The notes: a model not told the origin generated them from the sequence alone. DNA of 64,000 bases from a virus (IMGVR_UViG_3300025133_000032); one strand, 5' to 3'; shown: positions 1-64,000, numbered from the stretch's first letter. A program made the numbers and translations.

Positions 1-455
1 CCTTTCATGTTTCCAATCAACAAACAATGAAGTCTAAATTCTTCTTTGGAAAGTTCTTTGTCATGAATCGAGAACTCCCTGTATTTAACATCCCCATTTT
101 CACAGAAAGTTTCATAAGCTGGACCATCTTCTCTGTGATATTTGTCATGAAGATAGAACTGTCTGATATAGACATTCCCATTTTCATAGAAAGATTCATA
201 AGCTGGACCATCTTCTCTGTGATATTTGTCATGAAGATAGAACTCCCTGTATTTAACATTCCCATTTTCATAGAAAGATTCATAAGCTGGACCATCTTCT
301 CTATGGTGGTTGCCATGAAGATAGAACTGTCTGGCATAAACATTCCCATTTTCATAGAAAGATTCATAAGCTGGACCATCTTCTCTATGGCGGTTGCCAT
401 GAAGATAGAACTCTCTATATTTAACATTCCCATTTTCGTAGAAAATTTCTTTCAT
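1..455 (-). CDS. HREDGPA-repeat (MORN-variant-like) protein, runs off the left edge; true frame not in ORF track
   Basis: Manual translation from ATG at 455: MKEIF, then four 28-aa units like YENGNVKYREFYLHxxxHREDGPAYESF, then ...KEEFRLHCLLIGNMK; no stop before position 1. Confidence 0.85.
   Translation of the reverse strand, partial: MKEIFYENGNVKYREFYLHGNRHREDGPAYESFYENGNVYARQFYLHGNHHREDGPAYESFYENGNVKYREFYLHDKYHREDGPAYESFYENGNVYIRQFYLHDKYHREDGPAYETFCENGDVKYREFSIHDKELSKEEFRLHCLLIGNMK
58..440. repeat. 84-bp tandem coding repeat, about 4.5 copies
   Basis: ttcataagctggaccatcttctct recurs at 84-bp period; encodes 28-aa units. Confidence 0.95.
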
Positions 456-566
456 TTTAGGCTTTTACCTGACAAAACCAATCCAGTAATACTGCTACTG
501 TATTTATTAATTATATTAATACATTAAATAACAAAGAGCACACTATAGATTAAAAGTGCTTATTAT

Positions 567-638
567 CTATTTATAGGTTTCTTTTAAAGCTTCAAAATCT
601 ATCTTAGAGTCTCCAGGCGTCTTATAACTATTATCATC
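567..638 (-). pseudogene. Chimeric remnant: WCTA/LRV-family fragment joined to an HREDGPA-family C-terminus
   Basis: Translates DDNSYKTPGDSKIDFEALKETYK*; compare NSYKTPGD..SKI(G/D)F in 6692..8053 and 13315..14427, and LKETY in 47801..48205. Confidence 0.6.
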
Positions 639-1067
639 TTACTTCTTTGTCATGCTAAATGTCGCCAGCCCATTGCCGACGTTCGTATATATAAAATTGA
701 CCTTCAATCTCTCAAATATGTAATTATTACATAATACATGCTTTATGTAAGTCTTTTCTAACGCATGTAAATTATTGTTTGCCAGCAAATAGATTCTATA
801 ATGCTCTACTGGCATCTTTTCGTCATTCAAGAAATAAAATTGACCGTCGATATTACCACTTGTACCGTAACATATAACAGCTGGACCATCTTCTCTGTGA
901 CGCTCGCCATCAACGGCATACTCATATCTACGTACTGCTCCGGGTTCGCGATATACTGTTATTGCAGGGCCAAGTTCATTATGCAAAACACCCTGGGGTC
1001 CTAGTGTATGCATCTCTCTTTCCACTTCACCAGAGTTGAAATAGAAGTGTGATATATGACTATCCAT
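639..1067 (-). CDS. HREDGPA-repeat protein
   Basis: LHNELGPA and HREDGPA motifs, YRIYLL..ALEKTY; start likely the ATG at 1067 overlapping the upstream gene end. Confidence 0.8.
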   Translation of the reverse strand: MDSHISHFYFNSGEVEREMHTLGPQGVLHNELGPAITVYREPGAVRRYEYAVDGERHREDGPAVICYGTSGNIDGQFYFLNDEKMPVEHYRIYLLANNNLHALEKTYIKHVLCNNYIFERLKVNFIYTNVGNGLATFSMTKK

Positions 1068-1386
1068 ATGTTTTCTCAAGTGCAGTAAAATTAGTAATTA
1101 GCAGCAAAAATACGCGAAACTCTTCCACAGAGAAGTAGTTACCTTGGATAGCGTAGAGCAATTCTTGTATGGTACCATCCTCATGATACATTATACAGGC
1201 AGGACCATCTTCCCTGTGGGCTGACCCATTCTTGTAATATTCTTCGTAATATTTGCTGCCGTCCCTATTAAATGACATATAAGCTGGCTCATCTTCTCGA
1301 TGAAGAACATCATTCATAAAATATTCACGGACACATAACTCGCCGCTAGGCCAAAGTTGATCTCTTTTAAATGATACTTCACTCAT
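1060..1386 (-). CDS. HREDGPA-repeat protein
   Basis: LHREDEPA, HREDGPA, C-terminal FRVFLL..ALEKTYG. Confidence 0.85.
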   Translation of the reverse strand: MSEVSFKRDQLWPSGELCVREYFMNDVLHREDEPAYMSFNRDGSKYYEEYYKNGSAHREDGPACIMYHEDGTIQELLYAIQGNYFSVEEFRVFLLLITNFTALEKTYG

Positions 1387-1612
1387 ATGTTTTTTCTAAC
1401 GCTTTATAATCATTTTTAACAAGTAGGTATAAGCGGTAATACTCCCTTGAGGCCAATACGCCACTCAGATAATAATCTTCATTATAGCTGTATGGACCAA
1501 AAAAAATAATTGCGGGCCCGTCTTCTCTATGAAGATGCCCATTATTCAAAATATACTTACATAAAAAAACTTTACCAGAAGCATACTTTTCAATATGTTT
1601 AGTTGATTTCAT
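1379..1612 (-). CDS. HREDGPA single-repeat protein
   Basis: LHREDGPA, YRLYLL..ALEKTYE. Confidence 0.8.
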   Translation of the reverse strand: MKSTKHIEKYASGKVFLCKYILNNGHLHREDGPAIIFFGPYSYNEDYYLSGVLASREYYRLYLLVKNDYKALEKTYE

Positions 1613-3204
1613 AATTCTAATACATATTTAGAGTTTTTGCAACCCCAAATCTTAGAAACACCGGCGGCCCTAGCAACTTCTTTTTCTGGCACTCCATCTC
1701 GTGCTTTATATTTCGTTCTATTATACCGATGATTAAAGTCTGTCCACCAAAATCGTGCAACGGTTTTTTTATCAAAAATTAAACCTGCTTTGTCGTATGC
1801 ATGTGTATACCCAAATCTATCATCTGCGTATGAGATTATACGGGTATATTTCTCTTTTTTTGCCCACTTAATAGCAGCGCTAATAAGCTTAGACATTCCA
1901 CCGATGACAAAAGTCCCTTTTTTAAAGGCTAGTCTAGCAATTTCAATTTCGTGTGTATCAACGCTAAACACTTTTCTTCTTAGAGTTAAGGCGCCTAATA
2001 TTTCTCCATTCATCGACAATGATATTGCATGCTTAAATTTTACATTGCCGTCTAAATGGTTTTCATTCATAAACTGACTTGCTTGCTGCCTTGAGCAATC
2101 CTGTAATAAACACTTTCTAGCAAAATATCTTCTCGACATACCTAAATTATGTGAAATCATTGACTCAACTATTGAACGTTTGTCTCGCCATTCATCTTCG
2201 AAAATATGCAGTAATCTAATTCCTTGTTCTGAGCACATTTCCGTTTTTTGCTGATGTGATATGCATATCGCACCAGCTTTTTCTGAGTGCCAGTATAAAC
2301 CATTAAATTCTATTCCGAATTTGAACTCTGGAATAAAAACGTCTATTTCCTTAGGCTGAATTATTTCTCTGGTTGAGAATGCTTTGACACCTAAACTTTT
2401 TACGAATGTAAGAACCTCTTCTTGTGCTTTTGACGTCTTCCTAGGCGGAAAACAGATATAACATTGGCTGCCTTCATCTAAAGCTTTTAACGTCTTTCTT
2501 TGTAAAGTTTTGCACTTGATACACTCTACCTCAAGATGAGATTGATATGATTTATAGTCAAGCGTTGATGTCACTAGTTTAAAATCTTTTTCTCTTTTCT
2601 TTACCCTCTTTTCAATCTCATCTTGAGGCAGAAGTAATGAGGTTGATAACTTTATCAGCCGAGAGTCAGTATATTTTGTTAAACCCTTCGACCAAACTCC
2701 CCCATTTTTTTTGATGCCTTCTTTTACAGCAATGGATATTTTCTTTAGCCTTGGGTCTGTATACTTTGTTAAGCCCTTCGACCAAGAGGGCCCTTTAGAA
2801 AGATCATCATACGGGCCAGGAGTTTTTGGCTTTTTTGTCAATGCTCTAGCTTCGCTTATCTTTAAACAAGTCTCTTTTCTAATTTCCGGGTTATGTGCCC
2901 AATGCTTACCATCAAGCTGTGCTTTAGAGATAGACGCGCCTCGTAATTTTATTCTTTCATCATTATCTTTCGTTAAGCCCTCTTGCCATTTTCCCCTATG
3001 AGCTGGGCAGTATTTTTGATACCCACGTGAATTGCCTCTAAATTTTGGCTTATTAGAGCAAGAATCATAATCACATACTGGCGCTAAGCCGCCAAGCTTA
3101 ATTAAAACATACGACTCTTCACGGTTTATTGAATGTGTCCGTGCCAAATGTGTCGTTAAGCCGTTATAATTCTTAAACTCTCTATCGCATTTAGGGCATT
3201 TCAT
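1609..3204 (-). mobile_element. Putative free-standing homing endonuclease (Hef/Vsr/DUF559-like nuclease with Zn fingers, NUMOD-like repeats and GNAT-like C-terminal domain)
   Basis: C2H2 finger CPKC..HLARTH, repeated W(S/Q)(K/E)GLTK..D.R, CxxC pairs, EIDVFIPEFKFGIEFNGLYWH, LHIFEDEW; ATGA overlap with dnaE stop. Confidence 0.75.
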
Positions 3205-5384
3205 ATTATTTCTATCGGTAACTTAATATCATCATCTTCATTGAGCAGCTTAGCCATTTTTAATTGACCATTGGTTAATCTTAGTTTTTGAAAAGAAAAT
3301 ACTTCTGTTACTGTACCATCATTAAATTCAAGCTCTAACTTATCATTTCCGCAGCGTTGAAGTATTAACTCTATACATCTCTGGATTATTCGTAACGTCT
3401 CTAGACCAAGCAAGTCAAATTTCACCCATCCAAGAGACTCAAGATGTTTGAAATGCATTCCCTCAACCCAAGGTGTTTGAGGTTCTTTTTTCGAAAGGAT
3501 AACAGGCATTTGCTCTGGAACATTCTCAGAAACAATAACACCTCCAGCATGCTTTCCTAGTGCTTTATTCTCCTTAAAAAGATTCTTAATTGGTTCACCA
3601 ACATGAGGGTACTTTTCAATAAACTCTCTAAATGGTTTACAATATTTGATGCCATCATCAAACTTAAGCTGGAATAAGTTCTTGTCATCACCCTGGCGTA
3701 GTACAGCTTTTCTTACATCATTGTCTAGCGTTTTTGTAGCTATATTAACTTCATCGAATGAAATTCCAAAGAACCTAGAAATATCCTTGATAAGTGATTT
3801 AAGTTGGAATGTATTGTAGTTTGAAATGGGAATAACATTCCTGTCACCAAATTTATCTTTAAGCAAGCCAATGAGCAAGTCACGATTGCCGACGTCTGAG
3901 TCGATATCTGGCATGCCTTGGCGGAATTTTGAAATAAATCTTTCAAAAATCAAGTCATACTTCAAGGGATCAATTTGTGTAATACCAAGGACATAATTAA
4001 CTAATGAACCTGCACCAGAGCCTCGACCACACCCTACGAGCATGTGCTCTGCAGCTATATCCATAATCGCTTTCATAGTCAAGAAGTATTCACAAAAATC
4101 ACGCTCTGTAATCGTCTCTAGCTCGAAAAGCAACCTTTCTTCGTAATCGCTTTTGCCAGCTAGACCCATTTTCTGCATGCCAATATTGCATAGATCACTT
4201 AATGCAGCGGCCGGTGTTGTATCTTTTGGTACAACATACGATGGCAATTTTATTCTCGTATCTGGCTCCACTGCTTCTATTTGATTGAATGCAATATCGT
4301 GTGTTCTTTCGATAGCATCAGCTACTAGTTGATCATCATACCAAGAAAACTCTTTTGGTGAGCGCTTGTATTCATCCCACATCTGGGACGCGTTCTTTGG
4401 GTACAACTCGCACTTTAAGTCCTCCACACTCTTAGGTATCTGTGTAGGATCAATTTCAGCGTAATTTAGCCACCCCAACTTCTTATAAATTTCCCTATCT
4501 TTCCATACTTCTGGTTTATAGTAGTGTGAATCAGCAGTTGCTATAAGAGGAATTCCTGTCTTTTTAGAAAGCTCCATCAGCATTCTATTGACAAGGTGTT
4601 GCGGCCCAAGCTTATTAAATTGTAATTCTAGATAAAAGTTTTCTTCGCCGACTGCATCAACGAGCCTATCAACAGAATTTTCTAACTTTTGTAGAACCTT
4701 GCTGCGGATATTATTGTCATCGACTAAGCTTGGTATAAGCTCTTCAAATGAGGCACTAGGAAACTCTGAAAATATATCATACGCTAGAGGGCCACCTATA
4801 CATGCTGTGGACACGACAAAGTCACCCTTGCACGCCTTAAGCATTGAAAGATCAATCCTAGGAAACCTATAGAAGCCCTCTAAATATCCTCTAGAGACTG
4901 TCTTGAATAAACTGGTAAGGCCCTTAGACGTCTTTGCCAGTACGACAAGGTGGTGCCGTCTCTTAATAGGGTCATAAAATTTTGAGAATTTTGATTCGTC
5001 TTCATTCTCGACCGTCGAACCATGTTGATTCTCATTCTTCAGCTTTTTCCCAGATTTTTTCTTTGTTTCATCAGAAGCTTGCTTCTGACGGCGCCATTCA
5101 TCGAGATCTGGATGCATATAAACTTCGCATCCAGGAATGAACTTAAAATTTCGGCCTTGCTTTTCTAAATCTTTTGCAAAAAGATACGCATGAGCGTAAC
5201 TATTCATGTGGCCATGGTTTGTTATCGCAAGAGCGCTACGATGAGCTTCCTCTTTTGTATTTTCTAGTACAAAGTTAAAGTGCTCTTGGGGTAAGCCCAT
5301 GCCATCGAAAGTCGAAAACCCATCATGAGCATGTAAGCCAACGAATTTTGTCGGTTTCAACACAATATTACTTTTCTCTTTCAT
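3201..5384 (-). CDS. dnaE: DNA polymerase III alpha subunit, N-terminal part only (PHP + palm), ending in a Hint-like tail
   Basis: LHAH..S.FDG, ATADSHY, GRGSGAGSLV, FERF, MPDIDSD, HAGGV, KFDLLGL; ends about 60 aa after KFDLLGL, lacking fingers/HhH/OB. Confidence 0.93.
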   Translation of the reverse strand: MKEKSNIVLKPTKFVGLHAHDGFSTFDGMGLPQEHFNFVLENTKEEAHRSALAITNHGHMNSYAHAYLFAKDLEKQGRNFKFIPGCEVYMHPDLDEWRRQKQASDETKKKSGKKLKNENQHGSTVENEDESKFSKFYDPIKRRHHLVVLAKTSKGLTSLFKTVSRGYLEGFYRFPRIDLSMLKACKGDFVVSTACIGGPLAYDIFSEFPSASFEELIPSLVDDNNIRSKVLQKLENSVDRLVDAVGEENFYLELQFNKLGPQHLVNRMLMELSKKTGIPLIATADSHYYKPEVWKDREIYKKLGWLNYAEIDPTQIPKSVEDLKCELYPKNASQMWDEYKRSPKEFSWYDDQLVADAIERTHDIAFNQIEAVEPDTRIKLPSYVVPKDTTPAAALSDLCNIGMQKMGLAGKSDYEERLLFELETITERDFCEYFLTMKAIMDIAAEHMLVGCGRGSGAGSLVNYVLGITQIDPLKYDLIFERFISKFRQGMPDIDSDVGNRDLLIGLLKDKFGDRNVIPISNYNTFQLKSLIKDISRFFGISFDEVNIATKTLDNDVRKAVLRQGDDKNLFQLKFDDGIKYCKPFREFIEKYPHVGEPIKNLFKENKALGKHAGGVIVSENVPEQMPVILSKKEPQTPWVEGMHFKHLESLGWVKFDLLGLETLRIIQRCIELILQRCGNDKLELEFNDGTVTEVFSFQKLRLTNGQLKMAKLLNEDDDIKLPIEII

Positions 5385-5588
5385 ATATTTTTTCTATGTA
5401 GTTGCTATCGATTTTTTTCTAAATCGAATGTTAAGTTTAAAATGGCAACCGCAAGTATATTCGCGGTGTGAGGTGTAATATTTATATTATCGAACAGCAA
5501 CATTGCTATGTTAGACTTGTATGCTTCATGTAAACCTTCATCACTAATGAGATACACCCCATCAGTCTCCTTATTAATGAAAAGGAGT

Positions 5589-6632
5589 TCATCTTATTGT
5601 ATCCACAATTCGTGTAATGAACTCATCTGAGATATCAGTTGGTACACTTTTTGTTGTTACTGTCCAAATTTTATTTCCCTGATCTGTCCTTCCGTTTGAT
5701 TTTATAACAACATTATAGCTTGTAACACCCTTTTTTATTACTTCAACCAATGCGCCAGGTACGATCGTGTATAAACCCCTCTTCCTGCGATCAATCTCAC
5801 CGTTGATTAGATCTACTGGAGGTGGCATAGGGGCTCCCTCTTTCCTAAAGGCATAACTGCCCTCGTTTTCGACTGTAAATTTGCCAGCAAGTCTAGCCAA
5901 TTCTTCGTCAGACAACACACCTGGCCCGAACTTCATCAAGCCAGCTGCACAATATGACGATGGCTTTTTTTGTGTTTCACTGTGGAGCCAGTTAACCAAA
6001 TGAGCGCGCGTGTTCTTCTCAATCGTCTTATATCCATACTTCACGAAATACTTTTTTATGCGATTTGGAAAATAATTTCCAGGCCGGAGTGCTTTTAGTG
6101 TCTTTGATTTTTCTAATGCTTGTTGCTCAGGATGAATGTACGCATTATGCAGCGTGAATCCCACCATGCAATTGACAAAGTCAAAGTTTTTGAGCATTGT
6201 CACTGGATTTCCAAACTTTGATTTTATTACCTGTATCGTCATCCTTGGCCTACCTGGCATGTTTATTGTTGTTTGCTTGGCATGCTTTCCGTGCGTCTCA
6301 GACCAACGTAGACGGCGACTGCTGCCACCGTATATTATATACGACGGCAGCTCACTATACTGGATTTTGACTGCGAACTTCTCTAGACTTTCTACTACGG
6401 CTTTTACTTGGTTCTCGTCATAGCAGAAAACATCTAAATCACCGCCCTTAAGAAAATGCGTAAACACACACTTAGTAGAACCATCATTTAAAAGCTTTCG
6501 TATAAATCCACCAGCGACATAAGCACCAGCGTCTAAAATATAGTGAAGAGGAAAATATCTGTCTTCTACTAATTTTTTTAGGCCATCAACTTTTGAATAT
6601 AACCACTCAATGTCATGTTTCTCAATAATCAT
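5589..6632 (-). CDS. Nucleotidyltransferase (CCA-adding/poly(A) polymerase head-like)
   Basis: YVAGGFIR...GDLDVF...IQVIK...G.P...KNFDF.NC. Confidence 0.65.
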   Translation of the reverse strand: MIIEKHDIEWLYSKVDGLKKLVEDRYFPLHYILDAGAYVAGGFIRKLLNDGSTKCVFTHFLKGGDLDVFCYDENQVKAVVESLEKFAVKIQYSELPSYIIYGGSSRRLRWSETHGKHAKQTTINMPGRPRMTIQVIKSKFGNPVTMLKNFDFVNCMVGFTLHNAYIHPEQQALEKSKTLKALRPGNYFPNRIKKYFVKYGYKTIEKNTRAHLVNWLHSETQKKPSSYCAAGLMKFGPGVLSDEELARLAGKFTVENEGSYAFRKEGAPMPPPVDLINGEIDRRKRGLYTIVPGALVEVIKKGVTSYNVVIKSNGRTDQGNKIWTVTTKSVPTDISDEFITRIVDTIR

Positions 6633-6691
6633 TAAGAAATTATATAAAATATGGGATTTTTAATTCCCATTATTGTGACAAACTTTGTTTA

Positions 6692-8053
6692 CTATTTCTC
6701 CCAGCTGCGAGTTATTTTATTATATTTTCTTTTAGCCAACCTTCTATTGTTAAAATTCTCATCATCAAACATACTAGCCAGTATTTCAGGTGTAACATCC
6801 GCGCTACGTATGACATGCCGTCGGATCTTTGGCACTTCATCTTTTGAAAACTTGACAAGGATTTCATGAGGGAGTCTTTTTCTGCCGGCGAGTTCCAACC
6901 TTACAAAATCGTCCCCGGCATCTGCGAGTCGCATTAGAGTGCTATCTGACGTCGACCTATGCCGTACGACGGCACCCATTACACGGAAAAAACTGTCATC
7001 TGCCAGCTTATCAAGCATATCAGGTGTTGCATCTGCGTGCCGAGCTACCATCATCCGGTCGCTGTCATTTTTGCTCAAAACAAGTTTCTCCAACTTTGCC
7101 ATAGATATACTTTTAGCGTAAGACTTAACGTCATCTGATAGTTTATAATCTGCGGCATTGGTAAGCATAGACATACTATACCCGCCGCCATCCTCATAGC
7201 GATCATTAATCTGATTAAGCAAGCTAAAGTATGGTGCCGGGCGTAATCCCTTAACAAGCTTTTTAAATCTAGGAACCGACTTCACAGCTTTTTTAATCTC
7301 AACTAGGGCCGGATGTTCTTTTATTTTTGCCGCATGACGTTCGATCGCCGCAAGCATCTCTTTATGCTCATCACCGAATGCATCACTAAACTCGAATTTA
7401 TTGTTATCTTGATCGACTGTTATATCATTTTGGTTAGGCATCCTGATTTTTCCATATACTACGCCAATTGACCACTTTTTACTCTCGTCATGTTTGTCAA
7501 GAATATAGTAAAGAATAACATCATTAGTTATTATGTAACTATAGAATAAATTCTCACCCTTGGTTCTTGCAGTGCACCATGTCGTGCCGCGCCCAAGCGC
7601 GCACGAAGCATTCACGCTTCTTGGCATCAGAATGACAAAATTGTCTGATTCATAAACCTTATCAGCATCGCCAGATGCTGCCTTGAAACCTATCTTAGAG
7701 TCATCAGGAAGCTCTTCAAGCTTCCGGTGTAGATCCCCAGGGGTCTTATAGGAATTAATATCAGCGTCTTTACCTTTAAGTTTCTGTCTATTTTTAGCAT
7801 CATCAAATGATATGACCAAGGGAGAAATATCTCTTAAGGGTTCATTATTTGAACGTGAAACACGTTCAAGCCATGTAAGATATTGCTTTAGTTTGGCTTG
7901 CGGTAGAACTTGAAGCTTTTCAAATGCTTCATCCCACTCTTCCGGTGACCTACTAGATTTTTCCTTAATATTATCGATGACACCTTCGTGAAGAAGTCGT
8001 TCATTGAAGCATTTTGAAATAGCTTCACGAAGGTGTTTTATCTTTACAAGCAT
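6692..8053 (-). CDS. WCTA-domain (PcfJ-like) protein with about 4 LRV/HEAT-like 26-aa repeats (family copy 1)
   Basis: MPRS..ASCALGRGTTWCTA..GENLFY core shared with two other loci; 26-aa repeats. Confidence 0.8.
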   Translation of the reverse strand: MLVKIKHLREAISKCFNERLLHEGVIDNIKEKSSRSPEEWDEAFEKLQVLPQAKLKQYLTWLERVSRSNNEPLRDISPLVISFDDAKNRQKLKGKDADINSYKTPGDLHRKLEELPDDSKIGFKAASGDADKVYESDNFVILMPRSVNASCALGRGTTWCTARTKGENLFYSYIITNDVILYYILDKHDESKKWSIGVVYGKIRMPNQNDITVDQDNNKFEFSDAFGDEHKEMLAAIERHAAKIKEHPALVEIKKAVKSVPRFKKLVKGLRPAPYFSLLNQINDRYEDGGGYSMSMLTNAADYKLSDDVKSYAKSISMAKLEKLVLSKNDSDRMMVARHADATPDMLDKLADDSFFRVMGAVVRHRSTSDSTLMRLADAGDDFVRLELAGRKRLPHEILVKFSKDEVPKIRRHVIRSADVTPEILASMFDDENFNNRRLAKRKYNKITRSWEK

Positions 8054-8079
8054 TAAAGATAATTATAGGTTATATGTCA

Positions 8080-8454
8080 TTAATACCCGTCAGAAATTCT
8101 TCTGTGTAAAACAGTGTCTTTCCGTTTATACGCTTCAAAGAATTCATCAGGTGTGATACCGACGAAGATAAGAATTTCTAAAAAATATTTGTATGCATCA
8201 ACAAGTTCTTCTAAAAACTTGTCTTTATCAAACTCAATAACGTGCGTTTTTCTATGTGTCTTTGAGTTCTTTAACTCCTGTACAGCCTCGAATAGTTCAC
8301 CCATGCTATTAAATGCTAAATTTTTACACTCAATTTGACTTTGCTTTGCTGAAATATCTAATGGCCACTCTGGAAAATTCTCATGTTTTTCCTTGAGTCT
8401 TTCCATAAACTTTTCTTGCAAAGAAAACATCTGTTCTAGTTTGTCAGTCGTCAA
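8080..8454 (-). CDS. All-alpha NTP pyrophosphatase (dimeric dUTPase/MazG-like)
   Basis: GELFEAVQEL...EELVDAYKY...Y.RK.....RI..GY. Confidence 0.75.
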   Translation of the reverse strand: MTTDKLEQMFSLQEKFMERLKEKHENFPEWPLDISAKQSQIECKNLAFNSMGELFEAVQELKNSKTHRKTHVIEFDKDKFLEELVDAYKYFLEILIFVGITPDEFFEAYKRKDTVLHRRISDGY

Positions 8455-8720
8455 TGTAAGCTCGTTTCACTATCATCATCCATGCTCATCATATCTTCAA
8501 GATGATCAAACATGGCTTCGACGTCTTTTGCGTCTTTTTCCATGTACTCTGGCGTCAATACAAGTGTACCAGCACCCTCACTGGGCTCTAATACTAAGAG
8601 CCTAAAATGATCTGAGATGTCGGTTCCAGTCATTAGCCCAACTTGCACAAGTTTCACGATTTGTGCAATTACGCTATCATCAAGTCTAAAAATCCGTCTG
8701 TCCATATTCTGTGTATCCAT
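8451..8720 (-). CDS. Hypothetical protein
   Basis: Clean ORF with upstream -10 box, overlaps next gene. Confidence 0.65.
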   Translation of the reverse strand: MDTQNMDRRIFRLDDSVIAQIVKLVQVGLMTGTDISDHFRLLVLEPSEGAGTLVLTPEYMEKDAKDVEAMFDHLEDMMSMDDDSETSLH

Positions 8721-8761
8721 AATTTGTAATATACGTAACCCTACAGTGAATGTTTAAAACT

Positions 8762-9223
8762 TTAAGCGTCTATAAAAAAAGCCAATGGCTTTTCGCCGCG
8801 AGCCGATCGCAATAACGTTATCATATCTTTTCTAGGCACGATTGCTGTCGACACATCATCTATATTATGGCAAACAAACGATGTACCTTGCATTTCGCTA
8901 ATAAACGTATAATGGCTTAACACTTCTTGCGCACCTTCATCATACCAGTAGTATGTTAATATACAAGAACTTCCAGCCCTGATTCTATCATCTAGGTCTT
9001 GAATTTTAGTTGGTGCATCTGGTGTTACTGTCAAACGTTTATATGAGCTTATAGCATTAAGAACATCTATAGGCCAAGCACCTTCAGATACATTATACTT
9101 ACATTTTTTTGCTAACCTCTTATATGAATTCTTCATTGTAAACTTAAAGCCCGCCCACTTAAGTGCATTTAATACTGCTATTGGACCACATGATGTGTTA
9201 TTACGCTGTTTTACATATCTCAT
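8762..9223 (-). CDS. Peptidase C39-like papain-fold protein
   Basis: YVKQ....SCGP.A..NAL and downstream HY. Confidence 0.7.
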   Translation of the reverse strand: MRYVKQRNNTSCGPIAVLNALKWAGFKFTMKNSYKRLAKKCKYNVSEGAWPIDVLNAISSYKRLTVTPDAPTKIQDLDDRIRAGSSCILTYYWYDEGAQEVLSHYTFISEMQGTSFVCHNIDDVSTAIVPRKDMITLLRSARGEKPLAFFIDA

Positions 9224-9237
9224 ATAAAATTATATCA

Positions 9238-9669
9238 TTATGCGTTTTTATGTTTTATACGTTCAATTACTATTTTTCCGTCTGGAAAAACCAAGAAAAG
9301 TGGTTTACCTGCCTTTCTTGTGAACCCGATTGTCGCCCAAGTCCCTGATCTTTTGACCATCTCGAAGTTTGGAGGGCAAGCAATCATGACTTTCGCATCC
9401 TTGACAATTGCTCTGTTCCTCACCATAGGTGATACAGGCTCCGATAGCGGTACCGCATCAGAGTTAGCACGCATATTTTCTATTGTGCATGGTCTCATAT
9501 TTCTCTCAAAATTAAGTGCAGCACAGATGTCATTAAAATCATTGTCAGCGCCGATGCAATCTCCGTGCAGACCGACAGTGTCAGCGTCAAATTCTTTGAG
9601 TATTTTTGTTACACTACCTTTTTGTAAATCTGTCATTCCACTTCTGGTGCCAGTAAATCCAACTATCAT
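9238..9669 (-). CDS. SLOG-superfamily (DprA/YspA-like) nucleotide-binding protein
   Basis: VGFTGTR, HGDCIGAD, RNRAIV, SGTWATI. Confidence 0.7.
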   Translation of the reverse strand: MIVGFTGTRSGMTDLQKGSVTKILKEFDADTVGLHGDCIGADNDFNDICAALNFERNMRPCTIENMRANSDAVPLSEPVSPMVRNRAIVKDAKVMIACPPNFEMVKRSGTWATIGFTRKAGKPLFLVFPDGKIVIERIKHKNA

Positions 9670-10343
9670 ATTACTTTATCACTCCATGAGCTTTTTTTAG
9701 CTCTTTTAGTATTTGCGAGGACGATTTTATCAACATGAGCACAAACTTCAAGAAAAATATCCTCGACGCTTTTCTGCATGCAATCGATAATGATATAATC
9801 ATCCCCCTTACCCTTGAATATCTCTATGTAACTGTCTCTTACCTGATTAAGAAATGTAGCGTTTTTTTCGTACTCATCACGACGATCAGGGCGACGCTTA
9901 AAACTCTCTTCGACTGTGATATCAAGAAAAATGTTTAAATCGGCCTTAGGCAAATTTCTTTGCAATTTTATTAACCAAGATTCATCAAGTCCGAGTGCTT
10001 TCCCGTATGCAATCGATGATGCATTATACCTGTCAGCAATAAAAGCCTTACGTTGATCTTTCGCCCAAGCGCCATCTGGAAGACATTCCATCTTATTTGC
10101 AAGATGACAACATTGAAATACTTTCTCTTCTAAAAAGGGGATTGGCGAGTCAGACCGTGAAGTCTCTTGTACTTTCCAGCCGCCCTGTAGATAATCAGCT
10201 ATAACCTCGCCAGTAGGCGACTCATATCTTGGAAAGTCAAACTTATGTACATCGTATATGTTAAGATTGCTAAAATGTCTAAACAACATAGATGATTGTG
10301 TGTTTTTTCCGCTGGCGTCGATGCCTTCAAATGCAATTAACAT
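9666..10343 (-). CDS. tmk: Thymidylate kinase
   Basis: IAFEGIDASGKNTQ, FPRY, DRY..SSIAYG. Confidence 0.9.
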   Translation of the reverse strand: MLIAFEGIDASGKNTQSSMLFRHFSNLNIYDVHKFDFPRYESPTGEVIADYLQGGWKVQETSRSDSPIPFLEEKVFQCCHLANKMECLPDGAWAKDQRKAFIADRYNASSIAYGKALGLDESWLIKLQRNLPKADLNIFLDITVEESFKRRPDRRDEYEKNATFLNQVRDSYIEIFKGKGDDYIIIDCMQKSVEDIFLEVCAHVDKIVLANTKRAKKSSWSDKVI

Positions 10344-10348
10344 TAATA

Positions 10349-10377
10349 ATTTTACATATTAATGTTAATTTGTTCAA
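10349..10377 (-). promoter_or_regulatory. Sigma70-like promoter for tmk
   Basis: TTGAAC-N17-TAAAAT, 5 nt before ATG. Confidence 0.65.
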
Positions 10378-10835
10378 GATAGTTTTCTTACTGAATCATC
10401 AACGGCGGCAATTAATGACTCAAGTGATCTTCCGCCGGCCTTAATACTGAGTTTTACAGCAATTTTTTCAAAACTGTCTTTGACTCTATTTGCGTCTGCG
10501 ATCTTTGCTGCCATTGCTACCTCACGCAGCTTTAGAGCACTTAACTCGCTGGTTCTTGCCTTAAGATTGGCAATAGCAGAATCGAGAACAAATTCTAGTG
10601 ACTCGATTTTTGCCAATGCTGTACTATTTTCTTTAGCATATTCGATTTTTTCTCGTAACATAACATTTTCGCGATCAACTTCCCGAAGGAAATTAACTTC
10701 GCTAGTTAATTCTGCGTTGATACAGCGTAATTCATCATTTTTTTCTTTGAGAACGTAAAGTTCTTTCTCTAATGCTTCTAATCCCGCAATCAAGCCTGCT
10801 GCGTCTTCGATTAAGCCGGTTATTCTATTTTCCAT
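10374..10835 (-). CDS. Coiled-coil hypothetical protein
   Basis: Heptad-rich ORF in operon. Confidence 0.6.
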   Translation of the reverse strand: MENRITGLIEDAAGLIAGLEALEKELYVLKEKNDELRCINAELTSEVNFLREVDRENVMLREKIEYAKENSTALAKIESLEFVLDSAIANLKARTSELSALKLREVAMAAKIADANRVKDSFEKIAVKLSIKAGGRSLESLIAAVDDSVRKLS

Positions 10836-11334
10836 TTTTGTCTTCCCTATTGTAATCTGCGTGATAATATCTGATGCAACCTAATCGTTCATCAGGGTGT
10901 GCTACGTTAGATTTGTTATATGACTTAAGGTAGCTATCTATATCAAGCTTCACAGCCTCTGCGCTTGTTTCTCTTATTATGTCTGGAACGTATGTTACAT
11001 CAATAATATCAACAATACCAAGTGCGAGTGCTTCTTCATAAATCCCTTTCCCGCCAATGAACCAAATATCTCCGATGGCAGCAGCCATGGCCTCTGGAAT
11101 GCTCTTGAATGTCTCAACGCCGGTAATATTATTCGATGATACTACCAAGTTTCTTCTGCCTGCTAATGGCCTGAATTTGGTTGGGATTGAGTTCCATGTG
11201 TTTCTGCCCATTATCACCGTCGTGCCGAGTGTTACTTCTTTAAACCTCTTAAAGTCAAGTGGATAATACCATGGGATGTTGCCATTTAGCCCAATAATAT
11301 TATTCTCTGATACGGCTACTATTAATCCCTTCAT
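10825..11334 (-). CDS. folA: Dihydrofolate reductase
   Basis: IG.NG.IPW...DF..FK..T....VIMGR.TW.S....RPL.GR.N; IGG. Confidence 0.95.
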   Translation of the reverse strand: MKGLIVAVSENNIIGLNGNIPWYYPLDFKRFKEVTLGTTVIMGRNTWNSIPTKFRPLAGRRNLVVSSNNITGVETFKSIPEAMAAAIGDIWFIGGKGIYEEALALGIVDIIDVTYVPDIIRETSAEAVKLDIDSYLKSYNKSNVAHPDERLGCIRYYHADYNREDKNGK

Positions 11335-11615
11335 TGTTTTCCCTTGCTTTTATGCTCTTCAGCTAGCGTTTCTTCGCTAACAGTCTCCCACTTACTCAAA
11401 GCTTCACTAATCTTCATTTCACCAGCAGGTGATCCGCGTTTAAAGCTACCGACAAATTGCCAGCCCAATATTTTCTTCTTTTTATTCGTAAGAATAAAAT
11501 ATGACGCCCCTGGGTATGCTTTTATCCAAGATCTCGGCCTGAGCCCTACATTCTTTTCTTTAGCTTCTTTTAATGCTTCTACAAAATTCATAAACCTTAA
11601 ATAACTATATAGCAA
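11331..11615 (-). CDS. Hypothetical protein (likely start MNFVEAL)
   Basis: ORF between thyA and folA. Confidence 0.55.
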   Translation of the reverse strand: MLYSYLRFMNFVEALKEAKEKNVGLRPRSWIKAYPGASYFILTNKKKKILGWQFVGSFKRGSPAGEMKISEALSKWETVSEETLAEEHKSKGKQ

Positions 11616-12558
11616 CTTTGAACTTTATAGCAGGTGCTGCCGTATAACCCTTAAGCTCAAACTTACTCAGTATTTGTGCTGTATCGGCCTTAAAAAGTTC
11701 TGCAATATCGTCAAGTGATTTTATATCATCGCTTATTTCAAGCGTAGGTAACTTCCCTGGTTGTCTAGTTAGCTGCTCTTCCAACCCTGGGACATGATCA
11801 TACTCAGCCATTGAGCCATCTTTCTTAGCCGTATAAATATGTGCATCGATTAGTGTATGTGCAAATATCCCCGGGCGAATACCAGTCAAATGCCCGATAA
11901 CAGACAAAATAAATGCATAACCAGCAATATTATAAGGGACACCCAAAGCGACGTCACATGACCTTTGCGTCAAGTGAAGATTCAGTGATAATGACAATCG
12001 ACATATACCACAATTCGTATAATCTGGTTCTAAATGCTTAGAGCATACACTCTCTTCATCTACCTGTACATTAAATGCAAACAAGCAATGGCATGGGGGT
12101 AATTTGCTTGTTTGAGCGTTTCCTGGATCCCAGGCAGAAACAACAAGTCGCCTACTCATGGGATTTTTCTTTATCTCATTTATGACATATGAAATTTGAT
12201 CATTAAACCCGGGTGTTGGTATACCCTCAAATAAAGAGTGCTTTTTGTGAACTGGAAAATGCCTCCAATAATTCCCGTAAGCGGAAGGGACGAAGCCTGC
12301 ATCATCTGCCCAGGGGTCCCAAAATTTGCAACCGTGTTTTTTGAGCAAGCCGATATGCTTATCACCAGACAAAAACCACAAATTTTCTACTACTATATTC
12401 TTCCAGCTGATCTTTTTAGTAGTCAGCAACGGGAACCCCTCTGCCAAGTCTATTTCATAATTAATGTTAAACGTCGATAATGTATCAACGCCAGTTCTAT
12501 TAGACTTTCTTTTTCCCTTTGTTAAAACTTCTTTTACTGTTTCAAGATATTGTCGCAT
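11605..12558 (-). CDS. thyA: Thymidylate synthase
   Basis: RTGV.T, FPLLTTK, SRR, LPPCH, QRSCD..LGVPYNIA.Y, DAHIY. Confidence 0.97.
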   Translation of the reverse strand: MRQYLETVKEVLTKGKRKSNRTGVDTLSTFNINYEIDLAEGFPLLTTKKISWKNIVVENLWFLSGDKHIGLLKKHGCKFWDPWADDAGFVPSAYGNYWRHFPVHKKHSLFEGIPTPGFNDQISYVINEIKKNPMSRRLVVSAWDPGNAQTSKLPPCHCLFAFNVQVDEESVCSKHLEPDYTNCGICRLSLSLNLHLTQRSCDVALGVPYNIAGYAFILSVIGHLTGIRPGIFAHTLIDAHIYTAKKDGSMAEYDHVPGLEEQLTRQPGKLPTLEISDDIKSLDDIAELFKADTAQILSKFELKGYTAAPAIKFKVAI

Positions 12559-12593
12559 ATTGATATTATATATGATATTGCTAATTTGATTAT

Positions 12594-12899
12594 TTATTGT
12601 AACTCTGCGATGATATTGATTAATACATCACCGTGACAAGCCTTGGGTTTACAGAAACACCCCAAAATTTTGCCGTCTAATTCCTTAAGTCTACGTTTAA
12701 ACTCATCATCGAACGTAATTCTTGCTCTTACATATTGTTCATAGCATGCAAGTGTGTCGCCTTTATCATGGATGTGATCACAAACAAAGCACACTACACC
12801 GGGCGTTACAGGATTGCCGAAATATCCATCTTTGTTTTTGCCAGGCCTGCCAATATAGACATCATACTCGTCTTTATAAAGATTTACTATACTGGCCAC
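12594..12899 (-). CDS. DUF4326-like protein
   Basis: YDVYIGRPG....FGNP...L.GK.LGCFCKP..CHGDVL. Confidence 0.8.
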   Translation of the reverse strand: MASIVNLYKDEYDVYIGRPGKNKDGYFGNPVTPGVVCFVCDHIHDKGDTLACYEQYVRARITFDDEFKRRLKELDGKILGCFCKPKACHGDVLINIIAELQ

Positions 12900-12939
12900 T
12901 TATCACCTTATAGCGGGTCTTAAAATTTTTTGTCATTAT

Positions 12940-13266
12940 TTAATCTCGATCATAGTTGTGATCATCATAACTCACAAACTCCCCAAAAGCAAAATCATTT
13001 CCAGGGTCTACACCATTACGCCAAGGTTTAACATCAAAATCTTGTCCCTCGCAAATTTCGTCTGCGCTATTTTTTACAGGATTATAATTTTCTCTTTTAG
13101 ATGCGCCAGTTAAAACATTCGCCAAATGTTCAAGTTCTAACACATCTTTTGGATACATGCTTACTTTAAAGTCACGAGCACATTCCATGCACCATTCCAG
13201 TGTATGGTTTTCTTTAATTATTTTGAGTTTATCTTTTGCTATTTTTTTTCTGTGGGCCCATGCCAT
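12940..13266 (-). CDS. Hypothetical protein
   Basis: ORF with clear upstream -35/-10. Confidence 0.6.
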   Translation of the reverse strand: MAWAHRKKIAKDKLKIIKENHTLEWCMECARDFKVSMYPKDVLELEHLANVLTGASKRENYNPVKNSADEICEGQDFDVKPWRNGVDPGNDFAFGEFVSYDDHNYDRD

Positions 13267-13271
13267 ATTTC

Positions 13272-13300
13272 ATTATAACACATATAAGAAGCTTTTGCAC
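13272..13300 (-). promoter_or_regulatory. Sigma70-like promoter
   Basis: GTGCAA-N17-TATAAT, 5 nt before ATG. Confidence 0.6.
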
Positions 13301-13314
13301 AATATTAATTGTGA

Positions 13315-14427
13315 TTATTTCAACTGGCGTTTTTGTATTATACGGCCGGCAGCTCTTCTTATGCCTTCGTCTTTATCCTTTGCAAGAATTCTCAAAATTT
13401 CGATTGGTGTGGCAGGATTTGAAATTACAGCGTACCTTATACCTGCATATTCGTCTTTTGCAAGAATTCTCAAGGCGTCAGCAGGTGTATTTATTCTGTA
13501 TGCTATGTCTTCTCTTGTTACGAAATTTGGACTTTTTGATAATTTTATTACATTGTCGTTAAATACTTTTTCCATGTATGCCGTAACTTCCTGTGTTGAA
13601 TTCATCTTTTTATACTTTATTGATTCAAGAAAATAAGCTAAAGCATCGGGTCTAAAACCTTTAATAAGTTTCTTAAATCTGGGTACTGACGTCATTGCTT
13701 TCTTTACGTCTCTCAATGCTGGATGCTCTTTAATCTTTTTTGCATGATTATTAATTGCATCTTGTATGTCCATACTTTCTTCGTCAAAAACTTCTTGAAA
13801 ATCAAAAGCTTTATTATCTTGATTAACAGTTGTTTCGTTAGGCTTCGATGGCCGCACTTTTCCGTTTACTGTTCCTATCGACCACTTTCTTTTTTCATCA
13901 TGTTTGTCTAAAACATAAAAAAGAGTAACTTCGTCATCTATAATATTTCTATAGAATAGATTTTCGCCCTTAGTTCTTGCTGTACACCAGGTTGTGCCTC
14001 TTCCAAGTGCACAAGAAGCGTCCAAGCTTCTTGGCATTAAAACGACAAAGTTTTCTGATTCATAGACTTTGTCTACATCACCGCTTGCTGCCTCAAAGTC
14101 TATCTTAGAGCCATCAGGAAGCTCTTCAAGTTTCCGGTGCAAATCGCCGGGGGTCTTATAGATATTAATATCTGCGTCCCTACCTGTCAATTTCTTTCTA
14201 TTTTTAGCAGAGTCGAATGAAATAATGAGGGGTGAAATGTCTCTTAAGGGTTCTTGGCTTGATTGCGAAACTTTCTCTAGCCACATAAGATATTGCTTAT
14301 GTTTAGCTTGTGGAAGAACTTGAAGCTTTTCTAAAACCTCATCCCACTCCTCAGGTTGCCTGCTAGACTTTTCTTTAATGTCGTCAATGACACTCTCTTG
14401 CAAAAGGTGGCCGATGAAGCACCTCAA
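13315..14427 (-). CDS. WCTA/LRV-repeat protein (family copy 2, about 2 repeats); homology extends upstream to about 14487 without an ATG
   Basis: Core highly similar to 6692..8053; upstream in-frame IYIKVKQLREVISNHLTESDLR matches the family leader. Confidence 0.75.
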   Translation of the reverse strand: MRCFIGHLLQESVIDDIKEKSSRQPEEWDEVLEKLQVLPQAKHKQYLMWLEKVSQSSQEPLRDISPLIISFDSAKNRKKLTGRDADINIYKTPGDLHRKLEELPDGSKIDFEAASGDVDKVYESENFVVLMPRSLDASCALGRGTTWCTARTKGENLFYRNIIDDEVTLFYVLDKHDEKRKWSIGTVNGKVRPSKPNETTVNQDNKAFDFQEVFDEESMDIQDAINNHAKKIKEHPALRDVKKAMTSVPRFKKLIKGFRPDALAYFLESIKYKKMNSTQEVTAYMEKVFNDNVIKLSKSPNFVTREDIAYRINTPADALRILAKDEYAGIRYAVISNPATPIEILRILAKDKDEGIRRAAGRIIQKRQLK

Positions 14428-14508
14428 ATCACTTTCCGTAAGATGGTTTGAGATGACTTCTCTAAGTTGCTTAACTTTAATATAGATATTGACTAGTCTG
14501 CGTTTAAA

Positions 14509-16977
14509 CTATCCACAAGATTGCCAGCCGCAGGCAACACATAGAGGACAGCCTTCCTGATATGCAAATTTTGTTGCTGAGCATTGTGGGCAAGTCTTTA
14601 CAAGATTAGTTTCAGTGCCATCTTTTATATACGACTTCAACACTCTTGAAATACACTTTACAAAAGAAAACATATCTGCTTCTTTATCTTTCTGCAATTG
14701 TTCAACAACATACTGCATATTCGCACCATGACGCAAAGATAATGATATTAAACGTGTTGTTGATGAATAGTTCGGGTTATCAAATGACTCAGCAATATTC
14801 TTGATGAGAATAACATCATCACCCGTACCAATCTGCAAATCGTAAATAGAGTTCATAGTCTTTCTACTATTTTTAACTATGAACCCAGTATTATACTTTT
14901 TGGGAATTTCAACATACTTCGACAGGCCACCAAAAAGCTCATATGGCTTCTCTTTATAGAGACCAACTAAGACTGTCCACTCTTCGCCTCTGATTGTAAC
15001 ACGTTTGATATCACATGGAAGTTTTTCTGGGCGTTTTGGTGCACTATTATGTTTAAATGTGTCTGTAACATCATCTTTACTGACCAAAACACCAGTTCTT
15101 GAGCCATCTCTATAAATAGTTACTCCCTTGCATCCAGTTTCCCAACCTGCCATATAGATGTCTGCTGTTACATCAATGGGCGTATCTTTAGGAATGTTTG
15201 TCGTGTTACTAATTGAATGATCTACCCACTTCTGTGCTGCAGCTTGGACGTTTATCTTTGCCCTCCAATCAATATCATTTGATGTTGCCTTCCAGTAAGG
15301 TGATAAATTAACATCTTTTAGAGAATTCCCAGTAACTTCTGCCCATTTTGCATAACCATGATGAAAAACATCAAACTCCTGCCACTTGTCACCAAGCTCA
15401 TCAGTAAATGCTACTGGAGCATCTTGATCACTCTCAGAAATCTTTGCACGCCGGAGATAATTCAGCATGTACGCTGGTTCAACGCCTGAAGTGGTTTGCG
15501 TCATCAGTGATACTGTTCCACAAGGTGCTGTTGTATTACAAGCGATATTCCTGCGACCATACTTTTTCACAGAAGCTTCAAGTTCAGGATCAGCATCAAA
15601 AAGTTGCCTCAAGAATTCATGATTTTTCTCCAATTCATAGTCATGGATAGGAAAGGCACCACGTTCACTCGCAAGCGTCGAGGATGACTTGTAAGATGAC
15701 AAAGCAATAGCCTTATATATCTCACCGACCACAGAAATCGATGCATCAGAACCATACCTAAGATTCAATGACGCAAGTGTATCACCCAAAGCTGTAACGC
15801 CAAGTCCCGTCCTTCTGCCCTTAACAGCAAATGATTTAATAGAATACCATAAATCTAGTTCCTGCTGCTTTACCTGCATGGGTTCTGGATCAGCTTTAAT
15901 TTTTCTGATTATCTTATCGACGCATTCGATTTCCAGGTCAACCAAATCGTCCATGAGCCTTTGGGCTTTTTGTGTTACTTCATCAAACTTTTTAAAATCG
16001 AATGTAGCAGAATGTGTAAATGAGTTCTTTACAAATGAGAGAAGATTAATGACAATTAGCCTGCAAGAGTCATACGCCGATAGTATCACCTCCCCGCAAG
16101 GGTTCGTTGAGATAGACTTAAACCCGAAATCAGAATAAATATCTGCGGGTGAACGTCGAAGACAAGTATCCCAGAACAAAAGTCCAGGCTCAGCAAAATT
16201 ATGTGCTGCTTCTATCATTTCATCCCAGATCTCTTTTGCATCTACGTAAGAAGAAACCGTATGTGTAGCGTCCTTCTCGACAGGAAAGCGAAGCTGGACT
16301 TCCGTTTTGCATTTAACTGCAGTCATAAACTCATCAGAAAGTTTTATTGATATATTCGCACCAGTAACTTTCTTTAAATCATTTTTGATCTTAATGAAGT
16401 CCCTGATCTGCGGGTGGTGGCAGTCTATTGTAAGCATTAGTGCGCCACGGCGACCACCTTGAGCCACTTCCCTGCATGAATTCGAAAATCTTTCCATAAA
16501 GACCTCAATCCCATCAGTGGTAAGTGCAGCATTAGCTGTCCTCAGTCCTTTTGGCCTTATCGTAGAGATGTCAATGCCAACGCCACCTCGTCGCTTCATA
16601 ATCTGTACTTGCTCTTGATCAGCCTTTAGAATCCCTCCGTATGAATCATAAGGTTGCTCGATCACAAAACAATTCGATAAGGACTGCGTTTGATACTCAT
16701 TCCCTATCCCCGACATGGGGCTCCCTTGCGGGATGATATACTTAAAGTCTTTTAATAATGAGTAAATCTCATGCTCACTCATCGGGTTGGCATACTTTGC
16801 TTCGATTCTTGCAAATTCTCTAGCAAGGCGGTGATGCATATCATCTGGTGTATGTTCTAAAAGATTTCCGTTGGTGTCTTTTAAAGCATACTTACTAATA
16901 AATTTTTGTGCGGCAATCTCGTCGCCGCCAAAATACTCTAAAGACTTCTTTAGTGCAATGTCAAATACTGATGTCAT
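14509..16977 (-). CDS. nrdJ: Ribonucleotide reductase, probably class II (adenosylcobalamin-dependent), C-terminal Zn ribbon
   Basis: SLSNCFV, GGRRGA.M, TNPCGE, TAPCGT.S..TQTTSGVEP, GCKGVTIYRDGSR, C-terminal CxxC..EGC..CxxCG; no beta-subunit gene adjacent. Confidence 0.85.
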   Translation of the reverse strand: MTSVFDIALKKSLEYFGGDEIAAQKFISKYALKDTNGNLLEHTPDDMHHRLAREFARIEAKYANPMSEHEIYSLLKDFKYIIPQGSPMSGIGNEYQTQSLSNCFVIEQPYDSYGGILKADQEQVQIMKRRGGVGIDISTIRPKGLRTANAALTTDGIEVFMERFSNSCREVAQGGRRGALMLTIDCHHPQIRDFIKIKNDLKKVTGANISIKLSDEFMTAVKCKTEVQLRFPVEKDATHTVSSYVDAKEIWDEMIEAAHNFAEPGLLFWDTCLRRSPADIYSDFGFKSISTNPCGEVILSAYDSCRLIVINLLSFVKNSFTHSATFDFKKFDEVTQKAQRLMDDLVDLEIECVDKIIRKIKADPEPMQVKQQELDLWYSIKSFAVKGRRTGLGVTALGDTLASLNLRYGSDASISVVGEIYKAIALSSYKSSSTLASERGAFPIHDYELEKNHEFLRQLFDADPELEASVKKYGRRNIACNTTAPCGTVSLMTQTTSGVEPAYMLNYLRRAKISESDQDAPVAFTDELGDKWQEFDVFHHGYAKWAEVTGNSLKDVNLSPYWKATSNDIDWRAKINVQAAAQKWVDHSISNTTNIPKDTPIDVTADIYMAGWETGCKGVTIYRDGSRTGVLVSKDDVTDTFKHNSAPKRPEKLPCDIKRVTIRGEEWTVLVGLYKEKPYELFGGLSKYVEIPKKYNTGFIVKNSRKTMNSIYDLQIGTGDDVILIKNIAESFDNPNYSSTTRLISLSLRHGANMQYVVEQLQKDKEADMFSFVKCISRVLKSYIKDGTETNLVKTCPQCSATKFAYQEGCPLCVACGWQSCG

Positions 16978-16998
16978 TCTTATCCTGTAGTTTCTTCT

Positions 16999-18435
16999 TT
17001 ACGTGGCTTTTTGTAACCGAATATACTTTTCTTGAGCTACTTCATTCCACTTTTCTTTCATGGCTGTTTTTGCATCAGACTCATAGTTCTTAGTGTACTC
17101 ATCAAGATCAATATTACCATCTAGTATTTCCAACGAAGATTGGGCCGTATTAAGCTTAACAGGAAATACTATACCATCTTTTCCCAATCTGTTTTTAGCT
17201 ACGAACAAATTTCCCAAACCAGTAGATTTTGCCATCTGTTTTCTTGATAAAGTGACAACTAAGTCACAAACCATAGCTTTGGCAAATGACTCAGAGATTT
17301 TATCTAAGCCGACGACGTCTGAATCTGATGAATCTCGATTTGATTGTGATGCTGTCCAGATGGGAACGTTCAATTCCATTCCAAGACCACGAAGTTCTTC
17401 ATAAACAAGCTTTAGCTCATGGCGTAAGGAATCAAATTGCCTTGTCGATCTCATGATATCAGCATAATCAATAATGATGACATCAGGCTTAAAATTCTTC
17501 GTAATAGCTAACTTTTCGATGTGACTACGTAAAGTAAGAACTGATGCTGTACTAGTAGGATACTCCTTGATGATTAATCTGCCGAGGGGCGCGTCTTCCT
17601 CATATTTTTTGTATTCATTGAATACTAAATCTTTTGACTCTGGGACGTCAGTTGACGAAATCTTACAAAGGTTTGAATCGTACCTTATCGCAACGGCATG
17701 TTCTCTTAGCTCCATCGTGTAATGCAGCACATTTCTACCAGTACGAAGCGCATTTGCGCCCATTTGCACAAGAAAATGTGATTTACCGACGCCAGTTGGT
17801 GCCACGATAACCGCCAATTCACCTTTACCAAGGCCACCGTTAAGTATGTGTTTATCGTCGAGTTGCGCTAATCCAGTTGGAACGATAACCCTGTCTTCTC
17901 TAACAAACCGCGCCTCGATATCCTCAGCAAAGTCATACCCAGTAGAGTTTGGTGTTCCGACTGTAATTGCCTTCTTTACAACATCAACAATCGTCTCATA
18001 CTTCTCAGCCTGAATGAGGTCGACAGCTTGCTCTAGTGCATCCTTCAGAGCTTGATTTTTACAAAAATTTAATGATCTGTCTTTAACATACGGCAGATCA
18101 TGGATATCTGGATCAGACTTCATCCTCGTGATGTAGTTAACTACAGTATGGCACAAGACTGCATCTTTCCCCTCTTTCAGATCATCTTGAGCCATAGTGA
18201 CAAGAAGCTGTAGCGTTGGAAAGCACTTGTAGCGTGTGTGATAACCACTATATAGATCAAAAAGGTATTTCAAATAATCTTTCTCGAAGTATGAAGATTT
18301 CAATACTTCCATCATTTGTGATGCCCATGTCTCATCAGATAGCAGAGACTGCAGAATTTTTTCTTGAAAAGCCTTTCCAAAAGACGCAAATGAAACGTCG
18401 TCGTGTTCAATCATTAATTTTCTTATCCTTGTCAA
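16999..18435 (-). CDS. Replicative DnaB/gp41-like helicase
   Basis: APTGVGKS, HYTME, IIDYAD, WTASQSNR, KNRLG. Confidence 0.9.
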   Translation of the reverse strand: MTRIRKLMIEHDDVSFASFGKAFQEKILQSLLSDETWASQMMEVLKSSYFEKDYLKYLFDLYSGYHTRYKCFPTLQLLVTMAQDDLKEGKDAVLCHTVVNYITRMKSDPDIHDLPYVKDRSLNFCKNQALKDALEQAVDLIQAEKYETIVDVVKKAITVGTPNSTGYDFAEDIEARFVREDRVIVPTGLAQLDDKHILNGGLGKGELAVIVAPTGVGKSHFLVQMGANALRTGRNVLHYTMELREHAVAIRYDSNLCKISSTDVPESKDLVFNEYKKYEEDAPLGRLIIKEYPTSTASVLTLRSHIEKLAITKNFKPDVIIIDYADIMRSTRQFDSLRHELKLVYEELRGLGMELNVPIWTASQSNRDSSDSDVVGLDKISESFAKAMVCDLVVTLSRKQMAKSTGLGNLFVAKNRLGKDGIVFPVKLNTAQSSLEILDGNIDLDEYTKNYESDAKTAMKEKWNEVAQEKYIRLQKAT

Positions 18436-18440
18436 AAAGC

Positions 18441-19391
18441 TTATAATGTCATAAAAGAGGAGAAAAATGCTAATGCATCATATGTGCCTAGTCCCTCATC
18501 TATAAGTTTTCTCATAAGCTTCATTTTATTTTTCTTTGGTTCAAATGTATCAACCGCTGTATCAATTTTTCTAATCTGCACAGCAGCAAGGTTGCTTGCG
18601 TCTAAATACATAATCTTCCAATTCCGTTTGATTAAATTAATGTTGTCATTAATTCTAGAATATATTTTCAGACTCGTATGTATTTGATCTTTACTTTCAT
18701 TTATTATATCAAGAATGGTCATCTGCGTTTTCGATGAAAGAGCAGGAAATCTTTTGGCGAGTGTTTTGAACCCGACACCTTTGATGCCGGGAATATTATC
18801 TGACTGGTCACCATTAAACGTCTTTGCGACTGCAAAATTGTGAGGAGCGATGTTGTACTCTTTTAAAACTGCAGCTTCGTCTATTATAGTCTTTGTAGTC
18901 CAGGAAAATTGTGTTGTTTTTTCATCTATAAGTTGATAAAAATCTTTATCTGATGATGCGATAATTTTTGTATCGTACTTAAGAGTATTTTTGCACAAAT
19001 ATCCGATAACGTCATCTGCTTCACAGTCATCAATATAAATTTGACAAACGGGTGCAAACTTCAAAGTATCTAGTAAAACTTTGATCTGGTAAATTCTGTT
19101 TTCGGGTGTGTCTGGGATATCACCTTCGTAATATCTGTTAAGGCGGGGAGGTTTGCGGTTACTTTTGTAATCTGGGAAAATATCTCGGCGTCGTTTGGAG
19201 CCGCCACCTTCCCAGATTACAAATATTTTACTCGGGAGATAATGCGATGATAAATACTTTATCGCATTTAAAAATCCAACAATACCACCGGCTTGAACGC
19301 CATTGGCCGTCATTGCAGGATTACAGATGTAATGTCTGCAAAAGCAATTCATCGCATCGACGATTAATATGGGACCATTATTACTTGACAC
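18441..19391 (-). CDS. 5'-3' exonuclease/flap endonuclease (T4 RNase H-like)
   Basis: VDAMN, YK.NR, EADDVIG, SSDKDF.QL, GD.SDNIPG.KG.G. Confidence 0.92.
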   Translation of the reverse strand: MSSNNGPILIVDAMNCFCRHYICNPAMTANGVQAGGIVGFLNAIKYLSSHYLPSKIFVIWEGGGSKRRRDIFPDYKSNRKPPRLNRYYEGDIPDTPENRIYQIKVLLDTLKFAPVCQIYIDDCEADDVIGYLCKNTLKYDTKIIASSDKDFYQLIDEKTTQFSWTTKTIIDEAAVLKEYNIAPHNFAVAKTFNGDQSDNIPGIKGVGFKTLAKRFPALSSKTQMTILDIINESKDQIHTSLKIYSRINDNINLIKRNWKIMYLDASNLAAVQIRKIDTAVDTFEPKKNKMKLMRKLIDEGLGTYDALAFFSSFMTL

Positions 19392-19438
19392 ATATTAATT
19401 ATCCTGCGCAAGGCAGAAATTGTATAAATTATGTTAAA

Positions 19439-19636
19439 CTATGTGCTTGTTGCAGAAGCCGTTGTCAACCTTTTGCGTAGCTTATCTATCAGAGCATCTT
19501 TCTCTTTCGCTTGCTCGTTTAGTAAGTCGATTAACTTTTGTTTCTCGACGTCAGATGCTATATGCATATTATTCGCTGATTGCAAAAGTGCAATGTATGC
19601 TGATGTCCCTAAATCTAGTTTCGTTGCTATTCCCAT
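19439..19636 (-). CDS. Small hypothetical protein
   Basis: Short ORF with upstream GGA, coiled-coil character. Confidence 0.45.
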   Translation of the reverse strand: MGIATKLDLGTSAYIALLQSANNMHIASDVEKQKLIDLLNEQAKEKDALIDKLRKRLTTASATST

Positions 19637-19718
19637 TAATTTTTCCTATTATGATAAATCTATAAAATGTGATTTATACATAAATTATATAACATTTTGT
19701 TATTTTTTACACAATTGT

Positions 19719-20183
19719 TTATTTACCTGTATGCCCAAATCCCTTGTCGCCTCGAGCCGTAGCCTCTTCTTCGTTAGTCCACTCTGCTTGTCCAACAATG
19801 GCAGAGTAAAGAACAAGCTGCGCAATCCTATCACCCTTCTTAATGAAATATTTCCCTCCTGCACAATATTCTTGATATTGTGAATTCAGTAAAATGACTT
19901 TTATTTCGCCTCTATATGATGGATCAATGATACCACCAACTGGAAATACGCCCTTGGCTGCTAAGCTTGAACGCCCTTCAATTTTTGCAAATGACACCAG
20001 ATGCTCTGGTTCTTCATGTAAGGCTAAGATTGTCTGGGGTAATGATACCCCTGTCTGTATCATTTGAGACAAACCTGGTGTAATCTGGTAATCCCCAGCT
20101 GCGTATAGATCATACCCTACATCTCCCTCAGATCTTGAGGGTAAAATTGCATCATCAACGACTTTTTTAAATTTAATCTTCAT
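19719..20183 (-). CDS. dut: Trimeric dUTPase
   Basis: GYDL, RSSLA, GIID.SYRGEI, GDRIAQL, RG.KGFGHTG. Confidence 0.95.
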   Translation of the reverse strand: MKIKFKKVVDDAILPSRSEGDVGYDLYAAGDYQITPGLSQMIQTGVSLPQTILALHEEPEHLVSFAKIEGRSSLAAKGVFPVGGIIDPSYRGEIKVILLNSQYQEYCAGGKYFIKKGDRIAQLVLYSAIVGQAEWTNEEEATARGDKGFGHTGK

Positions 20184-20457
20184 TTTTTAACCCACGCAAC
20201 AAGCGGTCTGAGCGTGTTTTGTCTTCGCATAAACGTTCAATCTCATCGCATAATGCTTCTCTGTAATTGTAGATCCTTGGAATACGTTCCTCGTCACCAT
20301 TTAGTCTAACCATATTTAACATAACGAGTAAATCAAAATTAGTCTGTACATCATAATCATCACATTCACTTATGAAATCATCATAAATTTTTGATACTGC
20401 ATCCCATGAGCCTAAACTAAAAAGATTATCCATAACGAGAAATATAAAGTCTGTCAT
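20173..20457 (-). CDS. Hypothetical protein
   Basis: Overlaps both neighbours. Confidence 0.6.
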   Translation of the reverse strand: MTDFIFLVMDNLFSLGSWDAVSKIYDDFISECDDYDVQTNFDLLVMLNMVRLNGDEERIPRIYNYREALCDEIERLCEDKTRSDRLLRGLKNED

Positions 20458-21677
20458 GCACCCTCCGGATCAATCACACCAGAGTCAGTAACAAGATCTG
20501 CTATAGATTGCATTTCTGCTAATGAATCCTCATCAATATCAAATGCCTTGTCAGAGTCAATCTTTCTAATCATATGGTACTCTATAAGTTTATCAAGATA
20601 GGGTCCATAAGTCTTATCGCTTAATAAATCATTGAATGTACTTTTATTAAACTTCTTCTCTAGTGTCACTGTACCTGAGGTTTGTTCGGTCACAGAAAAG
20701 TTCTTCCACGCGTGGGTGCCTGCAACCTCAATTTCATCATTATCTATGATGGCAGGCCCAGCTGCTCTAAGAGCATCAAATAGTTCCTCATGCTCCTCAA
20801 TACCCTTACCAAATATAATCCTAAAGTCACACTTCCTGAAGGGCGCTGATACTTTATTTTTTATAGTCTTTGCGTTCACATGGATGCCAATGACTTCTTT
20901 TTTATTATTCTCTATTTGCTTTCCAGCGCCGAGCTTAATACGAACTGAGGAGTGAAACGGGATTGCTTTGCCGCCAGAAGGAACTTGATTATCACCGAAC
21001 ATTTGGCCAATTGCAGTTCGCGTCTGGTTCAAACAAACGAATGTTACTTTATTATGACCAACAACCTGAGTTATTTTTCTAAATCCCTTTGATAAAGCAC
21101 GTGCCTGTAGGCCAATTGAATCTTTATCATAATCACCAAGGATTTCTGCCTTAGGCGAAGTTGCGGCAACACTGTCCCAAATGATTGTTACTGGTACATC
21201 CTTTTTTAGCGAACGTGTCTTCGTTATAATAGACTCAGCTAATGAAAAGACTTTTTCTGTGCAGACAGCGTTTGCGTAGATAAATCCAGAGCCAATATTC
21301 ACACCAAGTAAGGTTAAATTCTCTACAGACGTAGCATTCTCTGAATCTATGTATGCAACCAGACCACCAAGAGCCTGCGTGCTTATGGCAATTTGAGCTG
21401 CGATGTGTGATTTACCGATTCCTGGCGGTCCGAATATTTCGATAATGCGGCCCTCAGGTAGGCCGCCGCCAATTTGGTTTGATACATTATAATCGAGTTG
21501 TCTACAACCCGTACTTATCCACCTGTGTACTTTCGTTGGCGCATCATCAAACTTAAGATTGAATGCAACCTTTTCGCCCGCACCATGTTCAGTATTTAAT
21601 GCCTTAATTAAGTCAGAAGTAAAGTCATTTATACTAACTTCATCTTTTTTTGTTTTTTTGGCTCTCTTAGCTGCCAT
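20454..21677 (-). CDS. recA: RecA/UvsX-like recombinase
   Basis: GGLPEGRIIEIFGPPGIGKS, YIDSE, IWDSVAA, NQ.R, GG.A..FHSSVR, KNKVSAPF. Confidence 0.93.
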   Translation of the reverse strand: MAAKRAKKTKKDEVSINDFTSDLIKALNTEHGAGEKVAFNLKFDDAPTKVHRWISTGCRQLDYNVSNQIGGGLPEGRIIEIFGPPGIGKSHIAAQIAISTQALGGLVAYIDSENATSVENLTLLGVNIGSGFIYANAVCTEKVFSLAESIITKTRSLKKDVPVTIIWDSVAATSPKAEILGDYDKDSIGLQARALSKGFRKITQVVGHNKVTFVCLNQTRTAIGQMFGDNQVPSGGKAIPFHSSVRIKLGAGKQIENNKKEVIGIHVNAKTIKNKVSAPFRKCDFRIIFGKGIEEHEELFDALRAAGPAIIDNDEIEVAGTHAWKNFSVTEQTSGTVTLEKKFNKSTFNDLLSDKTYGPYLDKLIEYHMIRKIDSDKAFDIDEDSLAEMQSIADLVTDSGVIDPEGA

Positions 21678-21691
21678 ATATACCTCAAACT

Positions 21692-21732
21692 TTGAGGGGG
21701 AGATCTTGAGTATTCCAAGATCTCCCCCTCAA
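21692..21732. terminator. 17-bp perfect inverted repeat between ssb and recA
   Basis: ttgagggggagatcttg-N7-caagatctccccctcaa. Confidence 0.7.
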
Positions 21733-21747
21733 GTTTCTCTGTGTTTA

Positions 21748-22512
21748 TTAGTCGTCGTCAGACAGGCTTTTTAATGCGTCGAACGCAGAAGCTATATCAG
21801 TCGCCTGATCGCTTGAAACGTCAGTTGATGTATCACCAACCATCTCAGTACCCTCAGACTCTTTGTCTTCCTCGGTCATAAGATGATCTGCTATCCTTTT
21901 TTCAATTTCCTCAGTTGAAATAAGTGTATAGATAGTATCAATATCAGGAACTGAATCTACAAATTCCTTTATCTTGTCTGCAGACCCTGCCAATGGCGTT
22001 TGCTTAATTCTTGGGCGAACGTCAGTGTCTGCCCACTGCTTGCCAGGTTGCTTCTTTTGTTCAACAGTTATGTCTCTACCTTCTTCGATATCTGTAATAT
22101 CGCCGAAGTCAGCAAGCATGTCATTATACAATGACTGGCAAATCATCTTACCAAATCCCCAAAGCCGGACGCCTTGGTCTTCTTCACCACGTACAATAAC
22201 GGGTGCATAATACCTACGCTTTCCCCAAAATTGCTTTGAAAATTCACGAGTTTCCTCATCAGCTTCAAGTTTATTTTTAAGTTCCATGACTGGATCATCT
22301 TTCTTAAACTGGTATGGAGCAAGAATCGCTCTGCCCGTGCCAATTCCATAATAAAATACACGTTCTTTAAATGGTTGTCCGTCGTTGCCATCAGGCCAAG
22401 GAACAATTCTCAACTCATGCTTTTCGCCAAGAGTTGGTTTCCATAAATCCGATTTTCTGTTGCCAGAGAGTTGAGAAACTTTTTCTTTAATCTTACTAAA
22501 ATCAATAGCCAT
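21748..22512 (-). CDS. gp32-like single-stranded DNA-binding protein
   Basis: WKP...ELRIVPW, RYYAPVIVRG...GV.LWGFG, GDITD..EGRD, acidic tail; next to recA. Confidence 0.8.
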   Translation of the reverse strand: MAIDFSKIKEKVSQLSGNRKSDLWKPTLGEKHELRIVPWPDGNDGQPFKERVFYYGIGTGRAILAPYQFKKDDPVMELKNKLEADEETREFSKQFWGKRRYYAPVIVRGEEDQGVRLWGFGKMICQSLYNDMLADFGDITDIEEGRDITVEQKKQPGKQWADTDVRPRIKQTPLAGSADKIKEFVDSVPDIDTIYTLISTEEIEKRIADHLMTEEDKESEGTEMVGDTSTDVSSDQATDIASAFDALKSLSDDD

Positions 22513-22692
22513 TTTGCTTTGTCATCTTTATGCTGGTCCCATTCCAGCTAGGGAAATATTGTTTATTCTTAACAATGATTCTATAATGAATCAAAGTTAT
22601 ATAAATATATAGAATTTAGATGACTTTGTTTACTAAAAAGTCTGTAAAAGTAAAACAATAATTAACGTAAGAGTGCCCTAAAGCACATTTTA

Positions 22693-23880
22693 TTATTTTC
22701 CCTCTATTTTCCCATCAGCAAATGCACGAGCATTTATCTTCGCGTTTTTCCTTGATGCGGAGCTGGGTTGATTACTTGCGCCGAGGGGCAGCGTGTAACC
22801 TGATATTGCGCCAGTTGCCACAGCATTGAATTCGGTCGTCTGCTCCTGATCGTCGTCTTCATCAACGTCGTCAGGCTCAGCTAAAATGCCTTTTTCTTCT
22901 CTCAGTGTGAGGTTAATGAATCTTCTTAAATCTTTATTTTCCAAATTAATATCTCTTGGTGTACAGGCCATATTATCTTGCTTGCCGAGCTTTATTGATA
23001 TAGGACTACGAGTGCCCCACATTTCAATGCGGTCAACGGCCCACCCACCTGTAAATGGAATATGTTCTGGTGATTCACCTTTCTGTAAATACCCAAGTGT
23101 TATATGTCCGCTGAACTCTTGTCCTCCATCTGGACCATAATCATGTGTGACTGGAATTCCGGCTGCTAATAATGTCGATTTTAAATGATAATGCATATTC
23201 GCTAACTCTTTACCGACTGCTTTTATGTGGAATATATCACGTTCATCGTTATAAAAAAAATCTGTTCCCGCAATATCAACACGGAATGACGGTTGGGCAT
23301 CAAGAACAGCAGCAAGAATGTTTTTCGTCATCTCCACTTGGTGTGGATCAAGATCACCTATATAGAGCAATGTTATGTGCATTGGACTATCATCTTTAGC
23401 ATTCGTTAGTGAAATAGCTGGATAAGCTGCCTCAACTTTTCTTGCGATGTCAGGCGGAACAGCTATAAAGACACCACAACTTGAAGTATCGTTATAACCC
23501 TCAATTAATTCACCATGATGTAAACATGCGCTCAATGGAACATTAGGCTGGTTATGAACAGTATCACGAGGCTCAAGAAAATGCCTGTCCATTTTTTGAA
23601 ATAATTCATCATACCACTTTCTGTCGTCATCACCCATGATTTTATTCTGCATGAGCTCAGATGCATTTACGTCGGGAGACATAGATGGTTCACCATTAAT
23701 GGTTTTATGCGGCGGCATACCCATAAAACGGTTTGGTGTGTCTATACGCGATGACATTGCACCACCGCCTGAATGGCCTCGCCCAGTAGGTCCGGTCGCG
23801 ACCGCTTTATCGGCAGCTACGGGTGTTGTCGTAGGAAGAGGAAGACCATCGACTTTTTCTTTTCTTAATCTGGGTGACAT
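22693..23880 (-). CDS. Protein containing a 2H phosphoesterase domain
   Basis: Two HxT motifs (MHITLLYIG, GHITLGY) about 90 aa apart. Confidence 0.8.
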   Translation of the reverse strand: MSPRLRKEKVDGLPLPTTTPVAADKAVATGPTGRGHSGGGAMSSRIDTPNRFMGMPPHKTINGEPSMSPDVNASELMQNKIMGDDDRKWYDELFQKMDRHFLEPRDTVHNQPNVPLSACLHHGELIEGYNDTSSCGVFIAVPPDIARKVEAAYPAISLTNAKDDSPMHITLLYIGDLDPHQVEMTKNILAAVLDAQPSFRVDIAGTDFFYNDERDIFHIKAVGKELANMHYHLKSTLLAAGIPVTHDYGPDGGQEFSGHITLGYLQKGESPEHIPFTGGWAVDRIEMWGTRSPISIKLGKQDNMACTPRDINLENKDLRRFINLTLREEKGILAEPDDVDEDDDQEQTTEFNAVATGAISGYTLPLGASNQPSSASRKNAKINARAFADGKIEGK

Positions 23881-23885
23881 GCATA

Positions 23886-23892
23886 TAAATAT
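23886..23892 (-). promoter_or_regulatory. Putative late promoter motif ATATTTA
   Basis: Same motif and spacing at 44533, 50757 and 62500; variants at 8060, 42479, 60718, 40467. Confidence 0.55.
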
Positions 23893-23923
23893 AACACCCG
23901 TCTTGTTTATTCTAGCTATTAAA

Positions 23924-24880
23924 CTAACGCACTATAGTAACATTGCCGAGTTCCGTGATATCTGCGAGATTATACATTTCTTTTATTGTACGCAATAAAA
24001 ATTCATCATCTATATCCCAATTTAAGGTTGGCATAATTGGCTCTGCATCTTCTTCATGACCGACTTCAGCCAATCGCCAACTATAATCATGTTCATACCA
24101 TACTTTAAACTCCATTGTGGGTTTTAAATAAGGGCCTACATTAAGAAGCTTCCGTATGTATAGCAAAGGAGCGATAAACTCTTCAGTTGAAGCAAACTGC
24201 GAAACATATTCAGCAAACTCTACAAGATTTTCTTTATACTTCGATTTGTAGATTACATCTGCTACATCATTGAATGTTAGCATTTCATCAGGTTCTGCTT
24301 GCAAATCTAAAGCAGTTAATATTCTCTTGGGGTTGCTGCTTCTTGGTATTATAACTTCATCACCCATCTTTAGCTGGATGCCACCAGGGGCCGCAAGCGT
24401 AAACTTAAGGCTGCTATGTGATTCACTGCACTTCTTGGCAATGAATGAAAGAAGCATATGCCTAGGAAACCCTCTTAATATCCACTCATCGTCTCTAGGA
24501 ACTTTAGAGTACATAAGATCTACTTGAATTGGTTCACCTAGTTTAGGCGAAAATAAAACATGAACATTTCTACCAGTTTTCTTAACGTTCTGTGTTCCAA
24601 AAATAGGCTCACAGTACTCAAAAATTGATTTACGAATTTCAGCATCGCTCATTCCATAGCGGTCTAAAATAGGGTCCATAACATTTATGGCAATATCTAT
24701 ATCACTCAGTACTTCCTTGCCAGTAAGAAACCCACCTACAACAGCATAAGAAGCTATCGGGCTACCCTTCTCTCCAAAGAACTCATAAGTGAGACATTCC
24801 ATAAATTCATCAACTATTCCTACTACATCTTCTCGTTTTACAGGAACACATTCTTCATTTTTAAAAACGTTACCGCCCAT
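23924..24880 (-). CDS. Pol-beta-superfamily nucleotidyltransferase
   Basis: MGGNVF, VGG....K....DIDI, third Asp in QVDLM. Confidence 0.65.
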   Translation of the reverse strand: MGGNVFKNEECVPVKREDVVGIVDEFMECLTYEFFGEKGSPIASYAVVGGFLTGKEVLSDIDIAINVMDPILDRYGMSDAEIRKSIFEYCEPIFGTQNVKKTGRNVHVLFSPKLGEPIQVDLMYSKVPRDDEWILRGFPRHMLLSFIAKKCSESHSSLKFTLAAPGGIQLKMGDEVIIPRSSNPKRILTALDLQAEPDEMLTFNDVADVIYKSKYKENLVEFAEYVSQFASTEEFIAPLLYIRKLLNVGPYLKPTMEFKVWYEHDYSWRLAEVGHEEDAEPIMPTLNWDIDDEFLLRTIKEMYNLADITELGNVTIVR

Positions 24881-26078
24881 ATTGTTCTCCTATTAATGTT
24901 GCTCCGCCATATTCAAAAAAGCCATTGAGGTGATTAATCGCTGTAAAATACCCAGTAAATTTCCTAGGTTCTCCGTCCCAATTAAAAACGATGCCCTCAG
25001 CGTTACTTGTATATTTGGTAACATCTGGGATTCGTTTCAATGCTGTTTCAATTTGATCAATCACATGCGTTTGAGCGCCAATCCGGCCTGTAACGAGAGC
25101 TTCTTTAACTGCCATGACAGAGTCTTGTAGCTCAGATACCCTTACATTGTCAGGTTTAGCAAGTTCAAGTGCGTATAAACTGATGACATAAGAACCAAGC
25201 TTCTGAAAGAAGCTTACTAGCTTGTTTATTGACTCCGACATTACCAATGTTCTTGTTTTTTCTATGCCCTGGAATGCTTTCCATTGTTCTTTAGAAACAC
25301 CGGCCATTTTATGCGTAAATATACGTTTATCTTTCGTTGCAATCCTGCGCGCAGCAGCTTCAGCAACTCTGGGCTCAATGCCTAAGGTATGCTCTAAGCC
25401 TAAATATGATTTAACCATGCGTGTCTTAAGATCGCCCATGGTTAAATCATCATCATCGCAAAATTCTCGCATTAATGACTTAAAATCATACCTGCATTCT
25501 GTAATTTTAGAATCGACATTTTCTTTTACAAACTCTAATGTTGGAACTTCCTTAAAAATCCAGCCATCATTTTCCAAATCTTCGCTCTGCCAACAAAAAT
25601 CATAAAACTTAGCATTACGCTTCTGGCAAACATAATCAGTCTCTGTCCCTATAAGCTTAATTGGGCAAACATAATTATTTTTGTATGTAACGATGTTGAC
25701 AGTTTCATTACACAGAACCTCTGCTAAAATTGCGTATTTGCCGTTTTCGAAAATGTTAACTGGATGAATAGATGATTCTTTCACAGCAAATTGCAAAAAG
25801 TCATATGCTTTAATGAAAGCACTTTGCACATCAGGCTTCGTGTGATATCTCTTCATGAGGGCGGCGCGATTTAGTCCTCCCTTTCTGGCGAGCGTTTTAA
25901 TAATACCCTTACCTAAGAAGCGAACCTCGCCATCAATCACTGTAAATGTAAAATTTTGGCCGTCGAGTTTCTCTTTCACTGCAAACAGCTTGCCAGTAAG
26001 TGACGAAGTGATTAATACATCAACATCACTCAACAGGAGATCATCATCTTCATAAAAATTTAAGATATGCGGTTTCAT
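24870..26078 (-). CDS. Ligase-like protein with KxDG motif
   Basis: VKEKLDGQN (motif I-like), EGIVF (IV-like), KFTG (V-like). Confidence 0.55.
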   Translation of the reverse strand: MKPHILNFYEDDDLLLSDVDVLITSSLTGKLFAVKEKLDGQNFTFTVIDGEVRFLGKGIIKTLARKGGLNRAALMKRYHTKPDVQSAFIKAYDFLQFAVKESSIHPVNIFENGKYAILAEVLCNETVNIVTYKNNYVCPIKLIGTETDYVCQKRNAKFYDFCWQSEDLENDGWIFKEVPTLEFVKENVDSKITECRYDFKSLMREFCDDDDLTMGDLKTRMVKSYLGLEHTLGIEPRVAEAAARRIATKDKRIFTHKMAGVSKEQWKAFQGIEKTRTLVMSESINKLVSFFQKLGSYVISLYALELAKPDNVRVSELQDSVMAVKEALVTGRIGAQTHVIDQIETALKRIPDVTKYTSNAEGIVFNWDGEPRKFTGYFTAINHLNGFFEYGGATLIGEQYGR

Positions 26079-26083
26079 ATTTA

Positions 26084-26112
26084 ATTTTATTACGTGTATA
26101 AACTATTTACAC
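26084..26112 (-). promoter_or_regulatory. Sigma70-like promoter
   Basis: GTGTAA-N17-TAAAAT, 5 nt before ATG. Confidence 0.55.
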
Positions 26113-26142
26113 AAATTTATTCCGGAAGGTAAATCGCGGCTT

Positions 26143-26433
26143 TTAATCATGATTCATCCATCTATAATCGTCATACTCAGCGTCTTTGTTTCTTTTTTTC
26201 TGCTTTAACTTATCAATGTAATCAAGAATGTCTTTCAATGATACATCGATATTACTCATAGAATATGTACTATCGGCACGTTTGTAAAGAGTAAAATTTA
26301 CTCCCGCTTTTCTTAATTTTTTAAGTGCTTTATCTGCTTCTTTTTGTAAGTCTGCAGAAACAGTTTGTTGATACTCACAGTTGCAATATCTGCAGTCGCC
26401 GCCGCATCCACGGCATTCAATTCCACTCGTCAT
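26143..26433 (-). CDS. Small protein with N-terminal CxxC..CxxC
   Basis: CRGCGGDCRYC; SD agagg. Confidence 0.6.
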   Translation of the reverse strand: MTSGIECRGCGGDCRYCNCEYQQTVSADLQKEADKALKKLRKAGVNFTLYKRADSTYSMSNIDVSLKDILDYIDKLKQKKRNKDAEYDDYRWMNHD

Positions 26434-26445
26434 ATTAAACCCTCT

Positions 26446-27078
26446 TTAAAAAATTGCCTTTGCTGGGCTCAATACTGATTCTCTCGATTTTTCGCATTGT
26501 GTGGCCCATCTATCAGCATAATGAACTAATAATGCAAGCCGAGGTTCCTTCATACCATATGGCTTATTTTCAGGTACATATTGACCATCATTTAATAAGA
26601 TTCCAAGATATTCTTCCTGTGTCAGCTTCACCCCAAATTGACTCATCGTCCACAATCCCAGCTGTGCATTTGGCATTGTATTACCTGGACCAGGAAGGTA
26701 CATCATTCCACGTTCACGATGCCAATCTGATTTTTGCTCGACGTAATAATCTTCGCCATCATTTATGCCGCCTACTTTGCCCCAGTCATGAAAAAGTGAA
26801 GAAACAAGAAGCGACTCTTTGTCAATTTTTGCACTAGCAGCAACAGCAAACTTGATAGTATATTCAGCAACTCGTAATGAGTGATCAATAAACCCACCCA
26901 CAAAAGCATTATGGAACTCTATTCTTGATGAAGCTGGAGCAACTGCTGCCCTTTCTCCCATTTTTTCCAACATAGCCATGATAGGCTCTGTTTTTGAGCC
27001 AAGTTCTTTACAGTACGACTCAAATGTATTCCAGTTTGATTCAATTTTTGCCATTACGGCATCGTTATTCGATTTCAT
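26446..27078 (-). CDS. HD-domain phosphohydrolase
   Basis: APAS....H.AF.GG..DHSL.V, LFHD.GK, HYAD. Confidence 0.85.
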   Translation of the reverse strand: MKSNNDAVMAKIESNWNTFESYCKELGSKTEPIMAMLEKMGERAAVAPASSRIEFHNAFVGGFIDHSLRVAEYTIKFAVAASAKIDKESLLVSSLFHDWGKVGGINDGEDYYVEQKSDWHRERGMMYLPGPGNTMPNAQLGLWTMSQFGVKLTQEEYLGILLNDGQYVPENKPYGMKEPRLALLVHYADRWATQCEKSRESVLSPAKAIF

Positions 27079-28298
27079 TTAAACTTGTCATGATCAACAC
27101 AAAATTCTACGTCTAAATAACGAGTTTTTGTGCACTCATTTTTTATATTATTAATATAACTCATATAGTCAGGATGTACATCTAATATTAATGCATCATG
27201 AATTATGAATATAGGGTTAACTTTTAAGTTATTAGCCCTAATAAAATCTATCGACTTTAGAAACCCTAACGCTGCGGCAATGACGGCTGAAGATTGTAGA
27301 AAATAGTTTACTAGGACTCTGGGGTCATTCTTCTTGGGTATTATCTTTCGCCCAAAGAGGTTAGTTATGTAACCTACATCAGCTAACTGCTTCTTTAATT
27401 TATCTGCTAAGACCCTAATACCGAAGTATGATATTATGCCATGGTTTGCGTCAGACAACTCAGAACCCTTTAAGCCTGATATTTGTGATAGACGTTGCTC
27501 TTGCGCACCGTATAATACAGAGATTGTCATAACTTTTGCTACGTCTCTAGTAAACTTGTTATTAAATAATGCAGCATTTATGTCTGCATAAATATCATCT
27601 GGTATATCTCGACCTGCGGCAAAAAGTGCCAATCTAGGTTCAATAGATTTATAGTCTACAGATATTACTTCCCCACCCTCATATCGTGATTTTACTATCC
27701 CGCGGTGCCTTTTTGCCAATGTCAAAATCATTGGTCCTTCTTTAACAATTAGCCTGCCAGTTACCGTTGCTGTCTGGTCATATCTAACTTTGTTAGCAAA
27801 CCCAGATGAATTTGGCTTAAACGATGAAAGCGTCGTCTTTAAGGAACTATTCGTCTCAGCCTTTATGAGCGATGATAACCTATATACATCAATCGCCGCA
27901 TGTTCTAGTTCATCCAGACACTGCGTCGTGTCCAGGAATATATCTTTATAGTAGCCACATGTATCCGATTTTAAGAGCTTCTTGACATCATGTATTAATC
28001 GTACAATAAAACTATCAAAAGCATGTTTTGGTAAACATTGTCTCCAGCTTATCGTTTTTAGTGTTTCGTCGCTCTTTAATGATGACAACATAGCACCAAA
28101 AGCAGATGATGGGGTAATATCGATGCTTGTCCCAGACAACAATGCTAATTTAGCAATATCTAGTTGTGCTGCGGGATTGCCCAGTGTCCATGAATTTTGA
28201 GGAAAGTTGGGACTCCAAGTTACCTGGCTTGTTTGAGTGTTGAAAATGAGATGCTGGTTTTCTCCCAATATATGATTCGCTATGCAAATTAATACCAC
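27075..28298 (-). CDS. Family A DNA polymerase domain without recognisable exonuclease domains
   Basis: TVTGRL, DYKSIEPR (motif A), R..AK......LYG (B), N.F.QS, IHDAL (C). Confidence 0.85.
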   Translation of the reverse strand: MVLICIANHILGENQHLIFNTQTSQVTWSPNFPQNSWTLGNPAAQLDIAKLALLSGTSIDITPSSAFGAMLSSLKSDETLKTISWRQCLPKHAFDSFIVRLIHDVKKLLKSDTCGYYKDIFLDTTQCLDELEHAAIDVYRLSSLIKAETNSSLKTTLSSFKPNSSGFANKVRYDQTATVTGRLIVKEGPMILTLAKRHRGIVKSRYEGGEVISVDYKSIEPRLALFAAGRDIPDDIYADINAALFNNKFTRDVAKVMTISVLYGAQEQRLSQISGLKGSELSDANHGIISYFGIRVLADKLKKQLADVGYITNLFGRKIIPKKNDPRVLVNYFLQSSAVIAAALGFLKSIDFIRANNLKVNPIFIIHDALILDVHPDYMSYINNIKNECTKTRYLDVEFCVDHDKFK

Positions 28299-28343
28299 AT
28301 TATAATTATAACACGATTATAATGTGGTTTGCAACCTAAATTA

Positions 28344-30052
28344 TCAAAATATTTCTGATAGTTGCAGTGCGGCAAAGATGGTTTCGGACCCAGCGGCGTC
28401 TGCATTAGCACATTGTAATGATAAAATGTCGGCTGTTCCATCAACTTGTGCTCCTGGATGAAACCTTGAATTAATATGTGGTGTTGCACCACTAACTTTC
28501 TCAGTAAAATATCCTTCAGCAAGAATGTGTTCTTCAGATCCTCTAGACCACCCAGTTCCTCTTGTCACATTATACTCTAATGAAGATTCAGAACCAGCAG
28601 ATACCCATGTTCCAGCACTTATGCCTGTTGGATTAAGAACAAGGACCCAGTGAATGTCGCCTTTCGATGGTGCTATAATGTCCATTTCTTTTAGCATCAT
28701 TTGAACTGTGTCAATATTTGCTGATTTAACTCTAACTGAGATCACTTCGCCATATGTACTTGTTACTGCGACGCCAGTCCTATTATTAGATATTGACGTT
28801 GATAGTCCTGTCGGGTTGAACCCACCCTCAGAAACAGCAGCAAGACAAATTGGCTCGAAAGTTCTAATAGCTCCTGGAGTTCCTGTTGCTTCAATTTCAT
28901 ATCTCATAACAAGATTCGGGTTCTTCATGTAAGCAACAGCTGTTAGATTACTATGATTAAATTCGTGTGATGTTAAAAGACTTCCGCCTAAATCAAATCC
29001 GCATCTGACTCGCCCAAGGCTTAACCACTGTAAATCAATCCAGGCAAGAAGATTCTTGTTATCAAAGTCCATTGTTATATTTGAAGGGTTCAATGAATTT
29101 ACACTTGTGTCAAATCCGTCCCTATTCCAAGCAGATTGTGCGACGACTGTATCAACTGGTACTCCAGATGTAGATGATCTAAGAACCCATGAAATTGTGG
29201 TACCTTGGCCTTGAAGGAAAATTCCGTCGTTATCATCAAAATAGCCTGTTCTCCATCTAACATTCGCATCAGTAACGGGTGATACAGGGGTAAAAAAGTT
29301 AAGCATCGAACGCCCAGGCTGATAGGTTATTCTCCCCCCCTTGTTTGCCTAACCATTTTGTCACCTGATCCAGTTACTGCTAACTTGCATGATGATCTAT
29401 CCGTGTCGTGGACCGACGTTGCATTGCCTGAGCCTGATTCAACGTATAATAAGGCCTCTTTTGTCCCTCTGATGGTCTTTGCATCAAGAAGCAATTCAGG
29501 ATTTGATACTCTTAACCTAGAGAAGGCGTCAATGTTAACGCTGTCACCAAAGCCGACACTTAAATCACCATCGAATGTTAAAGGAACATTTTGAAAATTA
29601 CCCTCTAAATTTTGGCCTGCAATAACTGCCCGAACGTTATCTACGTCTGTATTCCCATCGATTGTTTGGTTAAGCCTACTTGTAAGCCCTTTTGACTTAT
29701 TCGTATGGAACATTGTCTGCAGTCTAAAAGCAGTCTGTGGGGTTCCAGATGTATTTTCATATTTTGTTCTAAAATATTTTGTTGTTGGAATTAGTGAATG
29801 GGGTGCTGAACCTCCTATGTTGGTGCCATCAGTAATAGGTAAGACAATTCCGCCATCCCAATTAGTTCCGTCAGTCGATACTTCTAATGTTAATGTTCCA
29901 GTTGCTGCTGCCGGTTCCAGATGCAAAAAAGTTGTTATAAGACTGTATTGCGAAACATCCTCTGCTGTACCACTAAAAATTTGACTGGCCGATAGTATAG
30001 ATGTTGAACTGTTGTTTGTAGAGACGATCCCTCTAGAAATAAGGTGGCTCAT
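28344..30052 (-). pseudogene. Virion/tail-fibre-associated beta-rich protein split by a frameshift at a G7 tract (29334-29340)
   Basis: ...KMVRQTR then RITYQPGRSMLNFF in another frame; DAFSRLRVSNP and IDLQWL.LGRVR.GF look like parts of one protein. Confidence 0.7.
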
Positions 30053-30493
30053 ATAATGCTCCAATCATTTGCTGATGAACGAAATATGAAAGTCGCTGCA
30101 TCGTATTGTAGGTTTAATGCTTGTGTTGCTGCGCCGTCGATGGTATTACCGCTCCCGCTTACCGTAATAGCACCACTACCACCAACATTTTTGATAGTGA
30201 TCTGATTTCCAGACGCAGGAGAGCTTGGCAGATCTACGTTAAAATTTCCAGTCGACGCATCAGCAAAAATAATCTCTGATGCACTTGCTGTAAATGTTCC
30301 CGTGATTTCTTGTATTGTTGACGAAGAGCTAGCAACAATCCCAGTTAAACCAGAACCATCACCAGAGAATGTACCGGAGAATGTACCGGAGACACTAACG
30401 AATGATGACGGAACCCTGACGATAAGCTCGCTATATGTCGGATGTAGTTGGTGTACTTACGACGCCTCGAGAATCAATAATTGTTTTTGTCAA
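30049..30493 (-). pseudogene. Tail-fibre-like small protein with a frameshift near 30432 (absent from ORF track)
   Basis: SD GGAG + TTG gives MTKTIIDSRGVVSTPTTSDI*; +1 frame continues SELIVRV..FSGDGSGLTG..VDLPSSPASGNQITIKN..NTIDG..WSII*, with ATGA overlap to next gene. Confidence 0.65.
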
Positions 30494-30617
30494 GTAACTT
30501 CTCCATCATTCTATAAATGTGACAGCTCAAACTGACAAATATAAGTATACTGAGTATACTGAGTAATGCCTATTATCTCTGCCTTTATTGCTCGATAATA
30601 TAGAACCAAGCGTAATA

Positions 30618-33332
30618 TCACCCTTTTTCTAACTTTGCCAATTCTTGTAGCGCAGCGCCGACAGAGTTGGCAAGACTTTCATAGCTACCATAGGCATCAA
30701 GGGGTACTAGCTCCATCTGTGTTTCAAATGTACCAGGAGCGATTTCATGAACTAATTTGTTTACGCCATATAAATTGTCGATAGTTGTACCTGTTTGAAA
30801 ATCAACAAAAAACTGTTGCATGTATTGTATTAAAGGACAGCCAAGTGTTGTGACAGACGCTCTTGAAGGCAAAGTCCTAAGAGGCAAATTGCCCGCCGAC
30901 AAACCTGTGGGACTAAGTGGACCCGAATCGCCTGCCCTCAACATGTGGACAGTTGATAGAACAGGTTCCTGTATAGTAGAAAAGTTAGCAGTCTTTATGC
31001 CTGTGCTGTTAGTTCCGTAAACGATCGTAGGGATATTACTGCTAATAAATTTCTTAAGTTCAGTAATGCCGCCTGCTATCTTATAAACATGCTTTTGTGA
31101 GCCAGCTTGATCATCATCTATAATTTCAAGTAAATTTTTACTTTTAGCAGCAGCTAAAAACTTATTATACGCTGCCTTGTGACCACTTGCATCTTGTTGT
31201 GCAAGATTTCCGAGTGTTCGTAAATCTTCTTCTCTTGACGCAAGCATTATTTGCCCTAGAGACTCATAAGGTGTTGCTACTCTATCAATAAAGTGGATTT
31301 TAAGTATTGTACTTTCTTTTTCGGCTGCATCCGATAACCCATCAGTAACATTACCCCCAGGAACGGTTTCTATAATAATATCAAGCATTGGCATTTTAAA
31401 GATGCCATCTTGGACGCCTGATTTTTTTAATCTAAAATTTAACCTATCTTGAAGTTGCGTTTCGGCGAGATTCGTGTTAGTTACTGTTCTCTGACCTGAC
31501 GCATCTATAGTGTTATTATATAAACCCTTTAAACCATAGCTGAATGACGTCATGTCATCAATAAAGTTGTTTGCGATGAATTGAACAAAGTCTCGCAGTG
31601 GTATTTGAACCCCACGGCGTGCGACTGCGATTGCCTTAAACGCCTTCCGCAATTCTGGCATAGAAATGACGAACTCTGATATGTTGAGTTGAGAAGCAGC
31701 ACCAGCTTTAGCATTAAATGGGTAAAATATAAGTTGGACGTCTTTATATTTTCCTTGAGATGCCAAAGGAACACCTACAAACATAGACATTAACCTACCA
31801 AATGAAACATATCCATTCTGTGGCACAGGCTTTTGAATATTCAAGGCATTTAGTTTTTCACGTGCTTTTGTTAAAAATGGATCTGTTTTTTCATCAGAAG
31901 TTGATAAAAGCTTTAATCTCTCAGTAACGACATCAACAACTTTCTGCCGGAAATCTTTTGCTTTACCAGAATTTCCTCGCGGGCCGAACAAATCTTGCAA
32001 ATTATCACGCAACTCTTTTATATCAACGCTTTTTACGTTTTTTGAACCCTTCAGGTATGTTCGAAGCTGCTTTCTTTGCTCTTTTGTTAGCGTTAATGCT
32101 GAATCTACGTCCTCAGCCGTCGAAAATAGCTGTTGCTCACCACGAATCTCTTTAAATCCTGCTGGTCGTTCTTGCCCCAGCTTCAATCTAACGTCAGCAA
32201 TCTTTTTTTGTAATTCTCTTACTGCACGAGCTGCTTCTATATGCTTGCCTCCGTCGGCGAGCCTTACAACACGTAAATCCGAAGCTCCTTTCGTAAATAA
32301 TTTCAGTTTAATTTTAACTTCACCACTCTCTGTAAAGCTAAATGATGAATTTACGATGCCATACTTCTGTTTTGATCTCATCGAATTAATTAAATCACCA
32401 AAAACATTTTCTCCCGTCACATCAGGATGACTCCACCCATACTCGATTAATAACTCAGTATTACTGTACAGATCAGGCTTAATGAATTCTGCAATCTCAG
32501 TCAATCTTGATCTATCATGCAGTGTTATATCAAGATTGGCAGATCTATACGCAAAAAATCCAACCTGGGGTGTCACATCAATAGTAAGTTTCTCTATCGA
32601 CATGAATGGCCTGAATTTATCTATAACTGGTGACGCCCTGTCAGTGTCAAAAGAAACGTCTGGGTTTACAAGCATTTGTGGTGCAGTAAATAACTCCATG
32701 CCTGACGTCGTTGTCACTTCTTCGCTGCCAGCAGATGCGCCACGTAAGCCTAAAACCAACCGCTTGTCAGTATTCGTAACACTTGCTGCGCCTTCTAGAA
32801 ATTTTACCAATGATAATGCTTGGACGTTGTTATTTTTTGATATCGGAGGTCTATTAGACTGCACCTCAATAGATAAAAGTGGCACACATCTACTAATTTC
32901 GATAGATGGAATAGAATTTAAGAATAACGACACCGCATTAACGTCACGACCTGCTGGGGTTATCTGGATGTCATTTAGCTGGACTAGTGATAATCTTTCT
33001 GAGTTGTCTGCGCCTACTATATTTGACATCACATTTTGTGAGTCCAATGAATTGCCATCGACGTAAACAGACAGCAACTCTTCTATTCTTTTTTTAGTAG
33101 CAGGAGATTTTGACGAAAAGGATTCAAGCTCCTTTAAAATCTGCGTTGATGTTAAAGAGCCCTCAGCAACAGATATGACAAGAGATGCAATTTTACCTTC
33201 AGGCGTCGTATTAACTGATGAGTCGGGTTTCACGGAGGGTGTAAGTGCATGTAATACAACATCCTCGCGTGTAGAAATATCAAAATACTTCTCTAAACCC
33301 TTTACGGCACGTTGCAATTTCTCATTGGGCAT
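30618..33332 (-). CDS. Baseplate hub/tail-associated protein
   Basis: LLIEYGWS, TLGCP..QYMQQFFVDF.TGT..DNLYGV....H.I.PG.F.T; baseplate synteny. Confidence 0.6.
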   Translation of the reverse strand: MPNEKLQRAVKGLEKYFDISTREDVVLHALTPSVKPDSSVNTTPEGKIASLVISVAEGSLTSTQILKELESFSSKSPATKKRIEELLSVYVDGNSLDSQNVMSNIVGADNSERLSLVQLNDIQITPAGRDVNAVSLFLNSIPSIEISRCVPLLSIEVQSNRPPISKNNNVQALSLVKFLEGAASVTNTDKRLVLGLRGASAGSEEVTTTSGMELFTAPQMLVNPDVSFDTDRASPVIDKFRPFMSIEKLTIDVTPQVGFFAYRSANLDITLHDRSRLTEIAEFIKPDLYSNTELLIEYGWSHPDVTGENVFGDLINSMRSKQKYGIVNSSFSFTESGEVKIKLKLFTKGASDLRVVRLADGGKHIEAARAVRELQKKIADVRLKLGQERPAGFKEIRGEQQLFSTAEDVDSALTLTKEQRKQLRTYLKGSKNVKSVDIKELRDNLQDLFGPRGNSGKAKDFRQKVVDVVTERLKLLSTSDEKTDPFLTKAREKLNALNIQKPVPQNGYVSFGRLMSMFVGVPLASQGKYKDVQLIFYPFNAKAGAASQLNISEFVISMPELRKAFKAIAVARRGVQIPLRDFVQFIANNFIDDMTSFSYGLKGLYNNTIDASGQRTVTNTNLAETQLQDRLNFRLKKSGVQDGIFKMPMLDIIIETVPGGNVTDGLSDAAEKESTILKIHFIDRVATPYESLGQIMLASREEDLRTLGNLAQQDASGHKAAYNKFLAAAKSKNLLEIIDDDQAGSQKHVYKIAGGITELKKFISSNIPTIVYGTNSTGIKTANFSTIQEPVLSTVHMLRAGDSGPLSPTGLSAGNLPLRTLPSRASVTTLGCPLIQYMQQFFVDFQTGTTIDNLYGVNKLVHEIAPGTFETQMELVPLDAYGSYESLANSVGAALQELAKLEKG

Positions 33333-33628
33333 TACCCTACGATCTCCTTAATCTGCCCTAAGTCTGTTGGGATTACTATTCTTGTCCCGGGTGGGACTTG
33401 TAGGCCCCACCCTATTCCTGATGCTGCAGCTATTATCCACCAGCTCTGTGAATCGCCATAATATATACCTGCTAAAACATCCAATCTTTCATTTCCCTGA
33501 AGTGTTCTGACTGTGGTTTCAAGTTGTCCCGCGTCCACCGCACTTTTAATGATACGGCTTGCGCTTGAAGTCCCTTGTTGCAAACCACCAGCAATAACTG
33601 GTGCTCTAGAATATCTGCGTATTGCCAT
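33332..33628 (-). CDS. LysM-like baseplate wedge protein (gpX/gp53-like)
   Basis: ERLD.LA..YYGD...WWIIA.ASGI...G..I.IP. Confidence 0.8.
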   Translation of the reverse strand: MAIRRYSRAPVIAGGLQQGTSSASRIIKSAVDAGQLETTVRTLQGNERLDVLAGIYYGDSQSWWIIAAASGIGWGLQVPPGTRIVIPTDLGQIKEIVG

Positions 33629-36600
33629 TAAAACCCTCTCTTTTTATTAGACTTGTTAACTTCTAAATGTGCCTTGCTATATTCACTATCACTTGCATCG
33701 TCGTCGAATGGATCACCTGCAACGGGTTTCGCAATCTTTCCAACTGGATAAATTGGTGCTCTATTAAACCCAGCATCATCAAGTCCAGGAGTGATATCAT
33801 GAATTGGGTGAAAGGCCATCGTTATCTGTGCCCACTGCGGAGCCCTTCTCCCAAGTGTAGTTTCCCACCTTGGCGTTTTCCAGTCTACACGCATTGATTT
33901 TATCACACCCGCTAGGCCACGTCCTGCGACCGACTCAAATGATCTAACAATAGAGTTATTTTTAGCCGTGAAGAAGTCTTCAACTGCTTGTGATTCGGGT
34001 GTTGGTTGGGCGCTATTTGCGGATTCTGCATCTGCAATTTGCGCATTTAGATAAGGTATATTCGGTTCTAGTGAACTATGATCAATGAGATAAGGTCCAG
34101 ATGATACACCTTCAGCCGGCTGCTCTAATGTAAACTCGTATGTTGTAATTTGCTTATTCGAGTGAGGATGTGAAGTTAGAGTTCTGCCTGTAATATTAAC
34201 ATTAAGTGGATTTGTTGTATCCCGTAGTGCTTGTTCACCAGCAATCTTAAGCTTTAAAACTCCTTTTACAGGTTTTAAGATTGCTTTATCACCTATAAAA
34301 TAGCCAGCTGATTCAGGGTCTTGGACACTCGATGGATTTGCAATCTGTCTTTTAATTGCATCACCAATTTTTTGTAAATTCGCTGCAAACTCTTCCTCTT
34401 GACTTTCCTCGATAACGGATTCTGAGCCATCAAGACTAAAATCTGATGTCCCCAAGCCAAAAAGCCTTGCTAAAGCAAACTTCGAATAATTTGATCTAAA
34501 TAAATCTCCGAGCCTTAAACGAATCATAGGTGATGAGGTCATAACTTGGGAGAAGGGCTGGATAAATGTGTCACTACCAGCTTCTAACTTCTTGCCCTTC
34601 GACCATTGTGGATACAGCAACGTCACAAGCTTATTTATTTTCCACCACATTATGTCAAAATCTTCTTCGTTCGTTGATACAACCCAAAATGATAAATCAA
34701 TAGCTCTTTTGGTGCTTTTATATACCATTATAGGATCCACTCTGCCAGCAAACTGCCCATCATTGTATGCTGCATCATAATTATCACTTACTGATGAGAG
34801 GAATGCATGGAATGATGTTATCTCGTTTGTTCTAAGATCATGGAAGTAGAAAGGAACGTATTCCGCCTCGAGCTTGTCTTCAATCTTTTTTGCATTTTCC
34901 GAACTTATTCTTTTGGTCGCTACTTCAATTTTTGCAGATGATAATGAAGCAAGTGCGGACGTAGCATTTACAGTGGGCGATGACAACAAGCTTGATGCTT
35001 TTATCACACTTGCAGGTAGTAAATAGCTTGATAAAGTTGAGGACGTGCGCCAAGCTAATTGCGTCGCTCCATCTTTAGCGCGACTCTTCATTATATGCGT
35101 CGCAGTATTATCAGTCAATCTATCTATTGTAGAAATTTTCCCAGAATCAGGAAGGTTTGTAGGGTTACCTAATTGCCCAATTGCATCTGGTGTTAGAAAG
35201 CCCTGATTCTCTAACTCTATTATTCCATCACCAAGACCAGCAAGAACATTTAAGAATGCAATAATCTTTGAAGATGATATAACATCCACCATCCCTAGTA
35301 ACGCCTGGACACCTGAAAGTGGTGTTGTTGAACCGGAAACAGCGTCTACTAGTCCAGAAATGATGCGTGATGTAGATCTGATTATCGAGCGTACCAATAC
35401 AGCATAGTAGCCAGGTGATTTTATGACTTTAACAAAACTGGTTCCATCAAACTCAAAGAATACGTCAATACCACGATTTACCGCAGTTAAATAATCATAC
35501 TTCGTGGTTGCAATCCCGAAGCTACTTCTATCTACTAAACCACCTCGTGCATTTGCTCTTGCAGATGAGGCGCCCATTGGACGGATGTCACGCTCTGCGT
35601 TTGGAATTGACTTATCATTAATAGGGTCAGGAGAAAATACTAAATTAATTAATGATAGAAACCCTTCAACTGCGAGCTTAGCAGCGATTACCAACGCAGC
35701 GCCTAATATTATCATGCCCACGGGTGCGAATCCGCCGAATGGTTCTAGGAATGTGTTTAGATTGCCATATGACCCGCCTATAACAGAACCAGCTTCGTCG
35801 AATACAAGATCACTCTCCAATCCAGCTCCGCCTGGAGGTGCTCCTTGCGCCTCAGTTAAATCACTGGCCCATAAAGATTTTTGATCTAGTTTTGTTACTG
35901 CTAACTGTGCTTCCCCCGGGATAATCGCAGCAGTGCTGATGCCTATGTCTGTCGGATCACCATCCCTACCTATAAATTCGCCGGTCGAGCGTAGCATCAA
36001 TGCAAGGCCAATTTTTTTCATTTGTTCATATGAAACATTTCCTGCTCCATTATCGTATGAACCAAGCCTAGCTTGTGATTTGCCGATAGATCTTGTATCT
36101 ATCGATTTAGTAGATGATGAAATTGAACCAGCTTGAACAAATGGCGTTTCGCCCGACGGGTTGAATCTATTTTTCTTTAATACGGCTGAGAGCTTTCTTT
36201 GTATCGAGCCAGCTTCTGATGGCGTTTTCTTGGTGGCAAATCCATCACCATGGTTCACTGCGGTGCCATCCTCATTTATAGATCTGCCCCCTGGGTTTCC
36301 GATGATGTCACGCAACATATCATGCAGACCCTTTTCAGGGTCTGTGATTGCTGCTATATCTTCGCTTGTAAATGTTTGACCGAGAATTCCCAGGCTCGAT
36401 AAAAATTCAAGTGATGCAAAAATGTCATTGTTGCTTGTTGATAGCGGCGCGGGTGTTCCATCTTCGTTTCTTATTGACGTTACATTGGCCTCACCAGAAA
36501 CCGTATATGCATTCCCATCCCTCTGATCAGATGTGATTGAGGAGATGTATTCTGACATCTCCTCAATTGACATCGGCGCCGGAGATTGTGCAGGTACAAT

Positions 36601-36705
36601 TCTTGTATCGGCTTTTTTTAGAGGGATATCATCTCCTCTCTTTGTTGTATTTTGTGGGCCCGTACCAGTTACGATGATAGACCGTTTTTTACCCTTCTCA
36701 GTCAC
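33628..36705 (-). CDS. Baseplate/tail tube initiator-like structural protein
   Basis: F.AFL..VSD.Y...Y.....GRVDP..VY..T.R.I.LSF, SP.IRLRLGD. Confidence 0.6.
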   Translation of the reverse strand: MTEKGKKRSIIVTGTGPQNTTKRGDDIPLKKADTRIVPAQSPAPMSIEEMSEYISSITSDQRDGNAYTVSGEANVTSIRNEDGTPAPLSTSNNDIFASLEFLSSLGILGQTFTSEDIAAITDPEKGLHDMLRDIIGNPGGRSINEDGTAVNHGDGFATKKTPSEAGSIQRKLSAVLKKNRFNPSGETPFVQAGSISSSTKSIDTRSIGKSQARLGSYDNGAGNVSYEQMKKIGLALMLRSTGEFIGRDGDPTDIGISTAAIIPGEAQLAVTKLDQKSLWASDLTEAQGAPPGGAGLESDLVFDEAGSVIGGSYGNLNTFLEPFGGFAPVGMIILGAALVIAAKLAVEGFLSLINLVFSPDPINDKSIPNAERDIRPMGASSARANARGGLVDRSSFGIATTKYDYLTAVNRGIDVFFEFDGTSFVKVIKSPGYYAVLVRSIIRSTSRIISGLVDAVSGSTTPLSGVQALLGMVDVISSSKIIAFLNVLAGLGDGIIELENQGFLTPDAIGQLGNPTNLPDSGKISTIDRLTDNTATHIMKSRAKDGATQLAWRTSSTLSSYLLPASVIKASSLLSSPTVNATSALASLSSAKIEVATKRISSENAKKIEDKLEAEYVPFYFHDLRTNEITSFHAFLSSVSDNYDAAYNDGQFAGRVDPIMVYKSTKRAIDLSFWVVSTNEEDFDIMWWKINKLVTLLYPQWSKGKKLEAGSDTFIQPFSQVMTSSPMIRLRLGDLFRSNYSKFALARLFGLGTSDFSLDGSESVIEESQEEEFAANLQKIGDAIKRQIANPSSVQDPESAGYFIGDKAILKPVKGVLKLKIAGEQALRDTTNPLNVNITGRTLTSHPHSNKQITTYEFTLEQPAEGVSSGPYLIDHSSLEPNIPYLNAQIADAESANSAQPTPESQAVEDFFTAKNNSIVRSFESVAGRGLAGVIKSMRVDWKTPRWETTLGRRAPQWAQITMAFHPIHDITPGLDDAGFNRAPIYPVGKIAKPVAGDPFDDDASDSEYSKAHLEVNKSNKKRGF

Positions 36706-36708
36706 AGG

Positions 36709-36918
36709 TTACGAGCCCCCTTTCTTAACTTCAGCAATAAATTCTGGATCGGTCATTTTCGACTCAATCATATCTAGGTTGGAACCGATCTCATCAAAGA
36801 ATGCAGAGATTAGCTTTTCTACTTGGGCCCTGACCTCTGGATCTGCTGACTTCATGATCGCATTATACTTAGCATCTCCAGCTATTTTTTCTAAAAGCTT
36901 GTCTTTATTGGAACTCAT
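36709..36918 (-). CDS. Small hypothetical protein
   Basis: Coupled to tape measure gene. Confidence 0.6.
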   Translation of the reverse strand: MSSNKDKLLEKIAGDAKYNAIMKSADPEVRAQVEKLISAFFDEIGSNLDMIESKMTDPEFIAEVKKGGS

Positions 36919-39900
36919 CTTGATATCTCCGTCGTAACAACACCTGACTCAGCAAGAACCTTAACTAATTTATCTGCCTCCATTGTAACATTTAAGTTAA
37001 TGATGAATTTTGAATCTCTGTGCTTAATAGTTAGTTCATCACCCTCGATGCCTAACTTATCACCCAGCTGCTTTAGTTTTGCGTCTATGTCAAGCGTCTT
37101 TATACTCTCGACTGTATCAGAAACTGCGCTTGCTTCTTTTACCAAGTCGTCGATTGCACCTGTAGCCTGTAAAGTGCTTGTTTTTCTTGCTTTGCGTATG
37201 AAGGCATTGTCTAATTGGCTAATTTTATCGAAAGCTGATTTTACACGTGTTACGCCAATCTTTGAGGCTGCTTCCAAGGCGTCAGGAATCCCCCTGACGC
37301 CTACCCCTACTCCGGCCGCCATGTCCTTACCTATCGACATCATCACTTTTGAAGGAGAAGCGATTCCAAGCGCCTTTTTAATCTTGCTTATACCGCCCTT
37401 AAATGGTGCTGACAACGTTGTCCCTATACCTTTGAGACCGCCAACTAAGCCTTTCATAATATTAGAGCCCAAGTCTTTCCAGTATTTAACTGTGAAAAAT
37501 TCGCCGACGTACTCCAATGCATCTTCCGCCATAAGTTTCATCATTTCGAATATTAGCCCGATATATGATGAATAACCGCCCATGCCTTTTATCATGACTC
37601 TAAAATCATTTAGCTTTTCACCAAGAAATCCAAAAACATCACCTATTAGCTCAAATGTGTCGCCCAAAAATTCAAAAATTGGCGCAAGCAATCCACCAAT
37701 TAACGGAATAGACTCAGAAAAGCTTGACATTCGTTTAAACATTCCAGATATAATATGTGATACTACAGAAAGCACTTTAGCTGCTATCTCAAGGAGTCCA
37801 GGGATTAATGTGCCTTGAATAAAATCAAATAACCAAGGGATGCCTTTCATGACTACTGCTCCCAATAATCTTTCGCCTAAGTTATAGAGCATAGGGATAC
37901 CTTCGGTTATCGCAGTATAAAGTGAAGCTAGTAGTGCGGAACCAAACTCCAAGGCTTTTAACTTTATTACACCCATATCACCACTGAATATTGCTTTGGC
38001 GAAATCACCCAATGAAGCAAGCAATTTTATACCTGCATCGAGCTGTTTCTTGATATTCATAAAAACAGCTGGCCCGAAGATAGTCTTGATATATCCTCCA
38101 GCTGCTTGTGCGAACTGCCCAATCCACCTACCTGCAGTTTCCGATGTGCCTTTACCAAGGAGACCGAATGTTAAAGTATCGATCATTCCTGCAGCAGCAG
38201 ATGCCATTGCAGCAGATGTACCTGCCCCGAACTCTTTTGTGAATGTCGGCCCGAACTTTTTCATGCCTGCAGAGACGCCTACACCAAGTGCAGCAAACAT
38301 ACCAATTAGTGCAGGAACCCACAAGAGTGGATTAAATAATACCGAGCTTACTGCTCCGGCGGCAGCAGCGAATGAAGAAGCAGCCGTGCCACCAGCGAAA
38401 GCTGCGATTAATGCTTCACCGAGTGATACTACGAGAAATGAAACACCAGCCTTTATTACGCCAGCGGAAAACATCGTTGCAAAGAAAAGAGCACCGATGG
38501 CTACGGCGCCCTTCATGACAGACGGCTCAATTTTTTTCCAAACGTCATTTAAGATTTTTTCAATCTCTGGTTGGATTATCTTTATCAGTTGACCCATAAC
38601 GAGCCCTATACCTCGTCCGAACTTCTTAAATCCTTCTATGAATTTTTTGCCTTTGCCCTCAGCGTCCAAGATGCCGAAGCTATCTTCTAGATCTGATAAC
38701 AGATTCCCGACAGTTTTTACGTCGCCTGTTATAACTGAGGAGAAGAAACTTTTGAAACTTTTTTCTACTGATTCAATGAACTTCTTAAATTCTGAGCCCT
38801 TCTTTGACACAGAGAAAAAGTCATTAAGAACGTTGACCATGTCTTTTACGCCTGGGAACATATCAACGAATATCTTGCCTACCCGTATGCCTATCATATA
38901 CGTCTTTCGAAGTGCACCATATAAACCAGTTAGCATTGTACGAAAATCTTTCGCACCGAAGACGCCACGTGCAAAACCATCAGCGAACGCTGTAAGAAAC
39001 CCAGTAAACTCCCTGAACGGTTTTATTATTCTTTCTATGCTACTAGCTAACTTTTGAACTGCTTGTGCAGTCGTTATTTGCCTGTTCTGTGCAATCTTAC
39101 CCTGTTTTTCCAGCTGGGCCATCGTTACGCCCATATTCTTTTGTGAAAAAACGGTCCTTGCAGTTTCTGCATTAAGGCCAGTTGTTTGCGAAAGAAGCTT
39201 AAGCTCCTGCCTTGTCAGCTTCTCCGCACTTTGACCCGCGGCGAAAAACCCGCGCCTTAACTCTTCCAGTCGATCAGCAGGATTCTCAGCCCTCATTAAC
39301 CTAATTGCGTCGACGTTTGCGCCGAAGGCTTGCGAAAGTTTTGCAGAGCTTATCGCGGCGGACTCGAATGTGTCAAATTGTTCGACAATACCAAGAAGTG
39401 ATTTAAATTCAATACCAAGCTTTTTCGAATAAACAGATACCTTAGCTAAAGCTCTTGGACCAAGGTTTCCGAAATTTTGAACGTCTTTAGACATAGCCGC
39501 TATATCGCGACCGATGTTCTTAATAGAAAGCCCAAAAGCATTACCAAAAGAAAGTGCGTATTTTGATGCATCTCTTAATTCTTTTTCTAGAGATGAACCC
39601 ATGGCAAGTGCTTTTCTTGCCAAACCGCCCATATCCTCTGCTGTCGCTCCAAGCCCCTTCTGCATCAGCAAAATAGCTGTGCCAACCGGTCCAGAAATCT
39701 CCCTCTTGAACATTTCAAATGAACCATTCATACCCTGGGCTAGCTTATTGACATAGTCAAGACGCTCAGCAAGATTTCCAAAAACTCTATAACCAGTTAA
39801 ACCAGATTTTTCAAGTTCGCCAGTCAAACTTTTTGCAGTAGATACTACAGCTAGGCCCGGCCCAGAAACAAGATCACCAAATGCTTTTCGAACCTCTTCA

Positions 39901-40448
39901 GTAGATGTAGCAATTGCTTGCATGATTCCGCGGAGTTTGTTCGCGGTCATTATTAGACCATCCAAAACACCTAGCGGGATGCTTAAAATTGCCTTACCGA
40001 TATCGAGGAATGCACCAGCAACAGACATTGTTAGTCCAGTTAGTGACTTTAGTAGATTTATCGAAAACATAAACCCAGACGCTAGACCATCTAAGAAAGC
40101 TAACGCTGCAATTTTTGCTTTGGGTATTTCACCGCTAAAGGCTAGAAGCATACTTTTCATACCCTTCATTGAGCCCTTAGACTTTAAGAAGGCTTTTGCG
40201 ACAGCTCCCATTGATGAAGAAACACCAACACCAGTCTCCTCTGCTGTAGCAGCAGCTTCGCTCAATGCTTCATTCATACCCCTGATTGACTCAGTGACAT
40301 CGCCAGTATCTGCGCCCTCAAGAGCCTTAACAAGCCCAGCAGCTAAACCGATCTGCCCTTTGAGCAGCTCAGACTGCGTTTTGAGCATTTTGGTGCGACT
40401 TGTAGCAAGCTTATTAAGCTGTTGCTGTATTTCTATCTGGGAAGCCAT
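36915..40448 (-). CDS. Tail tape measure protein
   Basis: 1177 aa, Ala/Gly-rich helical with hydrophobic segments, between chaperone and baseplate genes. Confidence 0.8.
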   Translation of the reverse strand: MASQIEIQQQLNKLATSRTKMLKTQSELLKGQIGLAAGLVKALEGADTGDVTESIRGMNEALSEAAATAEETGVGVSSSMGAVAKAFLKSKGSMKGMKSMLLAFSGEIPKAKIAALAFLDGLASGFMFSINLLKSLTGLTMSVAGAFLDIGKAILSIPLGVLDGLIMTANKLRGIMQAIATSTEEVRKAFGDLVSGPGLAVVSTAKSLTGELEKSGLTGYRVFGNLAERLDYVNKLAQGMNGSFEMFKREISGPVGTAILLMQKGLGATAEDMGGLARKALAMGSSLEKELRDASKYALSFGNAFGLSIKNIGRDIAAMSKDVQNFGNLGPRALAKVSVYSKKLGIEFKSLLGIVEQFDTFESAAISSAKLSQAFGANVDAIRLMRAENPADRLEELRRGFFAAGQSAEKLTRQELKLLSQTTGLNAETARTVFSQKNMGVTMAQLEKQGKIAQNRQITTAQAVQKLASSIERIIKPFREFTGFLTAFADGFARGVFGAKDFRTMLTGLYGALRKTYMIGIRVGKIFVDMFPGVKDMVNVLNDFFSVSKKGSEFKKFIESVEKSFKSFFSSVITGDVKTVGNLLSDLEDSFGILDAEGKGKKFIEGFKKFGRGIGLVMGQLIKIIQPEIEKILNDVWKKIEPSVMKGAVAIGALFFATMFSAGVIKAGVSFLVVSLGEALIAAFAGGTAASSFAAAAGAVSSVLFNPLLWVPALIGMFAALGVGVSAGMKKFGPTFTKEFGAGTSAAMASAAAGMIDTLTFGLLGKGTSETAGRWIGQFAQAAGGYIKTIFGPAVFMNIKKQLDAGIKLLASLGDFAKAIFSGDMGVIKLKALEFGSALLASLYTAITEGIPMLYNLGERLLGAVVMKGIPWLFDFIQGTLIPGLLEIAAKVLSVVSHIISGMFKRMSSFSESIPLIGGLLAPIFEFLGDTFELIGDVFGFLGEKLNDFRVMIKGMGGYSSYIGLIFEMMKLMAEDALEYVGEFFTVKYWKDLGSNIMKGLVGGLKGIGTTLSAPFKGGISKIKKALGIASPSKVMMSIGKDMAAGVGVGVRGIPDALEAASKIGVTRVKSAFDKISQLDNAFIRKARKTSTLQATGAIDDLVKEASAVSDTVESIKTLDIDAKLKQLGDKLGIEGDELTIKHRDSKFIINLNVTMEADKLVKVLAESGVVTTEISR

Positions 40449-40514
40449 ATCAAACCCTCGTGTTAATAAGTATTATGTTAGACGAAACGTGTACTTATTA
40501 ATAAATGTTCAATA

Positions 40515-40796
40515 CTAGAGAGGGAAAGGAACGCCGAGCTTTTTTTCGAAGTCACTTGATGTGGCATTTTTTGCTTGTAGCTTGTTCATAATCGTCTCTG
40601 CGGTTGCACCGGGACGATTCAATTCTTCTTGAAACTTCTTTGTTGCAATTAAAGCTGCCTTGACGACCTCGACCTGTTCAGACGTTCCGTGTATCTTTAA
40701 ATTAGATATTTTGCCAAGTGCTGAGGCTGCGACACCCGCAAGAAATAGTTTTCCTACAGTACTAATGCCAAAATCGTCGAATATACTTTCATTCAT
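40515..40796 (-). CDS. Hypothetical protein
   Basis: SD aggag; tail operon. Confidence 0.65.
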   Translation of the reverse strand: MNESIFDDFGISTVGKLFLAGVAASALGKISNLKIHGTSEQVEVVKAALIATKKFQEELNRPGATAETIMNKLQAKNATSSDFEKKLGVPFPL

Positions 40797-40814
40797 AAAA
40801 ACTCCTATGTTTAA

Positions 40815-41063
40815 CTATTGAAGAAACCTTTGCATGTTATCAGATATTTGCTGATTTTCTCTTGGAGTATGATTTCTAGGAACATTAGGCGATGCATCAT
40901 TTTCATCACCCTTTTGCAACTCCCTGTTTGTTCTGTTGATGAACCAGCGCCTGTATGTAACTGGGATATTCCAAGCAGCCTCGAATGAAAAATTCGAGTG
41001 CCACATCAACAGAAAAATGGGTTCTAGAAAAATTTCATGATCACTCGGCGTTAGGCCAAAAAA
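40815..41063 (-). CDS. Frameshifted C-terminal extension of the tail assembly chaperone
   Basis: Open frame from the U7 tract: FFGLTPSDHEIFLEPIFLLMWH..AWNIPV.YRRWFI. Confidence 0.65.
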   Translation of the reverse strand, partial: FFGLTPSDHEIFLEPIFLLMWHSNFSFEAAWNIPVTYRRWFINRTNRELQKGDENDASPNVPRNHTPRENQQISDNMQRFLQ

Positions 41064-41883
41064 AGTTGGCCCCTAAGGGCATCGTTACCTCCCACTCATT
41101 GTCACATTTAGAGCATGTCATACCATGTTCCATATCGATACCAGGTTCATTATTCTGTATATATTTTAGAAGATACTGTGAATCAGCGGCCGGCATTGTA
41201 GGGATTGCTCTTGCCAACTCTGCGCGATCGGTGACGCCATTAATCGACACAATTGATGCCAGCAGACCAGATGTAATCAATTCGCTACTAGCATCACCAA
41301 GAGACTTCTTTCTCTTTGTAGAAACCAGCGTCATTTCTTCTTCATCATGACCAGTTAAAAATCTAAATCTAACTAGATACTTTGACATCGGTAATCTTGT
41401 TTCGAACACATTTGTATTTGGCTCGACTGAATCTATATTCAATTTCTTTAATTCAAGCTTATTTAATTCAAACGTCCTCTCTTCTTTATGAGTACAATTC
41501 GGGCATTCAACCTTTGCTGGATATGAAGCGCCATACCCTGAAATTCGTAGGGCGATCATAAGTGTGTTTCTATCGCCGACGAGCATTTCTCTTACGTCGA
41601 TCGCTTTGTTTACTAAACTTGAATTTAGTAGATGAGACATTAATGTCCCTTTTTTCGCAAGGGCTGCATTAGTTAAGATGTTTTCTTGTGCTGCCGTCAT
41701 TGCGTTGATATCAATTGCTACACTATCACATAATGCACTGCCTTGTGGGTAAACAGCACCCTGTGATGGAACAGGAACACTAATGGAGGGAACATTAAAT
41801 GTTAAACCACCAGGCGGAGCACTAGACATTTCATCTACTGCAGCTTTCTTATCAAAAATTTCATTTTTTCTAGTTTTTCCCAT
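41041..41883 (-). CDS. Tail/baseplate assembly chaperone (T4 gp26-like)
   Basis: VPS.G..Y, MTA..E.IL, GDRN..MIALRI.GYG..Y, two CxxC, ends NFFWP. Confidence 0.75.
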   Translation of the reverse strand: MGKTRKNEIFDKKAAVDEMSSAPPGGLTFNVPSISVPVPSQGAVYPQGSALCDSVAIDINAMTAAQENILTNAALAKKGTLMSHLLNSSLVNKAIDVREMLVGDRNTLMIALRISGYGASYPAKVECPNCTHKEERTFELNKLELKKLNIDSVEPNTNVFETRLPMSKYLVRFRFLTGHDEEEMTLVSTKRKKSLGDASSELITSGLLASIVSINGVTDRAELARAIPTMPAADSQYLLKYIQNNEPGIDMEHGMTCSKCDNEWEVTMPLGANFFWPNAE

Positions 41884-42067
41884 ATTACCCCACTATTTTA
41901 TATCATAGCATTCAAAAGTAAATACTACCTAGTGTAAAGTTATGGAAAGATTATTTGTTACATTAGCACTCAAAGCATGCATACGAGATGCCAGAATGCT
42001 CTCTAATCGCTGTTAATGATGTATGTAATAAACACATCATATGAAAATTCAATGTATAAGATGTACA

Positions 42068-42439
42068 TTAGATTATTGTGACGTCACGAATGCTGACTAG
42101 TATCTCGACTTCATCAGCAGGCTCGGCTTCTGCATCTATTCTTGTTACAATAACATTCGCTTTATTTGACTCGTCAAAGTAAATGATGCCTGTATCCCCA
42201 TCAGCAACAACCGCATTTGAACCAGAGCCTATAAGCTGCGCTGTTACTCTATACTGGCCATAGGGTAGTCTCTTATTAATGTCATATTCAACTTCATATT
42301 TTCTACCAGATCCGCCACGGCTCCCAATTCTACGTGCGGGTGCGTCACCGACTGTAAATACTAAAGCTAAACCATACCCACGGGTAATAATTTTGCCATC
42401 GGGCCCAAAACCTCTTGTGATTATCTGTGCGTTTGCCAT
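42068..42439 (-). CDS. Hypothetical, probably structural protein
   Basis: IITRGFG/IITRGYG repeat; SD agga. Confidence 0.55.
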   Translation of the reverse strand: MANAQIITRGFGPDGKIITRGYGLALVFTVGDAPARRIGSRGGSGRKYEVEYDINKRLPYGQYRVTAQLIGSGSNAVVADGDTGIIYFDESNKANVIVTRIDAEAEPADEVEILVSIRDVTII

Positions 42440-42490
42440 CTAGTCCTGTGTTTATTATAAATAATAAATAAGCTTTATATAATTATGAAT

Positions 42491-43120
42491 ATGAAACCGC
42501 TTAATGAATTTATTAGTTACGTGTTAAGTGAGCGCAAGAGAACCTTTACATTTAATGCCTTCAGACATTTGACTGATCTTGGTGAGATGCTGCGTTATCT
42601 TGATGCCACCTTACGAATGCAGCAAGCAGGTGTAGGGTCATCCAGGAGAGCATACAGAATTAATAGCAGAAAGGTTATAAAAATAGCTATGAACTCTCAG
42701 GGAATCGCGCAAAACAAAGCAGAGATAGAAACATACACAGACCCAGAAGCGAAACCACTCATGGCAAAAATCTTTGATTATCATGATAAATTTTTGTGGC
42801 TGGAAGTTGAGCACTTGCAAAAAGTTGACAATAAAACATTTAAGATGGATACTGGCATTTACTTTTATGATTTTTGTGACTGCATTTCTGGCGTGCTTTT
42901 AGATAATGAGCCAATTGAGAGTGTTATCGGTGACATAGATGATAAAAGAGCCATTAAGCTGATAAAAGATACTATTGGGTTTGCCAGATCAACCGGTACT
43001 GTTGTTAATGATCTATTGGCCGGAGAGCAATGGGGTAAGACTGCAGACGGGCGCTACGTAGTTCTGGATTATGGGTTTAATAAAGAAGTAGCGCATTTAT
43101 ACGGCTTCACGCAGTTCTAG
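42491..43120 (+). CDS. Protein-kinase-fold protein
   Basis: GVGSSR.AY, VIKIA, N..E, DL....W, LDYGF; start moved to 42491, 5 nt after ATAATTA. Confidence 0.65.
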   Translation: MKPLNEFISYVLSERKRTFTFNAFRHLTDLGEMLRYLDATLRMQQAGVGSSRRAYRINSRKVIKIAMNSQGIAQNKAEIETYTDPEAKPLMAKIFDYHDKFLWLEVEHLQKVDNKTFKMDTGIYFYDFCDCISGVLLDNEPIESVIGDIDDKRAIKLIKDTIGFARSTGTVVNDLLAGEQWGKTADGRYVVLDYGFNKEVAHLYGFTQF

Positions 43121-44527
43121 CTATTTAGCAACCCAAACTTGAGGGCCACCGACACATTTGCCTCTGTTTATAATGGTGCCCTGACAAACGCACACAGCTT
43201 CCAATGGCTCACCTTTTAAGGGAGCATTATTTACAATTCGTGAGCCAACCAAAGATGATGCACATGATTTTCCAACTCTAATTTTGCCCCAACATTTTTC
43301 TATTGTAGCATTGGGCTTACTTTCGTAAATACACCCTTGCATCCCAACCCAAGCTCGATTAGGTGTCAACTTTGTTCCATGGCTCGTTTGTGATCTATGT
43401 GTTGTCATAGACAGATCAGAACCTGACAATTGACCAACACGCCAGCCGAAGACTCCAAACTCTGGTTTCCATCCCATATCAACAAGCTGCCTGCCACTAC
43501 TGAATGCGAATGGGGTATCTCTATGTAATCCGAGCAGACCCGTTCCATCTGCATATCGTATACTACCTTTAAGATGATGACCACGAAGTTGTACGACGGA
43601 ATCATCACCTGCATTTTGTATATTACCTCCGATGACAGTAATATTACCACCAAGAAATGAACCGACTGCTGATCCTTCTTGGTATGGGTTAATGATAGCA
43701 GATGGTGCATTGTTATTGCCAACGCTGATTATATACGACGGAAACTCTTTTTTTGTCTTTGTATTCCACACATATGCAACTTGTGGAGAGATAATCGTAT
43801 TGCCCAAAAAGCTCTGTTCTTTCCATCCCCAGCAATCTGTTACAGCTTTTTCGCAAACGTTACTGATATCGACATGTTCAAAGTGACCAGCATTTGCATC
43901 AGCACCACGGACATACAATCCCCATGATGCCATATTACGAATTTGTACTGAGGAGAGATAGACACCATTGGCATTGCCTTGTGGGTATGTTGCCTCAATT
44001 CTGAGGCCCATACTATACCATCTTATCTCGACATCGCGTAACGCGATTCTTGCAGACGCAGTAATGCCTGTTGCACCTTGTGATTTAGAAGTTCCCCATA
44101 CCGACAGCTTTTCTAGTGTTGCATCGCCCTTAAACCCTCTAGGCATTGGGCTTGCACACGCAGGATCGGTTTCTTTTCCACCAGCACATACACGAGTCGT
44201 GATACCTCTATCTATCTCAAGAATACTGCAGCTTGTGCCGCACCCAATGATGTAATGCCCTCTATAAAGAATAAGTTCTTGTAATCTGTATACGTTATTT
44301 CCAAGCTTTATTTCGCCGACCCTGTATAGATCTCTACGAGATGATGAGGGTTCTATAGAGCGGAATGCACGATCAAAAACATCATCCCAATATTCACCAG
44401 AGTTTGGGCATTGCTTTACTACAGAGCCATCATCTTTTTTAATAGAATTACAAAAATTTTCTACTTCAACAGCAAAAGCTGGAGCAGAAAATAACATCAT
44501 TATAAGCAGGAACAAGACATTCTTCAT
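43121..44527 (-). CDS. Signal-peptide-bearing beta-helix (pectin-lyase-like) protein
   Basis: MKNVLFLLIMMLFSAPAFA signal; G..Y.L...I....H.IIG.G...S.L; Asn/Gly beta-helix periodicity; many Cys. Confidence 0.55.
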   Translation of the reverse strand: MKNVLFLLIMMLFSAPAFAVEVENFCNSIKKDDGSVVKQCPNSGEYWDDVFDRAFRSIEPSSSRRDLYRVGEIKLGNNVYRLQELILYRGHYIIGCGTSCSILEIDRGITTRVCAGGKETDPACASPMPRGFKGDATLEKLSVWGTSKSQGATGITASARIALRDVEIRWYSMGLRIEATYPQGNANGVYLSSVQIRNMASWGLYVRGADANAGHFEHVDISNVCEKAVTDCWGWKEQSFLGNTIISPQVAYVWNTKTKKEFPSYIISVGNNNAPSAIINPYQEGSAVGSFLGGNITVIGGNIQNAGDDSVVQLRGHHLKGSIRYADGTGLLGLHRDTPFAFSSGRQLVDMGWKPEFGVFGWRVGQLSGSDLSMTTHRSQTSHGTKLTPNRAWVGMQGCIYESKPNATIEKCWGKIRVGKSCASSLVGSRIVNNAPLKGEPLEAVCVCQGTIINRGKCVGGPQVWVAK

Positions 44528-44552
44528 GCAAATAAATATGAAGAATGTCTTG
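44513..44552. promoter_or_regulatory. 15-bp perfect hairpin covering a start codon, with ATATTTA motif in the loop
   Basis: caagacattcttcat-N10-atgaagaatgtcttg. Confidence 0.75.
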
Positions 44553-44567
44553 CTTTATTAAGAATTA

Positions 44568-45980
44568 TTATTTCAATCTAGCACGTTGACGAACGTCAGC
44601 GAGTGTTTGATCACTCATTAATTTTCCATCTCTAAAAACGACATTTAACATGTCAACAGCATCCGGAATCTGTAAATCATCAGTTACCGTCATATACTCT
44701 GATCCATTCGTTGGTGTAACGAATGATGGGTGTGACAATAATCTAAGGCGACCCTTTTTACTATTTTTCGAGGGCATTGTCGCCGGCCTTTTAAAAACAT
44801 CACGCTGCTGCCCATTTACGACGGCACTTGAGCACTTAAATGCAAATTGACATGTGTCTCTATTACAATCTTGTAACAAGCCGCCGCCAGAACCAAAGAC
44901 AACATTATCGAGACTATACCCTGCTTCTAGTACGGCATCAATAATTTCACTTAAGGTGCGACGATTGATGCCATCGCCCTGAATCACTCTTACTTGTGGT
45001 GGTAACATACGGTAACCTTTGTCATTGTAAGCACCCCCAAATTCAGTGTCTAAAATCCTTAGGAGGGCAGGTACGACCTTTCTGGGATCACCTGAATCTG
45101 GTCGAATGACCACCGTACCATCTCTTGCCAAGACAGCTTCCTTTAATTCTCTACCCCAAAGCCTTTTTGTCGCTTCGTATATATCCCAAGAATCAGACAC
45201 AACAGCTACTGGCCCAGTAGGAAATTGTTCTAACATATTTTTATATGCTTCTAACTCACTGGCCTCGCCCCAGCTCGTAATAGTTGAGTGCTCGGCGGCG
45301 GGAATACTAACCCCTGCCATATTATGGCCGTAGTACTCTCGTAAGAACTGGATTGCCGGAAGAGTATCTGATCCACTGAAGTTCACTAGATGTGCTGCGC
45401 CACCCATAGCTGCAGATTCCATAGATGTTGAACCTCTGCAACCAAAATCATGCAACTTATACTGTAGGCCAAGCAGATCGTCAGCAGAACGCTTAAGCCC
45501 ACTCTTAATAGCTTTCTTCATTTCCCTTGAAATGGTCGCGACCGTTGATGTATACCAGCATTGAACTAACAATGTCTCAACGTAATTGGTCAACCACCAA
45601 CACTGTGGATCTGTATTCTCCACAGTCATCATTACATTTCTTGGCTTGATTGGCATTCCCTCAGGAACTGCCTTAATTTCAATTGGCAGCCGGCCATCAT
45701 GCTTTTCTAGGATATATTCCCAGCCCTTTCTATAGAACATGTCTGAGTTGCCAAAATGATCAGCAAAGTATATTGAAGCTTCATTGATCTTTTCTTGTGT
45801 TACAACTTGACCAGCAAGATATCTCTTGATTAAATACTGTAAGCCGAAGAATACAACTTCTTCAAACTCGCCGCCCCTAGATTCAAAATAAGAATATATA
45901 TTTGATGTATTAGGAGGATATTGTTTAGCGTGTGATGCTTTGTATGAATCAGAAAGTAGGATAATATTGTCGTTGATCAT
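44568..45980 (-). CDS. nadV: Nicotinamide phosphoribosyltransferase
   Basis: DSYKASH..QYP, YFESRGG, LHDFG.RG, PAAEHST, VSDS.D, IRPDSGDP, IQGDG, FGSGGGLLQ. Confidence 0.95.
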   Translation of the reverse strand: MINDNIILLSDSYKASHAKQYPPNTSNIYSYFESRGGEFEEVVFFGLQYLIKRYLAGQVVTQEKINEASIYFADHFGNSDMFYRKGWEYILEKHDGRLPIEIKAVPEGMPIKPRNVMMTVENTDPQCWWLTNYVETLLVQCWYTSTVATISREMKKAIKSGLKRSADDLLGLQYKLHDFGCRGSTSMESAAMGGAAHLVNFSGSDTLPAIQFLREYYGHNMAGVSIPAAEHSTITSWGEASELEAYKNMLEQFPTGPVAVVSDSWDIYEATKRLWGRELKEAVLARDGTVVIRPDSGDPRKVVPALLRILDTEFGGAYNDKGYRMLPPQVRVIQGDGINRRTLSEIIDAVLEAGYSLDNVVFGSGGGLLQDCNRDTCQFAFKCSSAVVNGQQRDVFKRPATMPSKNSKKGRLRLLSHPSFVTPTNGSEYMTVTDDLQIPDAVDMLNVVFRDGKLMSDQTLADVRQRARLK

Positions 45981-46876
45981 GGTAGGTATTCCTTTTTTAG
46001 AAAGTTGATAAGAGGTCTATGGCCCGGCATTATGCCTTCATGCGCTTTACGTAATTCGAACCATTTAACTTCACACAGATCATCACCAGCAACAGCTTCT
46101 GTATCATCTATTCTAACAGCAAAGAGTGATGTTAGTAACCCTATTTCGCCGGCTTGCTTCATCCTCCAATCACCAACGGGCGTACTCATAAGGTATTTAA
46201 AATCATCTTTAATAATATCAATTCCAGTTTCTTCTCTCAATTCTTTAGAAGCTTCACATTCAAGTGTTCTACCTTTATCAACCATTCCACCTGGCAAACG
46301 CCATTTTACTTCATTATTTTTTCTACCCAGGAGAACCATCATACCACTTGATCGAACTGTCAAGACTGCTATATCTACGCACATTTTGACATAAGGCCAT
46401 GAATTTTGCGTTGAGTAAATTATTCCAGCTCTAAAGTCTGGAGAATTTCTTACAACTTTGCCTAAGTCCTCGCGTTGTTCTGTACCACTATGGTACCTTA
46501 TCGCTGATTCTACCTTTACTGTAGTAAACCTCCCTTTGTAGTGAGATTGAAATGAATCTCTTCCACCATATAGCATGGCTTTTGATATATTGGGAATGAC
46601 AGCAGTAACAGCTGAATCTAGTTGATCGCTCCATACCTCATCTGACTGTTTGTCGTGTAAAGGTAAGAGAATAGCATCTGGATACTCAGATTGAATTGCT
46701 CTTGCCCTTGTTTGGTAATCTAAAGGATCATGCTTTGTCCCTTGGATTGGTGATACACCAATAAAAATTACTACTTTTCTATGATTTTCAAATGCCTTGT
46801 TTATAAGGAATCTGTGTCCCTCATGTAAGGACTCTACTTGGAAGCGCCCAACTATGACGCCAACATCTACACTCAT
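45977..46876 (-). CDS. nadM: Bifunctional NMN adenylyltransferase/Nudix hydrolase
   Basis: GRFQ...LHEGH, SGT..R, Nudix box PGG.V......E..A.KELREETG, AGDD. Confidence 0.9.
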   Translation of the reverse strand: MSVDVGVIVGRFQVESLHEGHRFLINKAFENHRKVVIFIGVSPIQGTKHDPLDYQTRARAIQSEYPDAILLPLHDKQSDEVWSDQLDSAVTAVIPNISKAMLYGGRDSFQSHYKGRFTTVKVESAIRYHSGTEQREDLGKVVRNSPDFRAGIIYSTQNSWPYVKMCVDIAVLTVRSSGMMVLLGRKNNEVKWRLPGGMVDKGRTLECEASKELREETGIDIIKDDFKYLMSTPVGDWRMKQAGEIGLLTSLFAVRIDDTEAVAGDDLCEVKWFELRKAHEGIMPGHRPLINFLKKEYLP

Positions 46877-46988
46877 TTTACTTCTCCAACCTACTTAATT
46901 GGGTCTACATCGTGTAGGCCAATTTTTTGAGGTTAATTAAATTATTTTGTTAAATTATAATAACACTATCATTATAATTTGTTCAACG

Positions 46989-47648
46989 TTATTTTTCACA
47001 AGGAAAAAATAGTTCTTCTGCTTTTGATAGATGCGCTGGTATTAGCAACTTGAATGCACCCAATGCATCAGAATCCGTCGCTACGATATTGTCCCAAGTA
47101 TAAGAGCTATCATCATATCCATAAGTGAATGTTACAGGCATTACTCCAGGATCCGAAAACTTCGCAGTCGGAGCTTTCTTATTGACCTTAACTAACTTCG
47201 TTAAAAACTCTTTGTCAAATGCTTCCCTTATAGTGTTATAAATAATATGTGTCCCAGGAAATGTCTGCCTACTAGAAATGCTAGTAAGTGATGACATTGA
47301 CATAGGGATTTCTTTATCTTTTAGATGATCAGTACCTGCCATAACGTTCATCCGCATTTTAGCATTGTCACCCAAAAGTAAACCTTCAGTTGGTGAAATC
47401 TTCGCTGTATTTGCTGTATTTAGTTCAGTATATAGCTTGGACCCACAAACAACAGAATCGACGAACTTCAATGAGACTACTGTAATTTTATTTTTAATAT
47501 CAGATGATAGATTACAGATTGCAGTCTCGATGTCATTAATCAATTCAGTGTTAATAACTTCATGACAAGAAGCAAGTTTAAATTTAAATTTCTTTGTGTT
47601 CTGTGTACCTACTATTTTCCAGATGTGTGTTTTATTTACTTTGTTCAT
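46989..47648 (-). CDS. Hypothetical protein
   Basis: 219-aa ORF, no motif recognised. Confidence 0.55.
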   Translation of the reverse strand: MNKVNKTHIWKIVGTQNTKKFKFKLASCHEVINTELINDIETAICNLSSDIKNKITVVSLKFVDSVVCGSKLYTELNTANTAKISPTEGLLLGDNAKMRMNVMAGTDHLKDKEIPMSMSSLTSISSRQTFPGTHIIYNTIREAFDKEFLTKLVKVNKKAPTAKFSDPGVMPVTFTYGYDDSSYTWDNIVATDSDALGAFKLLIPAHLSKAEELFFPCEK

Positions 47649-47800
47649 TTTACATTCTAAATAATATATTTTTTTGTAAAAATGAATAAAAACGTAATAT
47701 ATTAATAATACATTAATGCCATATAAATTAGAGTTTATAATAACACGGGATTCTAATCTTCAAATCTTTATGCGCGATGATTGTAAGATTATAACTGAGA

Positions 47801-48205
47801 TTGACTATGTTACTGGCAAAATCGATAGTATTATGTACGAAAAATATTGACTCAGCCGATAACTTTGGTTACTACAAGCTGCATCGTGAAGATGGACCTG
47901 CCATCGTAGCTTTTTATAATAATGGCAATGTATGGTACGAAAAGTATTTTGAAAATGGTCATTTGCACCGAGTTGATGGCCCAGCTGAAGTCAGTTATTA
48001 TGATACTGGCGTCAAAGCGACAGAACTCTACTGCCAGAAAGGCCACATGCATCGAGAAGATGGTCCCTCAAAGACATATTTTACCGATGGCAATTCTGAA
48101 ACCATTCTGTGTTACGCTATTGACGGGACAGACTATACAGTTAGTGCTTATAGACTCTATCTTCTTATGAGAGAAGATTTTAACTCTTTAAAAGAGACTT
48201 ATTAA
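47801..48205 (+). CDS. HREDGPA-repeat protein (N-terminus possibly frameshifted at A5, 47840-47844)
   Basis: Three HR(E/V)DGP units, YRLYLL..SLKETY. Confidence 0.75.
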   Translation: MTMLLAKSIVLCTKNIDSADNFGYYKLHREDGPAIVAFYNNGNVWYEKYFENGHLHRVDGPAEVSYYDTGVKATELYCQKGHMHREDGPSKTYFTDGNSETILCYAIDGTDYTVSAYRLYLLMREDFNSLKETY

Positions 48206-48420
48206 TGAAAATTGAATGTGCAGACATAAAATTAGGTGATATAATTGAGGTGCCAATCTATGGGAATGGTGGCTTGAAGGACACTAGGTGTTACGTTCTA
48301 AGTATTGAGCCACAAATAAGCGGTTTACTTCGACTGCTATTACTCACAATGAGTGACAATAAGGTATACGGAAGGCTAGGGCATGCGACAACACCCATAA
48401 CGCTCATTTGTCGTCTTTGA
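48205..48420 (+). CDS. Small hypothetical protein
   Basis: TAATG coupling to upstream gene. Confidence 0.55.
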   Translation: MKIECADIKLGDIIEVPIYGNGGLKDTRCYVLSIEPQISGLLRLLLLTMSDNKVYGRLGHATTPITLICRL

Positions 48421-48455
48421 AATTAGAACTAGTCATCTTATGCCGATGAATTTAA

Positions 48456-50090
48456 TTATGTATACTCGACAACAAGGTTTGGGCACCCATAAATTTTGAC
48501 AACACCATTAGCAGCAGCAACATCTTTTTCACTTATTCCATTTGTTGCTCTGAACTTGAATCTGTCATATCTATTAGTAAAGTCTGTCCACCAAAATCGT
48601 GGTTTTGTTTTTGCTACTATTTTATAACCTGCAGCTTTATACCCTTTCCCATTTCCGTATCTCAAATCAATATACGAGATTAACCCTACTTTTCCGTCAT
48701 TAGTAGATATTTTAAATGCACATTTTGTAAGTCTTGATAAACCTCCAACGACTGTGCAATCTTTCTTAACAGCAAACCGAGCGACTTCATAAAATTTATC
48801 ATATTTTTTGTGAAAAGCACTTCGCAAAGAAATCGCAGCCATTAATTTATCTTTATGAAATAAACCAAATGCATATTTTGCCCTTACATCTCCATCAATA
48901 TGATTATTATCAAAAAAAGCTCTGCGCTCTTTTAATTTAATTTGCTTAATATTACATTCTCTAGCCCCAATTTTAGTTGCAGACAATCCAAGTTTATACT
49001 TTAGCATACTTTCAACTATATGTCTTTTGTTCTTCCATTCATCTTCAAAAATGTGTATAAGCTGCACACCCGCAGTATTACATATGTCTGTTTTTTTCAT
49101 TGCATAATCATAATTTAAAAATCTTTCTGAGTGCCAAAATAAACCGTCGTATTCTATAGCAAGTTTTTTACCAATTAAAATGTCAACTTCTTTTGGTTTA
49201 ATTAAAGTTCTATCAGATAACGTGACATTATTTTCAAAAGATTTTATGAATTCATATAAATCAAGCTGGCCCTTCGATTCTTTTGGATTGCAATTATGAC
49301 AAACTGGTGTTGTCTCTATCGTACCTAGTGTCTTAAAGCTTGAAACATTGCAGTTTAAACATTTAAACTCAAGTTTCGTAGTGTATTTACCTCTATATAC
49401 TTCTGGTGAAGTTATTAGCTCAAATCCATGCAGTCTAGATGTACGTTGAACTAATTCTGATATCTTCATTCGGCGGCCAGCTTCTCTATGAACATACCGA
49501 TCAGAGATTTTTTTACTCATTGCTAAAACTTTCGGATCAGAAGATTTTACAAGCCCTTTATTCCACGAAGTAAGAACACCCTCCGCGTATAATCTCTTCT
49601 TTGTCTCAGATATCTTTTTTGCTGATGCTTTAGCCTTGACTGGATCTTTAATTCTCCAGTCTAGTATCTCGCCCGCCTCGGCTTTTTTTGTGTATGTTTC
49701 ACTCGTCTTCTTTGCTGACTTAAACACCCTTTCATCAGTATTCTTAGTTAAACCGTCATTCCAAACTTTATATTTTCCGTCTTTATAACCTTGCGCTCTT
49801 TTGGCTATCATTTTTGCTTGTACAGTTTTATCAGCAAAACAAGAATCAATTCTTGCATTGTGTCCACGCACGTACTTTGAAAGATAACCCTTTTTCCACC
49901 CTGCCCACTTAATCGGCTCTGAGCATTCTGAAGAACATTGACAAGTTGGAACTATCCCATCTAAATACAGATCGACATATTTTGATTCGTAATCAGAAAT
50001 TTCATGATCTGTATTTAGGTGGACAAGAAACCTTTTCTCTTGTTTATATTGTTTTGAGCAAATATAACAAACTATAGCTTTTTGTACCAT
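48456..50090 (-). mobile_element. Second Hef/Vsr-like putative homing endonuclease
   Basis: Same architecture as 1609..3204: C2H2, WN(D/K)GL, EVDI....KLAIEYDGLFWH, IHIFEDEW, RFWWTDF. Confidence 0.75.
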
Positions 50091-50095
50091 AATAT

Positions 50096-50124
50096 ATGGT
50101 ACATTTTTTTTATAAATTGTTCAA
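50096..50124 (-). promoter_or_regulatory. Sigma70-like promoter for endonuclease 2
   Basis: TTGAAC-N17-TACCAT, 5 nt before ATG. Confidence 0.55.
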
Positions 50125-50158
50125 CCCAATGCAAGCTATTATATAGATTTATAAGAAA

Positions 50159-50647
50159 TTAAAATTGGAGTACGGCGTTATCATATCTTACGACGAATGT
50201 TACCCAGCATGCTTCGTTATTTTCCATAGCTAGCTCATTATAATTAACATCTTTAGGCCAACAACCTTTGAGATCCCATAATTCCACAACCGTACCGACT
50301 GGATCTAATAATTTCAATTGCATATCTCTTTTGTAGAAATCTGCATATCCAGAACGACCAGAAACTGATTCGAAGTTCAGCCTTAGCCATTCTTCAATTT
50401 GCTGTGCACCAGATGGAGCAATAGCATCATATAATTCGCAGCTTATAGGTTGGAACTCATGCTTACCAGCAAGGTAGCGTTTGGAATTAATCCAGTCGAT
50501 TGTAATTTCTTCAAAAACACGTTGTGGGCGTGCTGTGGACTTCATAAGAAAAGCGTCAACGCCCTCGATTTGCAAGATCCATCGGAATTTTCTTTTTGGT
50601 TCGTAACGGTTTGGTAACATGTCTACGACGTCGAGTGTTTCAGCCAT
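50159..50647 (-). CDS. Tail tube protein (gp19-like)
   Basis: EPKR.FRW, LYD.I.PSGAQ...EW, GYADFYK, LDPVG.VVE.W.LKG. Confidence 0.85.
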   Translation of the reverse strand: MAETLDVVDMLPNRYEPKRKFRWILQIEGVDAFLMKSTARPQRVFEEITIDWINSKRYLAGKHEFQPISCELYDAIAPSGAQQIEEWLRLNFESVSGRSGYADFYKRDMQLKLLDPVGTVVELWDLKGCWPKDVNYNELAMENNEACWVTFVVRYDNAVLQF

Positions 50648-50768
50648 TGTCTCTCCTTTTGATGATGTCTAACATCATTTCTTGTTATAAATATATCATT
50701 ACTTATTTTTCGACCAGAAATTGTTATTTTACTTTATTATAAAGCTCTTATTAAAGATATTTATTTCT

Positions 50769-51023
50769 ATGACGTCACTTCGTGTTTGCTTATTGGAAAC
50801 TCCAGAAATCTCTATCAAACATCTCATGCATCTGGACACTGGAGTGTTTATACATTATGCTATTTCATTCCCCAAAACAGAAGGCTTTTATGTCTACAAA
50901 ATCTCACCTTATATTTCTAAAAAAATAGAGACAGCGTATAGAAGACATAAATCAATCGGCAAAAAAGCTGTAGCAATTAAGAAAAATGCTCAGGGTGAAC
51001 CTTTTAAAGTTAAATCACTTTAA
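50769..51023 (+). CDS. Small basic protein
   Basis: ATG 5 nt after ATATTTA; MTSLRVCLLE. Confidence 0.55.
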   Translation: MTSLRVCLLETPEISIKHLMHLDTGVFIHYAISFPKTEGFYVYKISPYISKKIETAYRRHKSIGKKAVAIKKNAQGEPFKVKSL

Positions 51024-51131
51024 ATCTACAATAGTAGCTTCCGTTAGAAGCTGCGAAATAAAGTTCCGAAGAGTACCCGCAGCAAGCTGGTTTGAAATGG
51101 CGGCGCGGACATCTTTGACCCTAACAAGCAT
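51015..51131 (-). pseudogene. Leader-only copy of the WCTA/LRV family (38 aa; below ORF-track cutoff)
   Basis: MLVRVKDVRAAISNQLAAGTLRNFISQLLTEATIVDLK* vs MLIKVKELRKVISNQLAENNLRSFVSQLLTEA at 62492. Confidence 0.75.
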
Positions 51132-51145
51132 TTTATTTCAAAATC

Positions 51146-51547
51146 TTAAGCGTTGACGCCAGATAATCTTTCTCTTGGCTTTTGTGGTACTTTTTTACCC
51201 TGCACGATTGGAATAACTTTTCCCTCACTTTCTTGTTTTTGTAATACAGCTAATAGTTTTCTAGATGACCATTCCAGATCGCTGTGTCTTTTTCCCCTAC
51301 CTTTAAGCACGACTGTATTTACATCATACTGGCGTATAAACTTTCTCCAATCATCCCGCTTCCATTTCTTTGAATCATCAACAAGCCCGATTCCATGGAC
51401 GGGATCAATAATACGCTGGACACCAGTTTCATCAAAAACTACATGGACTGTATCATGTGATTTAGGAGCTGGGGCATCTTGCGTCATGGCACGCATGTCC
51501 ATAGCTTCGCTTATTAAAGACCTTAATTGGCTAAATTTAATTTTCAT
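51146..51547 (-). CDS. Hypothetical protein with MKIKFSQLRSLISE leader
   Basis: ORF coupled to upstream gene. Confidence 0.65.
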   Translation of the reverse strand: MKIKFSQLRSLISEAMDMRAMTQDAPAPKSHDTVHVVFDETGVQRIIDPVHGIGLVDDSKKWKRDDWRKFIRQYDVNTVVLKGRGKRHSDLEWSSRKLLAVLQKQESEGKVIPIVQGKKVPQKPRERLSGVNA

Positions 51548-52455
51548 TTGTTATCACCCAGGCGGTTATTTTTGATTATCTCTTGTGCCATCTCGAGGTG
51601 TCTTTGGACCTCAACTCTGCGAGCCATTGGGACAAGCCCTACAAGCTTTTTTACACGTTCTAACTCAGTTTCGATAGATCTCATTTTCCGTATAGCATTA
51701 CCATCAGGTTTCTTTGGTGTTAGATAGTCTTCATTCATCTCACGAATTAATGTTTTAAGTTCACCATAAGTAATTTTTGCCACAGACTCACTTTTAAGTG
51801 ACGGTACAGCGGATAATATTTTCGCGACATCACTCATCATATTTTTATCTAATGCAACCATGAGCACTTTTTTCAATGTTTTCTTATATCTAGGATCTGA
51901 TTTCGCTTTTGCAATTAAAGGCGGAATAATCTTTCGCAACTCTGCATGAGGTAAGTCGCCCCATGTCGGTTCTTTCATACTTCTTGCTTTATCTGACAAA
52001 GCAACATCACCACGAGCTGAGGGTCGCCCGGTCATCTGCACGTCATTCGCAACAGCATGAACTGAAGCGCCAGGGTTATCTGGACCGCTGGCAGTTCTAT
52101 ACCTTTGTGCTCCAGTTTGGATCTCTTTCCCACGTTGCGCAGGAGACATCCAGACTAACTCTTTCTGTTGAGCATGATGCAAGTTACCGTACTCCCACCA
52201 GTCAAGAGGCTTTGGTTTGCGAAGTTGCCCAAAAACAAGTTTCTCAGGGACGTTTGTCCAGATTTTTGTAGGCCTATTTGAATCATAAACAAACAGCAGG
52301 AACATCCCATGTGTTTGAAATGTTCCATGATTAACATCATCGCCCAGTCGCCCGTAAGCAATTGCCTTCAGCCGTTTAACTTCCTCATGCGGAATATTAC
52401 TTGTCGTTCCAGCTTCATTTATTATGTGTTTAATTTCACCGATGGTCAATTTCAT
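51544..52455 (-). CDS. Hypothetical protein with two leader-like motifs
   Basis: MKLTIGEIKHIINE and internal KITYGELKTLIRE. Confidence 0.65.
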   Translation of the reverse strand: MKLTIGEIKHIINEAGTTSNIPHEEVKRLKAIAYGRLGDDVNHGTFQTHGMFLLFVYDSNRPTKIWTNVPEKLVFGQLRKPKPLDWWEYGNLHHAQQKELVWMSPAQRGKEIQTGAQRYRTASGPDNPGASVHAVANDVQMTGRPSARGDVALSDKARSMKEPTWGDLPHAELRKIIPPLIAKAKSDPRYKKTLKKVLMVALDKNMMSDVAKILSAVPSLKSESVAKITYGELKTLIREMNEDYLTPKKPDGNAIRKMRSIETELERVKKLVGLVPMARRVEVQRHLEMAQEIIKNNRLGDNK

Positions 52456-52544
52456 CTTATATTGCTCTCTATGTCCCTAGGCTCTTCATACAAGCTCTAT
52501 TGTATACTGGCTATTGGTACATATGGCCCACACAGCGAGTAAAC

Positions 52545-52585
52545 CAGAAGTGATCTTATAAACCCAACTTATAAGATCACTTCTG
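52545..52585 (-). terminator. 17-bp inverted repeat after sheath gene
   Basis: cagaagtgatcttataa-N7-ttataagatcacttctg. Confidence 0.75.
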
Positions 52586-52590
52586 TGTGT

Positions 52591-55500
52591 TTATGCATCT
52601 GAGCCGGCATTTGACACGACGAAGTCAACGCTAATGACTTCAGCAACTCTTGTGGGTTCGACGAATATCTTACCCCTGATAGTGTTATTTTCAATATCAG
52701 CCTGAGTTGTTGTTGTAGTATCAATTATAACTTTGAAACGTGCTACACCTTGTTGCTCTTGAATTCTCTGTAAGACAGGGTTAACAAGACTAGAGAACCG
52801 GTTTAGTGTTGATTCTCTATTAGGCTCAAAAATAATTTGATTTGAAATTGAACGTACTTGACGTCTGATTTCAATCATAAGTCTTCTGACATTTACTCTA
52901 TCAACTGCAGATTGTGCAGCATGCAAAGTTTTTTGCCCAAATACAACAACCCCATCACTCCCAGGGAATGAAACAAGCGGGTTGATACTAGCGTCTTGTA
53001 GTGTATCCATATTAGAACGATTCAATAATAACGAAGCATTATCCGTAGTTTGAAGTGCTCCTCTAACGAATCCTGCTGGAGCATTCCATGGGAATCCTAC
53101 AGAGTCATTCAAAGAGAATGCTCCCAATACTGCAACAGACGGCGGTACTTGCGTTGGCAAATTCGTGAATGGGTTATTAATAACCACATCTGGGAAATAT
53201 GCTGCAGCAAAGCTGCTATCCAAACCTCGGCCGTTAAACTGCGTCGCAGTATTTGTGACATGAACGTTTTGCACAGATGCTGTAACAACGGCATTGATTT
53301 CATCACGCTCTTCTACATCCATGATATACAGAGCATCGAATCTATCATTTTCGACTGTATCAACACCAGCATCGGATACGACTGAATGTCTAATTCCGGG
53401 AATCGCAAGAAGCTTGATATCGACGTCAGTCGTATCACCCATTATCTGCAGTCCCTTTCTATACGACTTCACAGTTGAACCGTTATTTAGATGTCTTGCT
53501 GAATCATCCATTTCTTGCTTCACAGCAATATTGGTTAGCTCATTAGACTCTTTATCGAATATATTCGTTCCATCATAACCACCCTGGACAAAGAAGTTGA
53601 ACTTAGCGATCGTTCTAACAGTTAAATCTCCGAAGTCTGTAGCAACGCTTAACGCTCTCGTCTTGTTCGCAGCATTGGCGCTGATTTGACCATTTCTTAC
53701 ATACGACATGCTTGCAAGTTCTTTTGCATCAACTATACCGTTCGATGCTGTTCTAACCTGGATTCTGTCTAGTGAGAAAATGTTATTATTATATAAATCA
53801 CTATCTAAAACAGTTCCATTAGAGTTAGCAACACCTGCGTTTTCCCCGACCTGGACATTTCTCAATGATGTCTGGAAATTTGGGAAATACTTAGTCAAAC
53901 TTCTGATTGTCTTATTCTCAACTTTCGATGAGTTAGGCTCCGTAAGTGATGTTTTTTGTGTAAACTGGACTCCCCAATAAAGTGACTTATTGACAATGAC
54001 CTTTGGATCAATTCCTTGTGCAATATTATCTCTAAATGGGATTGGTAATTCGACGACCCTCTTTAAGCCTTCGTTGCCATAGTCAGTCAAGCCTGCAGAA
54101 GCAGCAGTAGAACCACTAATTGCCGTTAGAGGATCAGAGCCTGAGGTTATTAAGTGTGCAGGCCCTCTAAAGCCAATGGGTAATGATGTAGGGCTTATCT
54201 CTTCGTCGTCAACCCTTTGATCAATCGCAACCCTAATTAGATTTGAAACATTAGGATATTTGCCTTCAACAACAAGCTTTTGGCCAGATGAATTTTTGTC
54301 AAAATCATAATATGCATTCAAATCGCCAATCCGGCGCCCGATATAGTTTTGTGATGTAGGATCAAGGTTAAGCCCGGAAAAGCTTTCCAAGATTACACGG
54401 TTCTCATCAGTATCACCGAACCTTCTTACAAGAAGGTCAAACGTACCGAATTGGTCATCATTAACGTTTGACTTTGCAATATTCTGAATTGATATCTTAT
54501 ATTTCTCGTTAGACTCGCGGCCATCCGACAGCATAAAGACTCTAAACAGATTTATTGGGTTTCCACCAAACTTTTGTGAAATTACTGTAGGCGATGAAGG
54601 AGTCGAATACCTATCTTCAAAGTTTTCGTAATTTGGTGCTGTAGTTGCGCCAGTATTTCTAGGTGCAGAGCCTGTAAGCAAAAATGCTACTGGCTCTTTT
54701 GATGCAGCCGAAGCAGCATAGTTACCAGCAGCGATGACTCCAGTACCCGTTACTGCAGCATATGATGGATGAATATCATAGTGTGAGTAAAGATAATGGC
54801 CAGCAACCTCAATCTTCGTAGGGTCTTGGTTTAATACATTACCGAGGTAATTAGGTGCAGTCTGATCAAACGATGCTGTTATAACATTCGGATATGATGC
54901 ATCATTTCCCTTATGACCATTAAGCAATAATACAAAGTTTTGATTTCCGCCTAATAAATCAACAGAGCCCGTCATAGCCCCATTTGGTCCTGCAGACGTT
55001 GCGACCTGCGCGACAGCAGGGGCTCCAGATGGAGACACTGAGGATGAAAGCATTGGTACAACACCAGATGCTGCCATCACTATACCCCTAACAATCGGGA
55101 CTGCGACAGCAACAGTTGCAGTTCTGTGTGCAATACCTGCATCAGAGAAAATGGATGAACCATTTGACTCAGACATGTATGTTCCCAAAATGTGCATTCT
55201 GCCTTTTGGACCAGTGCTATTTGCGTATGCGTTATCACCGAGGTTACCATTAGCTCCCGGAATCTGTTGCCCGACAACAAACCCAGCACCTTCTACGCTA
55301 CCAAGATTATTTCCAGTTGTAAGCCTCTTTTCTCCGCGACCTGCGCCAAGAACTCTTAAGAAGGTTACAGCCCGAGCATTACGTAACCATTCAGCTACAG
55401 CAATCGGCCCGAACTTTGTTCCATCAGAACCGCCGAATTTAACAACGAAATCCGGAAGTGATCCAACAGTAACTGGAACGAACGCAGGACCACGCTCTGC

Positions 55501-55608
55501 GGCACCAATAACACCGGCAGGAACGCCTACAGGCGTTACATTTTGCGGACCGGTTAAATCTATTTCTCTGACGCTTACGCCAGGTGATCTTCCACTAAGT
55601 TCGACCAT
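52591..55608 (-). CDS. Tail sheath protein (paralog 2)
   Basis: SPGV..REID, GPAFVP, PW.APAGF.RG, INP, GQKTL, DRVNVRRL. Confidence 0.92.
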   Translation of the reverse strand: MVELSGRSPGVSVREIDLTGPQNVTPVGVPAGVIGAAERGPAFVPVTVGSLPDFVVKFGGSDGTKFGPIAVAEWLRNARAVTFLRVLGAGRGEKRLTTGNNLGSVEGAGFVVGQQIPGANGNLGDNAYANSTGPKGRMHILGTYMSESNGSSIFSDAGIAHRTATVAVAVPIVRGIVMAASGVVPMLSSSVSPSGAPAVAQVATSAGPNGAMTGSVDLLGGNQNFVLLLNGHKGNDASYPNVITASFDQTAPNYLGNVLNQDPTKIEVAGHYLYSHYDIHPSYAAVTGTGVIAAGNYAASAASKEPVAFLLTGSAPRNTGATTAPNYENFEDRYSTPSSPTVISQKFGGNPINLFRVFMLSDGRESNEKYKISIQNIAKSNVNDDQFGTFDLLVRRFGDTDENRVILESFSGLNLDPTSQNYIGRRIGDLNAYYDFDKNSSGQKLVVEGKYPNVSNLIRVAIDQRVDDEEISPTSLPIGFRGPAHLITSGSDPLTAISGSTAASAGLTDYGNEGLKRVVELPIPFRDNIAQGIDPKVIVNKSLYWGVQFTQKTSLTEPNSSKVENKTIRSLTKYFPNFQTSLRNVQVGENAGVANSNGTVLDSDLYNNNIFSLDRIQVRTASNGIVDAKELASMSYVRNGQISANAANKTRALSVATDFGDLTVRTIAKFNFFVQGGYDGTNIFDKESNELTNIAVKQEMDDSARHLNNGSTVKSYRKGLQIMGDTTDVDIKLLAIPGIRHSVVSDAGVDTVENDRFDALYIMDVEERDEINAVVTASVQNVHVTNTATQFNGRGLDSSFAAAYFPDVVINNPFTNLPTQVPPSVAVLGAFSLNDSVGFPWNAPAGFVRGALQTTDNASLLLNRSNMDTLQDASINPLVSFPGSDGVVVFGQKTLHAAQSAVDRVNVRRLMIEIRRQVRSISNQIIFEPNRESTLNRFSSLVNPVLQRIQEQQGVARFKVIIDTTTTTQADIENNTIRGKIFVEPTRVAEVISVDFVVSNAGSDA

Positions 55609-55645
55609 CGTTTATCTCATCTCCTAAGGTTAACCCTTAAGCCCC

Positions 55646-58600
55646 TTACTCTGCGAAACTTACGCCCGCGTTCGTTATAATAAAATCAATCGCAACAAAC
55701 TCTACAGTTCTGGTTGGTACCAGTTCAATACGCCCATTAAGTTTATTATTCTCAATGTCATCCTGCGTATTGTTAGTTTCGTTCATAACAACTTTGAATT
55801 TCTCTATTCCTGCCTGCATTTGTACAAGAGCTAGCCTAGGTGTAATTTGATTTACCCAGCGTGCCCTTGTTTGAGGCGTGTTCTGTTCAAATACGAATCC
55901 TGCTCTCGAAATATCAGAAACTATTCTCTTTACTTCAAGTAACATTCTTCTAACATTCACTCTATCAAGTGCCGACTTTGCTTGCTGCATTGTCTTTTGC
56001 CCAAATATTACGAATGTGGGCGAAGTTCCCTGTCTAGGGAAGTTTGCGATAGGATTAATATTTGACTCTTGTAATCTATCTCGATCACCTTTATTCAATC
56101 GTACATCAGTATTCGAAACAAAATCAAGAGCACCACGATTGAATCCAGCTGGAGCAAACCATGGGAATCCGACCTTATCATTATACGCCAACGCCCCAAG
56201 CGCAGCTACTGAAGGCGGTACTTTTACCTTTTTGCTTGTCACACTATCTGTAATTACGACATCTGGGAAATACGCAGAAACATAGTTATTATCAAGTGCA
56301 CGAGTATCAAGTTGTTCTGATGTTTTCTCTACATCAGGTTTAGTACTATCAGTATCAAATAATCTTGTAGTGTTCTCGTCGTATCCAACAAGGTCTTGTA
56401 AATAAATGGCGAGACCATACTCTTTGATTCTAGTTGCAGCATGATCTGTGATAAAGGAATCCCTTATTCCTGGAATCGCAAGGATATTTGTGTTAACAGT
56501 TAGTTCATCTGTCATAATCCTTGATGCTGCACGATATGAGAATACTGTATTGTTTTCTTGACCAGCCCCCGCGATATTAGTCGTTAAACCAGGTGACGTG
56601 TAAGCAGAATTTGCGCCTCCACCTGTATCACTAGATGATGCTTTATCATTTAATCTTGATGCATCAACATCTAATATATTAACGCCATCATAGCCGCCAG
56701 CCATAAAGTTAGTAAACTTTGTGAAACTAGAGAACTTATTAAACTCTGCTGATGACGTTAGGTTTACCAATGTACCAAGCGTAACCCTGTTAACGGCTAG
56801 GCTATCAACCACTCTGTAATCATTAGGGTTTGGACTTCCGTTTCTAATGTATGCAGTTTCACGCATATGCTCTGCTGCAGACGCTGTAACAGCAGCAACA
56901 GATGTGTTACTAAGTGCGACCTTCGCTAGCGAAAATTTGTTATTGCAAAAAGTATCTGCGCTTGATCCAGTAACCAATGCATCGAGCTTCGAAATTCCCA
57001 AGAACTTCGAGTATGACTTGACTAATGGGTTAATTACTGAAGATACATTTGGGTTTAGGATAGCATCTGTGATTGAACCTGTAGCAGGTACTTTCGTAAA
57101 CTTAACTCCCCAATATAATCTAGAGTCGACGATTTCTGCAGCACCTGGTTGTCCAACAAAACTTGATGCCGTAGTCGTTATTCCCTTTGTTACCTTAAAT
57201 GTATGAGGAACTGGGGGAACAATAGATGATGTACCAAATAACGCCCCGATTCCAACGCCGGTCAATCTACGTGATACGCTTGTATCAGCAGCTGTATCAA
57301 CCAGCATATCATTAGTATTTAATAAAGACTGTCCCCTAAACCCAAATGGAAGTGCTGTTGCAGGAATATATCTTTTTTCTATGTCTGGATTAATTACAAT
57401 TCTAACCAACGCAGACTTATTAGGGAATCTTCCTGTCACTCTTACGCGACGTTCATCTTCTCTATCAGTGTCGAAAACAAACTCTGCCTTCATATCACCG
57501 ATAACGGCAGCGACATAATTCTCGCTGCTTGGGTCCAATGAACATACTGGATATTGTTCTAAAATTTCTGGCTTAAGGTCAGTGTCATTAAATGATCTTA
57601 CCTGTACTGCGAATGTTCCATATTCATTTGCTGGATCAACAGATTTTCTAACATTTGCAATTGAAATCTTGTACTTATCATTTGCAAATTTTCCATCAGA
57701 AATTGACTCAAAGCTAAATAAGTCATATTCTTTCGTTCCATATGGTTGCGAAATAAAATCAGTCGTTGAGGGTGTTTGGAACCTTGTATCAAACCTACCG
57801 TATACATCTCTGAATGTTTCTGATGTATCACCTGACGTCGATGATGTGTTTGTTGTTCCTGATAGAACCATAACAGAGCCAGTCGTAGCAGACACTGGTG
57901 CTAATTCGTCTTCAACACCGAAGTCAGCGTATAACAAATGCTCTTCAGTATTGAACTTTGTAGGGTCGGTATTTAATATCTTCCCAATATAGTTGTCGCT
58001 TGTAGGATTAAATGATGCAGTAAGTACCCTAATAGCTGTTAAGCCATCAGATGTTGCATAATTTGGTGTCGAAGACGAAATAACAAGCTTAAACATCCCG
58101 TCCATTTCGCCAGCTGCAGCCAATGTAGCAACATCATCATGATCAGATATACTGGGTACAACTTCCTGAGCGCCATCAAGGACCATCATTCTTGTTCCAG
58201 ATGCGACCATAATCATAGCACGGATAAGGTTGACGTCAGTTAACCCGAATGAGTCATTATCAGTAAATACTGGATAACCAAACGCCTCATTCGCTCGTGG
58301 CGTATGTCGAGCAGCTAAGAACATCGTCCCGCCATTATCTCTAGCCCATACATCTTTACCTGCCGATGCTGCTAGCGAAAAGCCAGCATTTTTTACTGTG
58401 CCCTGTGTTCTAGTTACTTCGATATCAGTGACAGTATCATTTGCACCTGCTCCCAATACTCTCGTGTATGTAACCGCAGACCTGTGCTTTAAAAACTCAT
58501 TTACTGCGTAGGGCCCAAACCTCTTTGAGTTCATTTGCCCAAACTTCGATTTAAAGTCTGGAATTGAACCCACTGTAACTGGGACAAATGCTGGACCCTT

Positions 58601-58711
58601 TTCTGCTGTACCAATGATACCTGCAGGAGTCCCTAGTGGCGCCTGTTGGCGCTGTGTTAAATCGATTTCTCTTTCAAAAAACCCCGGTGATCTAAAAGTC
58701 TGCTCTGGCAT
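55646..58711 (-). CDS. Tail sheath protein (paralog 1)
   Basis: SPGFFEREID, GPAFVP, PWFAPAGFNRG, GQKT.Q...SALDRVNVRR; start likely MPEQ after SD aggag. Confidence 0.92.
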   Translation of the reverse strand: MPEQTFRSPGFFEREIDLTQRQQAPLGTPAGIIGTAEKGPAFVPVTVGSIPDFKSKFGQMNSKRFGPYAVNEFLKHRSAVTYTRVLGAGANDTVTDIEVTRTQGTVKNAGFSLAASAGKDVWARDNGGTMFLAARHTPRANEAFGYPVFTDNDSFGLTDVNLIRAMIMVASGTRMMVLDGAQEVVPSISDHDDVATLAAAGEMDGMFKLVISSSTPNYATSDGLTAIRVLTASFNPTSDNYIGKILNTDPTKFNTEEHLLYADFGVEDELAPVSATTGSVMVLSGTTNTSSTSGDTSETFRDVYGRFDTRFQTPSTTDFISQPYGTKEYDLFSFESISDGKFANDKYKISIANVRKSVDPANEYGTFAVQVRSFNDTDLKPEILEQYPVCSLDPSSENYVAAVIGDMKAEFVFDTDREDERRVRVTGRFPNKSALVRIVINPDIEKRYIPATALPFGFRGQSLLNTNDMLVDTAADTSVSRRLTGVGIGALFGTSSIVPPVPHTFKVTKGITTTASSFVGQPGAAEIVDSRLYWGVKFTKVPATGSITDAILNPNVSSVINPLVKSYSKFLGISKLDALVTGSSADTFCNNKFSLAKVALSNTSVAAVTASAAEHMRETAYIRNGSPNPNDYRVVDSLAVNRVTLGTLVNLTSSAEFNKFSSFTKFTNFMAGGYDGVNILDVDASRLNDKASSSDTGGGANSAYTSPGLTTNIAGAGQENNTVFSYRAASRIMTDELTVNTNILAIPGIRDSFITDHAATRIKEYGLAIYLQDLVGYDENTTRLFDTDSTKPDVEKTSEQLDTRALDNNYVSAYFPDVVITDSVTSKKVKVPPSVAALGALAYNDKVGFPWFAPAGFNRGALDFVSNTDVRLNKGDRDRLQESNINPIANFPRQGTSPTFVIFGQKTMQQAKSALDRVNVRRMLLEVKRIVSDISRAGFVFEQNTPQTRARWVNQITPRLALVQMQAGIEKFKVVMNETNNTQDDIENNKLNGRIELVPTRTVEFVAIDFIITNAGVSFAE

Positions 58712-58785
58712 ATTATACAAGCTCCTGTCTATTGGCTACCATGCTATCAATTAATTATGATTGTCATGACATAAAATTTCTTTTA

Positions 58786-60021
58786 CTAGAAATTAATATC
58801 GTCAATCTTTGTTATTAGTCTCTTACTTATCACGGTTTCTCCCTTTCTTTGGTTCCGTGAAAGTACTTTTAAGTGTCTTGTAGTATCTTTCCCTGAGAAT
58901 GGATCCTTCACAATGTCTAACACTTTTAAAGTGTCAATACGCTCTGATTCTACTCGATTGCCTCTTTTATCAAGCTTATCAACATCACTCAGTATAAATT
59001 TGTCAACGTTACCAGTACCCACGGGTGATTCTGCCTGGATAGAAGCAGGGACTGTACCTTCATGTAATCCAAATGATAGCTGCGGCGCAGATAAAAATCG
59101 CCTAAATGGGATTCCTGAGCCTTTTCTTTCGATTGCATGAAAATATGCCGGAACTTTCATTGTAAATTTATACTTCACAAATCTTTCGTCACCAGTATAT
59201 TCTGTGAAATTGTCTTCTGACGAAAAATCATCATCGACATACCCGACGAACCAGTACCCTTTATCTGTGTCTAATCTAAACTGGTTTCCCTGCGCATCAT
59301 ATGATGTCATAAATCTTTCTATTAAAGAATTCATGTGCTGGACGTACTGTGTCCAAAATGTTATTTCATACAATGCAGTATAGAAATGCGGGAAAGGCAT
59401 AGTAATGATTTCAACAATGTTTTTAGAAATATCAGGTGCTAACATTTCGCCAGTAATTGTATTGAATGTTTTTTGCTGGTGCCGCCTGCTGGCAACAGTA
59501 CCTTGGTTAGAGCCTTGGGGCGCACCATCAGAAATACGATTATTTACTGTCGCTACGTTATCTTGATTTTCTAATTGTAGCTTATTCAAAAGATTTTGAA
59601 ATTTTGGATCTTTCTTAGATAGTCTTTTTTTAATGACTATCTCGCCTGTATCTTGGCCCATACCCCTCCCGGGGATAGTACCATGCTCTGATTGTTCTAT
59701 AGATGTTCTTCTTATAGAAACAAGTGGCAGAATAAATGCACCACTATTATCTTTCGGTGGCTTTCCCCGTTTTATAATAGCGAATCTTTCACCACCAGCA
59801 AAGATAGTGTCTACAGGAACCGTTTGTTGCCCAGCGGACACCTCAAGCTTCAGCTTCTTATTAAATAATGTGAACATAGCTCGATCGACATCTGCTAAGT
59901 CAGCACCCGGGATATGAAAATCTGTAGGGATATTAGTACCCTTAACACCATCAGGTAGTTTCCCTTCATCATCAATTCTATCATGGATCGAGAATGTACG
60001 AGCTGTTTTATCGTCTGTCAT
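58786..60021 (-). CDS. Tail completion/terminator-like protein
   Basis: Position between neck and sheath; GER.A, LP..SIRR, YEI.FW. Confidence 0.55.
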   Translation of the reverse strand: MTDDKTARTFSIHDRIDDEGKLPDGVKGTNIPTDFHIPGADLADVDRAMFTLFNKKLKLEVSAGQQTVPVDTIFAGGERFAIIKRGKPPKDNSGAFILPLVSIRRTSIEQSEHGTIPGRGMGQDTGEIVIKKRLSKKDPKFQNLLNKLQLENQDNVATVNNRISDGAPQGSNQGTVASRRHQQKTFNTITGEMLAPDISKNIVEIITMPFPHFYTALYEITFWTQYVQHMNSLIERFMTSYDAQGNQFRLDTDKGYWFVGYVDDDFSSEDNFTEYTGDERFVKYKFTMKVPAYFHAIERKGSGIPFRRFLSAPQLSFGLHEGTVPASIQAESPVGTGNVDKFILSDVDKLDKRGNRVESERIDTLKVLDIVKDPFSGKDTTRHLKVLSRNQRKGETVISKRLITKIDDINF

Positions 60022-60033
60022 CTGTATACCTCA

Positions 60034-60708
60034 TTAGCTCTCATCATCATAAAATCCAGAACTTGTTTTACGCCCCTGTGAACCCTTTGGTGAAACCTCT
60101 TTTGGCCTAGAGATAGGACGTTCAAGCACACCTTTCTTTTGAAGGTCTCTAACATCGCCTGTTTCGCCTATCCTTATGTCTGTAGGGAAACCTCTCTGTT
60201 GTACAAACGTTTCTTGTACTGCATCAGGATCGGAGTATGCCTCGCTTGTAGGACCGAACAGCTTAGAAACAAACTGTGTCTTTCTTGCTTGCTTGCCGAA
60301 TATATGCCAACCGACTGTGTGTTCAATTTCGCCATATACATTATTAGTCGTAACATACTTTGTTATTTCAAAAAATACATCACCAAAACTGAAGAAATCG
60401 CCCTCGGATAGCTCGATCTGTTTATCTAGAAGATCACGTCCATGAACCCAAACTTCAATGTCAAACATAGTCTCAGATCCAAACTCACTTGTTTTGACGA
60501 CTTCAGATTGATATTCAACCATCGCATCAAGAGCTATTGGTGTATCAAATATTTTTTCTGGAGACTCCATGTATATATCATGGACTTTCGTCTTAAGTTC
60601 ATTAATAGAGAAATAATAAATCTTTTGGCCAATGACATCTTTAATTATTTCTTTAGTAATATCACTAATGAAATCAACTTCTCTTGGAGTTATAAACAAG
60701 CGTGCCAT
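60034..60708 (-). CDS. Neck/head-closure protein (gp14-like)
   Basis: IGQKI.Y, HD.Y.E...K.F, EGDFF.FG..FFEI. Confidence 0.65.
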   Translation of the reverse strand: MARLFITPREVDFISDITKEIIKDVIGQKIYYFSINELKTKVHDIYMESPEKIFDTPIALDAMVEYQSEVVKTSEFGSETMFDIEVWVHGRDLLDKQIELSEGDFFSFGDVFFEITKYVTTNNVYGEIEHTVGWHIFGKQARKTQFVSKLFGPTSEAYSDPDAVQETFVQQRGFPTDIRIGETGDVRDLQKKGVLERPISRPKEVSPKGSQGRKTSSGFYDDES

Positions 60709-60753
60709 CGTTAGTAATAGATATGACAGCCAACAGCAGATTATAGTTTATGG

Positions 60754-62492
60754 TTATAGCAAATTTTCGCTTGTGACCATAAAATTCTTTTCTAAATTAT
60801 ATTTTGCCCATCCTCTAATCATTGCATGCTTATCATTTGCAAGAGCTGCCACAATCTCTTTGGGTGTGTGTCTATTAAATGCCACAGAAATTCTTACGTT
60901 AACTGATCTATCTTTTGCAAGAGCAGCAAAATATCCAGGCTCCAGGGATTTACTTTTAGCTATCTCTGACCTTACTGCTGCTGCCCTGTCCTTCATTAGA
61001 ACTTTTAAAGTTTTAAGAGAGATGCTATTATTCGATGCCAAAGCAATTCTTACTTCTTTAGATTTGTCATTTACAAGAAGGTCTAAAATATGAGGTGCTA
61101 TACTCGGGCTACCCGCGACACTCTGTCTTACTTTTGTACTTTCGTCATTCATCAAAAGCTTCAAAGTTTCCTTCGGGGTATTAGGGTTACTTGGTAAGTA
61201 GCTCCTTACAACTTCACTTTCATCATCTACAAGAAGTTTTAAAGCTCCAGGTGGTGTATTGTCATTATTGCTTATTGCGCCCCTTACGCGCCAATCTTCA
61301 TCTTTTGCAAGGTTCATTAGGATTTTGGGTGATATCTTCTTACTACGAGCTACCATTCCCCTTATTTCTGCGTCTGTATCATTCATTAGGTTGCCTAAGG
61401 TCTCTGGTGAGGTATAGCGATTAAGTGCTACTGCAAATCTTACCTCTCTATCTTCATCTTTTGCAAGGCGCTCTAAAACTTCTGTATGTTTATTTTGCTT
61501 TATGGCTGCGGCCCTGCGGTCACTAGGATCAGCACTCTTTGACATTTTTATTGCTTGCACACTCGAGTATTCATTAATATATTCTTGAACATCATTAGAT
61601 AAGTGAAGAGCATGTCGGTGGCCAATCGCATTAAGTAAAGCGAAATATGCTGGTGGTCTAAGGCCATTAGTGAGCTTTTTAAACCTAGGAACCGACGAAA
61701 CAGCTCTTTTGACGTCTGCTAGCGCTGGATGTTCCCCTATTTTTCTTGAGTGACTTTCAATTGCAGTAAGAATACTTTTTTCCTCTACTTTAAAGACTTT
61801 CTTAAAATTAAATGTTCCGTTGTTCATATTAACAGTAATGCCGCCATATCCTGGGCCTTGAACTTTCCCCTGTATTGTTCCAATTGACCACTTTCTTTTC
61901 TTGTTGTTCTTGTCGAAAACATAATAAAGAATTATGTTACCTGCAAGAACATAACTATAGAATAAATTTTCGCCTTTAGTTATTGCAGTGCACCATGTTG
62001 TGCCGCGCCCAAGCGCGCACGAAGCATCCAAACTTCTTGGCATCAGAACAACAAAATTTTCTGATTCATAAACTTTGTCAGCATCGCCAGATGCTACTTC
62101 AAAGTTTATCTTAGAATCATCCGGAAGCTCTTCAAGCTTCCGGTGCAAGTCACCAGCTGTTTTGTAACCGTTGATGTCAGCATCTCTTCCTTTTAATTTT
62201 TGGCGACTCTTTGCAGAATCAAAAGAAATGACCAAGGGAGTAATGTCTCTTAAAGGTTCTTGATTTGAACGTGAAACACGTTCAAGCCATTGAAGGTATT
62301 GTTTTAGCTTAGCTTGAGGTAGAACTTGAAGTTTTTCGAAAACTTCATCCCATTCTTCTGGAGAGCGATTTGACTTTGCTTTAATGTCATCAATGCAGCT
62401 TCAGTTAGAAGCTGCGAAACGAAACTTCGAAGATTATTTTCTGCAAGCTGATTTGAGATAACTTTTCGAAGTTCTTTGACTTTGATTAGCAT
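60754..62492 (-). pseudogene. WCTA/LRV-repeat protein (family copy 3, about 9 repeats), 1-nt frameshift near 62395
   Basis: Leader ..SQLLTEA then -1 frame IDDIKAKSNRSPEEWDEVFEKLQVLPQAKLKQYL, continuous with 60754..62235. Confidence 0.8.
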
Positions 62493-62622
62493 ATAGTATT
62501 AAATATGTAGCCAAAATCATTTTGCACCAGATATCAATCAAGTTCTATAAATGTAGGATTTCCTGTGCCGACTGATTGAAATTGAATGCTTGACATTATT
62601 TGTCCTTCTTGAGTTTAACTGA

Positions 62623-63801
62623 TTATCCCATCCATATACTGCAACCATTAGGCATAGGAACAAGGCGTAATTGTCTCAAAAGGTTTTCTCCCTTTTCTGC
62701 TTCTCTTTCAATGATCTTATCATACGTAAGTTTTTCCATTGTTTCTTGAAGCTGCGTGCGCATTCTTTCTTGATCTTCGCGACCTTGGTCAAGTAATGAA
62801 TCACCATCAAGTGTAAGTTCTTGTCCAGGGATTGGAACAACTTGATATTTTCTTCTTACTCGTCCAAGAACTTCCTTACACAACGCAAGTGTGTATTGCC
62901 GAATCCACTGGTGAGCCCAGCCACTATTAATATTCTGGTATTGGATTCTACCAAATGGCATCTGTGATATATTCGAAACTGTGCCACTTATCGTTGCATC
63001 AGGTACATCAGGATTCAACGGGTCTGGTGTATTAAATACCCTAACCCACAACTTTTGTGTGCCACGACCGGTCAACTGGGGAGCAGGAAAGATCCTTAGA
63101 TTGGTGCCTATGACCTGATAACTATAATTTGATCTACGAACCCTTTGGGAGACGTCCATCTGGCCTGCACGTAAAATATCTTCGAAAACTGGAAGCACAT
63201 AAAAAATAGTCTCTGGTGTAAATGACTCAAACCCAAACTCATTGTTCAAATAGTTTACTGCTGATGTCGAGTCAAAGAACCTGAATGCAGCTGATGGGCT
63301 AAAGTGGAATATCTCGCCTATTCTCATCCTGGAGCCAGACGCGAAACCTGTCGCTAGGGGGACCTTGGTGTCATCATTCAGCAATTTTGTGTATAGATTA
63401 TAATCCTGCACACCAGGTTCTAATGCGATAGACCCAGATTCAGAATTGTATGCGCCACCGAGACCCGCATACATAGCGTAAGGCTCAGCTTGCCTCATTA
63501 AGAATTCGAGATTGTTTCTAGGATACTGTTGCTCTGATCCCGCTAGCGAGCCAGTCGTTAAACCAAGAAAGCTAGAAATCTGTGATATCGTCTGATATTG
63601 GTTTACCCAATATCCAAAATCTAGTAGCGACTGTTCAAAGCAAGCCCAAATTTGCTTCTTCGTGAGTTCAACACTAAGAATATCATCACCAAGAACACGC
63701 TTCGTAAATGTAACAATAGAGTCAGCTTCAGAAATAAAAGAAGCATCATTGTCAAAAAACCCAAAAGGTGTAGGGTTTAATGTTGTTGCAAATGTAGCCA
63801 C
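62623..63801 (-). CDS. Neck protein (gp13-like head-tail adaptor)
   Basis: LG...L.VELT..Q, WIRQY.LALCKE.LG.VR.KY..VPIPG....L.G. Confidence 0.75.
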   Translation of the reverse strand: MATFATTLNPTPFGFFDNDASFISEADSIVTFTKRVLGDDILSVELTKKQIWACFEQSLLDFGYWVNQYQTISQISSFLGLTTGSLAGSEQQYPRNNLEFLMRQAEPYAMYAGLGGAYNSESGSIALEPGVQDYNLYTKLLNDDTKVPLATGFASGSRMRIGEIFHFSPSAAFRFFDSTSAVNYLNNEFGFESFTPETIFYVLPVFEDILRAGQMDVSQRVRRSNYSYQVIGTNLRIFPAPQLTGRGTQKLWVRVFNTPDPLNPDVPDATISGTVSNISQMPFGRIQYQNINSGWAHQWIRQYTLALCKEVLGRVRRKYQVVPIPGQELTLDGDSLLDQGREDQERMRTQLQETMEKLTYDKIIEREAEKGENLLRQLRLVPMPNGCSIWMG

Positions 63802-63998
63802 TATTTACCTGCCTTCGCTTTATTTCTTCTATCATATAGTTCTCGTAGCGTTAACTCTTTCGCTGGAGCCGACGCAGGCTTAGAAACGATGGCTGCCTCT
63901 TGAACTCTTCTTGGTTTAATACTTTTTTCTGATTTCCCTATACCAATAAGCGATGCAGAGACTGCAGCTGGTTCGATAACCTTCGTTTGCGAAGTGAC
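63801..63998 (-). CDS. C-terminal part of a protein entering from the right edge
   Basis: Open frame ..PAKELTLRELYDRRNKAKAGK*, TAGTG overlap with neck gene. Confidence 0.55.
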   Translation of the reverse strand, partial: VTSQTKVIEPAAVSASLIGIGKSEKSIKPRRVQEAAIVSKPASAPAKELTLRELYDRRNKAKAGK

Positions 63999-64000
63999 AG

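Follow-up and report, generated by a model that had tools for sequence, protein, structure and literature searches.

The classic example of proteins that a phage injects together with its DNA in order to disarm its host is the set of internal proteins of T4, of which only a handful have been characterised. The prohead protease gp21 of T4 cuts after L/I-X-E and removes propeptides of 7-65 residues; for capsid targeting, the 10 N-terminal residues of IPIII are enough (PMC9026906, PMC3012670). The gene family described here belongs to a large uncultured marine T4-like phage. The chances appear slightly better than even that it specifies packaged internal (ejection) proteins of this T4-like jumbo phage.

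The DNA analysed, referred to as the window, comprises 64,000 nt with every gene on the minus strand and is part of a contig of 308,593 bp. A genome-wide count, based on protein look-ups and fetched loci, revealed six long copies and three relics of the family on this contig. The following are located in the window:

6692..8053, minus strand: copy A, an intact ORF of 453 aa
13315..14487, minus strand: copy B, a full-length homologue without ATG
60754..62492, minus strand: copy C, with leader and body in different frames
51018..51131, minus strand: leader-only relic, an ORF of 38 aa
588..625, minus strand: core relic, intergenic, reading ..NSYKTPGD / SKIDFEA..

Outside the window, the same contig carries three further full copies and a stump of 109 aa.

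The three long paralogues proposed in an earlier note on this DNA are present, with pairwise tblastn values of 1e-128 to 1e-142 and 55-59% identity overall. ORF reading and tblastn also bore out that one of them is intact (A), one lacks its ATG (B) and one is frameshifted (C). In copy A, a leader (aa 1-23) is followed by a conserved core extending to about aa 290 and by LRV repeats at aa ~330-430. The highly similar region noted before corresponds to this core of about 290 aa, which is about 70% identical among the copies. For the tails, repeat numbers of about 4, 2 and 9 had been given, and a repeat HMM detected about four degenerate units in A, about 2.5 in B, and nine plus a cap in C. All three tails match the Pfam LRV model PF01816 above its gathering cut-off of 21.6 bits (A, 27.2 bits, 4e-6; B, 21.8 bits, 2e-4; C, 78.1 bits, E 2.5e-22).

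Copy B can be aligned to copy A from residue 1, with ATC/ATT in place of the ATG. A candidate start is the TTG at 14427 behind GGAAAG, which would yield an 11-aa leader ending in L-Q-E. The ORF directly follows, and is in frame with, the TAG stop of a ribonucleotide reductase gene. The leader ORF of copy C begins with the ATG at 62492, and the frame is broken near 62395-62399, most simply by loss of 1 nt. This lesion is letter for letter identical in two other assemblies, and no indel was found in copy C in contigs of two runs. A programmed frameshift was considered and rejected, since GAA-GCT-GCA offers no slippery heptamer and a 1-nt deletion is simpler. Copy C is regarded as recently disabled, and perhaps copy B as well.

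The leader-only copy, formerly placed at 51015, proved to be real: its DNA matches that of copy C (63 nt, 78%, E 2e-9), and it consists of a complete double leader plus seven residues followed by a stop. The internal fragment formerly placed at 567 lies at about 588-625 and shows a blastn E value of 5e-5 to paralogue F; it is short, has an internal loss of 11 codons, and is probably a real relic. The three relics indicate past losses of family genes.

In about 90% of 73 homologues, the N-terminus is a leader of 7-35 aa whose last residues are [L/I/F]-x-E, with G, D, A or S as the next residue. Among these 73 aligned sequences, 70 have a residue at the end of the leader, which is Glu in 69 of them. 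The distance from Met to Glu varies from 7 to 35 residues, yet the last residue of the leader is always this Glu, immediately in front of the domain. The sites are L-R-E and L-H-E in copy A, and of the L-R-E type and L-L-[TSQ]-E in paralogues C, D, E and F and in the stump. The leader-only ORF has V-R-A where the others show the L-R-E type, followed by the second site L-L-[TSQ]-E. Judged by sequence, the leader pattern matches the cleavage and capsid-targeting pattern of T4 gp21. In T4, replacing this Glu by Asp abolishes processing while capsid targeting persists. The T4-type head genes of this phage include portal, S77 protease, Gp23 capsid protein and gp13, and the Peptidase_S77 gene (PF03420) is located between Portal_T4 and Gp23 on the contig that carries the copies. 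Copy C is flanked by a gp13-like gene on one side and the next neck gene on the other. A 296-kb relative has a family gene downstream of portal, S77 and Gp23, all on one strand. Furthermore, the family includes EST35_0205 of phage PA5oct (E 7e-34), whose annotation reads 'structural protein, ESI-MS/MS'. The proposal that the proteins are delivered in the virion is therefore backed by the [L/I/F]-x-E leader, the genomic S77 protease, and a PA5oct homologue found in virions by mass spectrometry. The products are most likely packed in the phage head and would be injected with the DNA.

Leader, S77 protease and virion evidence would also fit if the proteins were packaged head components, condensing DNA or scaffolding the core, with a solenoid binding DNA or core proteins and no host-directed activity. 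The gene in scaffold position after S77 has a start resembling the family leader. A leader HMM applied to non-family proteins remained below significance, with look-alikes at 51146-51547 and in the scaffold-position gene reaching E values of 0.4-0.6. HEAT-like repeats are also able to bind DNA, and some homologues have been auto-named 'AlkC' by JGI pipelines. On the other hand, copy number (one in PA5oct-like phages, seven in Salicola phage SCTP-2, six here) and tail type differ greatly between phages, which would not be expected of a conserved structural component. The phage tolerates disabled copies, and some giant multidomain proteins combine the domain with PcfJ and topoisomerase IB modules. 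A purely structural role is accordingly considered quite improbable.

Not all homologues possess such a leader, examples being CcrBL9 gp486 and P0165, and packaging is thus no fixed attribute of the domain. In a siphovirus, one family homologue is surrounded by small genes of the early type. The neighbourhoods of copies A, B and F consist of replication and nucleotide-metabolism genes. That copies A and B lie amid such genes and not among head genes counts against the ejection reading. These features would suit accessory proteins that remain unpackaged and act in the cell after their synthesis, the L-x-E segment being part of the fold; the conserved Glu could simply belong to an N-terminal helix. 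A leader of 7-35 aa with a fixed terminal Glu before the domain is, however, typical of a removable propeptide, and the PA5oct homologue in virions as well as the location of copy C and of genes in relatives within the head-neck module also argue against cytoplasmic accessory proteins, which are judged unlikely.

Upstream of two of the long copies, the following elements were noted:

8060..8066, minus strand: ATAATTA element, separated by 6 nt from the start codon ATG of copy A
62500..62506, minus strand: ATATTTA element, separated by 7 nt from the start codon ATG of copy C

A motif ATA(T/A)(T/C)TA had been reported for each copy. At 5-9 nt upstream of ATGs, five are present versus 0.35 expected, but over the whole window the motif is not enriched (62 found, 71 expected). 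A related sequence, ATA-N-(T/A)-TA, is located at -13/-14 in six of eight leader-bearing copies; copy B and the leader-only ORF are devoid of it at that position. The start of copy A shows no Shine-Dalgarno sequence. Its element resembles a late promoter, from which we infer that the 5' leader of the transcript may be very short or absent.

Comparisons of the paralogues revealed saturated synonymous sites (dS above 1), indicating that the paralogues are old, and dN/dS values of 0.07-0.17 for the core, which by this sequence measure experiences strong purifying selection. No two paralogues share an identical run of more than 48 nt, and recent gene conversion among them was rejected on this basis. 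A second JGI contig of 152,957 bp contains copies that differ by at most one residue, and hypervariability of the repeats at the strain level was likewise rejected. The rapid turnover or mobility suggested in the earlier note did not hold: synonymous sites are saturated, purifying selection is evident, recent conversion tracts are missing, and the copies on the second contig are virtually identical. These data also bear on the possibility of a selfish gene family, for example a homing-type nuclease with the repeats as DNA-recognition module, that spreads between intergenic sites. Insertion between unrelated genes, the three relics, two of them within about 1-2 kb of HNH homing-endonuclease genes, a gene position differing from that in a relative, and a topoisomerase IB domain alongside in one giant protein would be in line with such an element. 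Apart from the age, the selection and the virtually identical copies on the second contig, near-identical copies and long conversion tracts are absent here, the proteins match no nuclease family in Pfam or PHROGs and none is prominent in fold searches, and a homing element would have no use for the conserved leader of capsid type. A mobile element is thus very improbable.

The core defines a family that extends beyond this phage. It is large and almost wholly viral, with 3700 representative clusters at 50% identity, has no Pfam model, and appears in PHROGs only as 'unknown function'. In the 'WCTA' domain, Trp-Cys and an Asn are invariant. Elsewhere, the core is joined to LRV/HEAT, ankyrin, pentapeptide or WG repeats, and the domain occurs two to five times in single proteins of 1000-3300 aa together with PcfJ, topoisomerase IB and InPase modules. 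The idea that variable repeats retarget the core is compatible with the conserved core and variable array in this phage and with the other repeat types found elsewhere. Megablast of the region against deposited phages and a single-protein scan of IMG/VR gave no match, and a PDB sequence search with two profiles yielded chance or repeat-driven matches only.

A first structural model of the core, built from six sequences, was poor (pLDDT 57) and discarded, and a confident predicted structure was obtained subsequently. The GNAT- or PcfJ-like nature suggested for the core was evaluated with this model. Foldseek against PDB detected nothing at E <= 0.001. Many GNATs aligned to model residues ~88-206 with VIA-align Z values of 4-5.3 over about 95 residues (rmsd 4-5 A), which is below the level separating real from common arrangements, and the Foldseek probability for GNAT did not exceed 0.15. 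The order strand-helix-helix-strand-strand-strand-helix in the core model is shared with the GNAT fold, but its C-terminal half is apparently replaced by helices according to the predicted secondary structure. The check thus left a confident model with a weak GNAT-like arrangement and no significant PDB match. That no enzymatic fold was found (Foldseek PDB E <= 0.001; GNAT Z ~5) counts against the ejection reading.

A PcfJ-like nature is upheld weakly at the levels of structure, motif and co-occurrence, but not by Pfam. PF14284 matched none of 73 family members (E <= 0.1) and nothing in four family-carrying phage genomes (E <= 10), while the model, with a threshold of 25 bits, recognized a true PcfJ in P0095 with 115.9 bits. 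In hhalign, the [H/W]-C region of the core was aligned with PcfJ, at a non-significant E value of 0.17 and with a PcfJ alignment of little diversity. Foldseek against viral models detected more than ten phage PcfJ-like models (E 3e-3 to 0.1), and in the nearest named ESM cluster 25% of the members carry PcfJ. Core and PcfJ share the succession strand, Pro, helix, Gly, x4, [H/W]-C-[V/T]-[G/A], helix, strand, and PcfJ and the family domain are adjacent in one protein of 3332 aa. They differ in Trp-Cys here versus His-Cys there, and in an additional N-terminal helical subdomain here. From the models, the core may be remotely related to PcfJ, if weakly so. Literature searches on PcfJ function returned nothing useful; PcfJ and related terms are absent from the main text of PMC5512222, and in a jumbo-phage review PcfJ, pentapeptide and ankyrin repeats are absent and the sole HEAT-repeat passage concerns an RNA polymerase subunit. 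A more far-reaching and rather doubtful proposal is that 'WCTA' and PcfJ form one superfamily of Cys-dependent effectors delivered with invading DNA, a multi-target anti-defence arsenal aimed by solenoids. Phage members would be delivered through the capsid-targeting leader, plasmid members would be located near anti-restriction or anti-CRISPR genes, as in pCF10, and LRV, Ank, pentapeptide and WG tails would address different host defence or housekeeping proteins.

For packaged ejection proteins, the following scheme can be envisaged. Each copy would be transcribed late from the ATA-N-(T/A)-TA sequence near its ATG. The amphipathic N-terminal leader would, from motif and context, serve as capsid-targeting sequence and direct the protein into the prohead core, where the S77 protease of the gp21 type is predicted from the motif and its gene to cut the leader off after [L/I]-x-E. 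The mature protein, a domain of about 230-260 aa with an LRV/HEAT solenoid, would reside in the head and enter the cell with the DNA. More speculatively, the solenoid might pick a host partner that the 'WCTA' domain acts on or anchors to. The purpose would most plausibly be early host takeover or counter-defence, and we infer such a role, and a host target, by analogy with T4 IPI and Alt. The six paralogues would have arisen by old duplications and been maintained by selection, presumably because their targets differ.

The family appears to represent a large and nearly exclusively viral group of ejected cargo, in which a constant domain is placed between a leader and an exchangeable solenoid. 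Should packaging be confirmed, this design could serve directly as a rule by which ejected proteins are recognised in T4-like and jumbo phages that have not been cultured, and it might also offer access to the PcfJ domain found in phages and plasmids. Cultured test systems would then be available in PA5oct, with gp205, and in Salicola phage SCTP-2, with its seven copies.

Among known systems, polyvalent proteins (Iyer et al. 2017, PMC5512222) are similar with respect to giant multi-domain family members and proposed delivery with invading DNA, whereas the copies of this phage consist of a single domain plus repeats. The tails are bona fide LRV with units of about 26 aa, as in LRV/HEAT-like proteins (PF01816, PF25591, PF02985), but the array is attached to a viral domain and ranges from about 2.5 to 10 units depending on the paralogue. 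With T4 IPI, IPII, IPIII and Alt, the family shares a short propeptide ending in L/I-x-E, an S77 protease of the gp21 type and a T4-type head module, as well as diverse mature parts behind a conserved leader in a polymorphic, dispensable-looking gene set. While T4 internal proteins are packaged and processed by gp21, packaging and cleavage are predicted for the proteins of this phage. Its mature parts show no sequence similarity to any PDB chain. In contrast to the T4 proteins, the mature part is much larger (360-540 aa) and combines a conserved domain with a solenoid, the leaders are often double and then contain two L-x-E sites, and the copies are dispersed over the genome.

The window corresponds to bases 7-64006 of a contig of 308,593 bp from a marine metagenome, and all of its long ORFs are located on the minus strand. 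Profile matches revealed genes for a family-B-type DNA polymerase, HNH homing endonucleases, ribonucleotide reductase and thymidylate synthase, along with structural genes for two tail-sheath paralogues and a gp13-type neck protein. The contig also codes for a T4-type portal with inteins, the large terminase, an S77 prohead protease and a Gp23 capsid protein. Since a DNA-level search of deposited phages yielded none close to the window, this gene content identifies the source organism as an uncultured T4-like jumbo myovirus. The sheath paralogues (~1005-1024 aa) lie side by side (52591-58720, minus strand), and a ClpP-type protease gene, additional to S77, is present between the capsid gene and gp13 outside the window (L022:15689-16273). 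Two paralogous genes of ~530-545 aa (1609-5384 and 48456-50090, minus strand) have PHROGs hits to homing endonucleases (3339, 559) and a weaker one to a Mom-like group; one of the two genes shares 4 nt with the 3' end of the DNA polymerase ORF, a hint that this polymerase gene may have been split or invaded. A repeated motif of the ..LHREDGPA.. type with a MORN/YwqK-like look occurs in at least two, perhaps three, small neighbouring ORFs between 639 and 1612 (region 17-1386, minus strand) and recurs at another locus of the contig (L002:5854-6165).

The observation in the earlier note of a dispersed family, in which an N-terminal leader and a conserved core precede a repeat tail, was confirmed, and its interpretation was supported in part. 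The conserved core spans ~290 aa. Protein look-ups and fetched loci gave six long copies and three relics for the entire contig:

6692-8053, minus strand: copy A, intact
13315-14487, minus strand: copy B, ATC/ATT at codons where other copies have ATG
60754-62492, minus strand: copy C, leader and body in different frames
51018-51131: leader-only relic, a 38-aa ORF
about 588-625: internal relic
outside the window: copy D, 487 aa, on one side of a 191-aa gene shared with copy E
outside the window: copy E, 539 aa, on the other side of that gene
outside the window: copy F, 540 aa, adjoining a DnaE fragment
outside the window: N-terminal stump, 109 aa

Translation and tblastn (E 1e-128 to 1e-142) bore out copies A, B and C, which are 55-59% identical overall and ~70% across the first ~290 residues. 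Their repeats are LRV according to Pfam and number about 4, 2.5 and 10, close to the 4, 2 and 9 claimed. The leader-only copy is real; the internal fragment is a short but ordered relic (blastn E 5e-5), although not at 567 as proposed. The D/E pair is found ~4 kb from the terminase gene. At L002:537-7612, a DnaE-type polymerase III alpha is split into separate genes for a 320-aa finger domain and a 351-aa HHH_6 part, ~5 kb apart; the stump is located before the former and copy F after the latter.

In copy B, translation could instead begin at a TTG (14427) preceded by GGAAAG, which would give a short leader ending L-Q-E. Its frame also continues, in frame and stop-free, from the TAG of the ribonucleotide reductase large-subunit gene (14509-16977, minus strand); a readthrough fusion of both (13315-16977) is conceivable but unlikely. 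Copy C has lost 1 nt near 62395-62399. Because the identical lesion is present in two further assemblies and contigs of two runs show no indel there, an assembly slip was ruled out.

Rapid turnover, as previously suggested, was not borne out. Synonymous sites between paralogues are saturated (dS 1.1 to above 2.9), core dN/dS is 0.07-0.17, pairs with B and C included, long identical tracts between paralogues were not found, and variants of B, C and D on a second contig (152,957-bp, JGI) show one residue difference at most. This makes the family old and conserved; the lesions in its copies are recent. The family gene of a 296-kb relative occupies a different position, which together with the three relics shows occasional loss and relocation. 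A rival explanation to be considered here is that of a selfish homing-type gene.

The core represents a large, undescribed viral family. With a profile of the core, 3700 representative clusters were retrieved at E <= 1e-3, of which 652 also pass E <= 1e-10, no Pfam model covers the core, PHROGs matches of family proteins are of 'unknown function' only, and ESM Atlas neighbours are 94-100% viral. Behind the same core, LRV/HEAT, ankyrin, pentapeptide or WG repeats are found. Salicola phage SCTP-2 harbors seven paralogues, PA5oct-like phages one, and a Caulobacter siphovirus one without repeats. Giant proteins contain the domain two to five times each, and one protein of 3332 aa combines two copies with three true PcfJ domains and a topoisomerase IB core.

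An AlphaFold model of the core from 73 sequences (pLDDT 93.7) begins with a helical subdomain and further comprises an alpha/beta subdomain and a helical linker. The only invariant residues of the alignment are Trp, Cys and Asn (W159, C160 and N168 of copy A); around the W-C motif, conservation of Pro, Ser, Gly and two Thr is at least 90%. Foldseek detected no match in the PDB at E <= 0.001. Many GNAT structures align to the alpha/beta part, with Z values (4-5.3, VIA-align) below a trustworthy level. Among viral models, Foldseek matched family members and, with weaker scores, many 'PcfJ-like' proteins. With hhalign, the similarity to PcfJ, for which the alignment is shallow, is not significant (E 0.17), but strand-Pro-helix-Gly-x4-[H/W]-C is superimposed, and the same correspondence is visible within P0095, a protein with true PcfJ domains. 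Remote kinship to PcfJ, not membership, therefore appears probable. In plasmid pCF10 (L018:15874-17984), the type PcfJ gene directly adjoins a gene annotated as Cas9 inhibitor of the AcrIIA9 family, and an ArdA antirestriction gene is annotated ~16 kb from this pair.

The ATA(T/A)(T/C)TA heptamer noted before the copies is not enriched in the window overall, but strongly so 5-9 nt upstream of start codons (5 found, 0.35 expected). A looser ATA-N-(T/A)-TA is located at -13/-14 in six of eight leader-bearing copies, none of these six having a Shine-Dalgarno sequence. This element precedes the ATGs at 8053, 23880, 44527, 60708 and 62492 and occurs at L001 and L002, two further loci; clear GGAG-type sites are present at other genes, such as those for sheath and baseplate size. 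The fixed position of the element before starts that lack a Shine-Dalgarno sequence suggests late promoters producing leaderless or near-leaderless mRNAs.

In the 73-sequence alignment, an N-terminal segment of 7-35 aa ends in Glu in 69 of the 70 proteins that are not gapped at this column; the residues before the Glu are L/I/F-x and the one after it is G, D, A or S. In the copies of this genome, the leader is doubled and has two L-x-E sites. T4 gp21 cuts after L/I-X-E and thereby takes off N-terminal propeptides 7-65 residues long; for capsid targeting, the first 10 residues of IPIII are enough, and the diverse T-even internal proteins are described as having only this leader in common (PMC9026906; PMC3012670). 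The context agrees with such processing: the S77 protease is encoded in this genome, the scaffold-position gene opens with a leader of similar type, copy C comes after gp13, and in a relative the order is portal, S77, Gp23 and family gene. PA5oct EST35_0205, a family member that the family HMM recognises at E 7e-34, carries an annotation as virion protein based on ESI-MS/MS. Packaging of family proteins into the phage head, which was part of the earlier interpretation, is reasonably supported; rival explanations are a structural component of the head and a cytoplasmic protein that is not packaged. Directly upstream of the leader-only relic (51146-52455, minus strand), two unrelated proteins have N-terminal leaders of comparable, amphipathic type, which end I-S-E|A and I-N-E|A; these proteins may be further capsid-targeted cargo.

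In the mechanism that is most likely, the gene would be transcribed late, and the leader would direct the protein to the prohead core and be taken off by S77. The domain-plus-solenoid would stay in the head and leave it together with the DNA; once inside the cell, its solenoid would pick a target on which the constant domain acts. A counter-defence role is conceivable by analogy with IPI and Alt and from the plasmid context of PcfJ beside the AcrIIA9-family gene. Most likely, the family represents a known kind of protein, the packaged internal proteins of T4 type, with a widespread and so far undescribed domain as their basis.
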